A stretch of DNA of 64,000 bases from contig CAZQQT010000003.1 of NCBI GenBank assembly GCA_964595645.1, positions 157,636-221,635 on the forward strand. The letters run 5' to 3'. The number at the start of each line of letters is the position of its first letter. Positions within the stretch are counted from its first letter, which is position 1. This document shows positions 1 through 64,000 of this stretch, piece by piece. Made by a program: the position numbers and the translations under genes. The notes beneath the pieces were generated by a model. That model did not search any database. It saw only the letters and a list, made by a program, of their open reading frames with translations, and had not been told where the DNA came from. The stretch is from an uncultured Thermococci archaeon (lineage in GTDB: Archaea > Methanobacteriota_B > Thermococci > Methanofastidiosales > B48-G16).

Positions 1-46
1 TGTTATATCTCGAAAGCTTAATAAAGGTTTCTTTTGAAATGTGATT

Positions 47-943
47 ATGATCCGGGATAATATTCTGGAGCTGAAGGAAACAGAAGACCTTGTAATTCTC
101 GCTCACAACTACCAAATACCAGAAATTCAGGAAGTAGCTGATTTTATCGGTGATTCATTGGAGCTATGCCGAACTTCTCAGAATACAGACGCTAAACATA
201 TCGTATTTTGCGGTGTTGATTTCATGGCGGAGACGGCTGCAATCCTGAATCCGGACAAAACTGTGCTTATGCCGGACATTACATCGAAATGCCCCATGGC
301 TCAAATGCTTCCGGGCAAAAGAATAGAGGAGGCACGGGAAAAATATCCTGACGCAGCGGTAGCCGTTTACGTCAACACGCTGGCAGAAGCTAAGGCGGAA
401 GCTGATATCACATTCACCTCTGCAAACTCCGTGAAAGTTGTCAATTCGCTAGAAGAAGACGAGGTACTTTTTGGACCGGATAAGAACATTGCGTGGTACG
501 TTCAGCATCATACAGAAAAGAAAATAATCCCACTTCCCAAGTTCGGACACTGTAGAGTTCACGAACATAAAATCTCCAAAAAAAATATACTAGATCTAAA
601 GGAACAACATCCTGACGCGCTTATTCTGGCACATCCAGAGTGCAATCCCGAAGTACAGAAGATAGCCGACCATCTCTGCTCAACATCACAGATGCTTGAA
701 AAGGCAGGTCTCGATAATAACGAGTTTATTATAGGAACAGAGAAAGAAATGTGCTACCGGTTAAGAAAGGAACACCCTGATAAGGAGTTCTACTGTATTG
801 AAAATGCTGTGTGTACCAATATGAAAAAACATACGCTTCCAAAGTTGTACAAGGTAATGAAAAACAAGAACAACATTGTAACAGTAGATCCGAAGATAGC
901 TAGAAGGGCGAAGAAGGCGATAGAACGAATGCTGGCGTTATGA
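47..943 (+). CDS. nadA: Quinolinate synthase A
   Basis: Motifs LAHNYQ, FCGVDFMAE, CPMA, YVNT, HCRVH, AHPEC and CTNMK give three Fe-S Cys. ATG at 47 preferred over GTG at 41. Confidence 0.96.
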   Translation: MIRDNILELKETEDLVILAHNYQIPEIQEVADFIGDSLELCRTSQNTDAKHIVFCGVDFMAETAAILNPDKTVLMPDITSKCPMAQMLPGKRIEEAREKYPDAAVAVYVNTLAEAKAEADITFTSANSVKVVNSLEEDEVLFGPDKNIAWYVQHHTEKKIIPLPKFGHCRVHEHKISKKNILDLKEQHPDALILAHPECNPEVQKIADHLCSTSQMLEKAGLDNNEFIIGTEKEMCYRLRKEHPDKEFYCIENAVCTNMKKHTLPKLYKVMKNKNNIVTVDPKIARRAKKAIERMLAL

Positions 944-2227
944 GCTCTTTTTTCTGCGCATGTAGTACACAAGTGGATTTGCTATTCCTCTGTAACGCAC
1001 TATCTTATTGTTGGTGAGGATACGCAGCTGTTTTTTAATCTCATTTTTCGAATGATCCAGCTGAGAATCCAGCTCCTCGAGGGTATCACACTCCTGCAGA
1101 GCCTTGAGAATTTCCTCGCCCAGACTTGTTCCCTCTCTTTTTTTTGCTGCTTCAATAAGATTAGAAGCCTTTTCTCTATCTGCAATTTGATAGAATTTTG
1201 TTCTGCAGAAGCTATCCGGCTTACATAGTGAAGGTGCGTTCTCCTGTATTTTTGCACAGTTTGGAGGAAGGTACCACTTAGATTTTCCAAAGTCGTTCAT
1301 GGTGGGAGACGACGTGAGTCCAAATCCCAGATGATAAAACACGTTCTGTTTCTCTATCGGTTGATCCTTAAAAAGAGGAGGATCGCATCTCCCCCCGGCC
1401 TCGAGTATCATAGGAATTACCTCATTAAGGAGAATCTCTATCTCCTTTTCTCGAAGTTCTACATTGAAATTCCTATCAAAGATCTTTGTTGAAGGGAAAA
1501 TACGTGCATAAGAGAGGAAAGACGTCAGGAGGACTGTGATTGCGTAGTTTCGTGTCCCTGACGATACACCGTTGAGTGCTCTATTGACGCATGGGGGGAA
1601 CTTATTCGATGAAAGCTCTTCCGTAATTTTCACAGGCGCAGAGTAAAACTGAATGGCATTGAATATTTTTTTATGAAGGGGGTGATCCGCCTTTTTTATT
1701 GCTTCTGAAATATCGACCATATACCTCTTTATCTTCTTGCCCAGTACATCGACGTAGACTCTCGCAAGATCGTACTTTGAAAGATGAATCTTCCCATTGT
1801 AGATATATTCCTCCACTGGATCGATTACATCATATACTTCATGCCAATCCAGCATGTACTCCGGTTCTGCATTTTTTAGTGATCGCAATCGATATCTGTC
1901 CTCACCGCTGAGGTTAGAGGGCTCTATGTCGATAAGTTCTCTCATGGCGGCTATATCAGGAGTTATCTCAAGGCGCTTTTTGATGGTCTGCTTGAGGATA
2001 TTTATTGATTGAAATGCTTTTTGTGAGTGGGGGGAGAGTGCGAGACTCTGGCATACTAAAAAGAATGAGACAATATCTTCCTCGTCATCGAGGGTAATAT
2101 AAGGATCTGGATTTTTCTTGAATTTCATGATTCTATCAATGGACAGCCTCACGGTTTTTTGGGGGATGGTACCAAGATCGACATCCAAATACTGCTGATA
2201 CTCTTCTCTAAAGGGATTGATGATCAT
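938..2227 (-). CDS. priL: DNA primase large subunit, Thermococcales-type, with ~70-aa C-terminal insertion
   Basis: FPPCV..GVSSGTRNYAITVLLTSFLSYAR, WYLPPNC, LCKPDSFC, NPLVYY. Confidence 0.92.
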   Translation of the reverse strand: MIINPFREEYQQYLDVDLGTIPQKTVRLSIDRIMKFKKNPDPYITLDDEEDIVSFFLVCQSLALSPHSQKAFQSINILKQTIKKRLEITPDIAAMRELIDIEPSNLSGEDRYRLRSLKNAEPEYMLDWHEVYDVIDPVEEYIYNGKIHLSKYDLARVYVDVLGKKIKRYMVDISEAIKKADHPLHKKIFNAIQFYSAPVKITEELSSNKFPPCVNRALNGVSSGTRNYAITVLLTSFLSYARIFPSTKIFDRNFNVELREKEIEILLNEVIPMILEAGGRCDPPLFKDQPIEKQNVFYHLGFGLTSSPTMNDFGKSKWYLPPNCAKIQENAPSLCKPDSFCRTKFYQIADREKASNLIEAAKKREGTSLGEEILKALQECDTLEELDSQLDHSKNEIKKQLRILTNNKIVRYRGIANPLVYYMRRKKSS

Positions 2228-3099
2228 CCGCTCATCTCCTCGATTATCGAGAGGTTCGCATAAGCGAGACTATCCAGATCGTAGCCTCCTTCCAGTACTG
2301 CACCAAGAGGATACTCATTGATCTTCTCAATGAATGTTCCATACACTTCTGTTGAGAGGTTCAGTCCTGATAAGGGATCCTTTCTATGAGCATCTTGGCC
2401 TGCGGAGATTAATATGCAGTCAGGATCGTATTCCTCTATCTCCCGCACCACAATGTTATCAAAGATCCGAAGATACTCGCTGTCTCCTGTTCCGTCGGGT
2501 ACGGGGATGTTCAGTGTAAATCCCTCTCCTTTTCCTTTTCCTCTCTCAACTTCATAGCCTGTCAGAGGGTAAATACTTTTTTGATGAATTGAAAGGTAAT
2601 AGACCCAATCAATGTCGTAAAAGGCTTCCTGCGTTCCGTCCCCATGATGACAATCCCAGTCCAGAATGAATACTCTCTCCATTCCATGTTTCTTGAGGTG
2701 CCAGGCTGTAATCGCAACATTGTTGAGATAACAGAACCCCCCTCCATGTGTTCTACACGTGTGATGCCCAGGAGGCCTGTTCAGTGCGAATGCGTTCTCC
2801 CCATGTAACAGTGCATCGCCTACACTCAACGCGCAGAAGGCGGATAGAACAGCGATCTCATAGGTGTTGTCCTGTACCACTGTATCAGCAGTCATGTAGC
2901 CTCTTGAGCATCTCAACCGATGTAGATACCCTTCATCGTGTACCTTCTGGAATATCTGCTCATCAAATCGTTTTGGTACTTCTGTAGGTACTCCATGCTC
3001 ATCCAGGACTTCTTTCGATCGTTCGACCCTCTCCTTCCGTTCTGCATGGGAGCCCTCAGGTATGTGATTGCGCATCCCCTCATCGTAAAAAACCCTCAT
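2224..3099 (-). CDS. Histone deacetylase / AcuC-family deacetylase
   Basis: RPPGHH, GFCYLNN, DWDCHHGDGTQ, SAGQDAH..DPL, LEGGY. ATG at 3099; stop overlaps the priL start (ATGA). Confidence 0.93.
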   Translation of the reverse strand: MRVFYDEGMRNHIPEGSHAERKERVERSKEVLDEHGVPTEVPKRFDEQIFQKVHDEGYLHRLRCSRGYMTADTVVQDNTYEIAVLSAFCALSVGDALLHGENAFALNRPPGHHTCRTHGGGFCYLNNVAITAWHLKKHGMERVFILDWDCHHGDGTQEAFYDIDWVYYLSIHQKSIYPLTGYEVERGKGKGEGFTLNIPVPDGTGDSEYLRIFDNIVVREIEEYDPDCILISAGQDAHRKDPLSGLNLSTEVYGTFIEKINEYPLGAVLEGGYDLDSLAYANLSIIEEMSG

Positions 3100-3171
3100 A
3101 CTATCAATATTCCTTTTTCTGTTAAAATAAGTGTTGGAAACTATTTCTAGCAATCTTCTCTAATAAAATTG

Positions 3172-3693
3172 CTATACATACCCCCCAAACTCTTGATGCA
3201 TTTTCAAAAAGCGTTTTATAGACTTTTCATTATCTATCCTGTCTTTAAAATGCTCCAAAGCTTGTTCAAAGGAGACAATTTTGCTGTCCATTACTAAATT
3301 ATCTACATAAGCAATAAGTTTTTCTTCTTTAGTTTGGGGAAGATAGTTCCCCCTTGGGAGTCCAAGTTTTTCAGCCTCTTTTTTGTCGATTCCAGCGCCT
3401 AAATGATTTTTGCATACACGAATGTATATTGGATCTACATTGTACCTTTCCAAAATTTTCGCCCCTTCAATACCGTGGAATACAGAGTTTGTTTCACATC
3501 GGCCGATATCATGGAGTAATGCCCCAATTTTGACGGCATGTTCATCTATATTGCCAGCATTTTCATTCATACGTCGGGCTATTCGTACCGCGTGAACACT
3601 GACGGTCTGTACATGCCTAATCACATCCTCAGAACAGCCTTCTCTCTCCAGTAGTTCCAGTGCGTCCTTCTTTCGCATCTTATTTTTCCCCAT
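3172..3693 (-). CDS. HD-domain protein (TIGR00295-like)
   Basis: H..V, LLHDIGR, HG..GA, HLGAG, P.T.EEK..AYVD. Usual archaeal position after tfe. Confidence 0.88.
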   Translation of the reverse strand: MGKNKMRKKDALELLEREGCSEDVIRHVQTVSVHAVRIARRMNENAGNIDEHAVKIGALLHDIGRCETNSVFHGIEGAKILERYNVDPIYIRVCKNHLGAGIDKKEAEKLGLPRGNYLPQTKEEKLIAYVDNLVMDSKIVSFEQALEHFKDRIDNEKSIKRFLKMHQEFGGYV

Positions 3694-4216
3694 TGTTTTC
3701 TTTTTTTCTTTCTTCGAGTTCCTCTATCTGCAATTTCAATGTTTTTATTAATTCGGAGTTGTCATAATACTCAAGATCTTCGTCACAGTCGGGACATGTA
3801 AATTCAAGCTCTTCTGCCTCTGAAAACGTGTATCTGTTACAGGAGTTCTTACAGGAAAAGAACATATTTTCTTCTTCGTACTCAAGTGTCTCCTTCAGAT
3901 GTTGAATATAATCGCTCTCAATGGAGTTCAGGATCTTTGGTGCGTTTTCCAGATTGAGTTTCCAATGGTACACGTACCACCCGGTATTTTCATCCCGGGT
4001 CCGTTTGTATGTGGCCAGTCTGTTATCATAAAGTCTATACAGAACTCTTCTCACAACATTCACTCGTAAATCTAACTCTTCCGCGATCTCCTCATCTGTC
4101 GCTTCTTTATTTGCAATGTAGGACGCAATTTCTACACCGCCTTTTCCTAAAAGATCCTCTAAGAACTCCCGTATCGCTGGATCTTGATCTTTCATTGTGG
4201 TCACCTTGGATTGCAT
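3680..4216 (-). CDS. tfe: Transcription factor E alpha
   Basis: TDEEIA..L...VRRVLY.LY wHTH, RD.NTGWY.Y.W, Zn ribbon CKNSC/CPDC. The start may be the ATG at 4195. Confidence 0.95.
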   Translation of the reverse strand: MQSKVTTMKDQDPAIREFLEDLLGKGGVEIASYIANKEATDEEIAEELDLRVNVVRRVLYRLYDNRLATYKRTRDENTGWYVYHWKLNLENAPKILNSIESDYIQHLKETLEYEEENMFFSCKNSCNRYTFSEAEELEFTCPDCDEDLEYYDNSELIKTLKLQIEELEERKKENNGEK

Positions 4217-4245
4217 CTTATTTACTATATTTCTTTTTATTAGTT

Positions 4246-5355
4246 TTAAACTTTTCGAAGGATACGTATCGGATCGTCAATAGATCCACCGTGACACTTC
4301 AGCAGTCTGTGTCTCATGGCAATAATCCGTTCAGTTGTACTTCCATACCGTCTAGAACATTCTCCACAGATGCATATATCATACTGGGGGCAAATGATAT
4401 ACATTGCTTCATCTCGTGCAATTCCCATCTTCCTTATACTTTTCTCAGCTCTTTCTTGTTCTTTAGCGTCAACATGGAATCGTTCTCCAAAATGATAGAT
4501 ATTCTCAAAGCATAATGTAATATAAGGAGAGAAGAGTACGTGGTTTCTAAGAGATTTCCTCTGTACGGCCTTCTGTTCACTGTAGGGTATACCGCGATCG
4601 GTGAGCGCGATTGTTCGTTCTTCTCGTCTCGAAAGATCCCGTAGTCCTTCATTCCTTTTGGAAGCTATTGTTCCCGCTCTTCTTCTCCTGTGGGGTGTCG
4701 TACCGCCGATGTAGAATCCGGCTTCTAAGAGGCCTGCCCTCATAGAGGAAGAGGAGGAGTACGTCAGTAGTACACCATGCTCGTCCATTACGTTGTATAG
4801 CTTCTCAAAAAATCCAACAGAGTACGGTCTCCAATCATGTTTTGGTGAGTACGCATCGTGAAACACAACATCGACTGTGCCTGAATATTCATGAGTCAGT
4901 GCATCTACCATTGAAAGATGTACATTCTCTGGCCGCTCATAAACTTTGTTCTGTACAATCCCATTTTTATACAGCGAATCCTCAATCGCACTCTTGATCG
5001 TTCTGTGAGCCCCACAGAGATCGGGTATCAACAGCGCCATGGCCAATATCTCCGAACCCTTCTCGATCATCTCTATATGCAAGTTTGGGTTACGTTCCAA
5101 GGCCGCAGTGGCGTTGTATCCGAATCCAGAAAAAAGATCCAACAGGGCTGTTCTTTTTTCAATGTTTGCAGGCTTACAGAACTTATGGACACTCTCATCG
5201 TAGGCACCGGTGATAGAGTGCATTGTCTCCCGAAGAACGGGATCTTCGTAGGTATACGTAGCGTCTCCTGTTTTTACAAAAAGATGGCTAATTTTTTTAA
5301 AAAACTGTTTCCTTTCTTTCTTAGTTCGCTTCTTTGAGAAAAACTCTTTGATCAT
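4246..5355 (-). CDS. MnmC/MnmD-like SAM-dependent methyltransferase with C-terminal Cys cluster
   Basis: ETMHS..GA..ES..KF, LDLFSGFGYN, FHDAYSP, TYSSS, CPQ..CIC..C. Confidence 0.82.
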   Translation of the reverse strand: MIKEFFSKKRTKKERKQFFKKISHLFVKTGDATYTYEDPVLRETMHSITGAYDESVHKFCKPANIEKRTALLDLFSGFGYNATAALERNPNLHIEMIEKGSEILAMALLIPDLCGAHRTIKSAIEDSLYKNGIVQNKVYERPENVHLSMVDALTHEYSGTVDVVFHDAYSPKHDWRPYSVGFFEKLYNVMDEHGVLLTYSSSSSMRAGLLEAGFYIGGTTPHRRRRAGTIASKRNEGLRDLSRREERTIALTDRGIPYSEQKAVQRKSLRNHVLFSPYITLCFENIYHFGERFHVDAKEQERAEKSIRKMGIARDEAMYIICPQYDICICGECSRRYGSTTERIIAMRHRLLKCHGGSIDDPIRILRKV

Positions 5356-6224
5356 AACTCAATCATCATCCTGTCCTCTGCAATTACCACGTTGTCCGTG
5401 TATTTTTTTACCTCGTTCTCAATTTCTTCGGTGTTATACCGCTGACTAATGTGTGTCAACGCAAGTTTTTTTGCACCTATTTTCTGCGCGGCTTCGCATG
5501 CTTCTTGTATCGTGGAGTGGTATGTATCACCTCTATCTTCTTCTTTGAGGAAGGTGCTCTCGTGGATGAGAAGATCGGCCTCCTCCCATGAGATAGGAGT
5601 AGGGAGTGTATCCCCAGTGTACACAACGGATCTCCCAATGTTTTTTGGGCCTGTTACTTCATCCAATGTTATTTTTCTACCATTCACAATAATTTCACCA
5701 TTTTTCTCTAGTTGAGAAAACATTCTTCCTTCTATCCCAAGTTTTTTTGCCTTTTCCTCGATGAAATTTCCTCGTTTGTCCTTTTCCTTGAAAATGTATC
5801 CTAAGGATGGAACACTATGATCTGTCTCAAATACCCGAATGTAAAAATCTTCAAAGTCTATGGTATCTCCATCTTCTAACTCGTGTACATCCACATTGAA
5901 GGTAATACCAAAATGGCCAGATTTGAACAGATTTTGGAGGAAATAAATAGTGTTTTTGGGCCCATAAATACTTAGTGGATCCGTTCTTTCCTCCAGTGAC
6001 ATTGTCATCAACAAACCTGGTATCCCCAACACGTGATCCCCATGGAAGTGCGTGAGGAAGATTGAAGATACCTTCGAGGGTTTCACCAGCGAGATCATCT
6101 GTCGCTGTGTGTTCTCTCCACAGTCAAACAGTACAACGTTGCCCTGGTACTGAATAGCGATGGAAGAGAGTCCCCGTTCCTTCGTCGGTTTCGATGCCGC
6201 TGTCCCTAAAAACACAACTTTCAT
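5352..6224 (-). CDS. rnz: Ribonuclease Z
   Basis: FLGT, FDCGE.TQ, THFHGDHVLG, YTGDT, HESTF, LTHISQRY. Confidence 0.96.
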   Translation of the reverse strand: MKVVFLGTAASKPTKERGLSSIAIQYQGNVVLFDCGENTQRQMISLVKPSKVSSIFLTHFHGDHVLGIPGLLMTMSLEERTDPLSIYGPKNTIYFLQNLFKSGHFGITFNVDVHELEDGDTIDFEDFYIRVFETDHSVPSLGYIFKEKDKRGNFIEEKAKKLGIEGRMFSQLEKNGEIIVNGRKITLDEVTGPKNIGRSVVYTGDTLPTPISWEEADLLIHESTFLKEEDRGDTYHSTIQEACEAAQKIGAKKLALTHISQRYNTEEIENEVKKYTDNVVIAEDRMMIEL

Positions 6225-6310
6225 GATGCACCTCTCTCGTGACTGCTAAAAAATGTTGTGATCATACCCACATTCTGACTCCGTAAACACTCTTCTTTAT
6301 ATTCCTTCGC

Positions 6311-7180
6311 TCATTCAGCCTTTGGAACACTGGAAAATCTACTTATGAGCAGAAGCACACCTGCACCTATAGCCCCAAAAAAGAGCAATGAGAAAATATC
6401 TCCATTAATTTTCTTTATCGGTGTTCCCAGTCCACCGATCATCAACCCGATTAAAAATGTTATTGTTTGATCGTGGTATTTTTTCAGCAGCCAGTTCAAA
6501 AATTTAGACATTGCACACAACCCCATCAGTACTCCTGTGGTAAACACAGTGATTACAGAAATGTTCACCTCACTCACTTCTCCTACAAGGTACTGGTACT
6601 GGTTTAACATTAAAAGGACATATGAACCAGAAATTCCGGGTAGTATCATGGCAGAAAACGCGAAAAATCCAGAAATAAAAATTATAGGAGCTGAATGATC
6701 TATTGCAACTGTATTCACTGACGAGATTATACCACCGGTCAGGATCCCCATACCGATGAAGAGCAGACATCCTGAGAGAATCGATCTGTTCTGTGTGGAG
6801 AGCATGTAGATGCTCATTGCAATTAACCCCACGAAAAACGAAAAGACCTGTGCTTGATAGTTATTAATCAGGTTGTTCATAAGCTCTATCACTAAGAAAA
6901 GGGCAAAAAAAACGCCAAGATATAGGTTTACTAAAAATTTTAATTCTTGGCTTTTTAATAGATCCAAAGGACTTTGCATTGTTGAAAGTACATAGGAAAT
7001 ACTCTTTATGAGTTTTTCGTATATTCCAAGGATCAGCGCTATCGTGGCACCAGAGACTCCGGGAATCGCATCGGAAATCCCCATTAGGCATCCATAAAAA
7101 AAAATTCTTATTTTATCAGCAAATGGGGTGTTTTCTTTCAGCCGTACGAAAAAAGTGAGCAACAAGCTCCATTCTACCAT
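6311..7180 (-). CDS. DUF368-family membrane protein (polyprenyl-phosphate translocase family)
   Basis: MG.SDAIPGVSGATIAL.LGIY and AMILPGISGS re-entrant motifs; multiple TM helices. Confidence 0.9.
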   Translation of the reverse strand: MVEWSLLLTFFVRLKENTPFADKIRIFFYGCLMGISDAIPGVSGATIALILGIYEKLIKSISYVLSTMQSPLDLLKSQELKFLVNLYLGVFFALFLVIELMNNLINNYQAQVFSFFVGLIAMSIYMLSTQNRSILSGCLLFIGMGILTGGIISSVNTVAIDHSAPIIFISGFFAFSAMILPGISGSYVLLMLNQYQYLVGEVSEVNISVITVFTTGVLMGLCAMSKFLNWLLKKYHDQTITFLIGLMIGGLGTPIKKINGDIFSLLFFGAIGAGVLLLISRFSSVPKAE

Positions 7181-7905
7181 AGCACCACCAGTGTGAGTAC
7201 CCCAAAAGCAATACAGAATATATCAAATGACACTTTTTTTGCCACCTTTAATAACAAATCCACGGTTAGATACCCTGTAATAAATGCAAATATTATCCCA
7301 ATAACAATATTTTTAGAGTGGAGTACAAGCAGTTCTGGATTTCTTACTGCATCCAAGACTATACCGCCGATGACAGCAGGAACGCTCATCAGAAAAGAGA
7401 TTTTCAGAGCTTCTTCCTGGGTAAATCCTCGAAAAAGGAGAGATGACACAGTGACTCCCGATCGTGAGATCCCTGGAAGAATAGAAAACCCCTGAAAAAG
7501 TCCTGCAATGGTGCTGTCTTTCGGCGTACTTTTTTCATAACGTTTGGTACCAAACTCCCGCTGTGAGAATCGAAGAATCAGGCCGGTGAGTATCAATGAC
7601 ACGCCAATTACCACACTGAGAATCTCCCCGGAGTACTGTACGAAGAAATAGAGAGGTGCTCCAACAACTCCTGTAACAACAGTAGCAATTATAATAAATC
7701 TTGTGAGATAGAGTTTAATATCTCTAAACTTTGCTAACACTGCCATTACTGTTCCAAAATGAAGAAAGAGCGCAAAAGAAAATGCCTCCTGTGTTGTCAT
7801 CTCTGTGAGTGATCCTGCAATTGTGACTTGGGCAGAACTACTCACCGGTAACCACTCCGTGATCCCTTGGATTACACCGAGAATCACAGCCTGTAAAAAA
7901 TTCAT
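7174..7905 (-). CDS. uppP: Undecaprenyl/polyprenyl-diphosphate phosphatase (BacA/UppP family)
   Basis: QGITEWLPVSSS, LHFGT, PGISRSG.T, SFLMSVPA. Confidence 0.92.
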   Translation of the reverse strand: MNFLQAVILGVIQGITEWLPVSSSAQVTIAGSLTEMTTQEAFSFALFLHFGTVMAVLAKFRDIKLYLTRFIIIATVVTGVVGAPLYFFVQYSGEILSVVIGVSLILTGLILRFSQREFGTKRYEKSTPKDSTIAGLFQGFSILPGISRSGVTVSSLLFRGFTQEEALKISFLMSVPAVIGGIVLDAVRNPELLVLHSKNIVIGIIFAFITGYLTVDLLLKVAKKVSFDIFCIAFGVLTLVVLW

Positions 7906-7964
7906 AACGTTACACACATGAAAAACTTTATATTAGTTTTGGTATAGGAAGATTGGGTGATCCC

Positions 7965-9092
7965 ATGAGACTTAAACTTCATGAATGGCACAAAAAACAT
8001 GCGAAAAAAGTAGCTAACTTTGCAGGGTTTGAGATGCCGATTTGGTATTCAGGAATTAACGATGAACATGAAACTGTACGAAACAGTGTAGGAATATTCG
8101 ATCTCTCGCACATGGGCGAAATAATCGTAGAGGGGGAGGAGAGGCTGGATTTTCTCCAGTACCTCACCACAAACGATATCTCAAAACCTCCTCCTATCTC
8201 CGCGACCTATGCACTCATCCTCAATGAGCGAGGCGCAATCAAGGATGAGTGTCTCGTCTACAACAGGGGAGACTCGTACATGATCGTGTATGATGCGGTG
8301 GCTATAGATAAAATATATGCATGGCTTTCTGTTTTCGCCAAGTTCTACGACGTTGCTGTCACGAACAAAACTGCCGATATCCAACTCTACTCGGTACAGG
8401 GACCACAGGCAGCGAATCTGTGTCAAGAAATGTTTGAGATCGATATTGGTGAGATGTGGTGGTTCCAAGGAAAAGAAATAGAGTATAATGAAGAAACCCT
8501 ACTCCTCTCCAAGTCAGGTTACACCGGTGAGAATGGATTTGAGCTGTTTTTCGAAGCGGACAAAGAGTACTCCTACAATCTATGGGAAAAAATACTGGAT
8601 GAAGGGGAGAAATACGGCATAAAGCCGTGCGGTCTAGGAGCGAGAGACACATTAAGAGTGGAAGCAGGATACACACTTTATGGTAAAGATACAAAGGAAG
8701 AACAGCGATTAAGTACGGATATAGACAGTATAACCCCACTGGAAGGGGGATTTGACTTTGCAGTATCTTTTGAAAAAGATTTCATTGGAAAAGAGGCTCT
8801 TAAAAAACAAAAAAAACAAGGAATTAAAAAGAAATTGCATCATTTTAAACTCGTGGAGCGAGGAATACCACGAGAGGGACAAAAAGTGCGTGTCGACGGA
8901 AAAGATATTGGTGAGGTTACTAGTGGATCCCAATCCATGGATAAAGAAGGAATAGGATTGTGTTATGCAGACGCCGAATTAGGTCCAGGAGATAAGATTT
9001 ATATAGCAATACGAGGAAAAGAAAAGCGAGGAGAAATCGTGAAACCTCCCTTTTACGATGAGAGAAAGTATGGAGCATCACGAAAGAGGTGA
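7965..9092 (+). CDS. gcvT: Glycine cleavage system T protein
   Basis: FAGFEMP..Y, FDLSHMGE, GYTGENGFE, GLGARDTLRVEAG. Confidence 0.96.
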   Translation: MRLKLHEWHKKHAKKVANFAGFEMPIWYSGINDEHETVRNSVGIFDLSHMGEIIVEGEERLDFLQYLTTNDISKPPPISATYALILNERGAIKDECLVYNRGDSYMIVYDAVAIDKIYAWLSVFAKFYDVAVTNKTADIQLYSVQGPQAANLCQEMFEIDIGEMWWFQGKEIEYNEETLLLSKSGYTGENGFELFFEADKEYSYNLWEKILDEGEKYGIKPCGLGARDTLRVEAGYTLYGKDTKEEQRLSTDIDSITPLEGGFDFAVSFEKDFIGKEALKKQKKQGIKKKLHHFKLVERGIPREGQKVRVDGKDIGEVTSGSQSMDKEGIGLCYADAELGPGDKIYIAIRGKEKRGEIVKPPFYDERKYGASRKR

Positions 9093-9097
9093 TAGGA

Positions 9098-9478
9098 ATG
9101 GATGTGAAGGAAGGTCTTTACTACACAGAAAAGCATGAGTGGCTTGAAGTAAATGATGATATTGGTGCTGTCGGCATCAGCGATTACGCACAAGAAGAAC
9201 TGGGACCTGTGGCATATGTGGATCTACCTGAAAAGGGAAATTCTGTTAAAAAAGGAGAAGAGCTTTGTGAAATAGAGTCTGTAAAAGCCGTAAGTGAGAT
9301 ATACGCTCCTGTTAGCGGAGAAATCGCAGAAGTAAATTCAAATTTGGAAGATTATCCGGAAGATATAAATGAAGATCCCTATAGTACGTGGGTAGTAAAG
9401 ATCAGAATAGAAAACAAAGATGAAATAAAAGGGCTTATGAACGCTGAAGAGTATAAAGAATACTTGGATTCTCTCTAA
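9098..9478 (+). CDS. gcvH: Glycine cleavage system H protein
   Basis: YTEKHEW, GISDYAQEELG, lipoyl Lys in ESVKA, INEDPY. Confidence 0.96.
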   Translation: MDVKEGLYYTEKHEWLEVNDDIGAVGISDYAQEELGPVAYVDLPEKGNSVKKGEELCEIESVKAVSEIYAPVSGEIAEVNSNLEDYPEDINEDPYSTWVVKIRIENKDEIKGLMNAEEYKEYLDSL

Positions 9479-9498
9479 TTTATTTTATTTTTTTTATT
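9479..9498 (+). terminator. Oligo-T archaeal terminator after gcvH
   Basis: tttattttatttttttta directly after the stop codon. Confidence 0.55.
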
Positions 9499-9525
9499 AA
9501 CACCAGCAGAAAGAGGGGGGGGAGT

Positions 9526-10104
9526 ATGCAAGAATATATACGGAAAAAGTTCCTTGAAATGATTTCTGATAGGATAACAATGCTTCTATTATTAATTGGG
9601 GCGTTAGAGCTCATGCTCTACAGATCTGTAATGTATACAGGATTTGAGAGCAAACTAGAACCACACATACTTCCCGCAACATCCACGCTCCTCTTACAGG
9701 ATCTTATTGGAACTAGAGGACCTTTTGCCATATTTGCGTCGTATTATTATGTTTATGGACACATATTCTCACTCATACTTCTCGGAGCAGTAATATTTTT
9801 CTCAAAGAATCAAAAAACGAACTTATTCGCTCTTGTCTTATGTTTCGCTACAGAGTCTCTGATCTATTTTCTCTTTCCCCTCGCGCCACCCGTGCGAACC
9901 CGGGCCGCAGTACCTATCCGGGTACTTATATTTCCCACTTCAGAAACGCTGATCTCCATAAAGTACTCGGCATTTCCAAGTGGCCATATAATCAAGTCTG
10001 CTCTTGGATACCTTACAATTATCGTTGCCTTTGTCGGGTTTAAAATAGCATACTATATAGATAACAACTATTGGAACGAGGATAAAGAAAGTATATTTCA
10101 ATGA
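9526..10104 (+). CDS. PAP2/Aur1-like membrane phosphoesterase, apparently missing its third catalytic motif (possible pseudogene)
   Basis: FPLAPP and AFPSGH are present; no downstream H-[YW]-x-x-D motif. Confidence 0.6.
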   Translation: MQEYIRKKFLEMISDRITMLLLLIGALELMLYRSVMYTGFESKLEPHILPATSTLLLQDLIGTRGPFAIFASYYYVYGHIFSLILLGAVIFFSKNQKTNLFALVLCFATESLIYFLFPLAPPVRTRAAVPIRVLIFPTSETLISIKYSAFPSGHIIKSALGYLTIIVAFVGFKIAYYIDNNYWNEDKESIFQ

Positions 10105-10319
10105 CTACCCCGCTGCCATAAATGTCGCAATACTCAGCACTATCGCCGCTACCACCATTGCGATCAACAACGCATAGAACTTACTTTCTCCATTCATTTG
10201 AACCACTGCTATTTCTAGTAGTAGTTATATTTATAGTTTTTTTAACTCGAAAACTGAATAAATTAGTTATTCTAACTTTCCAGTTGGAAAGAAATTTTAT
10301 TTTTGTGGAAAATTAACAA

Positions 10320-10484
10320 CTACAGAATGCCTACCAAAATAAGCAATAATCCTATCACTACAGTAGCTGTAGCCTTTACATTCTTGCTCCCAGGGAAGTT
10401 TATCACTCGCGTGAGCTGTGGAACAAAGAACGACGCAACTCCTAGTACAACTAAAAGAATGCCAATGATCGTTATCGGTTCCAT
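10320..10484 (-). CDS. Small two-TM membrane protein, 54 aa (below the ORF-track cutoff)
   Basis: Hand translation MEPITIIGILLVVLGVASFFVPQLTRVINFPGSKNVKATATVVIGLLLILVGIL*; GGTGA RBS just upstream of the ATG. Confidence 0.75.
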   Translation of the reverse strand: MEPITIIGILLVVLGVASFFVPQLTRVINFPGSKNVKATATVVIGLLLILVGIL

Positions 10485-10862
10485 TTTTTTCACCGTTGCT
10501 TATGTTAGAAACGATGTAATAAAAATGTTTTTTCTAGAAAACTATGTTATAATAGGAAGTCTAGTTCCATGAATGAAAATTCCATATTGTCTTAGTATGC
10601 AAAAAAGAAAGGCTTAAGAATTTCATGTAACATTTTAAAGCTAAAGATAATGTAACCGTGAAGTATCATCCAAAGAAGGAGGAATCGACGATAACTACGA
10701 ACGAAGGAAGTGGAAGGAGATGAACATGTACTGATCGCACTGAGAACAAAAAAAGGTACTTTAAAGTAAGACCTATGTCAATTTCTGAGGTATTGAATAG
10801 CCATACATCAGAGAGAAAAATTTAAGAAGATTCCCTCCTACAACTACATAGGAGGAAATGCC

Positions 10863-11261
10863 ATGATTGGAACTCTACCTGAAGATATTCTGGAAGCAGT
10901 TTTGGAGACGATACCAGTCGAATTTTCTGTTCTTGATAAGAACGATAAAGTGCTGGCATGGAACAAGCATAAAACACGTATATTTACGCGGCCAAAAAGC
11001 GTTGTCGGGAGAGATGTACGTGACTGCCATCCAAAGGAAAGTCTCCACAAAGTAGAGCGAATTTTGGAGGAGATGAAAGAGAGAAAAAGGGACAAAGCTA
11101 GATTCTGGATTGATTTGAACATTAACGACGAAACTCACAAGATTCTCATCGAGTACTACGCACTACGAGATGAAAATGGCGAGTACCTAGGCTGCCTGGA
11201 AGCGAGCAGAGACATTACCGATATCCAGTCGCTTACCGGTGAAAAGCGGCTGCTGGAGTAG
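10863..11261 (+). CDS. Stand-alone PAS-domain protein (PAS_10 / DUF438 C-terminal type)
   Basis: ETIPVEFSVLD, RIFTR..SVVGR.V..CHP, FWI, YYALRD..GEYLG.LE, GEKRLL. GGAGG RBS. Confidence 0.88.
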   Translation: MIGTLPEDILEAVLETIPVEFSVLDKNDKVLAWNKHKTRIFTRPKSVVGRDVRDCHPKESLHKVERILEEMKERKRDKARFWIDLNINDETHKILIEYYALRDENGEYLGCLEASRDITDIQSLTGEKRLLE

Positions 11262-12269
11262 GTGTCGCAGGTGACGCAACTACGTCAAACTAAGGAGAAA
11301 GAGGTAAAAATCACAGTGATAGACTACGATGAAAATCAATCCAAGGAGAAAGAGATAGCGAACATCAAAGAATGTTTCCCGTTCAAAGAGACTCCTACAG
11401 TTACGTGGATAAATATTGATGGGATTGCTCCCTCTATCATTGAAACATTAGGGAGTCATTTTGAACTTCATCCGCTCATTCTTGAGGATATCACAACCTC
11501 TCAACGTCCGAAGATAGAAGAGTCGGAAAACTACATTTTTATCATCGTGAAAATGCTTCATGAAGAGGACAGTGAGCTACAAATAGAACAAGTGAGTATC
11601 ATTCTCGGTCCAACTTTTGTCATTTCTTTTCAAGAGGGAGAAGGGGATATCTTCGATGGAATAAGAGAGAGAATTACGCATAAAAAGGGCCGTATACGGA
11701 GTAGAGGTGCAGATTATCTCGCATACAGCTTAGTAGATGCTATCGTAGATAACTATTTCGTGCTCCTGGAACATGTGGGAGAGAAAATAGAGGATTTAGA
11801 GGAAGAGTTGGTAGGGGATCCATCACCCAAAACGCTTCACCGTATCCACGCTCTAAAACGTGAGATACTTTTCCTCCGAAAATCAGTATGGCCTCTACGA
11901 GAAGTTATCAGTAGATTGGAGCGGATAGAATCATCCCTTATCCAGGAATCAACAGAGATATACTTTAGAGACGTGTATGAACATACCATCCAGGTCATTG
12001 ACACAGTAGAAACGCACAGGGACATGCTTTCTGGAATGCTTGATATCTATCTTTCCAGCGTGAGCAATAAGATGAACGAAGTTATGAAAGTACTCACTAT
12101 TTTCGCGTCGATATTCATCCCTCTGACATTCATTGCTGGTATTTATGGAATGAACTTCCAGTATATGCCTGAATTAGCGTGGCGCTGGGGATATTACGTC
12201 GTGCTCTTGGGGATGGGAATAGTTATTGCGGTAATGCTCGTATATTTCTGGCGGAAGGACTGGTTGTGA
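11262..12269 (+). CDS. corA: Magnesium/cobalt transporter CorA
   Basis: WINIDG, HPLILEDI, QRPKIE, MNEVMKVLT, GIYGMNF, MPEL. N-terminus short and start uncertain. Confidence 0.94.
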   Translation: MSQVTQLRQTKEKEVKITVIDYDENQSKEKEIANIKECFPFKETPTVTWINIDGIAPSIIETLGSHFELHPLILEDITTSQRPKIEESENYIFIIVKMLHEEDSELQIEQVSIILGPTFVISFQEGEGDIFDGIRERITHKKGRIRSRGADYLAYSLVDAIVDNYFVLLEHVGEKIEDLEEELVGDPSPKTLHRIHALKREILFLRKSVWPLREVISRLERIESSLIQESTEIYFRDVYEHTIQVIDTVETHRDMLSGMLDIYLSSVSNKMNEVMKVLTIFASIFIPLTFIAGIYGMNFQYMPELAWRWGYYVVLLGMGIVIAVMLVYFWRKDWL

Positions 12270-12275
12270 ACACTA

Positions 12276-12492
12276 TTACCATTGAAGCTCAATCGCATCC
12301 ACGGGGCAGCTCTCGGCAGCCTTCTCCACACACTCTGATTCGTCGGGCACTTCTCCCGTATGAGCGTTCTCCTGCTGATACTCTTCAACTAATACTGATT
12401 TCCCTTCAGCATTCTCTTCAAATACGTAGGGACACAGTCTGTAACATACCACATGCAATACACGTATCCTCATCTATCATTACTTTTACCAT
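12276..12492 (-). pseudogene. Monocluster ferredoxin, frameshifted
   Basis: ATG at 12492 reads MVKVMIDEDTCIACG; the continuation CYRLCPYVFE...AAESCPVDAI is in another frame. About 2 nt are missing near 12445. Confidence 0.85.
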
Positions 12493-12515
12493 CTTTTCAC
12501 CTTTTACAATTTAAT

Positions 12516-13426
12516 TTAATGTTTCCAATCCACGTATTTTTCCCCTCGTAACTCAGCGATGAGATTTAACGCTGCCTTTGCTCCTTCTCCCACCGCAGCA
12601 CCGATTTGTCTCACCTTGCCGGTACAATCGCCGGCCGCGTACACCCGTGGCACCTGCGTGTATTGGGTCTCGTCAACGACGAGTCGTCCGTCACGAATTG
12701 TGATTCCGAGAGCCCGAGCGAAATCCAACGAGCCACTCGTCCCCTCTGCAATAATCAATCCTTCCATTTCTTTTACCCCTTCGTCAAACTTTACTCCCTG
12801 AAACATCTCATCGCCATATATACCTTTTATTCTATTTTTGTTTATGGGAATATTCCGTTTTTCTAACTGTTTTTGTAGGATTCCACTCACGTCTAAATCC
12901 TTACCATTCGTGTAAATTGTCACGCCCTGTGTGTATTCGTACAGTTCTATCGCTTCTTTTACAACAAGATCTTCAGAACCAAGTACTCCCACGGTTCTAT
13001 CTCGGAAGAGAGGAGCATCACAGGTCACACAGTAACTTACACCTTTTCCTTCATATGCTTCTATTTCATCTATTTGTGGTTTTTGTGTTGGATCCCCGGT
13101 GAGAGTATTAACGATCTGGCAATATACGCGTTCGTAGCAGTTTCAACTCTGTAATTCCCATTATCTATTTTAATTAAAAGTACCTTTTCTCTTTTTACTT
13201 CTGCACCAAATTTTTCTGCCTGTCTTTTTCCGCGTTGAAGTATCTCTTTCCCGGAAATTCCTTCTGGAAATCCAAAATAATTTTCTATCACCCTCACCTT
13301 TTCCAAAAGTTTATCCGGCTCATCCAATACCAGTGTATCAAAATCTGCTCTCGATGTATATATCGCTGCAGATAGACCTGCCGGGCCGCCTCCAATTATC
13401 ACTACATCGTATTTATTCTCACTCAT
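12516..13426 (-). pseudogene. trxB: Thioredoxin-reductase-like FAD oxidoreductase split by a 1-nt frameshift
   Basis: GGGPAGLSAA in the 5' ORF. Adding one A in the run at 13080-13084 gives HKKPQIDEIEAYEGKGVSYCVTCDAP...YAAGD. Confidence 0.85.
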
Positions 13427-13470
13427 CTCTATCGCTTTTTATTTTCAATACGTAGTTTGGGGCACAATGT

Positions 13471-14109
13471 TCATTCTTCCTCAAATATCACTACGACCTT
13501 TTCCACATCCCCCCGATGCTCGATTTTCTCGTGTATATCTTCTTTAATCGCATTGGCAAACTGGTGATCCTCGACAATGTCGATAGTAATCGTTACCGTT
13601 CCATCATCCACCGTTACCTCTTTGATCAGTTCTGTTCGAACGACATCCAGTCCTGTCATGGGGTTCATGACATGTCTGAGACGCTTTTTTACTACCTCCT
13701 CTGTTGTAGGCTCTCGTTCCGTTACGAGTCCATGTCGTTCCTCGTAATCCCGTATTGCCTCACGTAGCCCTTCCACCGCGAGTACAGAACAGTGTGCCTT
13801 TATTGACGGTAGACCTCCAAGTTCCTCAGATGCGTCCTGCCACGTGATCTTTTTTGCCTCGTCAATGGTCTTTCCCTTCGCCATTTCTGTGATGATTGAT
13901 CCTGTGGCAATATTCGACGCACAACCGTAGGACTCAAACTTGATATCTGTGATTTTATGTGTCTCCTCATCTACCTTAATGTACACAGATACCATATCAC
14001 CGCATGCAGGACTGCCTTCTTGGGCCTTTCCGTCAGGATCCTCCATTTTTCCTACATTTTTTGGATTTTTGAAATGCTCTATTACCGTCTCACTATATGG
14101 TGTCTTCAT
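13471..14109 (-). CDS. iscU: IscU/NifU Fe-S scaffold fused to a DUF59-like domain
   Basis: YSE.V.EHF.NP.NVG, SPACGD, GCAS, KAHC; C-terminal LRHVMNP.TGLDVV DUF59-like segment. Confidence 0.9.
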   Translation of the reverse strand: MKTPYSETVIEHFKNPKNVGKMEDPDGKAQEGSPACGDMVSVYIKVDEETHKITDIKFESYGCASNIATGSIITEMAKGKTIDEAKKITWQDASEELGGLPSIKAHCSVLAVEGLREAIRDYEERHGLVTEREPTTEEVVKKRLRHVMNPMTGLDVVRTELIKEVTVDDGTVTITIDIVEDHQFANAIKEDIHEKIEHRGDVEKVVVIFEEE

Positions 14110-14113
14110 ATAT

Positions 14114-15283
14114 TTATTCCTCCTTTCCTAATGGACTTATCTCCCTCAATCTCTCCACGATATCGGATACAGTGGTAACAACGATATCAACTTCATTCAT
14201 GGTGTTGAACCGCCCTAGCGTAAACCGTACCGAGCCATGAGCCCGTTCATGGTTCCCCCCGATGCCCATTATTACATGGCTCGCCTCAAGCGAGCGACTG
14301 AAACATGCTGAGCCGGTGCTGACCGCGACGCCTCGCATATCCATGTGAAGCGTAATAGATTCGCCTTCTACGTAATGGAACGTGATGTTCGCATTGTGCG
14401 GTACTCTCTGCTCTCTGGAACCGTTCAAGGTTACATCGGGGATCTCTGAGAGAATACGATCAATGAGATGATTCCTCATTTTCTCCAGTTTAGTGTTCTC
14501 TTTAGGTGTGACCAGCTCTACTGCTTTTGCGAACCCGATGGCGCCGGGAATATTCTCGAGTCCTCCCCGCGTATTGAACTCCTGGAATCCACCATCCATT
14601 ATCTTGGTGAGAGGCGCCCCTTCACGTACGTAGAGGCCTCCAATCCCCTTGGGGCCATGAATCGTATGTGCCGATACTGTTATCATATCTACTGGTATCT
14701 CCTGAACGTCTATAGGCACTCGTGTGAAGGTATGGGTCGCGTCCGTGTGGAACAACACGTTGTTTTCCTTGCATATCTCCGCGATCGTTTTGATATCCTG
14801 CAGCGTTCCTATTTCTTGGTTCGAGTGTTGTATAGACACGAGAATTGTCCTCTCCGTTATTGCATCATCCAGTTGATCGAGGTCCACGAACCCGTCACTG
14901 TCAACATTGAGCTGTGTCACCTCAAACCCTTCTTTCTCTAGTGTTTTCGCACTGTGGAGCACGGGGAAATCTTCTATTTTTGAGGTAATAATATGGGTTC
15001 CCTTTCTCTCTCCGAGTTTCTTAGCGACTCCTTTAAGTGCGAGGTTGCTGGATTCTGCAGAACCCGAGGTGAAGATGATCTCGTTCGGATCGGCACCGAG
15101 TGTTGTGGCAATTGTTCCCCGTGCACTGTCAAGACTTTCCTTGGCTTCGACACCCAACGAGTATCCAAACTCGGAGGTAGGTACCGTGTATGTATTGAAA
15201 AAGTACGGTTTCATCGCCTCGAGCACTCGTTCGTCCATTCTTGTGCTGGATGCATTGTCCATGTAAATAAAGTTGTCATCCAT
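14114..15283 (-). CDS. IscS/NifS-fold protein lacking the PLP-binding lysine (probable non-catalytic desulfurase homologue)
   Basis: YMDNASST, IIFTSG, NQEIGT.Q, STGSAC and GSVRF are present, but SAHTIHGPKG has K->T, EDFPV has H->D and RGGL has T->L. Confidence 0.9.
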   Translation of the reverse strand: MDDNFIYMDNASSTRMDERVLEAMKPYFFNTYTVPTSEFGYSLGVEAKESLDSARGTIATTLGADPNEIIFTSGSAESSNLALKGVAKKLGERKGTHIITSKIEDFPVLHSAKTLEKEGFEVTQLNVDSDGFVDLDQLDDAITERTILVSIQHSNQEIGTLQDIKTIAEICKENNVLFHTDATHTFTRVPIDVQEIPVDMITVSAHTIHGPKGIGGLYVREGAPLTKIMDGGFQEFNTRGGLENIPGAIGFAKAVELVTPKENTKLEKMRNHLIDRILSEIPDVTLNGSREQRVPHNANITFHYVEGESITLHMDMRGVAVSTGSACFSRSLEASHVIMGIGGNHERAHGSVRFTLGRFNTMNEVDIVVTTVSDIVERLREISPLGKEE

Positions 15284-15291
15284 CGTACCAC

Positions 15292-15714
15292 CTATGAGAT
15301 AAACAAGGTAATTTTAGACTCTCTCGCTTCTTTAATGTAGGTTCCTACTGCACAGTACTCGGTGATTATGTCATCACGCAGATCGTCCTTCTCAAGCCCC
15401 ATAATGTCCATGGTCATATCGCAGGCAAGTATCTTACCACCTAACTCTACGTAATCCTGTAACATCTCCTCCAGCGATCGCACATTCGCCTTCTTCATCC
15501 TCCGATTCAGTAGCCATTTTCCAAGGCCGAGGAAGTGCATTCGAGAGAGGGGTCCTTGCTCCAGCTGCCCCTTTTTGAGCCTTTCAAGTCCCCAGAATGT
15601 GAAGTACATCGATACATCCATGCCCATGGCAAGCGCACCATTGCCGATGATGAGGGCACTGTAGAGTTTGTCCATCTCACCACTCTGTACGATCAGCGTG
15701 ACCTTCTCTGTCAT
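15292..15714 (-). CDS. DsrE/DsrF/DrsH-like (DsrE2-type) sulfur carrier
   Basis: SG.MDK, GA.AMG..V.MYFTFWGL, ACDMTMDIMG, TLFI C-terminus. Confidence 0.9.
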   Translation of the reverse strand: MTEKVTLIVQSGEMDKLYSALIIGNGALAMGMDVSMYFTFWGLERLKKGQLEQGPLSRMHFLGLGKWLLNRRMKKANVRSLEEMLQDYVELGGKILACDMTMDIMGLEKDDLRDDIITEYCAVGTYIKEARESKITLFIS

Positions 15715-15715
15715 C

Positions 15716-15955
15716 TTACTCCTCCTCGGGAATCTTGATTGTGATTATCCACGTACCATTCTTCTCCTCGACGCTTACAAGCTCTAACCCAAGAGACTCC
15801 ACTGCCATAGGGATCTCCTTTTTGGATGCAGGGTGATCGCCGATGATCTCGACGATATCGCCAGGATTAGCCTTCCTCACAGCCTTCCGGGTTTCTACCA
15901 GCGGAACTGGACATGTCTCTCCTACCACTGTTATCTTTTTTTTCACAATTTTCAC
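15716..15955 (-). CDS. tusA: TusA-family sulfur carrier
   Basis: GETCPVP, G..VEI..DHPAS..EIP. Confidence 0.9.
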   Translation of the reverse strand: MKIVKKKITVVGETCPVPLVETRKAVRKANPGDIVEIIGDHPASKKEIPMAVESLGLELVSVEEKNGTWIITIKIPEEE

Positions 15956-16062
15956 CTATTCCTCTTCTATATTTATGTGCGTGCAATCTATATAAATTTT
16001 ATTCGTCGCTAAGTTAACTGATAAAAGAATAAGTTTTATATGCGTAGAAAAGAAGCTCCACT

Positions 16063-16389
16063 ATGTCATTCAAAAATCTCAATGAGATGGATGCGACTGA
16101 GGTCGTTCCTGGGTTCCACGGGAAGTTTGTGCACTCAGATCACGTGACCTTTGCACACTGGCATATCGAAAAAAACGCGACACTCCCTGAGCACTCTCAC
16201 GAACATGAACAGATCACCAGCGTGCAGGAAGGGAAACTGAAGCTTACGATACAGGGAGAGACAAAAACGATGGGGTCCGGCGAGATCGCGGTAATTCCAC
16301 CGAATGTGACACACTCAGGGAAGGCACTCGCTGCGTGCAAGGTCATCGATGTGTTCTACCCTGTACGAGAAGAGTACATACAGGAATAA
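16063..16389 (+). CDS. Cupin-domain protein
   Basis: HSHEHEQ, IPPNVTH, DVFYPVRE.Y. Confidence 0.9.
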   Translation: MSFKNLNEMDATEVVPGFHGKFVHSDHVTFAHWHIEKNATLPEHSHEHEQITSVQEGKLKLTIQGETKTMGSGEIAVIPPNVTHSGKALAACKVIDVFYPVREEYIQE

Positions 16390-16426
16390 GAGAACATCGA
16401 AGATGCAATCGTGAATATCGTGTCTA

Positions 16427-17620
16427 CTATGTCGTGAGTGCGCTCTCTACTGTTTCTTTTGTAAAAAACATTACTAGTAGTACTGTTGTCACCATGAGTA
16501 ACGAAAGCAAATACAATGGCGATTCATGTGAGACGTCCTGATACAAGATCCCTAGTAACATTAATCCCAAGATACGTCCCGATCCCATAATGACCTGGAG
16601 ACTTCCAAGAATTTTTCCTCGCAGCTCTGGCAACGTAACATCTGCAGTAAGTGCTTGTATCGCTGGGTTGTTCATCGCGATTCCAGCGCCGATAAATGCA
16701 CCGGTAAGGTATACTTGGAGGTGTGTGTGAGCCCACGTGTAGATGTAGACGCCCACAGCAATAATTATCCCGCCTGTGATGATCAGCGGCTTCCGCCCCA
16801 CTCGATCTGAGACTCTCCCGAAGAGATACGTGAACGAAATAATGGTAATTCCCTGTGCGAGAGAAATTATCCCAAGCTGAAAACTGGAAAATCCAAGCTT
16901 GTCGGAAAAATAAAGAACAATAATGAGAGAAAAAACTCCTTGCATCATCCCTATGGCAAATGCACGGAAAGAGATTACCTTTAAAGTGTCATTTTGAGCG
17001 ATATTCTCTTTCAAAGCAGAAAAAACACCCTTGTACTGTCTTCCACTCGTCGTCTTCTTCGCCTCGTGAAGGGGGAAAATGACCACTGCAGCTACCACGG
17101 CGATGAGCGCAGTGAAATAAAATGGTGTTTCCAATGTGTACATATCTGCAAGAAAGCCTCCAACCGATGGACCGACAAAGGCACCGATCATCTGCACAGT
17201 TGACACGAAGCCGAGAATCTCACCTCGTCTCCTTTCATGGGCAAGATCCATGGTGAGTGCGAGGACTGCTGGAGTAATAATCGCTGACCCAACTCCTTCA
17301 AGCACGCGCAACACCCCGAACTGGAAAGGTGTCGCTATCACAGCCATGAGTGCAGTAGAAAAACCGAAAAGAAGGAGACCACCAGAAACAAGTTTCGCTC
17401 GAGGATACTTATCAGCTAAAATACCAGTATAAAAGACTGCAATCACGTATGACACATTGTATAGGGAGTAGACACTGCCTAAAATTTTCGCGTCCATGCC
17501 TAGTAACTCAGCATAGAGTGGCATCACGGTGGAAAGAAATGAAAAACCAAGACTGCTGATAAATAATCCTACTGCGAGAATGAGGATAGTTCGTGAGATT
17601 CCCTTTCCATGATTACTCAT
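16427..17620 (-). CDS. MFS transporter
   Basis: G.LADKY.R and GRVSDRVGRK loops; about 12 TM helices. Confidence 0.92.
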   Translation of the reverse strand: MSNHGKGISRTILILAVGLFISSLGFSFLSTVMPLYAELLGMDAKILGSVYSLYNVSYVIAVFYTGILADKYPRAKLVSGGLLLFGFSTALMAVIATPFQFGVLRVLEGVGSAIITPAVLALTMDLAHERRRGEILGFVSTVQMIGAFVGPSVGGFLADMYTLETPFYFTALIAVVAAVVIFPLHEAKKTTSGRQYKGVFSALKENIAQNDTLKVISFRAFAIGMMQGVFSLIIVLYFSDKLGFSSFQLGIISLAQGITIISFTYLFGRVSDRVGRKPLIITGGIIIAVGVYIYTWAHTHLQVYLTGAFIGAGIAMNNPAIQALTADVTLPELRGKILGSLQVIMGSGRILGLMLLGILYQDVSHESPLYLLSLLMVTTVLLVMFFTKETVESALTT

Positions 17621-17695
17621 GCACTGTGTACACATTGCACCTTAAATATATACGCCCTTATGCTATGAAAGATGTAAAAGGTAACGTGAGGGAAA

Positions 17696-18748
17696 TTAAC
17701 AATAATGTTCTGTGAGCAGATACACGGCAAAAGATGTTAGCCAGTGAGATCCTCCATAATCTTCCGAAAAAGTCTGTGTCAATCCTTCTCTCTCATGATT
17801 TTTTGCGCTTGTCATGAAGAGATCTTTGTACCTATGGCTTTCGGGGAGATCGGAGGCTATCCCCTTGAAACACCATGCCCTTGAGAGGTTTAATCCCACA
17901 AGATGAAATTTCATGAGTTCATTGAGTTCTACATTCAATGGATCGAGAATAGAATTAAATGGCGATCGACGGAGATCGGGGAGGAAGTTTTCCAGCCATT
18001 CCACGTATTGGTTTAGACGCAGGACCCGACGCATTAAATCTGCCTCAACGAGGGAGGGAGAAAGAAAATCCCACCCAAAGGGTTCATACGCCACAGGAGC
18101 ATGGGTATCTGCAAGGAAGTACTCTTTTGATCTTTCTATTAGTCGACTCTCTAACTTCTTGTGGGACCCTAACCGAGCATACTCAAGAAAATGGAGAAGA
18201 GCAAAGGCAGTGTTTCCATGGGTGCCAACTCTCATTGGTTTTTTCTCCTTTAAAAAGCGCTCCTGAACTAACTGACGTAATAGTTCCTCCAAAGGATGCA
18301 ATGCGTCCCTCCACAGCACTGCACGTTTATGATTCCAAAGATGGAGTTCCGATACCAGCCGTAGGAACCATGCCCACCCATACGGCTTTTCAAAGTTTTT
18401 GTGCTGTTCAAAGTACGTGACTTCCTTTCTTATTTTCTCGTGATTAAAATGCTCATCTAATCGGTTTGTAATCTTCTCTCTTAAGGGATGATCCTCATAG
18501 ACCCGTAGCTGCCGAACTAAGCTCCAATAACTATGAACGGCAGAATGCCAGTCGTAACATCCGTAAAATACTGGGTGTTCTTCTTTAGGCCTTGTAATTT
18601 CATTCATTGAAGAAATTGATGCGATGTAATGCGGAAATTCCTTCTGTATACATTGTAGAGGAGGTTCTGATAGCTTCCGCAACATCTCCTGAGTCAATGT
18701 AGATTCATTTTCATAAATGGTTTCATCGATATTTTCGATAGGAATCAC
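17696..18748 (-). CDS. DUF2891-family protein
   Basis: HPVFYGCYDWHSAVH, FEKPYGWAW, RVGTHGNTAF, HLVGLNLSRAW, YGGSHWL.SFA. Confidence 0.85.
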   Translation of the reverse strand: MIPIENIDETIYENESTLTQEMLRKLSEPPLQCIQKEFPHYIASISSMNEITRPKEEHPVFYGCYDWHSAVHSYWSLVRQLRVYEDHPLREKITNRLDEHFNHEKIRKEVTYFEQHKNFEKPYGWAWFLRLVSELHLWNHKRAVLWRDALHPLEELLRQLVQERFLKEKKPMRVGTHGNTAFALLHFLEYARLGSHKKLESRLIERSKEYFLADTHAPVAYEPFGWDFLSPSLVEADLMRRVLRLNQYVEWLENFLPDLRRSPFNSILDPLNVELNELMKFHLVGLNLSRAWCFKGIASDLPESHRYKDLFMTSAKNHEREGLTQTFSEDYGGSHWLTSFAVYLLTEHYC

Positions 18749-19126
18749 CTGACGTAGTTATTTGATACGCAATATTTATGGACTATTTGGTTATTGATAT
18801 ATTTAAAGGTTGTCTAAAAATTGAGGAAATCGTCAAACGAGCAATCTTGGATTCCTAGTGCTGTTTTTCTCTATTTCTCAATATTCAACACCCTATCTCC
18901 TCTCAATAGATACATGCAAAGAGGAAATTCTAGATTACAGATATAAAAACACTTAGAAGAATAGAAATTAGTTTTTCTATAATATCATTTTCTATTATTC
19001 TTTTTAACAAAGATGTATCAGCAATTTGCTCTAAATATTCTATTCCTGGTTTACCTTTGTTTTCAACTATATCAAAAAGATCAGCTACCGTATTTGCTGA
19101 TATATTTCATAACTAAAAGTATAAGA

Positions 19127-19210
19127 CGCCGGGGAAGGGATTTGAACCCCCGTGTTCGAATGAACAGTAGATCTCGAGTCTACCGCCTTTCCTGGCTCGG
19201 CTACCCCGGC
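19127..19210 (-). tRNA. tRNA-Ser(CGA), long variable arm, no intron, CCA not encoded
   Basis: Reverse complement reads GCCGGGG..GTAGA-CT-CGA-GA-TCTAC..GGTTCAAATCC..CCCCGGC-G. Confidence 0.95.
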
Positions 19211-19264
19211 CTATAGAGATGTAAGAAGGCAAGATATATAAAAGTGTTACCGAAAGAAGAAGGT

Positions 19265-19813
19265 ATGAATTCACATGTATTTCGTCCAGAGAAAGAACTA
19301 AAAAAATACTACAGACTCATTGCAGGAATTGTGTATGGAATTCTCTTTATTCCCGCAATCATCATTCTGCCGTTTTCTATTTTGGGTGCGGTGATCTACG
19401 CTGTGCCAATTGTGATCCTTTTGTGGTTCACCCTGTACTGGATCTCCCGATTTTACGATACATTGGAGTATCGTGTCACTGATGAACATGTAACGGTAAA
19501 GAAAGGTGTCTGGTGGGAGAAAGAGACCACGGTACCTATGGAGATGATTACCAACGTCGACAAGACACAGAATCCTTTTGAGCGGTGGTATGGGATTGGA
19601 AAAGTCCATGTACAGACTGCAGGGGCCGGCGGCACCCAAGCAACGCGTGCAGAGGCTGTATTCCTCGGCGTAAAGAGCATGGACGAGATTAAAGAAGAGG
19701 TCGCCCTGCGAGCAAAAGGTGTAAAGAGCCCCACAGAACTGAAAAGTGAAGAATCACTGTTAAATGAGATTCGTGAAGAACTTGTAGAAATAAAAGAAAT
19801 ACTAAAAAAATAA
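19265..19813 (+). CDS. Membrane protein with bacterial PH domain (bPH_2/YdbS-like)
   Basis: Two TM helices, then Y..T....VKKG.W......VP...I..V...Q.P.ER.YG.G.V.V.TAG. Confidence 0.85.
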   Translation: MNSHVFRPEKELKKYYRLIAGIVYGILFIPAIIILPFSILGAVIYAVPIVILLWFTLYWISRFYDTLEYRVTDEHVTVKKGVWWEKETTVPMEMITNVDKTQNPFERWYGIGKVHVQTAGAGGTQATRAEAVFLGVKSMDEIKEEVALRAKGVKSPTELKSEESLLNEIREELVEIKEILKK

Positions 19814-19824
19814 AGAAAGGAAAA

Positions 19825-21186
19825 TTACCACTCTGTTCGCAGTGTGTAGGTAAGTATTGCTTCGTCATCTGCTGGGACATCCACGTGCCATACGAGTGTT
19901 TGCGCGTCCTCTTTTTTCCAGTTATGAGAAGATGACACTACTTCCCAGTCGCCCCACGCGTGTTCGAGGACCGTGATGGTTACGTCTTCATCTTTGTGGT
20001 TCCGTAGTGAGACCTCGTAGCTCACTTCGAGGACATCGTCACCGATTCTGTTGTATTTTGTCTGTTTCTTCTCTCCAACAAGATCAAAAGCGTCTCCGAG
20101 ATATATTCGTATTTTCTCATCCTTCGGAGTATGGTCGATGCTATCTTCACCAATGAACTGCATTTGTCCTTCCGAATCTTTTTTGTAGACACGTACCGTT
20201 CCTTTTGGAAGTGGCATACCCATGTTATTCTTTTCAGTGTTCTCTAGGCTCAACATCGTCTTTATATCGGTGGTACTCGTCCCGCTGTAGAAGTAGCCTG
20301 TGTCAAAAACATACTCCTTGTCCACCGATACATTATCTGTCTCGAACAGTGTCAGCTGTTTCTGCTGGTTATTTAGAATGTCTGTGGTGCGATCGAGGGT
20401 GTACATGTGGTATTCAAAGAGTTCCTCCTCTACAAACTGAGGACCGGCCTCTTGAGCTTTTTCTACCTCGTATACTGGCACTGGCGGTTGTTCCTCTACT
20501 CTGTGGACCTCACCAGCCACGAGTTTGAGCTTCGCATTCTTGTATGTGGCACCACTTGTATTGTCGATAGTTACCCAGCTCGAGAGATCAACGTTGGTAT
20601 CCTCATAGTTGACTACTGCAACGTAGTCTGCCTTCCAGTTCAAACCAGACGTCATGTACGAGAGCTGCATGGTATGAGTACCGCCTTTCTCCGTGTCAAG
20701 AAGCCATTTCAGTGTCGGTTTTGTGATAAGCCCTTCAGGAAGCGTAGGGAGTGATACTTCCTCCGGTTTGAGAATGTGAATACCTTTCTCATTCTGTAGT
20801 ATTAGCTCACTGCCCGAGTAACTCAGTAGTGTACCCTTCGTTGTTTTTCCATTTTTGTCCACAAGTGTGATCTCCTTGCCGATGTACTTTTCGTAGATCT
20901 TCTCCTTGCTGACAATATCGTAGAGATAGTTCTGCTCTAGCACAGATGTGTCAGCAGTCATATCTTTGATACTCACCGACGTGGGATCGATCTGCTCTGC
21001 CACATCCTGGATCATGACTGTGGTTGTTCCACGCTGAAGATCTATCTCTCTGGTCTCTTTCACCACACCAAAGTTTTGGTTGTATACGGTGACCTCTGTC
21101 TGTTGCGCCACATCCTCTCCTGTGACGCATGCGGACACTGCGAGTATTCCGATAAGTCCTGCCAGCAACAATATTTTATGGTTCAT
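19825..21186 (-). CDS. DUF4139-family exported (lipo)protein
   Basis: VSAC lipobox, VTVYN..FG.VKE.R, LEQNY.YD, Y.T.GL.W.ADY, LP.G.VRVY, I.HTP..E. Confidence 0.85.
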   Translation of the reverse strand: MNHKILLLAGLIGILAVSACVTGEDVAQQTEVTVYNQNFGVVKETREIDLQRGTTTVMIQDVAEQIDPTSVSIKDMTADTSVLEQNYLYDIVSKEKIYEKYIGKEITLVDKNGKTTKGTLLSYSGSELILQNEKGIHILKPEEVSLPTLPEGLITKPTLKWLLDTEKGGTHTMQLSYMTSGLNWKADYVAVVNYEDTNVDLSSWVTIDNTSGATYKNAKLKLVAGEVHRVEEQPPVPVYEVEKAQEAGPQFVEEELFEYHMYTLDRTTDILNNQQKQLTLFETDNVSVDKEYVFDTGYFYSGTSTTDIKTMLSLENTEKNNMGMPLPKGTVRVYKKDSEGQMQFIGEDSIDHTPKDEKIRIYLGDAFDLVGEKKQTKYNRIGDDVLEVSYEVSLRNHKDEDVTITVLEHAWGDWEVVSSSHNWKKEDAQTLVWHVDVPADDEAILTYTLRTEW

Positions 21187-21257
21187 ATTAATCACCGCTT
21201 TCCTCTGAAGATTTGTGGATATTTAAAGTTTTGCTTATACTTCAATAATTATTGAAC

Positions 21258-22463
21258 TTATAAAAGATAGTATAAAATTACCGGGAAGAGAATGACACCC
21301 ATACAATGTGACTTTTTCACGCCGAAGAGATGGGGAAGCACGCCGATGCAAAGGGCAGTGACGAGAACGATCAGTCCTGCGAGTCCGGTAAGTGCCACAA
21401 CAGCCACGGTAAGAAACGCGACAATGACAACGGAAAGTTGTGTATAAGGTAATTTCTGAACAAGATAGACCATTCCCCTTCCCATCTGCAACGTAAGTAC
21501 CACGGCAATGCCTGAGCTAAATAGTACGACGGCGAGAAAGAGGAGGAGTTCGTTTTTACCGAGATCTATAATGTGTTGAATCGCGATCACAGCACCGGAT
21601 CGTGGTTTCTGTATGGTGTAGAGCGCAAGAAGAGAAAAAAGCGCGTTGCTTGTATTCACACCGGAACAGGCAATAATGAATCCTCTGCTCCCATAGAGTT
21701 TCTTTTTTACCTTGCCCATTTGTACCAGTACCGTGGCCTGTGCATTGCCGAGTCCTGGAAAAAATGCCACAAACATCCCTGCTAACGATCCTTTGCATAT
21801 ATTTTTGAGTATCTCCTTTTTGGGAATGAGAAGACGGAAGTCTATTGGCTGAATAGGGATACTGCTGTCATTTTTCACGCTGAACAAGAGGAGACTAAGA
21901 CCGAAAAGTCCCGTAAACACAGGAAATAACTTTTGATCTTCAGGAAGAAAATGGCCATTGAGCACGAGATATCCAAGTATCCCTGAAAGAAGATATACCA
22001 ACAGTGCGTAGAGTCTTTTAATTCCATCTTCCGTGAAAATGAGTACGCCGCTAATGCCAACCAAAAAATATCCCATATATGGGGATATTGTCTTGTAAAG
22101 AACTGGCATGAGTAGATACACAGGATAGAGTATCAAGAAAGCAACGAGCATCGAGCCCATGCTCCCCAACGCTGTGAGTTTTATCGCTTCTAGTCCTCGT
22201 CCCTCAAGAAGCATTCTATGGGCAGGCAACACACTGAGGGCTGTCGTCTCGTCAGGTACCCCCAGAAGAGTAGAGGGAATGAAATTAAGGAAAGTGTGAG
22301 TCATCATTAAGGCAACGATCATCACGCAAGTCACAAGAGAAGGATTAAGAAGATAAAAAAAGGGAATAAGTGTGTTCACATGAATTCCCGGAATTAATCC
22401 AGTAATCGTTCCTAACCCTATGCCCATAAGGGCATAGAGAATATACTCTCCACCACCTACCAT
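21258..22463 (-). CDS. TctA-family (archaeal DUF112) membrane protein
   Basis: GLIPGIHVN, FIPS.LLGVPD..TALSVLP.H....GRG, PRSG. Confidence 0.88.
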   Translation of the reverse strand: MVGGGEYILYALMGIGLGTITGLIPGIHVNTLIPFFYLLNPSLVTCVMIVALMMTHTFLNFIPSTLLGVPDETTALSVLPAHRMLLEGRGLEAIKLTALGSMGSMLVAFLILYPVYLLMPVLYKTISPYMGYFLVGISGVLIFTEDGIKRLYALLVYLLSGILGYLVLNGHFLPEDQKLFPVFTGLFGLSLLLFSVKNDSSIPIQPIDFRLLIPKKEILKNICKGSLAGMFVAFFPGLGNAQATVLVQMGKVKKKLYGSRGFIIACSGVNTSNALFSLLALYTIQKPRSGAVIAIQHIIDLGKNELLLFLAVVLFSSGIAVVLTLQMGRGMVYLVQKLPYTQLSVVIVAFLTVAVVALTGLAGLIVLVTALCIGVLPHLFGVKKSHCMGVILFPVILYYLL

Positions 22464-22511
22464 TCCTCCTATATACGTTTCCTTGTTTATAAATATTACG
22501 TTTTGTGTTGC

Positions 22512-23324
22512 TCAGACATCATCAGTATCGATCTCATTCAGTGAATGGAGCACTCGTCCTTCCATTCCTCCGCTGACTGTGATGATCTCACCTGAAATAT
22601 GGCCTGCAAGCGTATCTGACGAAAGGAAAAGAATCGTTCTCGCAATATCCTCGGGACGAGCAACTTTTTTGAGTGCGACAGTTTGAAGTGCTTTTTTCAC
22701 CAGTGTTTCATTTTGCATGGAGTTCTCTGTCATCCCCGTGATAGTCCATCCGGGACAGACTGCATTCACCCTTCCAGACGAAACAATATGTACAATTTCA
22801 TTTTTGAGTGAGCGTGTAAGCCCATGGGTAATCCCTGCCTTTGCTGTTGCGTAATCACTATGACCCGCTTCTCCAAATATTGCTGCTGTAGAACCAACTA
22901 CAATAAGTGATGCTGTTTCCGGCCGGGTACGTGCCAACATTCGGAAAAATTCTCTGCTACAGAGAAATACAGATGTTGCATCCGTTGTGATTGTGCGGTT
23001 CCAATGGTCCAGAGACATCTCGTGAATGGGAATGTCCTCTTCTGGCCAGATACCCGCATTAGCAATGAGAATATCGATGCCTCCGAACGCCTCATAGGCT
23101 TTTTCAAACATCTGCTGTACGTCGTCTTCATTCGTCACGTCCGCCTGCACACCGAGTGTCTCAACAGGAAGTTCCTCTTGAAGCTCTCTTATCTTCATCA
23201 TACTACTTCTCCCTTGAAGCACAAGTTTTGCACCCTCCTGTGCAAACTCTCTGGCAGTTGCAGCTCCGATACCACCTGATGCACCCGTAATAAGAACAAC
23301 TTTATCTGCAAGACCTGTTTCCAT
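22512..23324 (-). CDS. Short-chain dehydrogenase/reductase
   Basis: TGASGGIG, NAG, S...YATAK, VNAVCPG. Confidence 0.93.
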   Translation of the reverse strand: METGLADKVVLITGASGGIGAATAREFAQEGAKLVLQGRSSMMKIRELQEELPVETLGVQADVTNEDDVQQMFEKAYEAFGGIDILIANAGIWPEEDIPIHEMSLDHWNRTITTDATSVFLCSREFFRMLARTRPETASLIVVGSTAAIFGEAGHSDYATAKAGITHGLTRSLKNEIVHIVSSGRVNAVCPGWTITGMTENSMQNETLVKKALQTVALKKVARPEDIARTILFLSSDTLAGHISGEIITVSGGMEGRVLHSLNEIDTDDV

Positions 23325-23487
23325 ATCTATCTCCTCTCGTGTATACCGGGAGTACCTTCTTTTTTAAAGTTTGCATTATTAATCAATACGAATAGTCTTT
23401 TTCATTGATAAGATTTATAGGAAAAAAATTCTTAAAAATAGACATTATAAGGAAAAAGTTTAAATAGTAGTAACTATAACAAAGATT

Positions 23488-23545
23488 GTACGGCCGTATG
23501 AGAGGAGATCTATGCCCCTCCTTTATCTCCTCTCTTCCTTTTTTA
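23488..23545 (+). ncRNA. Candidate small RNA (TATA box, 10-bp hairpin, oligo-T)
   Basis: BRE/TATA GAAAAAG-TTTAAATA at ~23452-23466; perfect stem 23500-23509/23525-23534; T6 at 23539-23544; no plausible + strand gene follows. Confidence 0.4.
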
Positions 23546-23570
23546 TACAAGTTAGAAAAGAAAAGAGAGA

Positions 23571-23930
23571 TTATTCAACAATTTCCATATGAGGTTCATC
23601 TTTTTTCGGAATCATGCAGAGGAATACCGCGTCCTCATCGCCTTCGTTTTCGTACCAGTGAGGTGTGTTTTCAGGGATATATACCACATCACCAGCTTCT
23701 ACCACAGTAACTTCATCGCCCACATACAGTTTCAGTTTTCCCTTCAGGACGTACTGTTCATGCTCATAGTTGTTATGGTAGTGTTTTGGCATGGAGCCCC
23801 CGGGGTGCATGGTGAATCTTCGCATATAAAAGTTCTTTCCTGCATTCTTTCCTATCATCCACTGAATTTCTGTTTTCTCTGCGATCTCTACATCTTCCCT
23901 TTTTATCTCATCAGCCTTTTTCACGTACAT
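23571..23930 (-). CDS. Cupin-domain protein
   Basis: FYMRRF...PGG.MP.H.H...EHEQYVL.G, IP...PHWY.N. Confidence 0.9.
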   Translation of the reverse strand: MYVKKADEIKREDVEIAEKTEIQWMIGKNAGKNFYMRRFTMHPGGSMPKHYHNNYEHEQYVLKGKLKLYVGDEVTVVEAGDVVYIPENTPHWYENEGDEDAVFLCMIPKKDEPHMEIVE

Positions 23931-23975
23931 ACGGATCACCTACATCGTATTCATAGGCGCGTGTAATAAATGTTT

Positions 23976-24623
23976 CTAATGCAACATCCGGTATATCATT
24001 TTTGCCCTTTTTTCTCCGATACCCTCCACTTCTTGCAACTCCTTTTTCGAGGCAGTGGCAATAGAAGCGATAGACTCGAAGTGGGCAAAAAGATTTTTCG
24101 CTAAGGTATTCCCGATATATGGCAATGACGCCAGAATGTATATTTTTTTATCTTTTTCAGGGAGATCGCCCCGTAACCGTTTTCGATACCACCGTTCCTG
24201 CGGTATCTTTTCATTGGACTCTTTCCGTTCTCGTTGGACAAGCACCCTAAAAAACTCTTTAAATTCACTGTCATTTTTCACGGTCACAATAGGAATTTCA
24301 TAGACAAACAGGATCTCCATAAACGCACCAAAAATCTGTGCCCGTTCGATGAATGGATCGAACTCTCCATGGATCACGAGCATTCGTCGAGTTATTTTGT
24401 ACAGACCGACTGTATCATTTTTTATCATTTTCAAAAGCTGTTCCCATAATCGGTTGCTTCGTATTGAGGAAACAAAATCTGAAGGAGATTTTCTCTCTAT
24501 CAGTACCCCCTTATTCCCCTTGAGAACGAGTATATCACCCACAGAGAGCTGGGCCATCTCCGGATCGTACTCCAGTAGAAGATCCACAATACATGACTCT
24601 CTGTTGTCGAGTACAATATCCAT
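23976..24623 (-). CDS. ERCC4/XPF-type nuclease with HhH2 domain, no helicase part
   Basis: D.RE, L.VGD, IERKS..DF..SI...RL..Q, LPYIG...A, VEGIG..RA. Confidence 0.9.
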   Translation of the reverse strand: MDIVLDNRESCIVDLLLEYDPEMAQLSVGDILVLKGNKGVLIERKSPSDFVSSIRSNRLWEQLLKMIKNDTVGLYKITRRMLVIHGEFDPFIERAQIFGAFMEILFVYEIPIVTVKNDSEFKEFFRVLVQRERKESNEKIPQERWYRKRLRGDLPEKDKKIYILASLPYIGNTLAKNLFAHFESIASIATASKKELQEVEGIGEKRAKMIYRMLH

Positions 24624-24672
24624 GGAGAATATATCTCCAGTATATTTTTAAATTCTTGGGAGCATACAGACC

Positions 24673-25092
24673 ATGGACAAAATTACCGTGAAAAGGCTGA
24701 AATCCGACGAGGAACGTAAAAAAATATACGATGATATTGCATTTCTCATCTATAATGAAAAAAATGAAGAAAAAATAAAGGAACTTTCCAATTATTTCTA
24801 TGAAAAGTCTGCTATATACTCTGACAAGGAGTATTCATACTATTCCTTTGGTTTTTACATTTTATTAAACAGTTTTTTTGTTGAGAAAGAGGAATATAGT
24901 CCATTAAAGGCTTTAAAGTACGCAAAAGAGAACAAAGAGGAGAAAATGATAGACTCTCTTTCCCAATTTGCGCGGTACGCTGTACGGGTGCGGAATGTCC
25001 AACACTACTCCATTGAACCAGAAAGCTCCCTCGAGACATTGTGGTTGTACAGTCTCACGGTAATAAAACATGTGGTAGAGTCGTACAAGTGA
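24673..25092 (+). CDS. Hypothetical protein
   Basis: 139-aa ORF 4 nt upstream of the next gene; no motif recognised. Confidence 0.65.
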   Translation: MDKITVKRLKSDEERKKIYDDIAFLIYNEKNEEKIKELSNYFYEKSAIYSDKEYSYYSFGFYILLNSFFVEKEEYSPLKALKYAKENKEEKMIDSLSQFARYAVRVRNVQHYSIEPESSLETLWLYSLTVIKHVVESYK

Positions 25093-25096
25093 TACC

Positions 25097-26161
25097 ATGG
25101 TCTGTGAGTACCGGTATGGGCCAGAGGCAATGGAATACCTCAAAAAGATGCCAGATATTTCCTATTCTGAATGGCGAAATTTTGTGAGAGAAAAATTCAG
25201 AAAAAAGAATGGAGAAGAACTGGCACATGCTGGGAAAGTGGCATACTATGCGTGGAGAAATCTTGGTAGGGATCTAACACTTTCGCTCGAAGAAAAAAAT
25301 GATGTATCTTTTGAATTCGAAGCGCCTCAGTTTGAGGATCTTGAACAAATCGATGAAACATCCGCGGAAGAGGCGAAAAAGATAGGGGAAGAGGTCTATG
25401 GTAAGGCACCCAAGGAGGTCATGCAGTTTAACACGTCAAGAAAACCCTTTTTAATGGTATTTGAGGAAGATTATCACGCCCCTCGAATGGTAATAGTAAA
25501 AAAAAGTGGATTGTTTTCCCGAGAGGAAATGCTAGCATCGAAGATTTATCGCTATCTCGGTGCAAGGGTGTTTGATATTACCAAGGAGAATGGGAGACTT
25601 TTTATTGAATGGCTGGACGGGGTGGACTGTCATGCAATGGAACGCATATCAACAGAGAAAGTAGCCTTTAATTTCGTGTACTACCTTGGAAAAGCTGCTG
25701 CAGACGCCCACTGCATTGGTCTGGGAGATAGATTCCACAATGAACGTGCGAATCTCTCAATTTTGAAGAGTGAAATCGTGGAAGAGTTCAGGGATGACGT
25801 GTTTAACCCCATATACAACATAGATTATGAGTTTGCCTTTCTGAGAGAGCGGTTGAGGAGAACACCGGAGGAAGATCTCATTACTGTCTGGATGACATTC
25901 AAAAAAATAGGGCTTGAAAACATTGCTGATGAGATAACCGAGTCCCAACTGGAGCATCTCATTGCAAAGTATATAGAAGGGTTCCACAAACGATATCGGG
26001 AAATACAGGAAAGTTATCAGATAAACAAGGGGAAAGTAGATGAACTTCTCAGGACATATGATGAAGAGGTACTCCATCTCTGTAAAACACGGTTTGAAAC
26101 AAACGTGGACGAACTTGTTGAAAGATTAGAGGAGATACTCGCCTCCACATTTTTTGATTAG
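25097..26161 (+). CDS. Hypothetical protein with PI3K/PI4K/PIKK-like (atypical kinase) motifs
   Basis: Collinear motifs TSRKPFLM, VIVK, E.LA, FIEW, IGLGDRFHN, NIDYEFAF. Confidence 0.6.
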   Translation: MVCEYRYGPEAMEYLKKMPDISYSEWRNFVREKFRKKNGEELAHAGKVAYYAWRNLGRDLTLSLEEKNDVSFEFEAPQFEDLEQIDETSAEEAKKIGEEVYGKAPKEVMQFNTSRKPFLMVFEEDYHAPRMVIVKKSGLFSREEMLASKIYRYLGARVFDITKENGRLFIEWLDGVDCHAMERISTEKVAFNFVYYLGKAAADAHCIGLGDRFHNERANLSILKSEIVEEFRDDVFNPIYNIDYEFAFLRERLRRTPEEDLITVWMTFKKIGLENIADEITESQLEHLIAKYIEGFHKRYREIQESYQINKGKVDELLRTYDEEVLHLCKTRFETNVDELVERLEEILASTFFD

Positions 26162-26195
26162 AAAGATATATAAGATTCAATTATACGATGTATAT

Positions 26196-27209
26196 ATGAA
26201 TCTCTCGGATAAAGACAAGGCGATAGTTGCATTAATAGCTATGGTACTAATCACCCTTCTTGTAAGTTACTCTGCAAGCTTCCATATTTTGAGGCTCAAA
26301 ACAGAAAAAAGCAACTATATAATAATTACGCGTAATATCGATAGTAGTGGAGAGTTGAAAGAGCTCTTAACAGAAAAAGATAGTACAATTAGTAATTTAG
26401 AGCACGAGGTAGAAAAACTGAACAGTGAAAAAAACAACTTAATGTCAAAGGTTGAAGAAAAAAATGAGACGATTGAAGAAAAAGAACAAGAAATTGACGA
26501 AATGAAAAAAAATGTTGAAGAACTTCATAAGGAAAATGAGCTCTATACCGCATCAGCGAAAAGGTTGTCGAATGTACTGCGGAGATACAACTATAAACTA
26601 AAAGAGACTATTGAGGAATATCAAAAAGATCCGAGAAAGTTTATAAAAGAATCTAAGGAACTCGAAACCATGGTTGAAGATATAGAAAAAGAGAATTTTT
26701 TGGAAGATCTATATGAATATATCGTAACCAATTTCTATTACTACTACGATCCTTTTACCGTCACATCCGAAGGTGTGCAGGAGTGGAACTTCTTTTTAGC
26801 GTATGATCTAAAGGAGAAAATATGGATAAAAGTGCCCCTTGACAGGGAAGAACTTCTCCTGAGCTCTCTTCCCGAAACAATATTCTATCCCAAAGAAACA
26901 ATAGAGTTGGGAGGTGGAGATTGTGAGGATCTCACAATTCTCTATGCTGCTGCGTGTATTTCTCAGGGATATGATGCAAAAATCTATGTCATTGATATCA
27001 CCTCGAAGAACTCACTACTTCAGCCCATTTCTCACACCCTTGTTATTGTCGATAACACACTTGTAGACATTACCATGGATCAATATATCACAGGAAAAAA
27101 TCTATTTCAACAGTATGGAAATTCCATCAATGCAGAAAAAATCACGCTCGCAAAAATATACGATAATAAAACTATAGAAGACAAAAATACAGTCGTTTAT
27201 TCTACGTAA
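26196..27209 (+). CDS. Membrane-anchored coiled-coil protein with transglutaminase-like domain
   Basis: N-terminal TM, heptad coiled coil, then PKET....GDCED, H.L and D triad. Confidence 0.8.
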   Translation: MNLSDKDKAIVALIAMVLITLLVSYSASFHILRLKTEKSNYIIITRNIDSSGELKELLTEKDSTISNLEHEVEKLNSEKNNLMSKVEEKNETIEEKEQEIDEMKKNVEELHKENELYTASAKRLSNVLRRYNYKLKETIEEYQKDPRKFIKESKELETMVEDIEKENFLEDLYEYIVTNFYYYYDPFTVTSEGVQEWNFFLAYDLKEKIWIKVPLDREELLLSSLPETIFYPKETIELGGGDCEDLTILYAAACISQGYDAKIYVIDITSKNSLLQPISHTLVIVDNTLVDITMDQYITGKNLFQQYGNSINAEKITLAKIYDNKTIEDKNTVVYST

Positions 27210-28615
27210 ATCGTGAGAAGAAGCGTATCGTGGGCAAAGGGGGCCTCGGCGTTCAGTGTAAGAGTATACTCTCCATCTTCAATGGTATCTGAAATTTTCA
27301 GTGTGATTGTAAAAGCCTCTACGGATAATCGCTCTATATCTGTACTTTTTGGCGATACATCTATGCTCATGCCCTCCGGTGTTTCTATTGTGAGGATGAC
27401 ATCATGCGCTGTTAATATACCTGTGTTCGACACGCCTATTTCCAAGGTATGGGTACCCTCTTCGAGGGAAAGTGTTCCTATTCTCTTTCCATCTTGTACA
27501 GCATAGGTTCCTCCAGAAGCAACGTGTGCAATGGTAATATCGAAGATCCGCTCTATAGGGGGATATACAGTCGACACTTCCTCCTCTCGGAGATGTGGAG
27601 GCGGTGTTTCAGTCCAGGGATAGAAATGTACATTTACAGAAATCCTATCTCCCGCCCCATCAGCTTTCATGCCTGTTATCGGATCAGTGACACCGCCGCT
27701 AGGACCATTGGTATCGCCCCACCAGTTGTGAGTCGCATCCACAAAGGCTTGAGAGTGCACGCCGTAGTCTGCGTTTTCATAAATATAGTTGTGATGAATT
27801 TCATTATTTGTATCATCTGTGTTCTGAATGTCTATACCATCATCGGTATTATATTTAATTGTATTTTCGGTGATGGTGTTATTCTTACTCCCGCCCCAGC
27901 TGGTACTAATACCATCAGTGTTATACGAAATCTCGTTACGTGAAACTGTATGATTATTACTACCGAACATGAAACTTATACCAGTGATCTTACTGTGGTA
28001 GATACTATTATCAGAAATAACATAGTTATGACCGCCGTAAATCCACACGCCACCATCGTTGTATGACATCGTGTTTCCGATAATAATGTTATTATTGCTC
28101 GTACCGGTGCACCATACAGCGGAACCTCCAGGACCATTGTGGGAGATAATATTGTCAGAAATAGTAATGTTGCTGGCGCTACTGAGATGTATTGGATAAC
28201 TACTGTGGGTGATAATATTATCAGAGATCGTGCAGTCTTCGTTGTTTCTCAGTTGCACAGCTTTACTCTTACAGTTTTGGATAGTGAAGCCTGTAATTGT
28301 CACTGAATCTACGGTAACGTAAAATCCCTTTCCATTTCCCGGCTCAAGCACTGTCGTATCTTTATCTTTGCCAAGGAGATCAATTGACTTATTAATCAAA
28401 ACATTTTCGGCGTATGTTCCTGCTGCCACGTGAACAGTGCCGCCGATTGCAACAGCATCGATACCTTCTTGGATCGTATTGAAGTGATCGTGTCCATTAT
28501 CTGGACCATCGTCATCCACCCATACTTCCAAAGGTTGTGCCTGGGATGGAACTACTACCATCATCAAAGAAATTAAAACTACAATTACCACAAATTTTTT
28601 TGCGATGTTTTTCAT
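27197..28615 (-). CDS. Secreted right-handed beta-helix (NosD/CASH-like) protein with C-terminal Ig-like domain
   Basis: Signal peptide, TIQEGID, V.V..GTY.ENV.I.K, repeated ISDN.I units, DA..NWWG...GP. Confidence 0.85.
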   Translation of the reverse strand: MKNIAKKFVVIVVLISLMMVVVPSQAQPLEVWVDDDGPDNGHDHFNTIQEGIDAVAIGGTVHVAAGTYAENVLINKSIDLLGKDKDTTVLEPGNGKGFYVTVDSVTITGFTIQNCKSKAVQLRNNEDCTISDNIITHSSYPIHLSSASNITISDNIISHNGPGGSAVWCTGTSNNNIIIGNTMSYNDGGVWIYGGHNYVISDNSIYHSKITGISFMFGSNNHTVSRNEISYNTDGISTSWGGSKNNTITENTIKYNTDDGIDIQNTDDTNNEIHHNYIYENADYGVHSQAFVDATHNWWGDTNGPSGGVTDPITGMKADGAGDRISVNVHFYPWTETPPPHLREEEVSTVYPPIERIFDITIAHVASGGTYAVQDGKRIGTLSLEEGTHTLEIGVSNTGILTAHDVILTIETPEGMSIDVSPKSTDIERLSVEAFTITLKISDTIEDGEYTLTLNAEAPFAHDTLLLTIYVE

Positions 28616-28816
28616 TGTTTCCTCTCTCTCCTATAAAGGAATACGTCAAATATGTTTAAAAAGCTTTTTATTTTCGTTAAAATGGTCTAAGATAATTTAA
28701 GTTATAAAAAAATGCAATATGCTATAAAAATTGCGATATGTTTTTATGTATCAATTCGTTATATTTCCAAAACAGTACAGATGGAACGAGATAATATCAG
28801 GATAATATGTGATACC

Positions 28817-29248
28817 ATGAAAGTTGTTGTTGCAGGTACATTCGATATCCTCCATCCAGGCCATATCTATTTCCTAAAAGAAGCGAGTAGTCATGGAGAC
28901 CTACATGTAATAATAGCAAGAGACGAAAATGTAAAGAAAATCAAAGGAAAAAAACCTATATTCAATGAAAATGAAAGAAAACTGATCATTGAGAGTATAA
29001 AATTTGTGAAAAAAGCATATTTAGGAGATAAAAAGGATTTTTTTAAAGTTATAGAAAAAATAGAACCTGACATTATTTTTTTAGGTCCCGATCAAGATAA
29101 AGAGTGGGTAGAACTTGAACTCCAAAAAAGATCGCTGGAGGGTACGGTTATGCAATTAGAATATCGAGAGAACTACAGCTCCTCCGGAACACTCGAAGTA
29201 GTACGAAGACGCTACGAGAGAGCAAATAAGGAGGGGGAAGGAGGCTGA
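28817..29248 (+). CDS. ribL: Archaeal FAD synthase (cytidylyltransferase family)
   Basis: GTFDILHPGH, VIIARD, ER...., PDII.LGPDQ, SSS. Confidence 0.85.
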   Translation: MKVVVAGTFDILHPGHIYFLKEASSHGDLHVIIARDENVKKIKGKKPIFNENERKLIIESIKFVKKAYLGDKKDFFKVIEKIEPDIIFLGPDQDKEWVELELQKRSLEGTVMQLEYRENYSSSGTLEVVRRRYERANKEGEGG

Positions 29249-29262
29249 GGAACCCCTCCTTA
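29227..29262. terminator. 10-bp inverted repeat between convergent ribL and ftsZ
   Basis: TAAGGAGGGG-N16-CCCCTCCTTA. Confidence 0.5.
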
Positions 29263-29263
29263 A

Positions 29264-30373
29264 TTAGATTGAATCTAATCCAAAACTGGGCCAATAGGCT
29301 GCTTTCTTCCTTCTCTTTCGACTGAACTGCTTGAAAGAAAGTTCTTTATTAACAGGTCCGTCGTTATTTTTTTTACCACTGATCCATGGCGATTCCACAC
29401 CGGTCATAATAATCATGACTCTCATGGATTCTTTCAGATTTTCATCGACTCTTGCACCCCAGAGCACCTGTCCATCTTCTTCATCCACCATCTTCTTCAC
29501 TAACTCTCCGACTTGGTTCGCTTCACACAACTTCATATTGGAACCACCGGAACAGTGGACTAGGGCTCCTTTAGCCTCGGAGTAGTCAACATCCAGTAGT
29601 TTGTTTCTTAGTGCTTCACCAACCGCTTCTTCTGCTCTATTTGTGGAATTGGACTCGCCTACACCTATCATAGCCACACCGCCATCTTCCATTACAGCAC
29701 GTACGTCCGCAAAATCGAGATTCACAAGACTCGGTTGTGTGATTGTCTCCGAGAGCCCCTTGACCATCTCTGCGAGTACTTCATCGGCGACACTAAATGC
29801 ATAACTTACAGGCTGTTCTGGGACCAACGCCATTAATTTATTGTTATCGAGAGCAACAACGGTATCACAGTTATCCTGTAACATTCTAAGTCCTGCACGC
29901 CCCTTTTTCAGCCTGACATCTCCTTCCATCTCAAAGGGAAGAGTCACCACGCCGACAGTAAGAATCCCCATCTCTTTTGCAATTTGTGCGATAAGAGGAG
30001 ACGCACCAGTACCTGTACCGCCCCCCATGCCTGCGGTAAGAAACAGAAGTTGTATATCTTCCAACAACTCTTTTATTTTGCGTTTGTCTTCCTGTGCAGC
30101 TCGTAATCCCACATCGGGATCACCACCAGCGCCAAGCCCCTCAGTAAGATCCCTGCCAAGGAGCATTTTTCTATCTGCGTCGATGGTGTCTAGGTGTTGT
30201 CTATCCGTGTTCATAGCAATTGTTTCTGCTCCGAGAACACCCATCGTGTGTAGTCGGTTAACTGTATTGTTTCCTGCGCCACCTACGCCTATTACGGCAA
30301 TTCGAGCTCTCCCAAAATCTTCCTCTTCGGTATAGTTAACATGTTGTCCTGCATTCTCCAAAATACTCTTCAT
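29264..30373 (-). CDS. ftsZ: Cell division protein FtsZ (probably FtsZ2)
   Basis: GVGGAGNN, NTD, GLGAGG.P, GMGGGTGTG, NLDFADV. Confidence 0.97.
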   Translation of the reverse strand: MKSILENAGQHVNYTEEEDFGRARIAVIGVGGAGNNTVNRLHTMGVLGAETIAMNTDRQHLDTIDADRKMLLGRDLTEGLGAGGDPDVGLRAAQEDKRKIKELLEDIQLLFLTAGMGGGTGTGASPLIAQIAKEMGILTVGVVTLPFEMEGDVRLKKGRAGLRMLQDNCDTVVALDNNKLMALVPEQPVSYAFSVADEVLAEMVKGLSETITQPSLVNLDFADVRAVMEDGGVAMIGVGESNSTNRAEEAVGEALRNKLLDVDYSEAKGALVHCSGGSNMKLCEANQVGELVKKMVDEEDGQVLWGARVDENLKESMRVMIIMTGVESPWISGKKNNDGPVNKELSFKQFSRKRRKKAAYWPSFGLDSI

Positions 30374-30383
30374 TGTCTCACCT

Positions 30384-30593
30384 TCATTCTTCTTCCTCTC
30401 CCTCCTCTCTCTGGGAGGATCGTAATACTGATCTTCTCTTCTCTATCTCCTGAAAACCCCCTACTTCTTCGACAATCATATCGCGTACTGCTACCCTGAT
30501 AGCTTCGCTCCTGTTCGCGTAATATCCAGAGTTCACCATCATGTCTATCCCTTCCAGATAGAGTTCGGGAATTTGTACTGAAATCAGTTTCAT
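30384..30593 (-). CDS. cdrS: Ribbon-helix-helix regulator, CdrS-like
   Basis: ISVQIPE..L..ID..V..G.Y.NRSEAIR.AVRD, immediately upstream of ftsZ. Confidence 0.8.
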   Translation of the reverse strand: MKLISVQIPELYLEGIDMMVNSGYYANRSEAIRVAVRDMIVEEVGGFQEIEKRRSVLRSSQREEGEEEE

Positions 30594-30759
30594 GATTCTT
30601 CACTTCGGGAAATAATATCCTCATATGCATCTAGATATTATCTGCATAATATCCTTTAAATACCTTTCGGTTATACTGCTTTGTAAAAGTGGAGGATGTT
30701 GATTATCAACACTAATAACCTACCGTGCAACATAAAAAGTTTTCTATTGATGGAAGAAT

Positions 30760-31143
30760 ATGAAGATCTTTGTGGTAGAAATTACTATGACAAAAGAGGA
30801 AATACTCGCGTCTTATGATGGATACATTTTCGATCCTGAATATATAGTGGACGAGGAACAAGTAATGTTTGCATACTATCTCATGAAAAAAGCTTTCGAA
30901 AGAGGAAAAAACATTGCTGACGATCCCAAAATAGAGTTTCTCGTGAGACTCTCAGGGAGGAATCAGATATCAGAGGCAATGGAACTCGGACTTAAAGACA
31001 AGATGAAGAAAATAGGTGTTTTAATGCCCAAGGCCCAGGGTATCACGGCCATAAACGGGAAAGAAGAGAAAATAAAAAAATTCTTTGGTACCACTGACAA
31101 GAGAGAGATATTTGAGAAAATGGCTATGGTAGAGATACTCTAG
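30760..31143 (+). CDS. cgi121: KEOPS complex subunit Cgi121
   Basis: A....KAFERG.NIA....IEFL.RLSG..QI..A...GL, EK.A.. Confidence 0.82.
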   Translation: MKIFVVEITMTKEEILASYDGYIFDPEYIVDEEQVMFAYYLMKKAFERGKNIADDPKIEFLVRLSGRNQISEAMELGLKDKMKKIGVLMPKAQGITAINGKEEKIKKFFGTTDKREIFEKMAMVEIL

Positions 31144-32116
31144 CAAACTGCTCGTATATATCAGCAGCTCTCTCCACATCCTTTATCTTTATATACTCAT
31201 CAATCTGGTGCGCAAATGATGGATCTCCCGGACCTAAAATGACCGTGGGCATATATTTGCTAAATTTCACTGCTTCTGTAGCAAAATAACTTATTGTTGT
31301 TTCTCCTACGATCTCTAAAAACTCCTTAGGGGGAGTTAACACCAATGGTTCTATCTGAAGCATTGTTTTTTCTTCATCTGCGTCGAAAGAGAACAAGCTA
31401 CGTACATCTTCCACAGTATACCTTGGAGGATATCGGATATCTATTTTTAAATCCACAGCGTCAGGAACAACATTCGCTTTTTCACCGCCCTGTATCTTGC
31501 CCAAGTTAACTGTAATACCATCTCGATCATTTTCAAAAGATTTAAGTGCTTCTATCGTGTTTAATGATTTATATATGGCATTTTCCCCCTCCCAAACTCG
31601 TGCAGAATGACATGAATGTCCATAATACCTCAGTAATATCCGGAGTATACCCTTCTCCTGGGTGCTTAGTTTAAGATCGGTGGGCTCACAAACCACACAG
31701 TGGGACCCTTTCATGATTTGGCTTAGCTTTTCGGCCCCCTCCATCGTCGTTTCCTCATCAGTGGTCAGCACTACTGAGAAGGAGGTATCCATCTCTAACA
31801 GTCTCTCAGCTGCTGCAAGAGCCGCTACTACTCCCCCTTTCATATCACATGCCCCTCTCCCAAAGACCTTTCCGTTTTTTATCTCTCCCTGGGCAGCACT
31901 CCATTTTTTACCGATCGGCACAGTATCTATGTGTCCAGAAAAAACAAGTCCATCCTTTCCATTGCTGGCTACTATGGAGGGACTTTTAGAGCCATAGATG
32001 TCATACTCCATTCCCATCTCCTGAAACACAGTCTCCATATACGATACGATCGCTGTTTTATCCTGTCCTGCGGAGTTTATTTTTACCATCTCTACCAGTG
32101 TTTTTTCTACATCCAT
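31124..32116 (-). CDS. M20-family metallohydrolase (ArgE/DapE-like)
   Basis: GHIDTVP, GRGACDMKGG, DEE, EPT, AHQIDE. Confidence 0.92.
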   Translation of the reverse strand: MDVEKTLVEMVKINSAGQDKTAIVSYMETVFQEMGMEYDIYGSKSPSIVASNGKDGLVFSGHIDTVPIGKKWSAAQGEIKNGKVFGRGACDMKGGVVAALAAAERLLEMDTSFSVVLTTDEETTMEGAEKLSQIMKGSHCVVCEPTDLKLSTQEKGILRILLRYYGHSCHSARVWEGENAIYKSLNTIEALKSFENDRDGITVNLGKIQGGEKANVVPDAVDLKIDIRYPPRYTVEDVRSLFSFDADEEKTMLQIEPLVLTPPKEFLEIVGETTISYFATEAVKFSKYMPTVILGPGDPSFAHQIDEYIKIKDVERAADIYEQFARVSLP

Positions 32117-32208
32117 GCCAAAAAAATGATGGATGAGTATATATAGGCTTGGAAGAATACGGCTCTAGAAAGATAAAGTTTTATAATGTTAATACCATAA
32201 TACATTGT

Positions 32209-32814
32209 ATGTCAAAGATGCATTTCTATCTCAGAGAACGTGCTGATGAAATCAAAGAGAAAGTTGAAACAGAGCTAAAGTACAGGAAAACTCTGAGCAA
32301 ACGTCAAAAAATAATGCTGACATGCGGGGTATTATTTCTATACTGGATCATTCTCTCTTCAAGTTTTGAAATACCCTCGCTCTTAATAGGACTGATCCTT
32401 TCCCTCGGTGTCTCACTCTTCACCTACGAACTTTTCACAAAAGATATACGAGGCAAGGGAAATTTAGTAGAAAGAATATTAATGTTCTTGTTGATCTACG
32501 TTCCGGAACTGATTTTTATCTATGTATTCCGGCTTATTGAAGCGAATGCTAATGTGGCAAGGCATGTATTACTCATGGATATAAGACCAGGAATAGTGAA
32601 AATCAAGACAGATCTTCGATCGGACATGGGGATTACCGCACTGGCAAATCTTATCACGCTCACTCCTGGGACACTTACAGTAGATGTAAAGGAAACCCTT
32701 GAGGGAAATACGTTGTATGTACACTGGATAGATGTTAAAACATTTAGCTCAAAAAGAGCAGGAGATATAATAAAAGGAGGTTTGGATAAATGGTTGGAGA
32801 AGATATTCTGGTAG
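32209..32814 (+). CDS. mrpE: Mrp/Mnh Na+/H+ antiporter subunit E
   Basis: AN..VA, PGIV, LANLITLTPGTLT.D, LYVHWI. TATA ~25 nt upstream of the ATG at 32209. Confidence 0.9.
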   Translation: MSKMHFYLRERADEIKEKVETELKYRKTLSKRQKIMLTCGVLFLYWIILSSSFEIPSLLIGLILSLGVSLFTYELFTKDIRGKGNLVERILMFLLIYVPELIFIYVFRLIEANANVARHVLLMDIRPGIVKIKTDLRSDMGITALANLITLTPGTLTVDVKETLEGNTLYVHWIDVKTFSSKRAGDIIKGGLDKWLEKIFW

Positions 32815-33065
32815 ATCCCCTGACAATTGTAGTCATTGTTCTCATTGCTACCTCTCTACTCTGCATGGTGAGAGTTCTCTGTGGCCCAACGGCAATTGAT
32901 AGAATGATAGGATTCAATACTATAGGAACAAAAATGATCGTTCTTTTTGTCCTGCTTTCAGTACTCTATGAAAAAACGATCTTTTTGGATCTCGCGATAG
33001 CGTATTCACTGATCAATTTCTTAGGCCCATTGATTCTTACAAAATCAATACTACTGGAGGCATAA
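32790..33065 (+). CDS. mrpF: Mrp subunit F
   Basis: R...GPT..DR, DLAI.Y....F. Confidence 0.88.
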   Translation: MVGEDILVDPLTIVVIVLIATSLLCMVRVLCGPTAIDRMIGFNTIGTKMIVLFVLLSVLYEKTIFLDLAIAYSLINFLGPLILTKSILLEA

Positions 33066-33066
33066 C

Positions 33067-33384
33067 ATGCTTGAACTTCTACTATTCCTCATCGGATGCG
33101 CAGTAATGACCTTTGGAGCCATTGGAGTAGTACGGTTTCCTGATGTCTACACACGACTCCATGCATCGACAAAATGCGATACAGGAGGCGCTTTATCGAT
33201 ACTTTTGGCACTGACGTTCTATACAGGGTTCACACTAACCACACTCAAGATTCTGACAATTGTTGTACTGATCTTTCTCCTTAATCCTGTTGTTTCCCAT
33301 ATCTTAGCGAAAACTGCGCATGATCGTGGGATTGAACCTGATGAAATCACGGTGGTGGACATGTATGCATGGGATCATTCATGA
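33067..33384 (+). CDS. mrpG: Mrp subunit G
   Basis: RFPD.YTRLHA.TK..T.G, P..SH..A. Confidence 0.92.
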   Translation: MLELLLFLIGCAVMTFGAIGVVRFPDVYTRLHASTKCDTGGALSILLALTFYTGFTLTTLKILTIVVLIFLLNPVVSHILAKTAHDRGIEPDEITVVDMYAWDHS

Positions 33385-33613
33385 GATCCTCCTAGTTGTA
33401 CTCATAGGCGTAGCCATTGGAATACTCGAAAGTAAAGACTTTATTAGGGCAATCATCCTTTATGGAGTTCTCAGTGCGATTTTTGCCGTCGTACTATTTC
33501 AGCTTCAGGCTCCGGATGTCGCACTTTCATCGATAGTGGCGGGAGGAGCGCTCTTCGGGATCTTTATTTTTATAATATACAAAACAGAGAGGTATGAACA
33601 ATGCGAAGAATAG
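33365..33613 (+). CDS. Mrp-associated DUF4040 subunit (MbhD-like)
   Basis: L.APDVAL motif; three TM helices. Confidence 0.85.
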   Translation: MHGIIHEILLVVLIGVAIGILESKDFIRAIILYGVLSAIFAVVLFQLQAPDVALSSIVAGGALFGIFIFIIYKTERYEQCEE

Positions 33614-33858
33614 TAGGAATCATCGTTGTGGCAATTTTTGGAGTAATTATACTCTCCACTCTGCAGGTAGAGTTCGGAAACGACGTTGGTACTGCGGCGG
33701 AGATGTATATCGAAGAAGGAGATGCTGAAACGGGGGCAGTGAATTTAGTCACGGCTATCCTTGCAGACTATCGGGTATATGATACACTTGGAGAGACTGT
33801 TGTCCTCTTTACAGCAATCCTCGGAGTTTCTATAATACTAAGAGGTGATACGAAGTGA
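33601..33858 (+). CDS. Mrp-associated MbhE-like subunit
   Basis: N.VTAIL.DYR.YDTLGE..VLF. Confidence 0.88.
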   Translation: MRRIVGIIVVAIFGVIILSTLQVEFGNDVGTAAEMYIEEGDAETGAVNLVTAILADYRVYDTLGETVVLFTAILGVSIILRGDTK

Positions 33859-34265
33859 GTTCTAGAATCGTTGAAACGGCAACTAACATTGTCATCCCAT
33901 TTATGATCCTTTTTGGAATATATATGATAGTCCATGGACATCTCACGCCTGGAGGTGGATTTCAGGGGGGCGTGATACTCGGGACATGTGTTCTGTTAAT
34001 GTATATAGTGTTTGGAATCAAAAAGCAAAAAAGAATTCTTTCCATATTTGAAAATGTGGGTGCATTGATCTTTCTGTTGATAGGACTCGTAGGAATTCTC
34101 TTCGGAGGAGTTCTTTTTTCAAATTTTGTTTCCAAAGGAACTACTGGTACAATACTCAGTGGTGGAACAATACCGTTTATAAACATTGCAATTGGAATAA
34201 AGGTCGCAGGAGGATTCGCTATCCTCTTTTTCACTGTGTTACACTATATTGAAAGGAGGGAGTAG
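33855..34265 (+). CDS. mrpB: Mrp subunit B
   Basis: HGHLTPGGGFQGG, N.AIG.KV. Confidence 0.92.
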   Translation: MSSRIVETATNIVIPFMILFGIYMIVHGHLTPGGGFQGGVILGTCVLLMYIVFGIKKQKRILSIFENVGALIFLLIGLVGILFGGVLFSNFVSKGTTGTILSGGTIPFINIAIGIKVAGGFAILFFTVLHYIERRE

Positions 34266-34595
34266 ATGGTTATACATGGGATATATGTAGGCATTATTTT
34301 GATACTTATTGGGTTGTATGGAATGACAACGAAAAAACATATCTTCAAGATACTCTTTGGGCTAATGATTATCTCCACTGGACTTGTTCTTCTTTTTGTA
34401 AGTCTTGGATATGTAGAGAACGGAGTAGCACCGATAGTCACAGGCACCACCATATATGTAGATCCCCTTCCTCATGCGCTGATGCTCACAACGATCGTTG
34501 TGGAGGTATGTACTATCACATTAGCATTAGTTCTAGCGTTGAAGATTTATGAAGAGTACAGCTCACTTGATATAAAAATACTGGAGGATCGTTGA
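34266..34595 (+). CDS. mrpC: Mrp subunit C
   Basis: DPLPHAL.LT.IVV. Confidence 0.92.
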   Translation: MVIHGIYVGIILILIGLYGMTTKKHIFKILFGLMIISTGLVLLFVSLGYVENGVAPIVTGTTIYVDPLPHALMLTTIVVEVCTITLALVLALKIYEEYSSLDIKILEDR

Positions 34596-35983
34596 TGGAT
34601 ATAATATTTATTATTGTGGTACCACTTCTTCTATCATTTATCCTCTCACTTCTACGGATCTTACCTAGATTTGAGAAAGAAACATTTCTTGAAAATATTT
34701 TATCGATCCTAGGACTAGTATTGCCTCTTGTAGTTCTTATAAGAATTTTTCCATCGATAAACTCCGAAGATACCATCGTGTACAGCATTGGGGAAAAAGG
34801 CGCGCTGTTAGGTATAAATTTGGAGATGGACAGTCTGAGTTTTTTTTTCTCTTCCATCTCGTTAGTGTTACTAGTCCTAGTCATGGTGTATTCATTGCAC
34901 AAATCGACGAAATACAAAGTTTTGTATCTTTTAATGACAGCAGGGATGCAGGGCGTCTTGCTAACGAGAGATATATTCAATATGTACGTATTTTTTGAGA
35001 TACTTTCTGTCTCTGCGTATATTCTTGCAATATCTGAGGAAAAACGATCGTACAAGGCAAGTTTTAAGTATATAATACTGGGGGGTATAGCCTCCATGTT
35101 CTTTCTATTCGGGGTGGGAATCCTCTATGAAACCACCGGTGTGTTAAATATGGATGTTATCTCTTCAATGAATATACCCTTCCCTAAAATAACATTTCTC
35201 TTCTTCTTGACAGCCCTGGGAATCAAATCAGGAATTTTTCCTCTCCATTTCTGGGTCCCCGATGTATACTCTCTTGCACCCTCTTCAGTATCTGCAGTGT
35301 TCTCAGGAGTAGTGTCAAAGGTAAGTATATATGCGATGTTAAGACTTTTTTATACAGTGTTCAGAACAAATTTTTTGGAAATGAATGAAGTGTTACTAGT
35401 TGTGGGTGCAGTTACCATTCTTTTCGGAGTTTTTTTGGCGTTGGCTCAAAATAATCTAAAGAAAATGCTGGCGTACTCGAGCATTAGCCAGATAGGGATA
35501 ATCTTCCTGGCACTCAGTTTTGGAACAGAAACAGGAATTATCGGTGCTCTCTTCATGGTTGTTGCCCATGCGCTAGCAAAGACGTGTCTTTTTCTGTGTT
35601 CTGGAATGGTCAGCGATCTGAATATCTATAATTTAAAAGGTGGATCTTCTGTGAGCTTGGCTTTTTTTATAGGATGTATATCACTGATAGGGTTACCCTT
35701 CACCTGTGGATTCATTGGAAAATACTTTGTGTGTATTGCTGCCATAGAGACCTCAAATATACTGTACGCAGGGGTAATCGTTTTTTCAAGTATTATATCT
35801 GCAATATACAATCTTAGAGCCTTTTATTATTTATACGAAAATGTAAAAATTCAAAGATCACCTTATTTGAAGCAAATACCCCTATATATAACTTCTTTCG
35901 CATGTGTTGTTCTTGGAGTTTTACCCATGTTGATCCTAGATATTATAGAACTTGTTGCTAAAGAGTTAGGGGGTGGAGTATGA
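34595..35983 (+). CDS. mrpD: Mrp subunit D (proton-conducting membrane subunit)
   Basis: DIFN.YVFFE, K.G.FPLH.W.P, K.MLAYSSISQ.G, HA..K..LF, GLP...GF.GK. Confidence 0.92.
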   Translation: MDIIFIIVVPLLLSFILSLLRILPRFEKETFLENILSILGLVLPLVVLIRIFPSINSEDTIVYSIGEKGALLGINLEMDSLSFFFSSISLVLLVLVMVYSLHKSTKYKVLYLLMTAGMQGVLLTRDIFNMYVFFEILSVSAYILAISEEKRSYKASFKYIILGGIASMFFLFGVGILYETTGVLNMDVISSMNIPFPKITFLFFLTALGIKSGIFPLHFWVPDVYSLAPSSVSAVFSGVVSKVSIYAMLRLFYTVFRTNFLEMNEVLLVVGAVTILFGVFLALAQNNLKKMLAYSSISQIGIIFLALSFGTETGIIGALFMVVAHALAKTCLFLCSGMVSDLNIYNLKGGSSVSLAFFIGCISLIGLPFTCGFIGKYFVCIAAIETSNILYAGVIVFSSIISAIYNLRAFYYLYENVKIQRSPYLKQIPLYITSFACVVLGVLPMLILDIIELVAKELGGGV

Positions 35984-37563
35984 ATATACTTTTTATTTTT
36001 CTATTTCCTCTCATTGGTGCATCTATAATTCTCCTCACAAAAAAATCGGGAGGATATATTTCACTTCTTGTGTCTGTCCTCTCCTTTCTGTCATTTCTTA
36101 CTGTATACCAAGAAATATCAGCCGAACATACGATAGATATTTCTCCTGCCAACATTTTTGATCTGCATATTATAGTGGACAGAATGAACTTTGTGATACT
36201 GTCTGTCGTGTTATTTTTGCATATGATGATTATCCTCTACTCCTTGAACTGGGTCAGGAAACACAGTACCAGGTACTATTCACTGTTGCTCCTGACCATG
36301 GGCTTCACCATGGGGTGCTTCCTTTCCGGTGATCTCCTGACATACTACATATTTTTTGAAATGACGACTCTATTCTCGTTCTTTTTGGTGATGCATAAAG
36401 GGACTGAACGAGCGAGAAGAACAGGGTTTATGTACTTGATCGTGTGTTTCGCAGGGGGAGGATTACTCTTAATCTCATTAGTGTGGGTATACGTTCACAA
36501 TGGCAGTTTTGGATTCCACTATCTCCAAGGGATCTCAGTCCTTCTATTCATTATTGGATGTGTAGTGAAGGCTGGAGCCTTCCCCTTACACTTCTGGCTA
36601 CCGGAAGCACATCCTATTGCACCCTCCCCTGTATCTGCATTGCTTTCTGGAATCACAATAAAAATTGGTGTGTATGGACTAATACGTCTTTTCATGGTAC
36701 AAGAGGCCATATACTGGATGGAGACTATCGCTGTACTCTCAATGCTCTTTGGGGTAATATTGGCGTTAGTTCAGACAGATGTCAAAAGGATGCTGGCATA
36801 CTCAAGTATCAGTCAGGTGGGGTATATGCTCTTAGGAGTAAGCCTATCCTCCCTTGGTATTGCAGGTGGTATATTCCACATGATAAACCATGCGCTCTTC
36901 AAAGGATTACTATTTCTCTGTATGGGAACTGTAATATATTCCACAGGAGAGAGAAGGATAGGGAAATTAGGTGGATTGTACAAAAAAATGCCGTACACCA
37001 TGATATCCTGTATAATTGCAAGCCTCGCCATCGCCGGAATGCCTTTATTCAACGGATTTGCAAGTAAAACAGTTATTTTTGGTGCAATCCCCGATACTTC
37101 TTTAAAAATTACTTTTATTTTTGTATGTGCAGGAACTTTCACACTAATCTGTAAACTAAATAAACATGTATTTTTTGGTGAGCTTCCCGACAACCTAAAA
37201 AAAACAGAGGAGGTACCGTTATTAATGGTCATTTCAATGATCGTGCTTTCTATTGCTTGTATACTTATTGGAGTGTTTCCGAACTTCATATTTGAGAATC
37301 TGTATGCCGGAGGATTTGATTTTTGGAGTTTAAGCCATCTTTTAGAAGGTGCTCTCTCTATTTTTCTGGGAGCAGTTATTTTCATTTTTGGAGAAAAAAT
37401 GGGGCTATTCAGAATAAAAGAGCATGACACTGGGAAAATATACAACGAAATTATTCATCTCGCAGATATCATCTGTAAAAACCTCAACAAAATCGTTTCC
37501 AGAGATATTAACATTTATATTTTGTGTATTCTACTATTTTTCATTATACTGTTTTTTCTTTAA
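35980..37563 (+). CDS. Second proton-conducting Mrp subunit (MrpA'/D-like)
   Basis: KAGAFPLH.WLPEAHP.APSP.SALLSG, NHALFK.LLF, P.FNGF.SK. Confidence 0.9.
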   Translation: MNILFIFLFPLIGASIILLTKKSGGYISLLVSVLSFLSFLTVYQEISAEHTIDISPANIFDLHIIVDRMNFVILSVVLFLHMMIILYSLNWVRKHSTRYYSLLLLTMGFTMGCFLSGDLLTYYIFFEMTTLFSFFLVMHKGTERARRTGFMYLIVCFAGGGLLLISLVWVYVHNGSFGFHYLQGISVLLFIIGCVVKAGAFPLHFWLPEAHPIAPSPVSALLSGITIKIGVYGLIRLFMVQEAIYWMETIAVLSMLFGVILALVQTDVKRMLAYSSISQVGYMLLGVSLSSLGIAGGIFHMINHALFKGLLFLCMGTVIYSTGERRIGKLGGLYKKMPYTMISCIIASLAIAGMPLFNGFASKTVIFGAIPDTSLKITFIFVCAGTFTLICKLNKHVFFGELPDNLKKTEEVPLLMVISMIVLSIACILIGVFPNFIFENLYAGGFDFWSLSHLLEGALSIFLGAVIFIFGEKMGLFRIKEHDTGKIYNEIIHLADIICKNLNKIVSRDINIYILCILLFFIILFFL

Positions 37564-37967
37564 GTTATTTTTTTAACTTCCAATTCCTTTACAAAGCTCA
37601 TCTCTCGTAATTTCTTCTCAACATCTTCGAGGGGACCTGTTGACCGTGACATATCAACTATCACAACTAAGGCCGAAAGATTTCCATACTCTATCTCATC
37701 TGCCTCATTGAAGAGTATATTTATTTTCCTTTTTCCGAGTTCAGAAGCTATTTTTGCAAGAACACCTGGTTTATCCTCCAAAACCGCGTTGATTTCCACC
37801 AGATCCTTACCAGGAAGAGCTACCCTCTCAAAGGATACTTCTTTATCTTTTTCATCTATTTCTGCTAGAAAATATGCTCCTTCCACAATTCCAAGTTCCA
37901 ACGCAATGTCCTCTGGAAGTTCTATAATTCCTCTATTCTTTATTTTTATTAGATCATACGTTCTCAT
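37560..37967 (-). CDS. AbrB-like plus ACT-domain protein
   Basis: G.I.LP......LGI.EG N-terminus; EDKPGVLA.I...L....INI ACT domain. Confidence 0.82.
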   Translation of the reverse strand: MRTYDLIKIKNRGIIELPEDIALELGIVEGAYFLAEIDEKDKEVSFERVALPGKDLVEINAVLEDKPGVLAKIASELGKRKINILFNEADEIEYGNLSALVVIVDMSRSTGPLEDVEKKLREMSFVKELEVKKIT

Positions 37968-38065
37968 TCTTCTGCCTCACTGTCTCCAGTGAATTCCATA
38001 TTTATATCTTTTTCTCTACATGATAGCGACAGCATTTATTAACATACGGATAGGACGTGATAACA

Positions 38066-38617
38066 ATGATGATACAGCTGAAGCCGTTTACTAGAGATGA
38101 TTTTCAACGACTGATCGAATGGCTGGACTCGCCGACACTGTTGCTCCAGTGGGGCGGACCCGAATTTTCGTACCCGCTGGACGAATCTCAACTGGAAAAA
38201 TACGTTGAAAAGAGCAAAGAGAAGCCTCCACGCAGAATGATCTTCAAGGCGATCGATACAACTGCAGAAGGAGTAGTGGGCCATGTAGATCTCGATAATA
38301 TCGACAGGAAGACACACTCCGCACGAGTAGGCCGAGTGCTTGTGGGACCCGCCGAGTTGCGGGGAAAGGGAATCGGAGCAGAAATAATGAAGGCGATACT
38401 GAGGAGAGGATTTGAAGAGTTGGATCTCCATCGGATTGAACTACGTGTGTGGCAAATAAATAAACAGGCCATTGCGTGTTATGAAAAAATTGGATTTGCA
38501 AAAGAGGGTCTTTTACGTGATGCACGAAAAATCAATAGTAAATATTACAATGTGTATATAATGAGTATGCTGGAGACTGAGTGGGAACAGTATAAAAATC
38601 AAGAAAAAATAAAATAA
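38066..38617 (+). CDS. GNAT acetyltransferase (RimJ/RimL-like)
   Basis: RGKGIG, LHRI.L.V...N..AI.CYEK.GF..EG.LR. Confidence 0.92.
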   Translation: MMIQLKPFTRDDFQRLIEWLDSPTLLLQWGGPEFSYPLDESQLEKYVEKSKEKPPRRMIFKAIDTTAEGVVGHVDLDNIDRKTHSARVGRVLVGPAELRGKGIGAEIMKAILRRGFEELDLHRIELRVWQINKQAIACYEKIGFAKEGLLRDARKINSKYYNVYIMSMLETEWEQYKNQEKIK

Positions 38618-38621
38618 AAAA

Positions 38622-38828
38622 TTAATCTTCTTCTACGTATATCGCAAGATCAGGACAGTTCATTTCGCAGTTCTTGCACAGTATACAGTCTTCTGGGCGT
38701 TTCGCTATGGAGTAGTTGTATCCTTTCTCATTTCTTTCATCAGACATCTCAAATACATCCTTTGGACATACGTATAAACATAACTCACAGCCTTTGCATA
38801 CTGTTCTGTCTATATGAATTTTTGCCAT
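38622..38828 (-). CDS. 2x[4Fe-4S] ferredoxin / OFOR delta subunit
   Basis: CKGCELC...CP and CILCKNCE..CPD. Confidence 0.93.
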   Translation of the reverse strand: MAKIHIDRTVCKGCELCLYVCPKDVFEMSDERNEKGYNYSIAKRPEDCILCKNCEMNCPDLAIYVEED

Positions 38829-38840
38829 TTTTCTTTCCTC

Positions 38841-39707
38841 CTACATAATATCTAATACTAATTTGGGTATTTCCTGAGGAGTTTTCGCTATGAAGGACCC
38901 AGCTTCTTTTAACACGTTGATTTTGTGCTCTGCAGTTCCTGCTTCTCCTTCTATAATAGCACCTGCATGTCCCATCTTTTTTCCGGGTGGGGCAGATCGT
39001 CCTACGATAAGAGAAATTACAGGCTTCTCTATATTCTCCTTAATGTATTTCGCTGTTTTTTCTTCCATCGTTCCACCTATCTCACCCAAGAGAACAATTG
39101 CCTCTGTTTGTTCATCTTCTTGGAACAGACGCAGGACATCTGTCTGCGAAGTTCCCCAGAGCGGTCCGCCGCCAATACCAACAACGGTAGACTGCCCCAC
39201 AGATCCTTCTGTCATTGATTTGCATACTTCATAAGAAAGTGCACCACTTTTGGAGACAACACCCACCTTTCCCTCTTTGAAGAACATATGTGGATGAACG
39301 CCCACCTTACACTTCCCCGGAGAGATAAGGCCCGGTGTGTCAGGGCCCAGTATTCGTGCATTTTTTGCCTGTGCGTACTGTAGCATCTTCAGAATGTCAA
39401 CATTCGGTATTCCTTCAGCTGTCATCACGATAAACTTGATTCCTGCATCTATCGCTTCATACGCAGCATCCAACGTGAACCGCGCGGGTACAAAACTGAT
39501 CGCAGCGTTAACCTCATGCTCGGCAGTTGCTTCCTCCACAAAATCATAGACAGGAATACCATCGACGCTCTGACCACCCTTTCCAGGTGTCACACCGGCA
39601 ACAATCTCTGTTCCATACTTCTTCATTATTTTTGTCTGGAAGGATCCTGTTCTGCCCGTAATACCCTGAACAAGGACTCGTGTGTCTTCATCGATAAATA
39701 CTGCCAT
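38841..39707 (-). CDS. sucD: Acyl-CoA synthetase (ADP-forming) alpha subunit, SucD-like
   Basis: VQGITG, GVTPGKGG, SKSG.L.YE, GEIGG, phospho-His MGHAGA; GPDTPG replaces GPNCPG. Confidence 0.88.
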   Translation of the reverse strand: MAVFIDEDTRVLVQGITGRTGSFQTKIMKKYGTEIVAGVTPGKGGQSVDGIPVYDFVEEATAEHEVNAAISFVPARFTLDAAYEAIDAGIKFIVMTAEGIPNVDILKMLQYAQAKNARILGPDTPGLISPGKCKVGVHPHMFFKEGKVGVVSKSGALSYEVCKSMTEGSVGQSTVVGIGGGPLWGTSQTDVLRLFQEDEQTEAIVLLGEIGGTMEEKTAKYIKENIEKPVISLIVGRSAPPGKKMGHAGAIIEGEAGTAEHKINVLKEAGSFIAKTPQEIPKLVLDIM

Positions 39708-39709
39708 AA

Positions 39710-40828
39710 TTAACACGCTCCCGCTAGCTCTACAGCTTTTTGCACTGCTTCATAGAGGTTGTCAAAGGTTTCAAATCCTTCCTCATGCAACATCTTTTTT
39801 CCTACATCCTCGAGTGTCCCACTCATTCGTATTACCACAGGCATCTGTTCATGTTCTTCAAAAAATGCAATGATGCCCTCAGACATCTCATCCATTCTGT
39901 TCAATCCACCGATCATGCTGATAAGCATTACCTTCACACTTGGATTCGATGAAACCAATATCATCGCATTTTTTATTGTATCGGGCGTCGTCACACCGCC
40001 CATTTCAGAGAAATTCGCTGCCTTCCCTCCTTCATCACTGATAAGATCGAGGGTGAGCATGCCCGTTCCCGCACCATCCGAGATGAGTCCGATATCGCCG
40101 TCGAGCTCTATATAGGTGGAGAGACCGTACTCTTCTGCCTTCTTTTCTTGTGCATCTCCTTCTCGTTCCAGTTGCGAAAAGATCTGCTGTCTGTACGATG
40201 CCTTGTTATCGAGTACCACCTTCGCGTCAACGGCCTGCAACGATCCATCGCGCGTGACTACGAGTGGGTTAATTTCTACAAGATTGGCATCACGTTCCAT
40301 GAAGAGAGTATACATCTTTTTACAGATATCGTATAGCTCTCGTCCCACTCCTACTTTCTTTGCGATGCGTCGCAGTTCGTAGTTGCTCAATCCCTTAAAC
40401 ACATCAATTCGTATTTTTAAGATTTTTTCCGGAGTTTTTTCAGCTACACGTTCGATGTTCACTCCTCCTTCAGAAGATGCGATGAAAACTGGACAGTTGT
40501 TCTCCTTATCTAGCGTGATGCCCAGGTATATTTCCTCCTCTATCTCAGCTTTGGACTCGAGAAGTACTTTTTTTACTGTATATCCTTTTATTTTTGAGCC
40601 CAGCAGTTCTTTTATCCCTGCAGCAGCTTGTTCCTTTGTCTCTGCAAATTGTATTCCTCCTGCGAGCCCTCGTCCTCCGGTAAGTACTTGTGATTTCATT
40701 GCAATAGGGAAGGATGTCTTCTCCACTGCAGATGAAAGATCAGTCTCTGTTGTCACTACTACACCCGTAGGGACTGGTATCTTATATGTGCGAAAGATAT
40801 CTTTGGCCTCAAACTCGTAAAGCCTCAT
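39710..40828 (-). CDS. sucC: Acyl-CoA synthetase (ADP-forming) beta subunit, SucC-like, divergent
   Basis: LYEFEAK, KSQV..GGRG.AGG, EGG.NIE, EINPL, DAK; acid-binding motifs altered. Confidence 0.88.
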   Translation of the reverse strand: MRLYEFEAKDIFRTYKIPVPTGVVVTTETDLSSAVEKTSFPIAMKSQVLTGGRGLAGGIQFAETKEQAAAGIKELLGSKIKGYTVKKVLLESKAEIEEEIYLGITLDKENNCPVFIASSEGGVNIERVAEKTPEKILKIRIDVFKGLSNYELRRIAKKVGVGRELYDICKKMYTLFMERDANLVEINPLVVTRDGSLQAVDAKVVLDNKASYRQQIFSQLEREGDAQEKKAEEYGLSTYIELDGDIGLISDGAGTGMLTLDLISDEGGKAANFSEMGGVTTPDTIKNAMILVSSNPSVKVMLISMIGGLNRMDEMSEGIIAFFEEHEQMPVVIRMSGTLEDVGKKMLHEEGFETFDNLYEAVQKAVELAGAC

Positions 40829-41385
40829 GAAATCTCCCTTTTGATACCCTCAGAGATCTTAATACCTTCATCTACGGCTTTCAGGTTGGCTTCAAGGAAC
40901 TTCTCAGGAACTGAATCTTTGACGGCTTTTTTGAGATTCTCCTTGGATATCAGCCCTGTAAAGTCCTGTAGGAATCCCAACATTACCATATTCGCTGTTA
41001 TCTGCTTTTTTATTTTTTCAGATGCTGTCTTCGTGGCAGGCACTTCTACTCTCTGTACATCCTTCCGATCTTTGATTTCTTTGACCATATCGGGATCAAT
41101 TACAAGCAATCCATCCTTTTTTAATGTGTCAATATATCTCTCGTAGGCTTGTTGGGACATGGCTACAAGTATATCCGCCATATCTGCGATGGGAGAATTG
41201 ATGTGCTCATCGGACAATGTGAGTTCAGATTTACATTCTCCTCCTCTTGCCTCGGAACCAAAGGACTGTGTTTGCACGCCATGTTTGCCGCCGTACTCAA
41301 CTGCTGCTCTACCGAATACTACAGAGGAAAGAATAATGCCCTGTCCACCAAAGCCACAAAATCGTATTACTGTTTTCTCAGACAT
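40825..41385 (-). CDS. 2-oxoacid:ferredoxin oxidoreductase gamma subunit
   Basis: GFGGQG, QSFG.EARGG, NMVMLG. Confidence 0.93.
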   Translation of the reverse strand: MSEKTVIRFCGFGGQGIILSSVVFGRAAVEYGGKHGVQTQSFGSEARGGECKSELTLSDEHINSPIADMADILVAMSQQAYERYIDTLKKDGLLVIDPDMVKEIKDRKDVQRVEVPATKTASEKIKKQITANMVMLGFLQDFTGLISKENLKKAVKDSVPEKFLEANLKAVDEGIKISEGIKREIS

Positions 41386-41386
41386 C

Positions 41387-42211
41387 TCAATCTTCCTCCT
41401 GTGCTTTCTTTTCTAGTTCTACATATGTCTCTTCCAATGTGGGACGATCTTTTTTCACAAAGTTTCCAACGATGATTTTTCCATTCAGTGCTTCTTCATC
41501 CATTTTTTCTGCTTTTTCTTTTGTCACAGTTCTTTCTTTCATCCATTCCATGATATCCTTGGCCTTGGAAGAACCCAGTGCGTACCGTCCAAAATGCGTT
41601 GGACACTGCCCAATAATCTCAATCATCGTAAAGCCATTGTGGTTCATCCCGTCCTTTATGTCCTGGATAACCTTCCGCGGATAGTTGGTCGTCCACCGGC
41701 TCACAAATGTCCCTCCTGCAGCCTTGGTCAGTTCACAGAGATCGAATAGGGGCTCTTTGTTTCCTCGGGGTGTTGTTGTAGTGTATAGATCGAGAGGAGT
41801 CGTGGGTGCCACCTGACCACCGGTCATCGCGTAGTTCATGTTATTGTTGACGATCACCGTGACATCTAAGTTCCTTCGCGCTGCTTGGATAAGATGGTTT
41901 CCACCGATTGCTGCAATACCACCATCTCCTGAGAATACTACGACATTTAGCTCAGGATTGTGGAGTTTGATTCCTGTCGCCCACGGGAGTGTTCTTCCGT
42001 GGATGCCGTGGAGAGCCTCTGCCTTGATATACACCGGAACTCTTGCAGTACACCCTACACCACCGATAGCAACTAATTTATCCATATCCAGCTCCATCTC
42101 ATCTGCTGCACGCAAAAATAAATTCATTATCTGTCCTGCACTACATCCTGGACAAAAAAAGTGTGGTAGTGCCCATTCCCGAAGAAATTTCCTTTGTGGA
42201 TTAACTTTCAT
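41387..42211 (-). CDS. 2-oxoacid:ferredoxin oxidoreductase beta subunit
   Basis: CPGC, G.GC, HGR....ATG.K, GDG, NN..Y.MTGGQ..PTT, CPT. Confidence 0.93.
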   Translation of the reverse strand: MKVNPQRKFLREWALPHFFCPGCSAGQIMNLFLRAADEMELDMDKLVAIGGVGCTARVPVYIKAEALHGIHGRTLPWATGIKLHNPELNVVVFSGDGGIAAIGGNHLIQAARRNLDVTVIVNNNMNYAMTGGQVAPTTPLDLYTTTTPRGNKEPLFDLCELTKAAGGTFVSRWTTNYPRKVIQDIKDGMNHNGFTMIEIIGQCPTHFGRYALGSSKAKDIMEWMKERTVTKEKAEKMDEEALNGKIIVGNFVKKDRPTLEETYVELEKKAQEED

Positions 42212-43347
42212 TTGTATTCCTCCTCGATTTTCTTCAAAACTTCTTCTGTTGTATGGATTATCCCTCTGTTCTTTGGGAGTGAGATAACGTTGCAGTGTTT
42301 CTTTCCTACGCGATCCACTTCAGAGAAGTACTTACCTACATTCATCTCCATCACGATCATTGTGTCGACCTTCTTCGAAAGATCCTCTATTGCCTTTTCT
42401 GGCACCGGCCATATGGTAACGAGTTTTAACAGTCCTACATTGTATCCATCGTCTCTCGCTTTCATTACCGCATCCAATGCTGGTCTACACTCACTTCCAT
42501 ACGCCACAAGAAGAATATCCGCATCGTCTGCGTAGTATGTCTCCCACTCACAGATATCGTCCACATTGTTCCGTATTTTCCCGAGAATGCGTTCATAAAG
42601 GTGTTCAAACACATCGGGATCCCAGTCAATTCTTCCCTCTGGACTGTGGGGGTTAAGCGAGTATAATATTTTGTATCCCTCTCCAAAGGCAGGCATGGGA
42701 GGAACATCATTCTCCTCTGCTTCGAAGGGGAGAAATTCTTCTGGAGGCACCGTGGGTTTCTTCCTGTTCACTATCTCGATCTCTTCCGGTTCCGGGATCA
42801 CCAGCCGCTCACGCATGTGGCTCAGTATCATCTCAGAGATGACTGTTACCGGATTTCTATACTTTTCTGCCAGATTAAATGCTTTTACTGTGTAATCGAA
42901 CAGCTCTTGAACCGTTGAGGGAGCAAGGCAGATTGCTTCGAAATCGCCGCTTGCACCCCACCGCATCTGCATCACATCTGAGTGAGTTGCGTAGTTCTCT
43001 CCTCTACATCGCTGCACATCTACTATCACGAGAGGCGCTTCAACAGCGTAGGCGTATCCAAGTCCTTCCTGCATGTAGTTGAATCCAGCACTGGCAGTAG
43101 CGGTCATAGGTTTCGCACCGCAAAGAGAAGCTCCCGTTAAAGAGTAGATGGAACCGAGTTCGTCCTCCATCTGTATAAACTTTCCGCCGACTTCAGGCAT
43201 TCGTTCGGACATTCTCTCCGCGATTTCGCTGGCTGGTGTGATAGGATAGCCAGCAAAAAAGTTACACCCTGCCGCAATCGCACCTTCCACAACGGCATGA
43301 TTGCCAAACATAAAGTGGGTGCCGGACAAAATTCTTTTTCTTTTCAT
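42208..43347 (-). CDS. 2-oxoacid:ferredoxin oxidoreductase alpha subunit (KorA-like)
   Basis: GN.A..EGA, YPITP, QMEDE, TATA..G...MQE, EMN.G. Confidence 0.93.
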   Translation of the reverse strand: MKRKRILSGTHFMFGNHAVVEGAIAAGCNFFAGYPITPASEIAERMSERMPEVGGKFIQMEDELGSIYSLTGASLCGAKPMTATASAGFNYMQEGLGYAYAVEAPLVIVDVQRCRGENYATHSDVMQMRWGASGDFEAICLAPSTVQELFDYTVKAFNLAEKYRNPVTVISEMILSHMRERLVIPEPEEIEIVNRKKPTVPPEEFLPFEAEENDVPPMPAFGEGYKILYSLNPHSPEGRIDWDPDVFEHLYERILGKIRNNVDDICEWETYYADDADILLVAYGSECRPALDAVMKARDDGYNVGLLKLVTIWPVPEKAIEDLSKKVDTMIVMEMNVGKYFSEVDRVGKKHCNVISLPKNRGIIHTTEEVLKKIEEEYK

Positions 43348-43409
43348 AATATATCACGACCATGGGTAAATTCTAATGGTAATTCCAAGAAAAATTTATT
43401 ATATCTTTC

Positions 43410-43425
43410 CCCTAATATAATAAGA
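43410..43425 (-). promoter_or_regulatory. Island palindrome site (OFOR/SucCD operon)
   Basis: CCCTAATATAATAAGA, abutting a minus-strand TATA-like element. Confidence 0.65.
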
Positions 43426-43458
43426 TACAAAATAGGCTTGAATCCTTAGAAACTGCAA

Positions 43459-43474
43459 TACTAAGCTAATAGGG
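43459..43474 (+). promoter_or_regulatory. Island palindrome site (opine dehydrogenase operon)
   Basis: TACTAAGCTAATAGGG, then TTATAGAA. Confidence 0.55.
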
Positions 43475-43520
43475 AGAATATTCTTATAGAACAACAAAAA
43501 AGAAAGAAAGAGGAAAAACC

Positions 43521-44585
43521 ATGAAGCTTGCCATTCTAGGAGGCGGTAGCGCTGGACTTGGTGTTGCCGGATATGTGGCTTTGAAAGAACACGAAGTGAA
43601 CATTTACAACAGGACACCGGAGAGAGTAGCAGAAATAGCGAAATCTGGAAGCCTTACAGTCTCTGGAGTAGTTGAGGGAACTGTCACCGTACACAAGGCG
43701 TCTTCAGATATGGAAGACATCGTAGAAGAGGCAGAGTATATTTTAATCGCCGCTCGTGCATTCGGCCACAGAACGCTTATTGAACGTTGTCTTCCTTATA
43801 TTAAAAATAACGCAGCGATTGTAGTATTTACTGGATACTGGGCAGCATTGCGCCTACAATCACTTCTTACCACAGAGAAAAGAGAAGATATCACCATTGC
43901 CGAAACCACACTTCTTCCCCTAATATCTCAGACTGTGGGTCCCGATCACGTGAAGATCACTGGTATAAAGTCAAAGATGAGAATTGCTGCGTATCCAGCT
44001 CCAGCCACGTTACCAGTACACGAAGAACTAAAAGAAATTTTTCCTAACTTATTTCCTGGTAAAAACGTGCTGGAAACAAGTTTAGAGAACTTTAATCCTG
44101 TGGTTCACGTCCCCATCGCACTCTTCAATCTGGCCCAGATAGAGAGAAGGGGAGAAACGTTTGAGTTTTATCAGGAGGGTATCTCGCCGAAGATTGCCGA
44201 TACGATTGATGCAGTGGATAGAGAGAGGATGGACCTTATACACACCTTTGATCTCGAGTTAATGTCGTTCAGAGAGATTCTACTGGATTATTATGAAACA
44301 GAAGGCACTTCGACATATGAGGTAGTGAAAAACTGTGAGCCAATGAAGGGGTACGTGCTTCCAAGTCCCCTCGAGTACGTGCAGGAGGACCTTCTCTATG
44401 GGCTTGTACCCATTGTATCGCTCTGCAATTCTCTGGGAATCCCAGCTGAGACAGCAAAGGCACTCATATCAACATGGTCACTGGTAAACGCAGAAAATTA
44501 CTGGAAAAAGGGAGTAAAAGCCGTCGATCTCGGCGTAGAAAATATGGATAGTAGAGAAATACGTAAAAAAGTAGAAGAGGGATAA
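43521..44585 (+). CDS. Opine (octopine/nopaline) dehydrogenase family protein
   Basis: GGGSAG Rossmann motif, IAET..LP, L.N.NP..H, FY..G, D.ER, Y..ED..YGL.P. Confidence 0.88.
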   Translation: MKLAILGGGSAGLGVAGYVALKEHEVNIYNRTPERVAEIAKSGSLTVSGVVEGTVTVHKASSDMEDIVEEAEYILIAARAFGHRTLIERCLPYIKNNAAIVVFTGYWAALRLQSLLTTEKREDITIAETTLLPLISQTVGPDHVKITGIKSKMRIAAYPAPATLPVHEELKEIFPNLFPGKNVLETSLENFNPVVHVPIALFNLAQIERRGETFEFYQEGISPKIADTIDAVDRERMDLIHTFDLELMSFREILLDYYETEGTSTYEVVKNCEPMKGYVLPSPLEYVQEDLLYGLVPIVSLCNSLGIPAETAKALISTWSLVNAENYWKKGVKAVDLGVENMDSREIRKKVEEG

Positions 44586-44587
44586 AA

Positions 44588-45853
44588 ATGTATGAGACGC
44601 ATCTGGAATGTATTCACTGTGGAGAAAAATACGATCTTAAAAAAATGTTTGAAGGCTGTCCCCGCTGTAAAAAAGAGGATTTCCTATCAAATGTAACTGT
44701 TTCCTATGACTACGAAAAAATTAAGGAGAAGGTGGATAAAAAAGCTTTGGAGAAGAGAAAAAGGAATAACGTGTGGAAATATAAAGAGTTACTGCCAATA
44801 ACACTAGATACAGAGACAACATTAGGGGAAGGAGGAACACCTCTACTCGAATGTACTACCTTGAGAAAAGAGTGGGGAATCGACAAGTTAGCAGTGAAGG
44901 ATGAATCGAGAAATCCTACTCACACTTTTAAAGATAGACTGGCTGCTGTTGGAATGTTCATGGCAAAGAAATTTAATACTCATTATATTATCGCCGGTGG
45001 AGGAAATACAGCTGCTGCTGCATCAGCATACAGTGCCAAGTATGGGGCAGAAGTAATCAGCTTTGAAAATCTCTATGAATCCAAACAGGCAATTCTACAG
45101 ACACGATCTTACGGAGGAAAAATCGTCTACTTAAAGCAGTATGACGATCGGTATATGCTCATGAAAAAATGTGTTGATACGCTCAATGGTTACTCGTTTT
45201 CAAGTTATACCCTCTCACCCGCTGGAGATCCCTACGGTTCAGAGGGATACAAAACAGTTGCCTATGAACTCTGCGAGCAGTGGGATTGGGAAAGTCCAGA
45301 TATGGTAATTGTCCCCACTGGACAGGGGATTGCATTATATGGGATCTGGAAGGGATTTGTAGACCTTCACACAGTAGGGCTCATTGATACGTTGCCAAAA
45401 ATGGTCGCAGCGGAATCTACGGCCGCCGGCTCTCTCACGAGAACACTTCTTAGTGAAGACGAGAAAATCAGAGAAGTTACTCCAGGACTGACGATAGCCA
45501 GACAGACAAGGATCCCCAAGGTGAGCTATAAAGGATATCGTGCGGTAAAAGACTCAAACGGAAACGCAGTAATGGTTGAAGATGAAGAAACCATGAGCGC
45601 TCTTCTACAACTGGCCAGGAAAGAAGGAATATACTCAAGTACTACCTCCGCAGTAGTGCTTGCAGCGGCGAGAAAACTAAAAGAGAAGGGGGAGATAGAT
45701 ACTGACACACGAGTAGTCTGTGTAATTACAGGGGGAGGATTAAAGGATCCCGATCACATGATACATCACCTTCCCGCCCTTCCTGATCCCATTGAAGGTA
45801 ACTGGAAACAATTTAAACAGCTCATGAATGCACACTATACCCTCTCTATATAA
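44588..45853 (+). CDS. Threonine-synthase-like PLP enzyme (fold type II) with N-terminal Zn ribbon
   Basis: CIHC/CPRC, LGEGGTPL, KDE..NPT.TFKDR, EGYKT.AYE, TG.GLKD; GGGNT and PTGQG are non-canonical. Confidence 0.85.
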   Translation: MYETHLECIHCGEKYDLKKMFEGCPRCKKEDFLSNVTVSYDYEKIKEKVDKKALEKRKRNNVWKYKELLPITLDTETTLGEGGTPLLECTTLRKEWGIDKLAVKDESRNPTHTFKDRLAAVGMFMAKKFNTHYIIAGGGNTAAAASAYSAKYGAEVISFENLYESKQAILQTRSYGGKIVYLKQYDDRYMLMKKCVDTLNGYSFSSYTLSPAGDPYGSEGYKTVAYELCEQWDWESPDMVIVPTGQGIALYGIWKGFVDLHTVGLIDTLPKMVAAESTAAGSLTRTLLSEDEKIREVTPGLTIARQTRIPKVSYKGYRAVKDSNGNAVMVEDEETMSALLQLARKEGIYSSTTSAVVLAAARKLKEKGEIDTDTRVVCVITGGGLKDPDHMIHHLPALPDPIEGNWKQFKQLMNAHYTLSI

Positions 45854-45883
45854 ACGTGGAAGGAACGTTTTACTTATTAACAC

Positions 45884-46576
45884 TTAAAAATCGAAGATAA
45901 AGTAGTCGGAAAGGGACAGCATTATTTTATACTCGGCAGATCGCAGACTCTCCCAGATAGTAGGCTCAGAAACATCAAATTTGTTAGCTATCTCTTTCAA
46001 GGTAATCTTTTTCTGTTTGTCATAGTATCCTAAATTCCACGCTGTCTTCAGGATCTCCAACTGTCTATCAGTGAGCCCCATATTGGCAAGAAAATCGAAG
46101 CTTCTATTGAACACCATATCAATCGGCAAATCGAAAAACTGTTCTGCCTTCACCTTCACACCCCTATTTTTTAATACATCAAGCGTTTCATTCAGGTTGC
46201 CAACAGAAGTACTGTATATCAACCACTCTTCTATTCCATGACTGTACGTCACAATATCCTTTGCAAAAGATTTAGTTTCATTGACCCAGTCCAAAACTTT
46301 ACAACTTTGTGCAGGATTAATCACAATAAACAGTTTAGTATCTTTCGTGTTTTCATTCAATAACTCAAGTTTTTCAACGCTGTCTTCTTCCCTCATGTCT
46401 GAAATGAGATTGTTCCTCAAAGATTTCTTTCCAATTACTTTGCACAATCCCCGCTGGATATTTTTTTTACTTTCTCTATGTAATATTTTTATTGTAACTC
46501 CGACATAATGTCTGCTCATTTCAGAGAGCAAACAGTTTCCTTTGTTCTCGCCTATTTTCACTACTGCTCCTTTCAT
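45884..46576 (-). CDS. HTH-10 (Bat/DmsR-type) transcriptional regulator
   Basis: C-terminal LTDRQ.E.L..A...GYYD.....TL.E.A....VS..T..E.LR.AE.K. Confidence 0.9.
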   Translation of the reverse strand: MKGAVVKIGENKGNCLLSEMSRHYVGVTIKILHRESKKNIQRGLCKVIGKKSLRNNLISDMREEDSVEKLELLNENTKDTKLFIVINPAQSCKVLDWVNETKSFAKDIVTYSHGIEEWLIYSTSVGNLNETLDVLKNRGVKVKAEQFFDLPIDMVFNRSFDFLANMGLTDRQLEILKTAWNLGYYDKQKKITLKEIANKFDVSEPTIWESLRSAEYKIMLSLSDYFIFDF

Positions 46577-46618
46577 GAATTCACCAGCATTCTACAGATT
46601 TAACATATGATTATGTTA

Positions 46619-46672
46619 CTCTAATATAATAGGTATTAAAATTATTTAAAAATTTTCCCTATTATAAAAGGT
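46619..46672 (-). promoter_or_regulatory. Two island palindrome sites flanking the regulator's TATA box
   Basis: CTCTAATATAATAGGT (46619-34) and CCCTATTATAAAAGGT (46657-72) either side of minus-strand TTTAAATA. Confidence 0.7.
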
Positions 46673-46683
46673 AAAATATTCTA

Positions 46684-48594
46684 CTAAGAAATGGACACTC
46701 CCTCTTTTTCTAACCTATCTAGTACTTTCTGAAGACCTAACTCTTTAAGAATTGCTTTCCTCTGGAGAGAAGTCGCAGTATCCCATCTGTGGAGCTCATA
46801 GTAATGATCCAACATTGCAGCCCACTGTTTTCTGTCAAGTTTCTCACCTTTAAGTGGACCAGATTTTACTTCTTGTTTGAAGAAACGTTCAGGGGGATAA
46901 TCATCTGCTCGAGTAAACCCTGCATGGAGTGTATTAATCGCTTTCTCTACATTTACGATTCGTTCCCCAATACGAGCGAGATCGCGGTTCGTAAAGCTCA
47001 CACCAGAGGCATGGGTAAGGAGAACACTGAAATCTTCAAGATTCACGAGGTTGGGACCCGACCAATCGGTCATAAATAGACACACCCCTACAGAATTCGC
47101 CACGGCATGAAGAATCTCATAGTAAAACACAAGCTTCGCTTTGTTCTCATAGGATTGCGGATCTCCTGCCGAACGGACGTCCCACTCTTTCTCAGAGATT
47201 TCTGGATCCAACGCCATAAATTCAGTCATAGGGGCACCGCTTGTGTGTCCCCCTCCTCGAGTAGACACAGCAACCCCAAGTGCCCATCCTTTCATCGTTC
47301 TGAGATGTTCATACAGATCCTGTCCCTTCATATGCATGGCATACTGGGATCCTCTCCCCACTCTCTCTGAAGCTCTTTTCGATCCGTATGCTAAAAGATC
47401 ACCGAATCCTTCTCTCCTCGCAATTTTTTCCATGAGCTGAGAAATTGCCTCAACATTGCCCCATTCAAGGGGCATTCCCTCTGTTATCGTTGTATCTATT
47501 AATCCACGTTGGTAACACTCCATGCCCCATGCGATTGTACCGGCAAGGCCATCTTCATCCATGCCAAGATCATCGCATTTCATATGCAATCGCATGACAT
47601 CTTTTGGTGATCGTACACCTAGTTTGCACGCAAAATTTGTGATAGAATTAGCTTCTAATGCTTCACAGATAGAATTGTTGTACTTATAAACTTTATCGCA
47701 TTTTATTGGACAGTTAAACGAGCCCTTACTTCTCACGAAATATTTTCGATATTTTTCGGGGACAATACTATCGTACTCTTCCTTCTCGAGATCAATATGA
47801 GACGCCTGAAAATTCTTGAAGGGTAACGATGAAAGGTTATTTTTAGGAATCATTGTAGAAGGGGGTCCAAATTTTCTCATGTTGTCAAGATACGGTGAGT
47901 TCTCAATCTTCTCGAGTACATTGGAACATGCTTCCTCAAACTTATGTCTGTGCGCGATCTCGATAGAGCCGTGTCCTCTGACTGCAATCGCTTTAAGGTT
48001 TTTCGATCCCATTACTGCACCGGTGCCACACTTCCCCGCCGCTCTCGTTTTGTTGGTCATTACCGAGGCATAGTATACTGTATTCTCACCTGCAGGACCG
48101 ATACACGCCACCTGTACATTGTTGTCAGAAAGATCCTTTCGAACAGTTTCTTCTGTATCGTACACCCCTTTTCCCCAGAGATGTTGGGCGGTTAAAATTT
48201 CTATTTCATCGTCGTTGATGTGAAGAAATACAGGATCATTACTTCTTCCTTTTATTATTATCTGATTGAGTCCGGCAAATTTTAACTCGGGCCCTAACTC
48301 GCCACATGAATTTGAGGATCCTACGCCATGGGTCAATGGACTCAGCGTGTCAAAAGTGTGCCGCGTAGAACATGGCACTCTCGTGCCTGCCAACGGGCCA
48401 GCACTGAGAATCAGAATATTTGATGGTGAGAGAGGATCTGTCCCTTTCTCTATCTCTTGAAAGAGCATCCACTGCGCTAATCCTTTCCCTCCTAGAAACG
48501 ATTTAAAGGAATCCTTATTTGACGTGATGGAGACCTTCTCTTTTTTAAGATCAACTATTGCTGCCTTTTTGAGGAAGTTATCGAACTTAAACAT
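46684..48594 (-). CDS. Aldehyde:ferredoxin oxidoreductase (tungstopterin AOR/WOR family), copy 1
   Basis: LGG.G, SP.T, IGPAGEN, G.GAVMGSKNLKAI, D..G.D, REG.GD.LA.G, RGG.H. Confidence 0.93.
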   Translation of the reverse strand: MFKFDNFLKKAAIVDLKKEKVSITSNKDSFKSFLGGKGLAQWMLFQEIEKGTDPLSPSNILILSAGPLAGTRVPCSTRHTFDTLSPLTHGVGSSNSCGELGPELKFAGLNQIIIKGRSNDPVFLHINDDEIEILTAQHLWGKGVYDTEETVRKDLSDNNVQVACIGPAGENTVYYASVMTNKTRAAGKCGTGAVMGSKNLKAIAVRGHGSIEIAHRHKFEEACSNVLEKIENSPYLDNMRKFGPPSTMIPKNNLSSLPFKNFQASHIDLEKEEYDSIVPEKYRKYFVRSKGSFNCPIKCDKVYKYNNSICEALEANSITNFACKLGVRSPKDVMRLHMKCDDLGMDEDGLAGTIAWGMECYQRGLIDTTITEGMPLEWGNVEAISQLMEKIARREGFGDLLAYGSKRASERVGRGSQYAMHMKGQDLYEHLRTMKGWALGVAVSTRGGGHTSGAPMTEFMALDPEISEKEWDVRSAGDPQSYENKAKLVFYYEILHAVANSVGVCLFMTDWSGPNLVNLEDFSVLLTHASGVSFTNRDLARIGERIVNVEKAINTLHAGFTRADDYPPERFFKQEVKSGPLKGEKLDRKQWAAMLDHYYELHRWDTATSLQRKAILKELGLQKVLDRLEKEGVSIS

Positions 48595-48598
48595 CTAC

Positions 48599-49369
48599 TT
48601 AATATTCTAAAAACGTTGTCTTTATATAATCGACAGTTCTGTCTACTACTGCCTGAACAATTTTCTCTCCCTTTTCCTTTGTAGCTTTGGTTGCATCGCC
48701 CATCACACCTGACTTACACCGTTCAGTAATTTTTGTAAGAGGAACTACTACTCGTTGAGGCGCACCGAGTATATCCTTTTCTTTTTTTGTTTCATGAGGC
48801 ATGTATGGTGTTTCTTTTGTAGCCTTGCTCATATCGATGTCCATTCCTAAAGCGAGCGACACAGATGTCTCTCCTTCATCTGCATGGCGAAATCCTGTTT
48901 CTGTTACCTCGTCCACCACATCAGCACTAAGTTTTGTATAATCTATTACTGGAATAATTACGCCATATTTCTGGTAAAAATCCTGTGCTGTAATAGCAAG
49001 AAAATGAGGATTTCCTCCATGCCCGTTCAGTACAAGTATCTTTTTAAATCCATTGTCCACTACGCTCCTGAATATGTCCCATACCAGTTTTTGATACGTC
49101 TCCGAGCTCAATGATAATTTACCAGGATAGTTCATCCATTCTGAATATCCAAACTGGAGTGTGGGGGTTACCACTACCCGAATGTCTTCTTCCTGACACG
49201 CCGTTGCGATGCGTTTCGCGAGTTCCGTCGCATTAAATGTGTCATCATCTACAGGAAGATGTGGTCCATGTCCTTCAATTGCGCCAGTAGGAATGATAAC
49301 CACTGTAGTTTCCTTATCCAAGGCTCCTATCTCATCCATGGTCATTTCAGCCCAAAGAATTTCTTTCAT
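48599..49369 (-). CDS. Creatininase-family amidohydrolase, copy 1
   Basis: P.G.IEGHGPHLP...D, NGHGGN, HADE.ETS, GVMGD...AT.EKG. Confidence 0.92.
   Translation of the reverse strand: MKEILWAEMTMDEIGALDKETTVVIIPTGAIEGHGPHLPVDDDTFNATELAKRIATACQEEDIRVVVTPTLQFGYSEWMNYPGKLSLSSETYQKLVWDIFRSVVDNGFKKILVLNGHGGNPHFLAITAQDFYQKYGVIIPVIDYTKLSADVVDEVTETGFRHADEGETSVSLALGMDIDMSKATKETPYMPHETKKEKDILGAPQRVVVPLTKITERCKSGVMGDATKATKEKGEKIVQAVVDRTVDYIKTTFLEY
48990..49070. repeat. 81-bp exact direct repeat shared with 63556-63636
   Basis: gtaatagcaag...tacgctcctg is identical in both creatininase genes. Confidence 0.9.
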
Positions 49370-49430
49370 GATAAAAACATTCATTACTATATTTTTATAA
49401 GTTTTTCCTATTATAATTTCTATAACGTAT

Positions 49431-50153
49431 CTACTCCAGTTCCTCTTTGCCACCAAGGTAGGCTTTTATCACGCGAGGATCGTGGAGGATTTCTTCTCCT
49501 GATCCCTCCTTTATTGTCTTTCCATTTTCCAGCACGTATGCTCGATCACTCTCTTCAAGTGCACGACGGGCGTTCTGCTCTACTATGAGAAAACTTAATT
49601 CATATTCTTCTCTTATCTCATGAATTTTCTCGAAAATCATCGTCTGTACTTTGGGAGCGAGACCGAGTGTAGGTTCGTCAAGCATAAGAAGTTGTGGATC
49701 AACCATCATTCCTCGCGCTATTTCTATCATTCGCCGTTGCCCCCCACTTAGTGTGGAGGTAGGATTGTCAAATTTCTCTTTGAAAATAGGAAACATTTGA
49801 GAAACTTCTTCTATTTTCTCTCTAAGCTCTTCTTCGTCCTCTATCTGATATCCGCCCATCTCTAGATTCTCTTTCACAGTCATTGTGGGAAAAATACTAT
49901 GTCGTTGAAGTACGTACGAAATTCCTCTTTCCAACGTTTCAATAGGACTAAGATCAGTAATATCTTCCCCTCGAAATTTTACACTGCCTTTTGATGGTGT
50001 TAAAAATCCAAAAATAGTACGTAACACAGTAGATTTCCCTGCACCATTTGGACCGATCATCGCAACAACCTCACCTTTTTTTACCTCGATATCTGCACCA
50101 AAGAGAACCTGAAAATCGCCATATCCGGAGTGAATATTTTCAACTTCTAACAT
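49431..50153 (-). CDS. livF: Liv-type ABC ATPase (LivF-like), copy 1
   Basis: GPNGAGKST, LSGGQ, LDEPT.GLAP, VEQNA. Confidence 0.93.
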   Translation of the reverse strand: MLEVENIHSGYGDFQVLFGADIEVKKGEVVAMIGPNGAGKSTVLRTIFGFLTPSKGSVKFRGEDITDLSPIETLERGISYVLQRHSIFPTMTVKENLEMGGYQIEDEEELREKIEEVSQMFPIFKEKFDNPTSTLSGGQRRMIEIARGMMVDPQLLMLDEPTLGLAPKVQTMIFEKIHEIREEYELSFLIVEQNARRALEESDRAYVLENGKTIKEGSGEEILHDPRVIKAYLGGKEELE

Positions 50154-50154
50154 G

Positions 50155-50913
50155 TTAATCACCAAAATACGCCTCAAGTACTTCTGGATCGTTTCTTACT
50201 TCTTCTGGGGAACCTTCCTTGAGTATCTCCCCGCTTGCCAGACAGTAGAGTCTCTGAGAAATTTCCATTATCACATCTATATTATGCTCTATCACAAGAA
50301 ATGTCGTTCCGAATTGTTCGTTTGCCTTGATAATATCGTCAGTGATCTTGTTTATCAGCGTGGGATTCACGCCTGCAGTGGGTTCATCGAGCATAACCAT
50401 CTTAGGATCCTGCATTAGCGTGCACGCAAGCTCCAGTAACTTTTGCTGTCCGAATGAGATCTCCGAGGCCTTATGAGTTGTAAGGTGATCTATCTCAACA
50501 AAATCCAGTAAGGTTTTGGCGCGTTCCTTTTCTTCCTCGTCAAATCCACTGTACGTCGTGGTTAGAGTACCTTCATTTTTATGGCTTTTGGATATAAGTA
50601 CATTTTCAAGCACGGTCAACTCGTTGAAAGGGCGTGTGATCTGAAAGCTTCGAGATATCCCCATTTTTGCCAGTTCGCTAGGTTTTTTTCCTGTAGTCTC
50701 TTTTCCATCAAAGATCACCGCTCCACCATTCGGTTTGTAGAAACCAGTAATACAGTTAAACAGTGTTGTTTTCCCTGAACCATTGGGGCCGATAAGCCCT
50801 AGTATCTCTCCCTTATTCACGTGTATATCCACATTGTTAAGGGCAGTTAATCCTCCAAACCGTTTTGTCAGATCTTGCACTTGTAAAATCTTCTCGTGAT
50901 TATTCTGACTCAT
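50155..50913 (-). CDS. livG: Liv-type ABC ATPase (LivG-like), copy 1
   Basis: FGGL.A, GPNGSGKTT, S.GQQK, LDEP.AG.N, IEH, V.EAY.G. Confidence 0.93.
   Translation of the reverse strand: MSQNNHEKILQVQDLTKRFGGLTALNNVDIHVNKGEILGLIGPNGSGKTTLFNCITGFYKPNGGAVIFDGKETTGKKPSELAKMGISRSFQITRPFNELTVLENVLISKSHKNEGTLTTTYSGFDEEEKERAKTLLDFVEIDHLTTHKASEISFGQQKLLELACTLMQDPKMVMLDEPTAGVNPTLINKITDDIIKANEQFGTTFLVIEHNIDVIMEISQRLYCLASGEILKEGSPEEVRNDPEVLEAYFGD
50738..50784. repeat. 47-bp exact inverted repeat shared with 58730-58776
   Basis: aatggttcagggaaaacaacactgtttaactgtattactggtttcta occurs in both livG copies, on opposite strands. Confidence 0.85.
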
Positions 50914-51916
50914 TCTCATCACCTTGAAATCTCTTCTTCACTCGATCAATGACAGCCACAATTCCTTGTGGCCAGTAAATAGCAATTGCAATGATCACGA
51001 TCCCGTAGAGAAGAAGGGAGTAGCCCTGTCCATATCCACCCAAGAATGCTCTTGTGTACTGTTCTAACGGCACCATAATAAAAGAACCGATTATGGGTCC
51101 AAAAAGCGTACCAAGTCCACCAACAATGGCAACAAGAGCAATACGGATAGACATCAAAGTTCCTTGGAAGAAAGGATTCGGATCGACAAAAAGTACTTCC
51201 ATCGTGTAAATCACGCCGCCCAATGAAGTAACAGCGGCACTAAGTACCATGGCATATACCTTATACTTATGAACAGCAATGCCTCTATTCTCTGCTGCCT
51301 CTTCATCTTGGTTTATTGCCTTCAAATAAATACCGAGTTTGGATCTATCGATAATATAAGAGAGTGCAATAACACCCAGTGCTAGTGCAAAGGCTATGTA
51401 GTATTTTGGGAGAGGGCTAGCAAATACGATGCTATACTCTGCAGGTTTATACGGAATATCTAGCCCTGCCGCTCCGTTGACATATTCCCAATGCAGTAGT
51501 ACCTTCCATACTATATAGCCAAAGGCCAATGTTACCATGGCAAAGTAGTGTCCCTTCAACTTGAGGGTAGGGTAACTTATTCCCAGTCCTATCGCTCCGG
51601 CAATAATAGGTGCAACAATAAGTGCAAGCCACGGTGTGATACTGTAATGTACCAACAATATAACCGTGGTGTACGCACCTACTGCTACGAAAACCCCATG
51701 CGCCAGTGCAATTTGTCCAGTATAGCCACCCACAAGATTCCATCCGAGGCCTAAGATCATGTAGAAGAAAATCCAGAGGAAGACAGTAATAACAAAGTCA
51801 TCTGGCGATATAAAGGGAAGTATCACTAGGAAGAGCAAAGCAACAGCAATCAATACTGTTTTAATCTTTTTTTTGCGTATTTTTTCTATAATGGAAGTCA
51901 ATTTTAGTTTATTCAT
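50900..51916 (-). CDS. livM: Liv-type ABC permease (LivM-like), copy 1
   Basis: WNL.GGY.GQ..L.H, L.G.YFA..T, AI..DE.AA, GGLGT..GP. Confidence 0.92.
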   Translation of the reverse strand: MNKLKLTSIIEKIRKKKIKTVLIAVALLFLVILPFISPDDFVITVFLWIFFYMILGLGWNLVGGYTGQIALAHGVFVAVGAYTTVILLVHYSITPWLALIVAPIIAGAIGLGISYPTLKLKGHYFAMVTLAFGYIVWKVLLHWEYVNGAAGLDIPYKPAEYSIVFASPLPKYYIAFALALGVIALSYIIDRSKLGIYLKAINQDEEAAENRGIAVHKYKVYAMVLSAAVTSLGGVIYTMEVLFVDPNPFFQGTLMSIRIALVAIVGGLGTLFGPIIGSFIMVPLEQYTRAFLGGYGQGYSLLLYGIVIIAIAIYWPQGIVAVIDRVKKRFQGDENESE

Positions 51917-51933
51917 TTTTTCATGCCTCCTTG

Positions 51934-52794
51934 TTATTTACCCCTAAACAAACCCTGTGGTCTCATTAACAGGATGAGTATAAAGATAATGAATATCGTA
52001 ACATCTTTCGTCCATGGAGCTATTAAAAAACCGGACAACGACCTGGTCACTCCCACCATGAGCCCTGCAACAATGATTCCTCTGATACGTCCGAATCCCG
52101 CTAATGCAACACATACAAAGGCAAAGAAGGTAAACACCATTCCTACGTTAGGTTGCACGTAGAAGAAATTCGTCATCAACGCGCCTGCAACTCCCACACA
52201 TGCAGATCCAACACCCCATGCATACATATACATCTTCTCGCTGTCAATACCAACGGTGATAGCTGCAATTTTGTCATCGGCAGAAGCCCGCAGACCTTTC
52301 CCTGTTTTTGTATATAAGAGGAATACGGTGACAAGACCCAACATGATAAGACTCACTACAGAGGCTATTACTTGTCCTTCACCAAAATAGTATCCCGCAA
52401 ATTCAAAACTATCGCTAAACCACGTATCCTGAAGACGACGATATTTGGCACTCCATAACGCGGTAGCACCGTAATCCATTACCATCATTAATCCAAAGGT
52501 ACCAAAAATTTGCATTAAAAGCTGCCCTTTCAATAATCGAGTTATAATCGTTTTGTAAGAAAGCGCCCCCCATATAAAGAGCACACCTGCGCACACAGGA
52601 ATAGAGAGTAAAGGATCTACTCCAGCCAGTGTGAACATGAAAAATGCGATATACATCGCAAGCATCATGAAGGATCCATGAGCGAAGTTCACAATTTCAA
52701 CTACACCCCAAATTACCGCTAGTCCAGTGGCTATGAGGGAAAAAACGCATCCCATAAGTATTCCGCTTAATAGTGACTGTACTACCATATTCAT
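51934..52794 (-). CDS. livH: Liv-type ABC permease (LivH-like), copy 1
   Basis: GL..IWGV...VNFAHG, T..G..LRA, P.GL.G. Confidence 0.92.
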   Translation of the reverse strand: MNMVVQSLLSGILMGCVFSLIATGLAVIWGVVEIVNFAHGSFMMLAMYIAFFMFTLAGVDPLLSIPVCAGVLFIWGALSYKTIITRLLKGQLLMQIFGTFGLMMVMDYGATALWSAKYRRLQDTWFSDSFEFAGYYFGEGQVIASVVSLIMLGLVTVFLLYTKTGKGLRASADDKIAAITVGIDSEKMYMYAWGVGSACVGVAGALMTNFFYVQPNVGMVFTFFAFVCVALAGFGRIRGIIVAGLMVGVTRSLSGFLIAPWTKDVTIFIIFILILLMRPQGLFRGK

Positions 52795-52951
52795 ATCATC
52801 ATCTCTCCTATTTTATTTGTCCATACCTCTTTTTCATATTTGATAGTTTTTTCTCTCTTACATTAATAGTTTTCGTTTAGCTGTTCTGCAATATACTTTG
52901 AAAAAACATAAATAAAAAATAAAAAAAGGAGGATTTCAGCTTTTACTCTAT

Positions 52952-54295
52952 TTATCTCTCATCCCAATCAGGTGGTGGCCATACAAGATCTTTACTCGCC
53001 GCATCGAACGGCCAGACAGACCACATTTCTATTGGGTCTCCAAGCGCCTGCACCATGACTCCAGAACCATAGATGTTCTGGTGGGTTTCTTGATCGAACG
53101 CAATACCATCCCACGGCACAATAAGTTTCGACTTGGGGATATCTGTTTCAAGCAAGGCCTGCTTTATTGCCTCAGGTTCAGTAGATCCTGCTCTGTTAAT
53201 GGCATCACAGAGTACCAAGAACGCCATGACATCTCGTGTCCAGTCTGCCATGCTTATACCATATCGATCCTTGTACATCTCATTAAGTTCCTGTGCAGAG
53301 GGCATCTGTGTGAACATATCGGGTGTAAATGTTGCCCGGCTAAGCGCATATCTGGACTCAGGAATTGCCAAGAACTCTGCTTTGGTAAAACCGCTACCAT
53401 TTCCTATCACAGGAATAGAAACATCGAACTTTTTAAACGTTTCGAAGAAAAGAATCGTGTCTGCTGCGTACGTCGCCATTAGAATCGCGTCTGGGTCAGC
53501 AGCTTTGATCCGCTGCACCTCACTGTCCACGTTAGTGGTATTCTTCGCATATGAAATGTCTTCAACTACTTCAAAGCCGTATTCACTAGCGTACTGTTTA
53601 AATACTTCGGCCGAGGTAGTACCAAACTCTGTATCTTCATATGCAAGAGCAATTTCTTCTATTCCTGCATCTCTGCTCTCGTTCAAGTCCTTCATGAACT
53701 CGAACATTGTTTTTATGAAAAGGCCGTCGTGCGGAGAAACACGGAAGAACCACTCGAGTCCAATTGCCGTAAGGTTTGGAGAACTTGAGGATCCATTGAG
53801 CATCGGAATACCATGCTTCTCAGCGATCTTCGCGGCTGCTCCTGTTGCAGAGCTGCAGAGCTCTCCATAAAGTGCAACCATATCGTCGTTCTGCGTAACG
53901 AGTCTTTCAGCCTCCTGTCGCGCCACATCTGCACTACATCCACCATCAGCAAAGATTGTTGAAACTTTTGCACCACCAAGGTTCTCTAGTCCCTCCGATT
54001 CACACATCAGTATTGGGCTGTCAACTTTATTATTTACCAGCCACGTTGCAAACTGAACGGCTTCTCTCTGTGCTTCACCAGTTGAAGGAATTGGTCCTGT
54101 CAACGGGAAGAGACATCCAATTTTAACTTCTTCTGGATACTCTGGTGCTGCTGTAGTCGTTGGTGCTGCTGTAGTCGTGCTTGGTGCCGGCGTTTCTTCC
54201 TCTTCACCGCCGATGCATCCACTTAATGCAACGGTTGAGAGTAAGAACAGTGCCACCAGCAAGAAACTACCTAGTTTTTTCTTTTTCCGGTACAT
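52952..54295 (-). CDS. Liv-type substrate-binding lipoprotein, copy 1
   Basis: LSGC lipobox, Pro/Thr linker, KIG...PLTG, WFFR..P.D, DAINRAGST. Confidence 0.92.
   Translation of the reverse strand: MYRKKKKLGSFLLVALFLLSTVALSGCIGGEEEETPAPSTTTAAPTTTAAPEYPEEVKIGCLFPLTGPIPSTGEAQREAVQFATWLVNNKVDSPILMCESEGLENLGGAKVSTIFADGGCSADVARQEAERLVTQNDDMVALYGELCSSATGAAAKIAEKHGIPMLNGSSSSPNLTAIGLEWFFRVSPHDGLFIKTMFEFMKDLNESRDAGIEEIALAYEDTEFGTTSAEVFKQYASEYGFEVVEDISYAKNTTNVDSEVQRIKAADPDAILMATYAADTILFFETFKKFDVSIPVIGNGSGFTKAEFLAIPESRYALSRATFTPDMFTQMPSAQELNEMYKDRYGISMADWTRDVMAFLVLCDAINRAGSTEPEAIKQALLETDIPKSKLIVPWDGIAFDQETHQNIYGSGVMVQALGDPIEMWSVWPFDAASKDLVWPPPDWDER
54143..54178. repeat. 18-bp tandem repeat x2 encoding the TTAAP(T) linker
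   Basis: tggtgctgctgtagtcgt repeated twice. Confidence 0.9.
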
Positions 54296-54339
54296 TTTTA
54301 TCACTATTAAGAGTGGTAGTTTTTTTTTTTTAACTTTGC

Positions 54340-54396
54340 CCCTATTATTATAGGATAAACTCTCTATTTTAAAAGCCTATCCCTAATATTGTAGGG
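54340..54396 (-). promoter_or_regulatory. Two island palindrome sites (transporter 1 operon)
   Basis: CCCTATTATTATAGGA (54340-55) and CCCTAATATTGTAGGG (54381-96). Confidence 0.75.
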
Positions 54397-54527
54397 AAAA
54401 CGTCCAATTTTCAAATAATTTTCTTTTAAATAGAAAAAATTGATTTTTATAATTTTTTATAGCTTAAAAGGTAGATTAAAGTCTAATTTAAACTTAAAGA
54501 TGAAAATGGAAATAATAAAAAATAGTT

Positions 54528-54543
54528 CACTATAATATTATGG
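54528..54543 (+). promoter_or_regulatory. Island palindrome site (racemase gene)
   Basis: CACTATAATATTATGG, then TTATATAA 5 nt later. Confidence 0.6.
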
Positions 54544-54641
54544 ATAAGTTATATAAAACATGTAAAGAATAACCAACATGCTGGTAAATTTAGAATAATA
54601 TGCTAAAAATCGAAATAAGATATTTAAAAAGGTGATAAAAT

Positions 54642-55352
54642 ATGTTTGGATGGCGAGGTAGAATAGGATTAATCCTTCCCTCAAACAATACAGTGATGCA
54701 ACAGGAATTTTCATCTGTTGTGCCTGAAGGCGTCTCGGTACATGAAGCACGGTTGGGGGTAGTAAAAAAAACAGACCCGGAAGTATTGATAACAATGTCT
54801 GAGCATGCAGAGCGAGCAGCCGGCGAACTCTCATGTTGCGATGTCGATGTGATAGTATATGGCTGTACCAGTGGTAGTTTTCTTGAAGGTCCAGAATTTG
54901 AAAAGGAACTGACAAAAAGAATAGAGAAAGCATCAAACCTACCTGCATTCACCACTTCTAAAGCTATGTTGGAAGCATTGAAAGCACTCAATACTAAAAA
55001 ATTAGCTTTGGCATCACCCTATCGAAAAGCAACAGAAGGGGCAGAAAAAGAATTTTTAGAAGGAGAAGGTATCGAAGTCGTCAACGCAAAGGGGTTGGGG
55101 GTTGTGAACCCTACAGACATTGGGAGACTTTCACCGTATAGAGCATACCGCATAGCAAAAAGTATTGACTCACCGGAAGTTGACACTATCTTCATAAGTT
55201 GCACGGATTTTAGAACATTCGAGATTATAGAACTTCTGGAAAAGGATCTAAAAAAGCCTGTAATAAGCAGTAATCAGGTTAGTTTGTGGATGGCGCTCAA
55301 ATTTTTGAATATAGAGATGGAAAAAGAGCTAGGATCTCTTTTTTCTCTTTAA
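54642..55352 (+). CDS. Asp/Glu racemase superfamily protein (maleate isomerase / EutA-like)
   Basis: RIGLI.PS.N, YGCTSGS, SPY, ISCTDF, PVISSNQ; two catalytic Cys. Confidence 0.9.
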   Translation: MFGWRGRIGLILPSNNTVMQQEFSSVVPEGVSVHEARLGVVKKTDPEVLITMSEHAERAAGELSCCDVDVIVYGCTSGSFLEGPEFEKELTKRIEKASNLPAFTTSKAMLEALKALNTKKLALASPYRKATEGAEKEFLEGEGIEVVNAKGLGVVNPTDIGRLSPYRAYRIAKSIDSPEVDTIFISCTDFRTFEIIELLEKDLKKPVISSNQVSLWMALKFLNIEMEKELGSLFSL

Positions 55353-55383
55353 ATTCATTTTTTCATTTTTTTATTTAAAAAAC

Positions 55384-55399
55384 TATTAAGATAATAGGG
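55384..55399 (+). promoter_or_regulatory. Island palindrome site (transporter 2 operon)
   Basis: TATTAAGATAATAGGG, then TTATAATA 5 nt later. Confidence 0.55.
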
Positions 55400-55445
55400 A
55401 TAAATTATAATAATAAATCTAAGAGGAAAGTATCTGGTGTTTACT

Positions 55446-56705
55446 ATGAATGGAAAGAGTAAAATGGGGCTAGCTATTGTTGTTGCCCTTTTGTTCTCAG
55501 TCTTTGCAGGATGCATAGGCGGTGAAGAGGAAGAAGGGCCCAAAGAGATTAAAATTGGATGTGTATGGCCATTGACTGGTGATCTTGCATCGTACGGACA
55601 GTTAAACAAGAGAGCATTGGAATTGGCAGCCGAGATAATAAACAACGAATATTCAGATCTTAACCTACCTCTAGCAAGTTCAAAGGGACTACCTAACCTT
55701 GATGGTGCAAAGATAAAACTTGTCTGGGGAGATAGCAGAGGTACACCTGAAGAGGGCAGATCTGCTGCAGAATATCTCATAACTAACGAAAATGTGGTAG
55801 CATTACTTGGATGTTACCAGAGCGCTGTGACTGAAACTGCAAGTTTACCTGCAGAAACCCATGGAATTCCCTTCCTCAACCCAGATTCGTCTGCACCTAA
55901 ACTGACAGAAAGGGATTTTAAATGGTTCTGGAGGTGTACACCGAAGGCCACAGATTGGACAAAGAGCATGATGATGTTCTACGACGAACTAGGTATTAAT
56001 ACTCTTGGAATATTTAACGAAGATACACTCTGGGGAACGGAAAGTGGCGATTGGCTTGAACATTGGGCCGAAGAGTATGGGATTGAGGTAGTGGAGAGAG
56101 TGCAGTATCCTCACCAAACCTCAGATCTCTCTGCAGAAGTTCTCAAAATGAAAAACGCAGACCCAGAGGCAGTTCATGTTGCAGGATATATCTCCGACAG
56201 CATACTCATGATTAAGACGATGAAACAGAACGACTGGATGCCTAAAATGGTATCTTCTGGAGAAATGATTCAGATGCCAGATTATCTGAATGCATTGGGG
56301 AACGATGGAAACTATCTGTGTTTGTCAATACTCTTCCCCCAAGACCTAGTACAGCATAAAGACCTTACAGTAGAACTCAATGAAATGATGCAGGAGCGGT
56401 ACGATACCACGTTCAACGATCCCTCTGCCCGAGCGTTTAACGGCCTGTTTGTTCTCGCAGATGCAATTAACAGAGCGGGATCTACCGATCCAGAAGCGAT
56501 AAACAATGCCCTGGCAAATACGAATATACCCGGTGAAAAACTGATTTTGCCTTGGGAATCGATTCAATTTGATGAGAACCATCAACTGAAAACATCAGGA
56601 TACGTGATCCAACAGATACAGGAACAAGAGTACTATACTGTCTGGCCGGAGGATATGGCAACAAAAGAGCTAATTTACCCCATACCTGATTGGGATGAAA
56701 GGTAA
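55446..56705 (+). CDS. Liv-type substrate-binding lipoprotein, copy 2
   Basis: FAGC lipobox, KIG...PLTG, G.YQS.VT, DAINRAGSTDP, same P.PDWDER end as copy 1. Confidence 0.93.
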   Translation: MNGKSKMGLAIVVALLFSVFAGCIGGEEEEGPKEIKIGCVWPLTGDLASYGQLNKRALELAAEIINNEYSDLNLPLASSKGLPNLDGAKIKLVWGDSRGTPEEGRSAAEYLITNENVVALLGCYQSAVTETASLPAETHGIPFLNPDSSAPKLTERDFKWFWRCTPKATDWTKSMMMFYDELGINTLGIFNEDTLWGTESGDWLEHWAEEYGIEVVERVQYPHQTSDLSAEVLKMKNADPEAVHVAGYISDSILMIKTMKQNDWMPKMVSSGEMIQMPDYLNALGNDGNYLCLSILFPQDLVQHKDLTVELNEMMQERYDTTFNDPSARAFNGLFVLADAINRAGSTDPEAINNALANTNIPGEKLILPWESIQFDENHQLKTSGYVIQQIQEQEYYTVWPEDMATKELIYPIPDWDER

Positions 56706-56709
56706 ACTA

Positions 56710-56736
56710 TTTTTTTCTTTTTTTTATATATTTTTT
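56710..56736 (+). terminator. Oligo-T tract after substrate-binding protein gene
   Basis: T7-C-T8...T6; an equivalent minus-strand tract follows copy 1 at ~52901-52927. Confidence 0.5.
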
Positions 56737-56763
56737 AATCATTAATAAGCGGAGGAAAAGGAA

Positions 56764-57630
56764 ATGGAAGCAAACTATTTGATACAGGCACTCATAAATG
56801 GCATACTGATTGGAGGAGTATACGCATTGATAGCAATAGGGCTTAGTTTAATCTGGGGTGTAATGGAAATTGTGAACTTCGCTCATGGAGATTATTTGAT
56901 GATAGCTGCGTTTCTTTCGTATATATTTTGGGTGAATTTAGGGTTTGATCCACTATTAGCACTACCTTTTGTTGTGATCATTCTTTTATTGGCTGGTTTT
57001 GTCACGCAAAAATTCGTCTTGAAACGATTGATGAACTCTCCTACCCTCATTACCATAGCTGCTACCTTTGCTCTCTCACTTATCATTCGATATGGATTTT
57101 TTATAGTTTTCAAAGCCGATTACAAAACGATACGAGAGCCCCTTCTCCAAGGGACACTGCATTTTGGCTCTATCACAGTACCCGCCGCCAAACTAGCCAC
57201 ATTGGTTGTTGCTATGATAAGTATTACATTGTTATTTTCATTTTTGAAGTACACAAAGAAGGGAAAGGCACTAAGAGCCACTGCGCAAGACAGAGAGGTG
57301 GCAAAGGCTCTTGGTGTGAATGTCGACCAGATCTTTCTTCTCACATGGGGGCTTGGCCTGGCGTGTGTAGGAGTTGCTGGAACAATGCTCAGTAACTTTT
57401 ATTATGTTTTTCCGCTGCTAGGAAAAATATTCGTGCTTATTGCCTTTGCTAGTGTAACGTTAGGAGGATTTGGGAGTGTTCACGGCGCAGTATTTGGAGG
57501 ACTTGCAATAGGTATAATTCAACAAGTTGGCGGTGCGATGATATCTCCCGCACTAAAAGATGTATTCGTATTCATTGCATTTTTACTCGTGTTAATGTTT
57601 AAACCAAAAGGATTCTTTGGCAAATACTAA
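56764..57630 (+). CDS. livH: LivH-like permease, copy 2
   Basis: GLSLIWGV...VNFAHG, G.ALRA..QD, LGG.GS. Confidence 0.93.
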   Translation: MEANYLIQALINGILIGGVYALIAIGLSLIWGVMEIVNFAHGDYLMIAAFLSYIFWVNLGFDPLLALPFVVIILLLAGFVTQKFVLKRLMNSPTLITIAATFALSLIIRYGFFIVFKADYKTIREPLLQGTLHFGSITVPAAKLATLVVAMISITLLFSFLKYTKKGKALRATAQDREVAKALGVNVDQIFLLTWGLGLACVGVAGTMLSNFYYVFPLLGKIFVLIAFASVTLGGFGSVHGAVFGGLAIGIIQQVGGAMISPALKDVFVFIAFLLVLMFKPKGFFGKY

Positions 57631-57645
57631 CGGAGGCGGAGAGAT

Positions 57646-58638
57646 ATGGATAGAGAAGATATTTTGGAGAAAATTCGAAGAAAAAAATGGCAAATTCCAA
57701 TATTACTAACACTATTAGTACTCCCCTTGTTCATTAGCGATGAGCCCTTCTTGCTTCATGTGTGCATTATGACATTTGTCTACTTGGCACTATCGCAGGC
57801 ATGGAACCTTATTGGAGGGTTTGCAGGGCAATTAAGTTTTGCAAATCACATCTTTTTTGCCTTTGGAGCATATACCTCTACAATGCTGTTAATTCATCTT
57901 AATCTCACACCATGGTTGGGCGTATTTGCAGGAATCGCCATTGCTGCAAGCGTTGCATATCTCCTGGGATTTCAGCTGTTCCATCTCAAGGGGCACTATT
58001 TTGCTGTAGCTACAATTGCATTTGCTGAGATGGTAAAGGTACTCTTTATCAATTGGAGGGGCGTAGGTGCCGCATATGGCCTCTCTCTTCCCGCCAAAAT
58101 GCCCTCGTTATACCATATGATGTGGTCTTCGAAAATACCTTACTACTATATGGCACTGGGAATGGCGATCGGTGCTACGGTATTAATTTACGTCATAGAT
58201 AAGGCGAAAGCGGGGATGTACTTTAGATCAATAAAACAAGATGAAGAAGGAGCAGAACACAAAGGAATAGACACTAGTTACTACAAACTCCTCGCTTTCA
58301 TGATTAGTGCAGGTATTTGTGCAACAGTAGGTACGTTTTACGCACAGTATATACTGTATATATCACCTCGAAGTACCATGGAGATTTTAATTTCTACTAA
58401 ATGTATTCTAATTGTACTTTTTGGTGGGCTGGGGACTGTTGCTGGTCCCGTATTGGGTGCCGCTATCCTTGTACCGCTAGGAGAATACACAAGAATACAG
58501 CTCGGAGGCGGCGGAGAAGGATGGGATTACATAATCTACGGGATCATTATTTTGGTGATACTGTTGTACCAACCAAAAGGTGTGTACGATCTTCTAAGGG
58601 GGTACAAAAAATATGTCGAGAAAATGTTTGGAAGTTAA
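57646..58638 (+). CDS. livM: LivM-like permease, copy 2
   Basis: WNL.GGFAGQLSF, LKGHYFA.AT, GGLGT..GP. Confidence 0.93.
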   Translation: MDREDILEKIRRKKWQIPILLTLLVLPLFISDEPFLLHVCIMTFVYLALSQAWNLIGGFAGQLSFANHIFFAFGAYTSTMLLIHLNLTPWLGVFAGIAIAASVAYLLGFQLFHLKGHYFAVATIAFAEMVKVLFINWRGVGAAYGLSLPAKMPSLYHMMWSSKIPYYYMALGMAIGATVLIYVIDKAKAGMYFRSIKQDEEGAEHKGIDTSYYKLLAFMISAGICATVGTFYAQYILYISPRSTMEILISTKCILIVLFGGLGTVAGPVLGAAILVPLGEYTRIQLGGGGEGWDYIIYGIIILVILLYQPKGVYDLLRGYKKYVEKMFGS

Positions 58639-59362
58639 CGCTCTTACAAAACGATTTGGAGGATTGACTGCTCTTGACAATGTCGATCTTCACGTTGATG
58701 AAGCTGAAATAGTAGGACTTATAGGACCAAATGGTTCAGGGAAAACAACACTGTTTAACTGTATTACTGGTTTCTATAAACCAAATGGTGGAAAGGTGAT
58801 CCTAAGAGAAAAGGATATCACAGGGGAGTCTCCTCATGAGATAATCCAAGAAGGAGTGTCTAGAACATTTCAGATTGTCAGAGTTTTTCCAGAGCTCACC
58901 GTGACCGAAAATGTATTGATCTCCATATACCATAAAAGAGAGAGCCGATTTGGATCTCTCTGTAGACGAAATGATTCGAAAGAGATAAAAAAAGCATCAA
59001 AACTCCTTGATTTTGTAGACATATCTCATTTATCAGATGAACCCGCAGGAGAACTTTCTTATGGGCAGCAAAAATTGTTGACGTTGGCTTCTGCACTTAT
59101 GCAAGACCCGAGTGTAGTACTTCTCGATGAACCCACAGCGGGTGTGAACCCTACCCTCATAAATAAGATTGTGGAAAGAATAATGGAAGCCAATAAAGAA
59201 TTTGATGTGACGTTTTTTGTGATAGAACACAACATGGATGTCATGATGAACATTTCAACGAGAATGTATGCATTGGCTTCTGGTAAAATACTTACTGAAG
59301 GAATCCCTAATGAAGTGAGAAACAATCCGGATGTACTTGAAGCGTATTTTGGAGGCGATTGA
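58613..59362 (+). CDS. livG: LivG-like ATPase, copy 2
   Basis: GPNGSGKTT, LSYGQQK, LDEPTAG.N, IEH. Confidence 0.93.
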   Translation: MSRKCLEVNALTKRFGGLTALDNVDLHVDEAEIVGLIGPNGSGKTTLFNCITGFYKPNGGKVILREKDITGESPHEIIQEGVSRTFQIVRVFPELTVTENVLISIYHKRESRFGSLCRRNDSKEIKKASKLLDFVDISHLSDEPAGELSYGQQKLLTLASALMQDPSVVLLDEPTAGVNPTLINKIVERIMEANKEFDVTFFVIEHNMDVMMNISTRMYALASGKILTEGIPNEVRNNPDVLEAYFGGD

Positions 59363-59364
59363 TC

Positions 59365-60072
59365 ATGTTACTAGAAGTAAAGGGGATTCACGCTTCATAT
59401 GGGAAGTTTGAAATCCTTAAAGGTGTAGATCTTCATGTGGAAAAAGGTGAGATTGTATCGATGATCGGTCCGAACGGCGCAGGAAAATCTACTGTGTTTA
59501 AAACAATTTTTGGTTTTTTAACTCCTTTAAAAGGGAGAGTCATATTTAAAGGAGGAGATATTGGTGGGTTACCACCTCATGAAGTTATAAGAAAGGGAAT
59601 CTCCTATAACTTTCAGAGGAGCAGTGTGTTTCCCAACATGACCGTGAAAGAGAATATGGACATGGGCGCATACATCAGAAATGATACAGAGGAAATCAAG
59701 AGAGATATAGAAGAATTGAACAACATGTTTCCAATTCTAAAAGAAAGAAAAAATGAAATGGCAAAAAATCTAAGTGGTGGACAAAGACAGATGGTAGAAA
59801 TGGCAAGGGGGCTTCTTTTGCATCCAGATTTATTCCTACTCGACGAACCTACTGCTGGGTTGGCCCCAAAAATCCAAAAAACTGTATTTGAAAAGATACG
59901 AGAAATAAATGAGAATGGCGTAACTGTAATGATCGTGGAACAAAATGCCCGACTCGCGCTTCAGCATAGTAATCGAGCATACGTGCTGGAGAATGGCAGA
60001 ACAATAATGGAAGGATCTGGAGAAGAGATCTTGCATAATCCTCGGGTAATAGAGGCCTATTTAGGGGGGTAA
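59365..60072 (+). CDS. livF: LivF-like ATPase, copy 2
   Basis: GPNGAGKST, LSGGQ, LDEPTAGLAP, VEQNA. Confidence 0.93.
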   Translation: MLLEVKGIHASYGKFEILKGVDLHVEKGEIVSMIGPNGAGKSTVFKTIFGFLTPLKGRVIFKGGDIGGLPPHEVIRKGISYNFQRSSVFPNMTVKENMDMGAYIRNDTEEIKRDIEELNNMFPILKERKNEMAKNLSGGQRQMVEMARGLLLHPDLFLLDEPTAGLAPKIQKTVFEKIREINENGVTVMIVEQNARLALQHSNRAYVLENGRTIMEGSGEEILHNPRVIEAYLGG

Positions 60073-60095
60073 GAAACAATCATCAGAGGCCTAAT

Positions 60096-62006
60096 ATGAA
60101 TGTCACGGAAGGTAATATACTTCATGTGGATCTCTCCTCTGGAGAAATATCCTTTGAATCGCATGAAAAAAGCTACAAAAAATTCTTAGGTGGGAGGGGA
60201 GTAAACCAGTACATCCTTTTCAACAAATTACCACAACACATTTCTCCGTTTGATCCTCAGAACATAATTGTTTTGGGGGCAGGCCTACTTAACGGTACGC
60301 AAGCACCTACCGCATGCAGAATGAGCATTGACACAAAAAACGTTCTTACAGGGGGAATTGGCTCCAGCAATGTTGGCGGATGCTTTGGTCCTGAAATGAG
60401 AAGGGCGGGCATTACAAATATCGTCATCACCGGCAAAGCGAAAAAACTTTCATACCTAACAGTAGAAGATGAAGAAATCGAACTAAAGGATGCATCCCAC
60501 CTCAAACAAAAAACCATTTCGGAAACAGAGAAAATGATTGGCGATGATACTGGAAATAATTTCCAGATAATGAGTATCGGGCCAGCCGGAGAAAATCTCG
60601 TGAGATCGGCCTGCATTATTGTTAACGGTGCGAGAGTTGCCGCACGTTGTGGTACTGGTGCGGTGATGGGATCGAAAAATCTGAAGGCGATCGCTGTAAG
60701 GGGAAATGGTATGGTAGAAGTAGCGAACTCCAGAAAATTTGAAGAGGAGATAGAAAGATGCAACGAAAAGCTACTGTGCGCAGATTCCTTCGAAAAGATA
60801 CAAAAATACGGAATATATTTCAATAAAAATCCATGGATCGAAGGGCCGCAAACACCCTACAAAAATTTCTCTGGTGAACATCCAAATTCGGAAGAAGAAG
60901 AAAAACTAAAAAGAGAAAAGTTCTTTAAATACAAAATCGGAAGAAAAGGATGTTGTGATGCCTGCCCCCTTGAAGGGTGGAGTGTATATGGGTGGAAAGA
61001 AAACGGAAAGACAATTACTGTGGAGCAACTTCAGTACAACGCGATTCACAATTTTGGATATAAGCTGGGTATCTTCGAACCAAAAGAAATACTCAAGGCC
61101 CATACACTGGCCAACAATCTCGGTCTCGACGAGGATAATCTGTGTGGAGTAATTGCTTGGGCTATAGAATGTTATAAAAAAGGGTTACTTACTCGCAAGG
61201 ATACTGATGGTGTCTCTCTTGAAGGGGGGAACACTGAGGTAATTTCTCAGCTCATGGAAAAAATTGCGTATAGAGAAGGAATTGGCGATCTTTTGGCTGA
61301 GGGATGTAAACGAGCATCAGCAAAAATCGGAAGGGGAACTGAAAAGTACTGCGTGCACGTGAAGGGTCAGGAACTTTTTGAGACATTGTGGCTTTCTCCT
61401 GCGTGGAGTCTAGGGACCGTTGTGTCTCCCCGAGGAGGAACTCATACACGGGGAGCTATTATGGTTAACGCAGTAAAAAACGCACTTTCCGAGGATCAGT
61501 GTAGAGAACTATTCGGCTGTTCTGTTGGGGAGATGACTTCGTACGAAAATAAAGAAAAATTGGTATTCTTCATGGAAAAGTTTGAATCGGTGCTGGATTG
61601 TATGGGGATGTGTTTTTTTGTTCATGGTATACACAGAAAAGGCATGCTGATGCCCACCGATCTCTCGGCACTACTCTCAGCTGCTATGGGTCATAAAATA
61701 TCCTCCACTACTCTACTAGCGATTGGTGAGAGTGTAACTAACCTTGAGAAATCTTTCAACGTTCTTCATACAGAATGGACACGAAAAAACGATTATCCTC
61801 CGAAAAAATTTATGAATACACCCCTTAAAGGAAAAGATAGTATTGATCGAGAGAAATGGAAGAAAATGCTCAACAACTATTATGAACTCCATAGATGGGA
61901 TAAAAGGACAGGATGGCCCACGCGAAAAACATTAGAAGATCTTGATCTACAGGTAGTGGCAAATAAATTGAAGAAATATGAGAAATTGCCCAATATGAAA
62001 AAATGA
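60096..62006 (+). CDS. AOR/WOR family oxidoreductase, copy 2
   Basis: LGGRG, IGPAGEN, RCG.GAVMGSKNLKAI, GLD, REG.GD.LAEG, RGG.H, YY....WD..TG.P. Confidence 0.93.
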   Translation: MNVTEGNILHVDLSSGEISFESHEKSYKKFLGGRGVNQYILFNKLPQHISPFDPQNIIVLGAGLLNGTQAPTACRMSIDTKNVLTGGIGSSNVGGCFGPEMRRAGITNIVITGKAKKLSYLTVEDEEIELKDASHLKQKTISETEKMIGDDTGNNFQIMSIGPAGENLVRSACIIVNGARVAARCGTGAVMGSKNLKAIAVRGNGMVEVANSRKFEEEIERCNEKLLCADSFEKIQKYGIYFNKNPWIEGPQTPYKNFSGEHPNSEEEEKLKREKFFKYKIGRKGCCDACPLEGWSVYGWKENGKTITVEQLQYNAIHNFGYKLGIFEPKEILKAHTLANNLGLDEDNLCGVIAWAIECYKKGLLTRKDTDGVSLEGGNTEVISQLMEKIAYREGIGDLLAEGCKRASAKIGRGTEKYCVHVKGQELFETLWLSPAWSLGTVVSPRGGTHTRGAIMVNAVKNALSEDQCRELFGCSVGEMTSYENKEKLVFFMEKFESVLDCMGMCFFVHGIHRKGMLMPTDLSALLSAAMGHKISSTTLLAIGESVTNLEKSFNVLHTEWTRKNDYPPKKFMNTPLKGKDSIDREKWKKMLNNYYELHRWDKRTGWPTRKTLEDLDLQVVANKLKKYEKLPNMKK

Positions 62007-62020
62007 AAAAATAAAAAGAG

Positions 62021-63007
62021 TTACAGAATATACGAAAGTATTGACTTCTGTGCGTGCAACCTATTTTCCGATTCGTCGTAAATTACGGAGTTCGGTCCAT
62101 CCAGTACTTCATCTGTCACTTCGTCACCGACTGCAGCAGGTAGTGCATGTTGTACCATCACATCTCTTTTAGCGAGAGAAACCAGATCACTATCCGTAAT
62201 CCAATGCTTATATTTTTCCGGATTCTTAATATGAGGGGCCTCTGTTCCTTCCCCCTCCATTCCTTTGGTTGCGTAGATGTCTGGTGCCCATCCTTTTACA
62301 TGGATGACATCTGCATCTTCGGCAGCTTCCTCTCTATCATGGGTAAGTGTGAGAGTTGAACCATGCTGTTCTGCCTGTTCCCGTGCATAATCAAGCATAT
62401 CATCATTTGGGTCGTATCCTTCGGGATATGCAAGAACGAGATCCATTCCTAATTTCGATCCGGCTTCCAAAGTTGAATTCACGATACCCAACGGCTTGCT
62501 GTAGGGACAGTAACCCCACATCATCACATACTTTACTCCTTCGAGACTCTTTTTCCGCTCATACGCTGTCATAAAATCTGCCATGACCTGACATGGATGT
62601 CCAGCTTCACTATTCGCATTGATTACAGGGACATCTGCCCACTTCGCCATTTCTTGTTGATCGGAGAAGTTAAACGCTCTATACATGATTCCATCAACGT
62701 ATCGGGCCAATACAGATGCTTTATGCTTTAGTGGCTCCTTTCCTTTGCCCCATGACGCACCTGGAGGATAGAATATAGCGTGTCCTCCCAGCTGCTCCAT
62801 TCCTGTTTCGAAGGATGTTCTCGTTCGTGTGGACTCCCACTCGAACAGCATCGCCAAAACTTTTCCTTTGAGGGTCTCGTGAGGTACTCCCCTCTGAAGC
62901 TTATCTTTTAGATCTATTGCGGTATCAAGTATCTTTAGTATCTCCTCTCTACTATAGTCCTTTAATGTTAGAAAGTCTCTTCCTTTCATGGGTCGTTTGG
63001 AAGACAT
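62021..63007 (-). CDS. Carbamoyltransferase, YgeW/N-acyl-ornithine (knotted) type rather than canonical ArgF
   Basis: STRT, HPCQ, WGYCPYSKPLGI, VKGW, HALP, ENRLH; no D..NN or SMG motifs. Confidence 0.88.
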   Translation of the reverse strand: MSSKRPMKGRDFLTLKDYSREEILKILDTAIDLKDKLQRGVPHETLKGKVLAMLFEWESTRTRTSFETGMEQLGGHAIFYPPGASWGKGKEPLKHKASVLARYVDGIMYRAFNFSDQQEMAKWADVPVINANSEAGHPCQVMADFMTAYERKKSLEGVKYVMMWGYCPYSKPLGIVNSTLEAGSKLGMDLVLAYPEGYDPNDDMLDYAREQAEQHGSTLTLTHDREEAAEDADVIHVKGWAPDIYATKGMEGEGTEAPHIKNPEKYKHWITDSDLVSLAKRDVMVQHALPAAVGDEVTDEVLDGPNSVIYDESENRLHAQKSILSYIL

Positions 63008-63053
63008 TTTTTCACCACTCAGTATTAAAATCTATGAGATATTAAATAGTTAC

Positions 63054-63069
63054 TCCTATTATTTTAAGT
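63054..63069 (-). promoter_or_regulatory. Island palindrome site (carbamoyltransferase)
   Basis: Reverse complement ACTTAAAATAATAGGA, then TTTAATAT. Confidence 0.5.
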
Positions 63070-63164
63070 ACTTTCTTCGTTCAACTCGCGTAAGGGAGTC
63101 TGTAAATAAAACAAAAAGATCGTAGACAACGGTGCCTCTATTCACGGTTCGAAAAGACTGATAT

Positions 63165-63935
63165 CTAATACTGGTATTCCATGAGATCTTTGACGATCTC
63201 CACAGTCCGTTCGATAATAATCTTCACAATTTTCTCTCCTTTCTCCTTCGTAGCCTTAGTCGCATCTCCCATGACACCTGATCTAGATCGTTCACTCACT
63301 GTGGTAAGAGGAAGAAAAAATTTATGTGACGGCATCCCAGCAATTCTACTCTCATAGCTTTTAAACGGGTTTTTTGAGAACTCCTTTACTGCTTTGCTCA
63401 TATCCACATCCATCTCCATCGCGAGTGCAACAGATGTCTCCCCCTCATCAGCATGCCATAATGTCTCTACAATATCACCTGTGACGTCTTCCACCAACTG
63501 GAACCAATCCACCACAGGAATCACAATATTGTATTTTTGATAGAATCTCTGTGAGGTAATAGCAAGAAAATGAGGATTTCCTCCATGCCCGTTCAGTACA
63601 AGTATCTTTTTAAATCCATTGTCCACTACGCTCCTGCATACATCCCATACCACGCTTTGGAAAGTTTCAGAATCTAGTGAGAGTTTTCCAGGATAATCCA
63701 TCCACTCAGAATAACCAAATTTCAATGTGGGAATAACAACTGCGTTGATATTATTTTCTCGGCACGCGAGCGCCACCTGTTTCGCAAGTGCTGTCGCATT
63801 AAAAGAATCGCATTCAACGGGAAGATGGGCCCCATGTCCTTCGATTGAACCAATAGGGAAAATAATTACCGTATTCTCCTTATCTAACTCTCCTATTTCT
63901 TCCATAGTCATATCTTTCCATAGAATTTTTTCCAT
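63165..63935 (-). CDS. Creatininase-family amidohydrolase, copy 2
   Basis: IEGHGAHLP...D, NGHGGN, HADE.ETS, GVMGD. Confidence 0.92.
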   Translation of the reverse strand: MEKILWKDMTMEEIGELDKENTVIIFPIGSIEGHGAHLPVECDSFNATALAKQVALACRENNINAVVIPTLKFGYSEWMDYPGKLSLDSETFQSVVWDVCRSVVDNGFKKILVLNGHGGNPHFLAITSQRFYQKYNIVIPVVDWFQLVEDVTGDIVETLWHADEGETSVALAMEMDVDMSKAVKEFSKNPFKSYESRIAGMPSHKFFLPLTTVSERSRSGVMGDATKATKEKGEKIVKIIIERTVEIVKDLMEYQY

Positions 63936-63948
63936 GTGAACACCATTT

Positions 63949-64000
63949 TTAGTCGGATACCACTACAGTACCCGCATTGCCGTTCAACGCCTCGTGCGCA
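63949..64000 (-). CDS. 3' end of a probable carbamate kinase (truncated by the window edge)
   Basis: Hand translation ...AHEALNGNAGTVVVSD* matches the AL.G..GT.V C-terminus of carbamate / amino-acid kinases; only 16 aa visible. Confidence 0.6.
   Translation of the reverse strand, partial: AHEALNGNAGTVVVSD

Follow-up and report, generated by a model that had tools for sequence, protein, structure and literature searches.

The window, by which we mean the whole stretch of 64,000 nucleotides analyzed here, comes from the 1.97-Mb genome of an uncultured Thermococci-class archaeon from a microbial mat and ends where its contig (C3) ends. It carries most of an accessory gene island of about 31 kb, the features of which are compiled in Table 1. 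The gene families and coordinates given in a sequence-only reading of this DNA agree with our Pfam and NCBIfam searches.

Table 1 Features of the gene island located within the window
Feature	Position	Strand	Basis and remarks
sucD-like (38841-39716) and sucC-like (39710-40828), ADP-forming acyl-CoA synthetase	38841-40828	-	Pfam, NCBIfam
korC (40825-41385), korB (41387-42211) and korA (42208-43347), three-subunit 2-oxoacid:ferredoxin oxidoreductase	40825-43347	-	Pfam; paralogue of the Kor on contig C9
Palindromic operator-like site	43410-43425	.	Intergenic, with korA and the opine-DH gene diverging from it; PWM 19.6
Opine-dehydrogenase-family NAD(P) enzyme (opine-DH, P0002)	43521-44585	+	PF02317 (Octopine_DH family), 117.9 bits
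ThrC-like fold-II PLP enzyme with N-terminal Zn ribbon ("PALP422", P0003)	44588-45853	+	PF00291
HTH_10 transcription regulator	45884-46576	-	PF04967; single copy in the genome
Two palindromic sites (46619-46634 and 46657-46672)	46619-46672	.	Upstream of the regulator gene; PWM 17.9 and 18.8
AOR1 (46684-48594) and creatininase-family amidohydrolase 1 (48599-49456)	46684-49456	-	Pfam; distal in the ABC-1 operon
ABC-1 importer: two ATPases, two permeases, SBP1 (52952-54304)	49431-54304	-	Pfam
Two palindromic sites (54340-54355 and 54381-54396)	54340-54396	.	Between SBP1 and the divergent Amdase gene, upstream of SBP1; PWM 20.7 and 19.2
Two-Cys Amdase/EutA-like racemase or isomerase	54642-55352	+	PF17645, 115 bits
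Weaker palindromic site	55384-55399	.	Upstream of SBP2; PWM 13.7
ABC-2 operon: SBP2 (55437-56705), two permeases, two ATPases, AOR2 (60096-62006)	55437-62006	+	Pfam
Non-OTC carbamoyltransferase (CTase, P0001)	62021-63007	-	STRTR and HPCQ retained
Palindromic site	63054-63069	.	Upstream of the carbamoyltransferase; PWM 16.5
Creatininase-family amidohydrolase 2	63165-63935	-	Pfam; 64% identical to copy 1
Carbamate kinase (CK), last 16 codons and stop	63949-63999	-	Frame -1 reads AHEALNGNAGTVVVSD followed by the stop; matches the CK ends of relatives

The island spans two contigs, and its continuation past position 64,000 was found on contig C5. It had been proposed to measure at least 25 kb; the island is real but larger, and the segment read as a probable carbamate kinase end indeed has a translation that matches the CK C-termini of relatives. 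The first 13 codons of CK lie at the end of C5, the middle of the gene falling into the assembly gap. In a related 18-kb metagenome contig (L081), the corresponding junction is unbroken and reads PpsA-SBF-LarA-racemase-AspAT-GLUCM on the C5-type side and CK-creatininase-CTase-AOR2 on the C3-type side. It holds an intact CK of 334 aa at the position equivalent to the window edge, and an orthologue of creatininase 2 (81%) between CK and CTase. Past CK, C5 carries a D-glutamate-cyclase-like gene (PF14336), which adjoins the island and whose counterpart lies directly 3' of the opine-DH/PLP pair in two related genomes (G004 and G005), as well as an aminotransferase/racemase/LarA-like operon with a palindrome of its own.

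A 16-bp palindrome, CCCTAwTATwwTAGGG, has six exact matches in the window compared to 0.12 expected (pattern YCTAWTATWDWARG), a count that never exceeded one in shuffled windows; both this pattern and the PWM were built from the same island sites that they score. Six of the eight best PWM matches in the genome fall inside the island, and at a score of at least 16 the extended island holds 7 of the 10 genome matches. Sites are also found at orthologous promoters of relatives, namely upstream of korA (L062:3700, genome G004), the carbamoyltransferase gene (L081:10857, L005:9894/9939, L034:2368, L035:934) and AspAT, in the SBP1/Amdase region (L082:4689), and, again as a pair, in front of the HTH_10 orthologues in L005/L082 and L062. 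The palindrome is absent from the control loci L060, L061, L013, and L037, and the CK gene is preceded by a weak palindrome-like site only (PWM 10.5). The single shared upstream palindrome reported earlier is thus substantiated by its excess and by its conservation upstream of orthologues, and the retention of operator-like sites in relatives supports the proposed co-regulation. An orthologue of the HTH_10 gene adjoins island genes in L062, L082, and L033, and a cluster in a Thermococcaceae genome (G110) also holds an HTH_10 gene. The HTH_10 protein of the island is probably its master regulator, a candidate that would act via the palindrome at six or seven promoters. This regulator was missing from the gene list of the sequence-only reading.

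The carbamoyltransferase lacks the DxxxSMG loop. It carries W-G-Y-C-P-Y-S-K-P-L-G in place of GDGNN, HVKGWAP in place of DVWxSMG, and HALP in place of HCLP. The missing loop, the HALP motif, and a canonical ArgF encoded elsewhere in the genome (C9:89017-89955) confirm its earlier assignment as a non-ArgF enzyme. Its clade is a distinct non-OTC group conserved in about 20 clusters; the gene adjoins the opine-DH/PLP pair in G004 and G005, and other members of the clade adjoin ring-opening amidohydrolases. A canonical PyrB is encoded outside the island as well. CarB was not found in the genome, CK being the sole carbamoyl-phosphate enzyme found; CK may therefore also be anabolic, and could be a housekeeping enzyme. 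We found CK in 36 of 41 relatives.

Together, a carbamoyltransferase and CK yield ATP by substrate-level phosphorylation, as does a KOR with an ADP-forming synthetase. The gene content for two such routes, as claimed before, is present with CTase/CK and Kor/SucCD. Canonical Kor and SucCD exist outside the island, and the island SucCD is 42-50% identical to the canonical copy on contig C9. In NCBIfam, SucD scores 373 vs 336 and KorA exceeds the cut-off of the generic NF006412 (460 vs 411). SucC scores 379.6 vs 375.55 but lies beneath its equivalog (366.1 vs 370), as does KorB with respect to the 2-oxoglutarate equivalog (235.7 vs 364). Judged from these sequences, the 2-oxoacid may be other than 2-oxoglutarate. 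Two copies that reside in similar clusters, from Ignavibacteria and Thermococcaceae, share 66% and 58% identity, respectively, with the island korA.

Adjacent to the Kor genes lies the pair of opine-DH and ThrC-like PLP enzyme, the genes of which are neighbors in all eight loci holding an opine-DH gene. The opine-DH is rare (38 clusters, five species genomes). Its sole solved relative is CENDH (1BG6), with which H196 and D290 align at H202 and D297, while the position of R292 is occupied by E285 and Arg is not conserved there within the clade. In CENDH and octopine DH, this Arg binds the carboxylate of the 2-oxoacid. The PLP enzyme scores under every ThrC cut-off and has one other 50%-cluster representative among 1.84 billion. 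Its clade carries the signature IAGGGN and PTGQG, where paralogues have S-x-G-N and PVGNG, and the gene adjoins island-type Kor/SucCD paralogues in three distant genomes. Oxidative C-N cleavage is a candidate role of the opine-DH; by analogy with BhcB/BhcD or the proposed EutB/EutC, a dehydratase and imine-reductase role suits the neighbors at least as well.

Both creatininase-family proteins and both AORs are paralogous pairs. Creatininase 1 scores under the creatininase equivalog (101 vs 235, NCBIfam) and its clade comprises about 10 clusters. AOR1 and AOR2 are 43% identical, and the best solved match of AOR1 is the AOR of P. furiosus. In Thermococcales, AOR oxidizes aldehydes derived from 2-oxoacid metabolism. 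The Amdase/EutA-like enzyme carries both cysteines (YGCTSG and ISCTDF) and reaches 112.7 vs 318 for EutA (TIGR02990); L082, L037, L032, and G110 contain orthologues or homologues of it. Most island enzymes represent small branches without prior study.

The two importers provide a lead to the substrate that had been overlooked in the sequence-only reading. SBP1 matches 8WCH over its full length with an E value of 2.3e-83, the next Liv SBP following at 1e-12, and SBP2 matches it with 7.9e-77; both are close homologues of 8WCH and distant relatives of ordinary Liv proteins. 8WCH is SAR11_0655, solved with L-pyroglutamate, for which its Kd is below 5 nM (PMC11485210). By homology, the SBPs most likely point to a pyroglutamate-class ligand. 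Since they are merely 37% identical to each other, at most one of them likely binds pyroglutamate itself.

In each of G000, G004, and G005, four or more of the five marker genes that we looked for have orthologues; SBP1 and creatininase queries gave no match in G005, which is 69% complete. Island markers were not found in G001-G003. The island is accessory: its markers were recovered from half of the six family genomes, and ArgF, Kor, and SucCD have canonical counterparts elsewhere in the genome. Sub-modules recur across domains: an Ignavibacteria (L037) and a Thermococcaceae (G110) genome combine the PLP enzyme, the Amdase, an aminotransferase, and island-type Kor/SucCD, without creatininase, CTase, or AOR in these two. 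L082 contains three creatininases and two PLP genes without an opine-DH. The genes thus co-occur elsewhere, and this phyletic pattern together with the cross-domain sub-modules supports the functional linkage suggested before.

Based on gene content, we slightly favor the interpretation that the island is a regulon fermenting lactam or ureide derivatives of amino acids with a five-membered ring to a 2-oxoacid and carbamoyl phosphate, with two ATP yields. We infer each step of this scheme from the observed genes. The paralogous ABC importers, with SBPs of the pyroglutamate class, would take up five-membered-ring amino-acid derivatives, candidates being lactams such as L-/D-5-oxoproline and/or ureide or amide analogues. 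The creatininase-family hydrolases, one of them within the operon of importer 1, and the D-glutamate-cyclase-like enzyme would open the ring or remove an amide, and the two-Cys racemases (Amdase/EutA-like, and Asp/Glu-racemase-like on C5) would provide the usable stereoisomer. A carbamoyl group, where present, would undergo phosphorolysis by the YgeW-like non-OTC CTase, and CK would then generate ATP. The ThrC-like PLP enzyme, the opine-DH-family reductase, and the AspAT-like aminotransferase may convert the skeleton into 2-oxoglutarate or into a dicarboxylic 2-oxoacid close to it, the PLP enzyme and the reductase being most likely a dehydratase or lyase and a C=N reductase. The dedicated KorABC paralogue would form the acyl-CoA and the dedicated SucCD paralogue the second ATP, while the AORs might use ferredoxin to oxidize aldehydes, arising as intermediates or by-products, to acids. 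The two sets of importer, AOR, and creatininase probably serve two related substrates with downstream steps in common. Plain pyroglutamate would leave the carbamoyltransferase without a task, which counts against this explanation. Further points against it are the KorB and SucC scores beneath their equivalogs, the possible housekeeping role of CK, the reshuffling of modules between genomes, and the unfavorable energetics of opening 5-oxoproline without ATP.

A linear scheme had been put forward earlier, in which the cell takes up one compound (a cyclic ureide, a hydantoin, or an opine lactam), opens it, and racemizes and decarbamoylates it before the opine-DH oxidatively cleaves a secondary amine to give the 2-oxoacid for Kor/SucCD. 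The His/Asp pair shared with CENDH fits this scheme, as does the direct adjacency of opine-DH and Kor/SucCD here and in L037, and an N-substituted 5-oxoproline would suit both the SBPs and a lactam hydrolase. We nevertheless regard it as unlikely: Glu285 replaces R292 of CENDH, an opine-DH is missing from L082 and G110 although the PLP enzyme and/or the Kor set is there, the divergence between the two importers, AORs, and creatininases speaks for multiple substrates, and the ThrC-like enzyme is left without a role. What stands of that interpretation is a linked accessory island with both ATP-yielding enzyme pairs; as modules are reshuffled between genomes, a single linear route for one substrate is not demonstrated. 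Similarly doubtful is a route for compatible-solute-type rings (ectoine/hydroxyectoine-like amidines or proline/hydroxyproline) resembling Ehu/Eut/Doe, with a ring hydrolase, an EutA-like racemase, a fold-II PLP dehydratase, an NADH-dependent C=N reductase, an aminotransferase, and an AOR in place of the semialdehyde dehydrogenase. EutA is the top NCBIfam match of the Amdase gene, and, like the proposed EutABC module (PMC5924519), the island combines a racemase with a fold-II PLP enzyme and an NAD(P)H reductase. Moreover, the PLP homologue in G110 follows an M24 creatinase/ectoine-hydrolase-type enzyme, with SSF transporters flanking it, and the source is a microbial mat, with a fraction of 0.08-0.13 of the words sampled from the window listed in hypersaline-lake runs. 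However, the EutA score is far under its cut-off, Pfam revealed neither an M24 hydrolase nor a deacetylase in the island, the SBPs resemble the pyroglutamate binder and not EhuB/UehA-type proteins, and neither CTase/CK nor Kor/SucCD would have a clear role.

The island might instead be biosynthetic or housekeeping in nature, CK and CTase making a carbamoylated compound, the PLP/opine-DH pair supplying an opine-type chelator or solute, or else a diamino acid, in the manner of SbnA/SbnB or CntL/CntM, and the ABC systems re-importing it. SbnA/SbnB act as 2,3-diaminopropionate synthase and release 2-oxoglutarate, and the combination of a PLP beta-replacement enzyme with an NAD-dependent C-N enzyme follows their logic; CK as the sole carbamoyl-phosphate route found in the genome would also fit. 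This is very unlikely in view of the catabolic gene set (two importers with AORs, Kor/SucCD paralogues, cyclic-amide hydrolases, racemases), the absence of exporter, ligase, and NRPS-independent synthetase genes from the island according to Pfam, the availability of ArgF and PyrB for anabolic use of carbamoyl phosphate, and the dispensability of the island in sister genomes. Already disfavored, and least probable of all, is the assumption that unrelated amino-acid genes became neighbors by chance and that the motif is a mere promoter element. The motif does have an AT-rich centre and is placed 37-96 bp upstream of start codons, near archaeal TATA/BRE positions, and gene order varies among relatives. 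Yet its CCCTA/TAGGG arms are unlike TATA/BRE, it is nearly confined to the island genome-wide and conserved at orthologous promoters, the markers are jointly present or absent across the family, and sub-modules are linked in loci of different domains.

Returning to the lactam or ureide regulon, parallels exist to several known systems. In SAR11, the pyroglutamate importer is encoded beside a 5-oxoprolinase, whereas a cyclic-amide hydrolase family takes that place in the island. ATP-free hydrolysis of 5-oxoproline is thermodynamically unfavorable; an ATP-dependent HyuA/HyuB pair is encoded outside the island (C5:119.6-123.1 kb). The acceptor motifs of the island CTase are shared with YgeW of E. 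coli. Overall, the reductive uric-acid pathway described in 2025 is now among the closest described logics to that of the island.

Pfam and NCBIfam searches bore out every gene family that the sequence-only reading had named in this region, each in its place, and Pfam added an HTH_10 regulator gene that had been absent from its list. Operons 1 and 2 are old paralogues: the binding proteins SBP1 and SBP2 share 37% identity, the aldehyde:ferredoxin-type oxidoreductases AOR1 and AOR2 43%, and the two creatininases 64%. The best match of the AORs among solved structures is the P. furiosus AOR. AOR2 (60096-62006) shares more with a third AOR, encoded on contig C7 of the source genome (53% identity), than with AOR1. 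Just outside the island, a 130-codon ORF at 38039-38431 (- strand) has no Pfam family and lies opposite a GNAT acetyltransferase gene (38057-38617, + strand); it is probably not a gene.

Features of the island inside the window, in window positions
Feature	Position	Strand or orientation	Annotation or remark
korA-korB-korC-sucC-sucD	43347 down to 38841	-	Pfam and NCBIfam
Opine-dehydrogenase-family gene and ThrC-like fold-II PLP gene	43521-45853	facing the kor genes	Pfam and NCBIfam; 2 nt between the pair
HTH_10 regulator	45884-46576	-	Pfam
Operon 1: SBP1, two permeases, two ATPases, creatininase-family gene, AOR1	54304 down to 46684	-	
Amdase/EutA-like racemase, two Cys	54642-55352		
Operon 2: SBP2, permeases, ATPases, AOR2	55437-62006	+	
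Carbamoyltransferase (CTase)	63007 down to 62021	-	preceded by the second creatininase gene, likewise on the - strand
Second creatininase gene	63935 down to 63165		
Carbamate kinase (CK), C-terminal end	63949-63999	frame -1	last 51 bases

The window covers C3:157636-221635 of the source genome (G000), and its end coincides with the end of that contig. Frame -1 of its last 51 bases reads AHEALNGNAGTVVVSD before a stop, in agreement with the C-terminal ends of CK in relatives (one reads EALKGEAGTIIVP, also before a stop), and at the very end of contig C5 a plus-strand gene begins with MNKTIVIALGGNA, the N-terminus of CK. Only 16 C-terminal and 13 N-terminal codons of CK are assembled (N-terminal piece at C5:168956-168998), and a TIGR00746 search of the whole G000 genome found no CK elsewhere. 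On the 18-kb metagenome contig L081, where creatininase and CTase are 81% and 89% identical to the island copies, a syntenic AA_kinase gene of 334 aa is intact, and both of its ends agree with the G000 fragments. This CK is followed by creatininase, CTase and then AOR2, divergently from a strand carrying PpsA, an SBF transporter, a LarA-like protein, an Asp/Glu racemase, an AspAT-like aminotransferase and a D-glutamate-cyclase-like protein (PF14336); the same gene set as on this PF14336/AspAT side is present at C5:163721-168694. The apparent absence of CK is an assembly gap between the ends of C3 and C5. Because CK ends stand at both contig edges, the junction is intact in L081 and the same genes occur on C5, the island is about 31 kb long, of which 25.2 kb fall within the window and 5.3 kb on C5, the unassembled part of CK making up about 0.85 kb. 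The island, which the sequence-only reading had left open at position 64000, hence continues on C5 and can be followed in L081. Two other interpretations of this edge were rejected: the 30-codon open frame at 63908-64000 (- strand) is not the CK, whose end sits in the neighbouring frame, and the window end does not join the truncated CTase at the start of contig C12, since that fragment resembles an ATCase (HPTQ, MHPLPR) and its strand does not allow a join. The C12 fragment (C12:1-493) is a second aspartate-carbamoyltransferase-like gene, cut by the contig start and additional to the PyrB-like gene at C10:53863-54789.

Of 41 relatives, 36 have a CK. G001, a genome of the same genus without the island, has it at another locus, and G000 holds no CK at the syntenic place (C8:81.4 kb). 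A TIGR01369 search found no CarB in G000, whose genome is 99.96% complete. Since no CarB was found and the only CK is the one split over the gap, this enzyme may be the sole carbamoyl-phosphate source for the canonical ArgF and PyrB of G000. Anabolic supply of carbamoyl phosphate by CK has reportedly been proposed for Pyrococcus.

The island genes share a palindrome that fits CCCTAwTATwwTAGGG, with sites at 43410, 46619, 46657, 54340, 54381 and 63054 and a weaker match at 55384. Their distance upstream of the start codons is 37-96 bp; they precede korA/opine dehydrogenase, the regulator and SBP1 (two sites each), SBP2 and the CTase. The degenerate pattern YCTAWTATWDWARG gave six matches in the window compared to 0.12 expected, and shuffles never gave more than one; this pattern and the position-weight matrix (PWM) were both built from these same sites. 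In a PWM scan of the whole 1.97-Mb genome, the island holds six of the eight best matches and, counting its extension on C5, seven of the ten with a score of at least 16; the C5 site (score 16.3) lies 37 bp ahead of the aminotransferase gene. When the window-trained scan was applied to loci of relatives and metagenomes, two sites were found ahead of the HTH_10 orthologue in L005/L082 and in L062, one ahead of korA in L062, sites ahead of the CTase in L005, L034, L035 and L081, one in the SBP1/Amdase spacer of L082, and one ahead of the AspAT-like gene of L081. The same scan found zero sites in the four control loci L060, L061, L013 and L037. A single regulon thus has good comparative support, and its gene position and the two sites at its own promoter lead us to infer that the HTH_10 protein is the candidate palindrome binder. 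Together, synteny, phyletic pattern and operator conservation support the proposal of the sequence-only reading that this is a co-regulated catabolic island with two routes to substrate-level ATP.

PWM matches outside the island were found at C2:189682 (transglutaminase-like), C11:76995 (MBL-fold/SSF transporter) and C1:218337 (PAS/GAF protein); their link to the island is not clear, and they may be chance matches or separate targets. The match at C2:189682 (score 18.5) falls in the start region of the transglutaminase-like gene, which adjoins a heliorhodopsin gene (PF18761, 325 bits; C2:187410-188183, L077:1411-2184).

Regarding the phyletic pattern, we searched family relatives with five island queries (creatininase, CTase, opine dehydrogenase, the D-glutamate-cyclase-like protein and SBP1). 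Close orthologues of all five were found in G004 and of three in G005 (69% complete); none were found in G001 (same genus), G002 and G003 (89-94% complete), and the island as such is absent from G001. The PLP gene shows the same distribution, its clade occurring in 6 of the 133 genomes of the phylum sample. The sequence stretch is listed in microbial-mat metagenome DNA runs only, with no RNA run listed. The island is an accessory set of paralogues with its own regulation, shared horizontally and tied to a specific import system.

We found that the CTase keeps the carbamoyl-phosphate motifs S-T-R-T-R (ESTRTRTSFE) and H-P-x-Q (HPCQ). The D-x-x-x-S-M-G loop, which binds ornithine, and the H-C-L-P of ornithine carbamoyltransferase (OTC) are absent, a change that is constant over the clade: GDGNN is replaced by W-G-Y-C-P-Y-S-K-P-L-G, DVWxSMG by HVKGWAP with an 11-residue insertion, and HCLP by HALP. 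These swaps are common to about 20 clusters of uncultured archaea, some labelled Bathyarchaeia, and canonical OTCs, including the ArgF of G000 itself (C9:89017-89955), have the normal motifs. The best solved match is the Pyrococcus furiosus OTC, and the protein scores barely above one OTC model (TIGR00658, 282.0 versus 280.85), below another (NF001986, 289.8 versus 306) and far below the YgeW model (TIGR03316/NF005538, 104.7 versus 500). Identity to E. coli YgeW is 26%, the N-domain insertion of YgeW is missing, and HALPAA stands in place of the HCLPAD of YgeW. The acceptor motifs W-x-Y-x-P-x-x-K-P-L and (P/V)-K-x-W-A-P are present, WGYC-PYSKPLG and HVKGWAP aligning with WAYSPSYGKPLS and YPKSWAP of YgeW. 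In the reductive uric-acid pathway, YgeW acts on 2,3-diureidopropionate, phosphorolysing its 2-ureido group (PMC12507026). Ring-opening amidohydrolases are neighbours of the CTase clade (Amidohydro_1 in L008 and L011, creatininase with a flavin reductase in L013), and a second, truly YgeW-like transcarbamylase often accompanies its members. Because of the YgeW-type acceptor motifs and these neighbours, the CTase is likely catabolic, converting an N-carbamoyl compound and phosphate to an amine and carbamoyl phosphate.

Further catabolic pairing of a CTase with CK in the lineage was seen in G004 (C28:1-4120, L061), where a YgeW-like CTase (34% identical to E. coli YgeW) is directly followed by CK and a SucC-like gene. 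The Bathyarchaeia contigs L008, L009 and L010 carry a Bmp-type ABC importer, two non-OTC CTases (one YgeW-like, one of the island's clade), an F420-luciferase-family reductase, a 460-aa Amidohydro_1 protein, a class-III aminotransferase, cytidine deaminase, PyrB/PyrI, a CK-sized AA_kinase and an aldehyde dehydrogenase. PMC12507026 mentions a reductive purine pathway in an F420 variant, which this cluster resembles, and carbamoyl phosphate might be harvested twice.

The importers hint at the substrate. Over their full length (~395 residues), SBP1 and SBP2 match structure 8WCH with E values of 2.3e-83 and 7.9e-77, compared to 1e-12 to 1e-14 at best for other Liv-type (Leu/Ile/Val-binding) proteins. 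The 8WCH protein is SAR11_0655, which was crystallised with L-pyroglutamate (Kd <5 nM) and whose gene adjoins the 5-oxoprolinase genes pxpABC (PMC11485210). In the island, the slot after the importer genes is occupied by a creatininase-family gene, and a D-glutamate-cyclase-like gene borders the island, with racemases and an aminotransferase next to it. Creatininases form a family of cyclic-amide hydrolases, and the PF14336 family is presumably tied to interconversion of D-glutamate and 5-oxo-D-proline, as its Pfam name and the mammalian enzyme suggest. The match to 8WCH, the creatininase after the importer, and the nearby D-glutamate-cyclase-like protein, racemases and aminotransferase point to five-membered-ring amino-acid derivatives, predicted to end as glutamate and 2-oxoglutarate, as the importers' substrates. 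Some caution is called for: opening of 5-oxoproline without ATP is unfavourable, SBP1 and SBP2 have diverged from each other, no PxpA was found in the G000 genome, and, outside the island, G000 carries an ATP-dependent HyuA/HyuB pair accompanied by a hydantoin racemase. The latter cluster (C5:116664-123071, L080) comprises a 458-aa gene, hydantoin-racemase-like and regulator-like genes, the ATP-dependent HyuA (659 aa) and HyuB (508 aa), with weak palindrome-like matches nearby (C5:111145 and C5:115702). The island creatininases have the creatininase fold (PF02633, 197.7 and 188.8 bits) and score below the creatinine amidohydrolase equivalog TIGR04448 (101 and 105 versus a cut-off of 235). L082, a 41-kb JGI contig, has a tandem trio of creatininase-family genes after the importer (9108-11654). 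Literature searches returned nothing relevant on 5-oxoprolinase together with creatininase, and one unrelated survey only for creatininase, carbamoyltransferase and carbamate kinase together.

The opine-dehydrogenase-family and ThrC-like genes form a conserved two-gene module without described function. They are adjacent in all eight opine-dehydrogenase loci (the window, L031, L032, L033/L036, L034, L035, L037 and the Theionarchaea contig L038, where the opine-dehydrogenase gene is in two pieces), and no paper retrieved by our literature search covers both an opine dehydrogenase and a threonine synthase-like protein. The opine dehydrogenase has an N-terminal Rossmann domain and an Octopine_DH domain (PF02317, 117.9 bits versus 30), and its sole PDB relative is 1BG6 (E 2e-37). 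H196, invariant in 17 homologues, and D290 (D/E in the clade) align with H202 and D297 of CENDH, which we take to be its catalytic His-Asp pair; E285, which is not Arg in the clade consensus, occupies the position of CENDH R292, presumably the residue binding the 2-oxoacid carboxylate. Homologues are rare, with 38 clusters in a set of 5.8 billion proteins and five species genomes. The PLP enzyme scores below the threonine synthase equivalogs (NF006050, 257.4 versus 303, its best; TIGR00260, 139.5 versus 167.1) and retains the PLP lysine (TFKDR). Its loop reads IAGGGN in all nine clade members, compared to S-S-G-N, S-A-G-N or S-N-G-N in the three ThrC-like paralogues of G000, a change to which we would attach functional meaning. 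The clade is sharply bounded: among 1.84 billion there is one further representative of a 50%-identity cluster, after which identity falls to 40% or less.

Two readings of the pair were considered. The sequence-only reading had proposed an opine-type oxidative C-N cleavage. The pair may also be a dehydratase or lyase coupled to a C=N reductase, as in BhcB/BhcD and as proposed for EutB/EutC together with EutA (PMC5924519); in favour are the EutA-like neighbour in the island and, in L005 and L033, a BhcC-like gene, RidA and an aminotransferase nearby. The 41-kb contig L082 has two tandem copies of the ThrC-like gene and, over its whole length, no opine-dehydrogenase gene, so an opine dehydrogenase encoded in cis is not needed for the PLP enzyme to work.

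The wider neighbourhood of the pair is also shared. In genus g2 of the same family, AOR2 and CTase lie divergently from opine dehydrogenase, PLP enzyme and D-glutamate-cyclase-like, AspAT-like, racemase and LarA-like genes. The Ignavibacteria contig L037 carries an SBP, an Amdase, an AspAT-like gene (59% identical), korABC-sucCD (korA 66%), opine dehydrogenase, PLP enzyme, a class-III aminotransferase and a racemase. The complete Thermococcaceae genome G110 has HTH_10, M29-like, SSF transporter, M24 creatinase-type hydrolase, a 41%-identical PLP homologue, a further SSF, Amdase, aminotransferase and korABC-sucCD. Given this joint occurrence in L037 and G110, the PLP enzyme, Amdase-type racemase, aminotransferase and Kor/SucCD subtype travel together across domains. 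The island Kor/SucCD is 39-50% identical to the set on C9, which is nearer the canonical one. SucD scores above its cut-off (373 versus 336), SucC above one (379.6 versus 375.55) but below another (366.1 versus 370), KorA above a generic model (460 versus 411), and KorB below the 2-oxoglutarate model (235.7 versus 364).

Overall, systems of this kind are known, combining an importer with ring opening, carbamoyl phosphorolysis with CK, and KOR with an ADP-forming synthetase. The gene combination, the enzyme clades and the regulator with its operator are undescribed in the literature searched. As a tentative and rather doubtful proposal, the island might encode a new archaeal fermentation, with a new HTH_10 operator, of an acidic amino acid in a carbamoylated or cyclic-amide form that is abundant in mats. 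Candidate substrates would be the compatible solute N-carbamoyl-L-glutamine amide, hydantoin-5-propionate or -acetate, 2-imidazolidone-4-carboxylate, and D/L-pyroglutamate analogues. ATP would be harvested twice per molecule, via carbamoyl phosphate and via acyl-CoA. Four new activities would be required. A protein of creatininase fold would hydrolyse a lactam, ureide or amide; an N-carbamoyl-amino-acid phosphorylase descended from OTC would have a YgeW-like acceptor site; a dehydratase or lyase of ThrC descent would work with an imine reductase of the opine-dehydrogenase family; and a Kor/SucCD pair would be specialised for the pathway product.

Detrital amino-acid material is the presumed diet of uncultured archaea in mats and sediments, but which substrates they use and how much energy these yield is mostly guesswork. 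The island provides a concrete case, with two importers whose nearest solved relative is a nanomolar pyroglutamate binder and with a defined operator and regulator. Annotation pipelines misname its clades as 'ornithine carbamoyltransferase', 'threonine synthase', 'creatininase' and 'opine dehydrogenase'. Identity of the substrate would give functions to clades also found in Bathyarchaeia, Theionarchaea, Thorarchaeota and Ignavibacteria, and would show whether ATP-yielding carbamoyl phosphorolysis, recently described in bacterial urate breakdown, is a wider strategy of anaerobic archaea.

Thermococcales ferment peptides and amino acids with 2-oxoacid:ferredoxin oxidoreductases, ADP-forming acyl-CoA synthetases and AOR. 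The energy logic of the island is the same, from 2-oxoacid to acyl-CoA to acid and ATP, with tungsten AORs oxidising aldehydes, but its synthetase is SucCD-type and not ACS I/II-type. In the beta-hydroxyaspartate cycle, a fold-II PLP dehydratase yields an imino acid that an NADH-dependent imine reductase converts to an amino acid, with an aminotransferase next. The island would share this order of steps with those enzymes (BhcABCD, named in bioRxiv 10.1101/2022.08.08.503134), and its relatives L005 and L033 also have RidA and a fold-III enzyme whose best NCBIfam match is BhcC, at a score far below the cut-off (204.7 versus 690). In contrast to that cycle, the island reductase belongs to the opine-dehydrogenase family and is not ornithine-cyclodeaminase-like, the PLP enzyme is ThrC-like, and the glyoxylate context is absent.

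The ectoine/hydroxyectoine cluster (ehu/ueh with eutABCDE/doe; PMC5924519) likewise joins an importer to a catabolic island for a cyclic amino-acid derivative, and both have an EutA-type racemase, a fold-II PLP enzyme and an enzyme acting on C=N with NAD(P)H as a group of three, besides a ring hydrolase, an aminotransferase and semialdehyde oxidation. Almost every step falls to another family: the island has a creatininase for M24, an opine dehydrogenase for the ornithine-cyclodeaminase-like enzyme, an AOR for the aldehyde dehydrogenase and a ThrC-like for the threonine-dehydratase-like enzyme, and, unlike the ectoine route, it includes CTase/CK and Kor/SucCD. The SAR11_0655 importer of Ca. 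Pelagibacter ubique (PMC11485210) belongs to the same Liv-type (Peripla_BP_6) subfamily as the island SBPs, and in both systems the importer stands beside a ring-opening enzyme that would give glutamate. The island differs in having two diverged SBPs with putative ligands and a creatininase-family and/or D-glutamate-cyclase-like ring opener instead of PxpABC, and it adds CTase/CK, the opine-dehydrogenase/PLP pair, AORs and Kor/SucCD. Finally, the E. coli ygeW-ygeX-ygeY-hyuA-yqeA cluster of the reductive uric-acid (2,8-dioxopurine) pathway (PMC12507026; bioRxiv 10.1101/2025.04.24.650524) follows a similar logic, in which a ring hydrolase yields an N-carbamoyl amino acid, a non-OTC CTase carries out phosphorolysis, CK gives ATP, and a fold-II PLP enzyme completes the carbon skeleton. 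No XdhD/YgfK/SsnA-type genes are among the Pfam assignments of the island. Compared to this cluster, the island CTase has an OTC-like N-domain, the ring opener is creatininase-family and not HyuA, the PLP enzyme is ThrC-like and not DAPAL, and Kor/SucCD, the AORs and the opine dehydrogenase are extra.

Follow-up and report, generated by a model that had tools for sequence, protein, structure and literature searches.

A 16-bp dyad adjoining the BRE is the putative operator of an HTH_10 regulator in an archaeal amino-acid-catabolism island

Within a 64,000-nt stretch of DNA from an uncultured Thermococci archaeon (the window), a 16-bp element with the consensus wCCTAwwATAwTAGGG precedes the core promoter of each transcription unit of a 25-kb amino-acid-catabolism island, at a fixed distance. 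The comparative evidence favours this element as the putative operator of the HTH_10 protein encoded in the island, and very probably it is. The protein itself is probably a ligand-sensing dual regulator, which would activate the island from sites adjoining the BRE and repress its own gene.

The element and its register with the core promoter

All ten 16-mers listed in the preliminary description were found at the coordinates and on the strands given there. They are listed here with the candidate regulator gene.

43410..43425, minus strand: site of the operon (43347 down to 38841) encoding a 2-oxoacid:ferredoxin oxidoreductase (alpha, beta, gamma) and a succinyl-CoA-synthetase-like protein; orthologous site in the related islands L021, L022 and L023.
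43459..43474, plus strand: site of the operon (43521-45853) encoding an opine-dehydrogenase-like protein and a threonine-synthase-like PLP enzyme; analogous site before both PALP copies of L024.
45884..46576, minus strand: regulator gene, 230 aa, with an N-terminal tandem ACT-like (ferredoxin-fold) region and a C-terminal HTH_10 domain.
46619..46634, minus strand: regulator promoter site 2; begins 7-8 nt past the TATA box and spans about −15 to +2, an autorepression position.
46657..46672, minus strand: regulator promoter site 1; upstream of the BRE (aaaa) and the TATA box TTTAAATA at 46643-46650; conserved in 5/5 islands.
49406..49421, minus strand: weaker site, mainly the proximal half, at an internal promoter before creatininase-family gene 1 and AOR1.
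54340..54355, minus strand: proximal site of the LivK1-HMGF1 ABC transporter operon (54304 down to 46684); top score of the entire genome.
54381..54396, minus strand: distal site of the LivK1 promoter; the island's only exact CCCTA-N6-TAGGG, followed by its own TATA-like box.
54528..54543, plus strand: site of the EutA/arylmalonate-decarboxylase-like gene (Asp/Glu racemase superfamily, 54642-55352); orthologous sites in L022 and L024.
55384..55399, plus strand: site of the LivK2-HMGF2-AOR2 operon (55437-62006); orthologous sites in L022 and L024.
63054..63069, minus strand: site of the ornithine-carbamoyltransferase-like gene (63007 down to 62021); the L024 orthologue is preceded by two sites.

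The 16-bp element was originally described as the palindrome CCCTA-N6-TAGGG. The element is real, but its symmetry was overstated: the exact palindrome has two matches in the whole 1.97-Mb genome, and the consensus from the island and its relatives is an asymmetric dyad. When 29 promoter-proximal sites from five related islands were aligned, the half nearest the TATA box (TAGGG) was much better conserved than the distal half. Site 49406 had been called a half site, and it is indeed weaker and retains mainly the TATA-proximal half. It is intergenic, lying in the short spacer past the stop codon of LivF1 (49431), and the true start of the creatininase-family gene behind it is probably further downstream. 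The promoter of this type, consisting of the half-site TAAGGG, aaaaga and TATAAAAA, is kept in L022 and three times in L024.

The spacing between the element and the core promoter was invariant. The 29 promoter-proximal sites come from related islands and do not count as 29 independent events; in all of them, the last G of the operator is followed by RnAA, the organism's normal BRE, then by two unspecified bases and the TATA box, which starts exactly 7 nt past that G. An A was present at +3 in 29/29 sites and at +4 in 26/29. This register agrees with the general BRE/TATA profile of the organism, and it places the last G of the operator at −7, the 5′ edge of the BRE. The element thus adjoins the BRE as first proposed, and the gap to the TATA box is short, though the spread of 5-9 nt reported for it gives way to a single distance. 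In L024, one symmetric site serves two divergent promoters, with BRE and TATA equally distant on either side. The flanks of the 29 aligned sites contained no information beyond operator, BRE and TATA.

Specificity within the genome

The specificity of the element was measured with a matrix built solely from 15 sites of other metagenomic islands, so that the scan was not circular. At a threshold of at least 18 bits, nine positions were found in the 1.97-Mb genome, six of them within the island. These six fall in 1178 nt of island intergenic DNA, compared with 206,579 nt of intergenic DNA in the genome (binomial p about 1e-12). When 8-mer counts in the intergenic DNA of the island were compared, without bias, with those in all remaining intergenic DNA, ATAATAGG was the top word (6 vs 15 occurrences, p = 5.6e-10). 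The promoter set of the island is therefore distinctive, as had been claimed, but the element is not confined to the island, because at least two loci outside carry it (C5:167643 and C11:76995). The remote operons bearing the operator encode an aminotransferase/racemase and a sodium symporter.

Could the motif be no regulator site at all, but part of the promoter itself (an extended BRE that TFB or an alternative TFB recognises), a duplicated repeat, or a chance product of AT-rich spacers? It runs directly into the BRE, the half next to the TATA box is the more strongly conserved, and the two Liv operons are duplicates whose promoters could share ancestry. However, the genome, which is 99.96% complete, has one TFB gene, and TAGGR was found upstream of just 1/314 other TATA-anchored promoters, so the motif is not equally frequent at promoters genome-wide, as an extended BRE would be. 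With these two observations and the few top matrix matches in the genome, two-thirds of them in the island, we rejected both an extended BRE and an alternative-TFB promoter class. Site 2 of the regulator promoter, moreover, has no BRE or TATA behind it. Spread as a repeat is excluded by the uninformative flanks and the unrelated downstream genes, and chance by the matrix scan and the 8-mer comparison. An origin without a regulator has thus already been largely refuted, and we regard it as extremely improbable.

The HTH_10 protein as candidate binder

Each of the five syntenic islands carries the HTH_10 gene and no other regulator gene. Operator sites recur in the four islands other than ours, where island proteins are 55-88% identical and the flanking DNA has diverged. 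The most conserved pair of sites is that of the regulator's own promoter, whose two-site layout is kept in 5/5 islands with a site-to-site spacing of 37-38 bp. Among 41 related genomes, an orthologue of the regulator was found in G000 and G004 only, and only in these two was the motif in excess over a control pattern (7 vs 1 and 8 vs 2, respectively). The motif matches in another genome, G006, lie inside coding sequence and were dismissed as chance.

Membership of the HTH_10 family (Pfam PF04967) is clear, with 68.7 bits against a cut-off of 23.1 over residues 168-219; the genome has four HTH_10 genes, this one among them. The recognition helix, SEPT-x-WESLR, shows no variation among six orthologues that are 57-69% identical overall, and identity to proteins outside the orthologue cluster is at most 32%. 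The protein matched no NCBIfam model, and no homologue of known structure was found. In its AF2 model (pLDDT 90), the N-terminal region consists of two beta-alpha-beta-beta-alpha-beta units, which match Ta1207 (Z 11.2) and ACT domains (Z 8-8.7), while the C-domain matches HTH domains of the sigma-r4/LuxR/Tfx type. The tandem ACT-like region is presumably a small-molecule sensor. A homodimer paired through the long C-terminal helix was predicted with a score of 0.50, against 0.00 for the best control; this score is reached by 20/30 proteins solved as pairs and by 1/23 solved as single chains. The dimer runs had at least 69% contact agreement and a partner pLDDT of at least 78.

The island regulator shares its DNA-binding domain family, C-terminal in position, with Bat and other haloarchaeal HTH_10 regulators. 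Bat-type proteins have GAF/PAS sensor domains; a Pfam search found neither GAF nor PAS in the regulator, which has the tandem ACT-like region instead. Nor is it of the Lrp/AsnC type, in which an N-terminal winged HTH is followed by a C-terminal RAM domain: its domain order is reversed, its HTH is of the HTH_10/sigma-r4 type, and its sensor region is related to ACT/RAM domains by fold only.

Since regulator, island and motif always occur together, co-occurrence is compatible both with a binder encoded in the island and with a conserved factor of the host. The operator could be genuine and yet be bound by a protein encoded elsewhere, for example an Lrp/AsnC-type amino-acid sensor, leaving some other role for the island HTH_10 protein. 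Lrp-type factors typically have AT-centred dyads about 15 bp long as their sites, the two good sites off the island would also fit, and the HTH_10 protein is itself a candidate binder of the operator DNA. We nevertheless judge an outside binder very unlikely, given that the motif excess is limited to the two searched genomes with an HTH_10 orthologue, that the best conserved sites are those of the regulator's own promoter, that its recognition helix is invariant, and that paralogues repeat the self-promoter design with half-sites of their own.

These distant paralogues of the same architecture have dyads between the TATA box and the ATG, ACCTAATATATTAGGT in genus g6 and CCGAATATATTCGG in family f1 (G000:C9 included). 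We take them as analogies to the operator of the regulator rather than as tests of it. In the same genome, a second HTH_10-linked catabolic island (contig C6, 30.9-59 kb) holds 6/8 of the intergenic GCATATGC copies of the genome. Like the main island, it pairs an HTH_10 paralogue (about 34% identity over the C-terminal half) with a short palindromic box of its own, but the box is an 8-bp one of other sequence and the gene content is different. This coupling of another paralogue to a different box likewise speaks against a binder encoded elsewhere. The dyad variants seen are CCTA...TAGG in the main island, CCG...CGG and ACC...GGT in the paralogues, and GCATATGC in the second island.

Mode of regulation and significance

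The HTH_10 protein would bind the operator as a homodimer, one subunit per half-site, with the half-sites 10 bp apart. The putative operator ends exactly where the BRE starts at eight target promoters of the window, and likewise at two in other parts of the genome, so a bound dimer would adjoin TFB/TBP. From this position, it most probably stimulates formation of the pre-initiation complex, acting as an activator rather than a repressor. A dimer on the other operator of the regulator gene, placed between its TATA box and start site, would shut off synthesis of the regulator, giving both positive and negative autoregulation. The tandem ACT-like region presumably senses a small molecule tied to the nitrogen-rich amino-acid substrate that the island would import and degrade.

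Sites at a comparable position are known from other archaeal regulators. TrmBL1 acts as an activator when its site lies upstream of BRE/TATA and as a repressor when the site lies downstream (PMC4706686). TrmBL1/Tgr and SurR of Thermococcales resemble the system described here in placing one palindromic operator at many promoters of a metabolic regulon, with a position-dependent effect; by their scheme, the island promoters belong to the upstream class and the regulator promoter to both. They differ in having TrmB and ArsR-like winged helices in place of a C-terminal sigma-r4-like HTH_10, and in their motif; here, moreover, the distance to the BRE is strictly fixed and the regulation is read from sequence. 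Tar (TK0271) of Thermococcus kodakarensis likewise binds a palindrome upstream of BRE/TATA, at all operons of one amino-acid pathway, and activates transcription (PMC6737238), but it is MarR-like, recognises TGGACA-N8-TGTCCA and controls biosynthesis, whereas the island here is catabolic. The position of the operator in 29/29 sites is that of the upstream-of-BRE activators (TrmBL1, SurR, Tar, Ptr2, TFB-RF1 and EarA type).

The BRE and TATA boxes of several target promoters are reasonably good, which is less typical of activator-dependent promoters, and a site adjoining the BRE could instead hinder TFB binding. The same protein might then, on the same operator, be a plain repressor everywhere, lying beside the BRE and over its 5′ edge and keeping TFB/TBP off until a substrate-derived inducer frees the promoter. 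Inducer-released repressors often control catabolic islands, the near-consensus promoters might fire unaided, the last G at −7 occupies the BRE edge, and the paralogue dyads, like site 2 of the regulator, lie at classical repressing positions. EnfR (TON_1525, Tfx family) of Thermococcus onnurineus, which consists of a sigma-r4-like HTH followed by a long dimerising helix, binds a 36-bp pseudo-palindrome over the TATA region as a repressor (PMC10570040). Its HTH is structurally similar to that of the regulator (Z 7.5, rmsd 1.5 Å, 52 aligned residues, 27% identity), and it dimerises by a long helix, as in the predicted dimer of the regulator; its HTH, however, is N-terminal and the remaining fold is different. 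On the other hand, occlusion needs overlap and not an exact register, and the target sites never overlap the TATA box or the start, keeping one register in 29/29. Furthermore, the two different positions at the regulator's own promoter suggest two different effects, and the characterised archaeal factors that bind upstream of BRE/TATA activate (PMC4706686, PMC6737238). Repression throughout is accordingly improbable, though far from negligible, and we retain activation at the target promoters with repression of the regulator's own gene.

If the HTH_10 protein is the binder, its operator would be among the first that are well defined for an abundant and poorly studied family: HTH_10 proteins are among the commonest archaeal regulators, but hardly any of their operators or structures are known, and the literature searched yielded none. 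It is possible, though we would not call it likely, that short HTH_10 proteins with tandem ACT-like regions form a modular archaeal system, in which every paralogue has a horizontally mobile catabolic island to itself and recognises a particular version of the AT-centred dyad, the BRE register serving activation by direct contact with TFB and the copy between TATA and start serving autorepression. Were this so, natural variation could reveal a simple recognition code that links residues of the helix to the outer bases of the half-site, and also a defined activator-TFB interface.

The locus is compact: a single small regulator is combined with about ten natural promoters that have the operator in a single BRE register, a natural bidirectional example and a promoter with an upstream as well as a downstream site. 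Its compactness and exact register make it a good model for the contact of an archaeal activator with TFB/TBP, an interaction worked out in detail for very few archaeal factors. The operator also marks the genes of one pathway (two transporters, two tungsten-type oxidoreductases, the oxoacid oxidoreductase with CoA ligase, the carbamoyltransferase and the remote operons), and the search for the substrate of the island is thereby narrowed.

Motif layout at the island promoters

All ten 16-mers named in the preliminary description were found at their window coordinates. When these sites were oriented and aligned together with 45 nt of downstream sequence, a common layout was seen, in agreement with the claim that the motif lies just upstream of TATA boxes: nCCTAwwATAwTAGGG, a short purine/A-rich spacer, the TATA box, and start codons 36–99 nt beyond. 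The motif had been given as a palindrome, CCCTA-N6-TAGGG. The dyad itself is present, but its symmetry was stated too strongly; a scan of the 1.97-Mb genome for the exact form gave just two copies, one of which lies in the island, and with so few copies the strict form was ruled out as a definition of the motif. The TAGGG half, proximal to the TATA box, is nearly invariant and the distal CCTA half is looser.

Each transcription unit whose promoter falls inside the window carries a site. The island genes are arranged as follows:

from 43347, minus strand: 2-oxoacid:ferredoxin oxidoreductase alpha, beta and gamma, with a two-subunit succinyl-CoA-synthetase-like ligase
from 43521, plus strand: opine-dehydrogenase-like gene and threonine-synthase-like PLP enzyme
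45884–46576, minus strand: HTH_10 gene (the candidate regulator)
from 54304, minus strand: LivKHMGF-type ABC transporter, creatininase-family gene and tungsten-type aldehyde:ferredoxin oxidoreductase (AOR)
at 54642, plus strand: EutA/arylmalonate-decarboxylase-like gene
from 55437, plus strand: second LivKHMGF set and second AOR
from 63007, minus strand: ornithine-carbamoyltransferase-like gene

The gene at 63165–63935 has no promoter of its own, since coding sequence lies directly upstream of it up to the contig end. The carbamoyltransferase (62021–63007) scores 282.0 bits with the NCBIfam equivalog model for ornithine carbamoyltransferase, just over its cut-off of 280.85, and 289.8 with the subfamily model, short of the required 306; it could work in catabolism or act preferentially on another substrate. 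The site at 49406, previously labelled a half site, could be placed more precisely. It falls in the spacer that follows the first transporter's second ATPase gene and its stop codon, ahead of the creatininase-family gene, for which the longest ORF is probably an overestimate, and so marks an internal promoter.

Promoter-proximal sites from five related islands were pooled (n = 29, not independent of one another). Counted from the last G, A occupies +3 in 29/29 sites and +4 in 26/29, and the TATA box begins at +7. The nine window promoters, which stand upstream of unrelated genes, already follow this spacing rule by themselves. The flanks of the sites carry no information, which rules out an origin of the motif in a repeat or mobile element. 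Two modules of site and TATA box lie in tandem, 41 bp apart, in the promoter region of LivK1, the first gene of one transporter operon (window 54305–54400), and a comparable pair, 45 bp apart, is found upstream of the carbamoyltransferase gene of another island (L024). Such tandem modules may be a pair of promoters, or one of the two sites may serve a single promoter as an auxiliary or repressing element.

Specificity within the genome

The frequency of every 8-mer was compared between island intergenic DNA (1172 nt) and all remaining intergenic DNA (203 kb). The top-ranked 8-mer was ATAATAGG (6 vs 15, p = 5.6e-10), with TAATAGGG and AATAGGGA ranked next. An independent matrix, built from 15 sites of other metagenomic islands and none from this genome, gave nine positions of at least 18 bits over the whole genome, 6/9 of them in the island, which makes up 0.57% of the intergenic DNA. 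One top-scoring matrix match, C1:218337, was rejected as a regulon member; its TATA box is only 2 nt away, and the match itself falls inside the 5′ end of a gene.

A different explanation would be that the motif is an extended BRE common at promoters genome-wide, or is read by an alternative TFB. In 314 promoters outside the island, anchored on the TATA box, the general profile of the organism has R at −6 and A at −5 to −3 (the BRE), and TAGGR stands in the corresponding position in just one. The genome, which is 99.96% complete, has a single TFB gene (C2:107301–107849). On these two results, TAGGR at 1/314 promoters and the single TFB gene, both forms of this explanation were rejected; island specificity, as originally claimed, is borne out by the same promoter comparison, the 8-mer enrichment and the independent matrix. 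The composite TAGGR-RnAA-TATA has 35 genome copies, 6 of them in the island, and an upstream ATAwTA accompanies it only in the island copies and at C5:167647. The alpha subunit of methyl-coenzyme M reductase was not found in the genome, whose nearest named relative is a MAG labelled 'Methanomicrobia archaeon'.

The regulon had been confined to 43410–63069. Sites do lie there, but two more with correct geometry were found elsewhere. That at C5:167643 (locus L025, C5:163721–168694) has perfect geometry (CCCTTTTATGATAGGG + agaaa + ATATTAAA) and stands before an operon whose products are a class I/II aminotransferase, an Asp/Glu racemase, a LarA-like racemase and an SBF-family transporter. The operon follows immediately on a D-glutamate-cyclase-like gene. 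Because this locus and the window are both at contig ends, they may be contiguous in the genome. The other, at C11:76995 (locus L026; TGCTATTATAATAGGG + gcatac + TATATAAA), has a sodium:solute symporter gene ~240 nt downstream; beyond that gene come a small ORF and a 2Fe-2S/FAD oxidoreductase.

Conservation and the candidate regulator

Among 5.8 billion clusters, the regulator has five other orthologous proteins (57–69% identity), and in the HMMER library the orthologue group is reduced to a single 50% cluster. Only one of 40 related genomes, G004, has an orthologue. The G004 contig (L002/L021) and L022–L024, three contigs from metagenomes, share the gene set of the island, with the gene order rearranged, and in these four loci matches to a matrix trained on the window are almost exclusively intergenic. 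Sites precede the orthologues of the regulator, the oxidoreductase operon, both transporter operons, the EutA-like gene and the carbamoyltransferase, with spacer and TATA box always alike; lower-scoring sites precede the creatininase-family genes, both PLP-enzyme copies and LivK2, the first gene of the second transporter operon, of L024. In a 91-bp divergent spacer of L024, a single symmetric site has BRE and TATA box equally distant on either side. When the regulator and oxidoreductase promoters were aligned, site, BRE and TATA box were near-invariant and the leaders divergent, with indels. In L024 the threonine-synthase-like PLP gene is tandemly duplicated together with its promoter (L024:11971–13455), and ~55 nt upstream of the duplicates, covering site, BRE and TATA box, are identical.

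For the pattern CCTAWWATAWTAGGG, allowing up to one mismatch, matches were compared with those of a reversed control in 41 genomes. An excess was obtained only in the genome of the window (7 vs 1) and in G004 (8 vs 2). Another genome, G006 (7 vs 5), lacks the regulator and was dismissed as a counter-example; its matches are put down to chance, as every one falls within coding sequence, the genome has 34% GC and no island genes are nearby.

Indirect evidence points to the island HTH_10 protein as the candidate binder of the motif. Its gene is the sole regulator gene in all five islands; beyond the island's edges lie housekeeping genes (acetyltransferase, FtsZ, ribosomal protein L1). The regulator promoter always has two sites, 37–38 bp apart, one abutting the BRE and the second beginning 7–8 nt past the TATA box, over the expected start site. 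The recognition helix is invariant across the orthologues.

The AlphaFold model of the regulator is confident (pLDDT 90). Residues 1–150 are modelled as a pair of ferredoxin-fold units, whose nearest structural matches are Ta1207 (Z 11.2, rmsd 3.0 Å over 139 aligned residues) and ACT domains (Z 8–8.7), and residues 152–230 as a sigma-region-4/LuxR/Tfx-like HTH. Ta1207 was the only usable Foldseek match in the PDB, most others being spurious long alignments; a sequence search of solved structures gave only a meaningless flavodoxin match (E 0.76), and NCBIfam had no matching model. The homodimer score was 0.50 against 0.00 for the best control, with contact agreement of at least 69% and partner pLDDT of at least 78 across runs; in calibration the mark was reached by 20/30 proteins solved as pairs and by 1/23 solved as single chains. 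These predictions support, rather than show, a homodimer. In the predicted dimer the subunits meet along the long C-terminal helix; the Tfx-type protein EnfR, of solved structure, pairs in this way too, with its two HTH motifs separated by one helical turn (PMC10570040).

Two distant paralogue groups, with the length and architecture of the regulator, have AT-centred dyads of their own between TATA box and ATG. In three species of another family (loci L004, L006 and L010 of G013, G010 and G016) the dyad is ACCTAATATATTAGGT and variants, perfect in L006, and in all three it stands between CCTTTTATG and the ATG. This suggests that these genes are leaderless and autorepressed, with an operator much like the motif studied here. 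The second group, in three genomes of the organism's own family (L030, L003 and L019), has CCGAATATATTCGG and variants. Its member in the window's genome (L030, C9:63447–64100) is ~26% identical to the regulator and of equal length, with the near-perfect dyad CCGGATATATACGG between TATA box and likely start codon; its longest ORF probably begins 8 codons too early. Between the groups, the outer dyad bases vary together with the recognition helix. A further sequence, GCATATGC, has 6/8 of its intergenic genome copies at C6:30950–58969, beside an HTH_10 paralogue (C6:34178–34336).

Mode of action

For characterised archaeal factors, the effect can be predicted from site position. TrmBL1 activates when bound upstream of BRE/TATA and represses when bound downstream (PMC4706686), and the activator Tar binds a palindrome upstream of BRE/TATA (PMC6737238). 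A literature search on HTH_10 (PF04967) operators, NarO and Ta1207 yielded nothing usable. The island target promoters have the upstream class of site only, in one exact register, and the regulator's own promoter also has the downstream class. The regulator could instead be a plain repressor at the island promoters: the final motif base falls on the 5′ edge of the BRE, and several island core promoters appear competent. We favour a dual regulator because the exact register fits stereospecific contact with TFB/TBP and exceeds the needs of occlusion, and because the regulator's own promoter adds a downstream site. Such a dual regulator would activate the island promoters from BRE-abutting sites and limit its own level through the downstream site, and its ACT-like sensor region would take a small-molecule signal, probably amino-acid-like. 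Given that the regulator binds, we hold activation to be somewhat the better bet.

On the sequence evidence the motif is real, and its reading as the HTH_10 operator is the best available. The two would form a well-supported new putative operator–regulator pair; as a system it is familiar in kind rather than new. The value of the locus is that it offers a clean way into the HTH_10 family and the geometry between activator and TFB.
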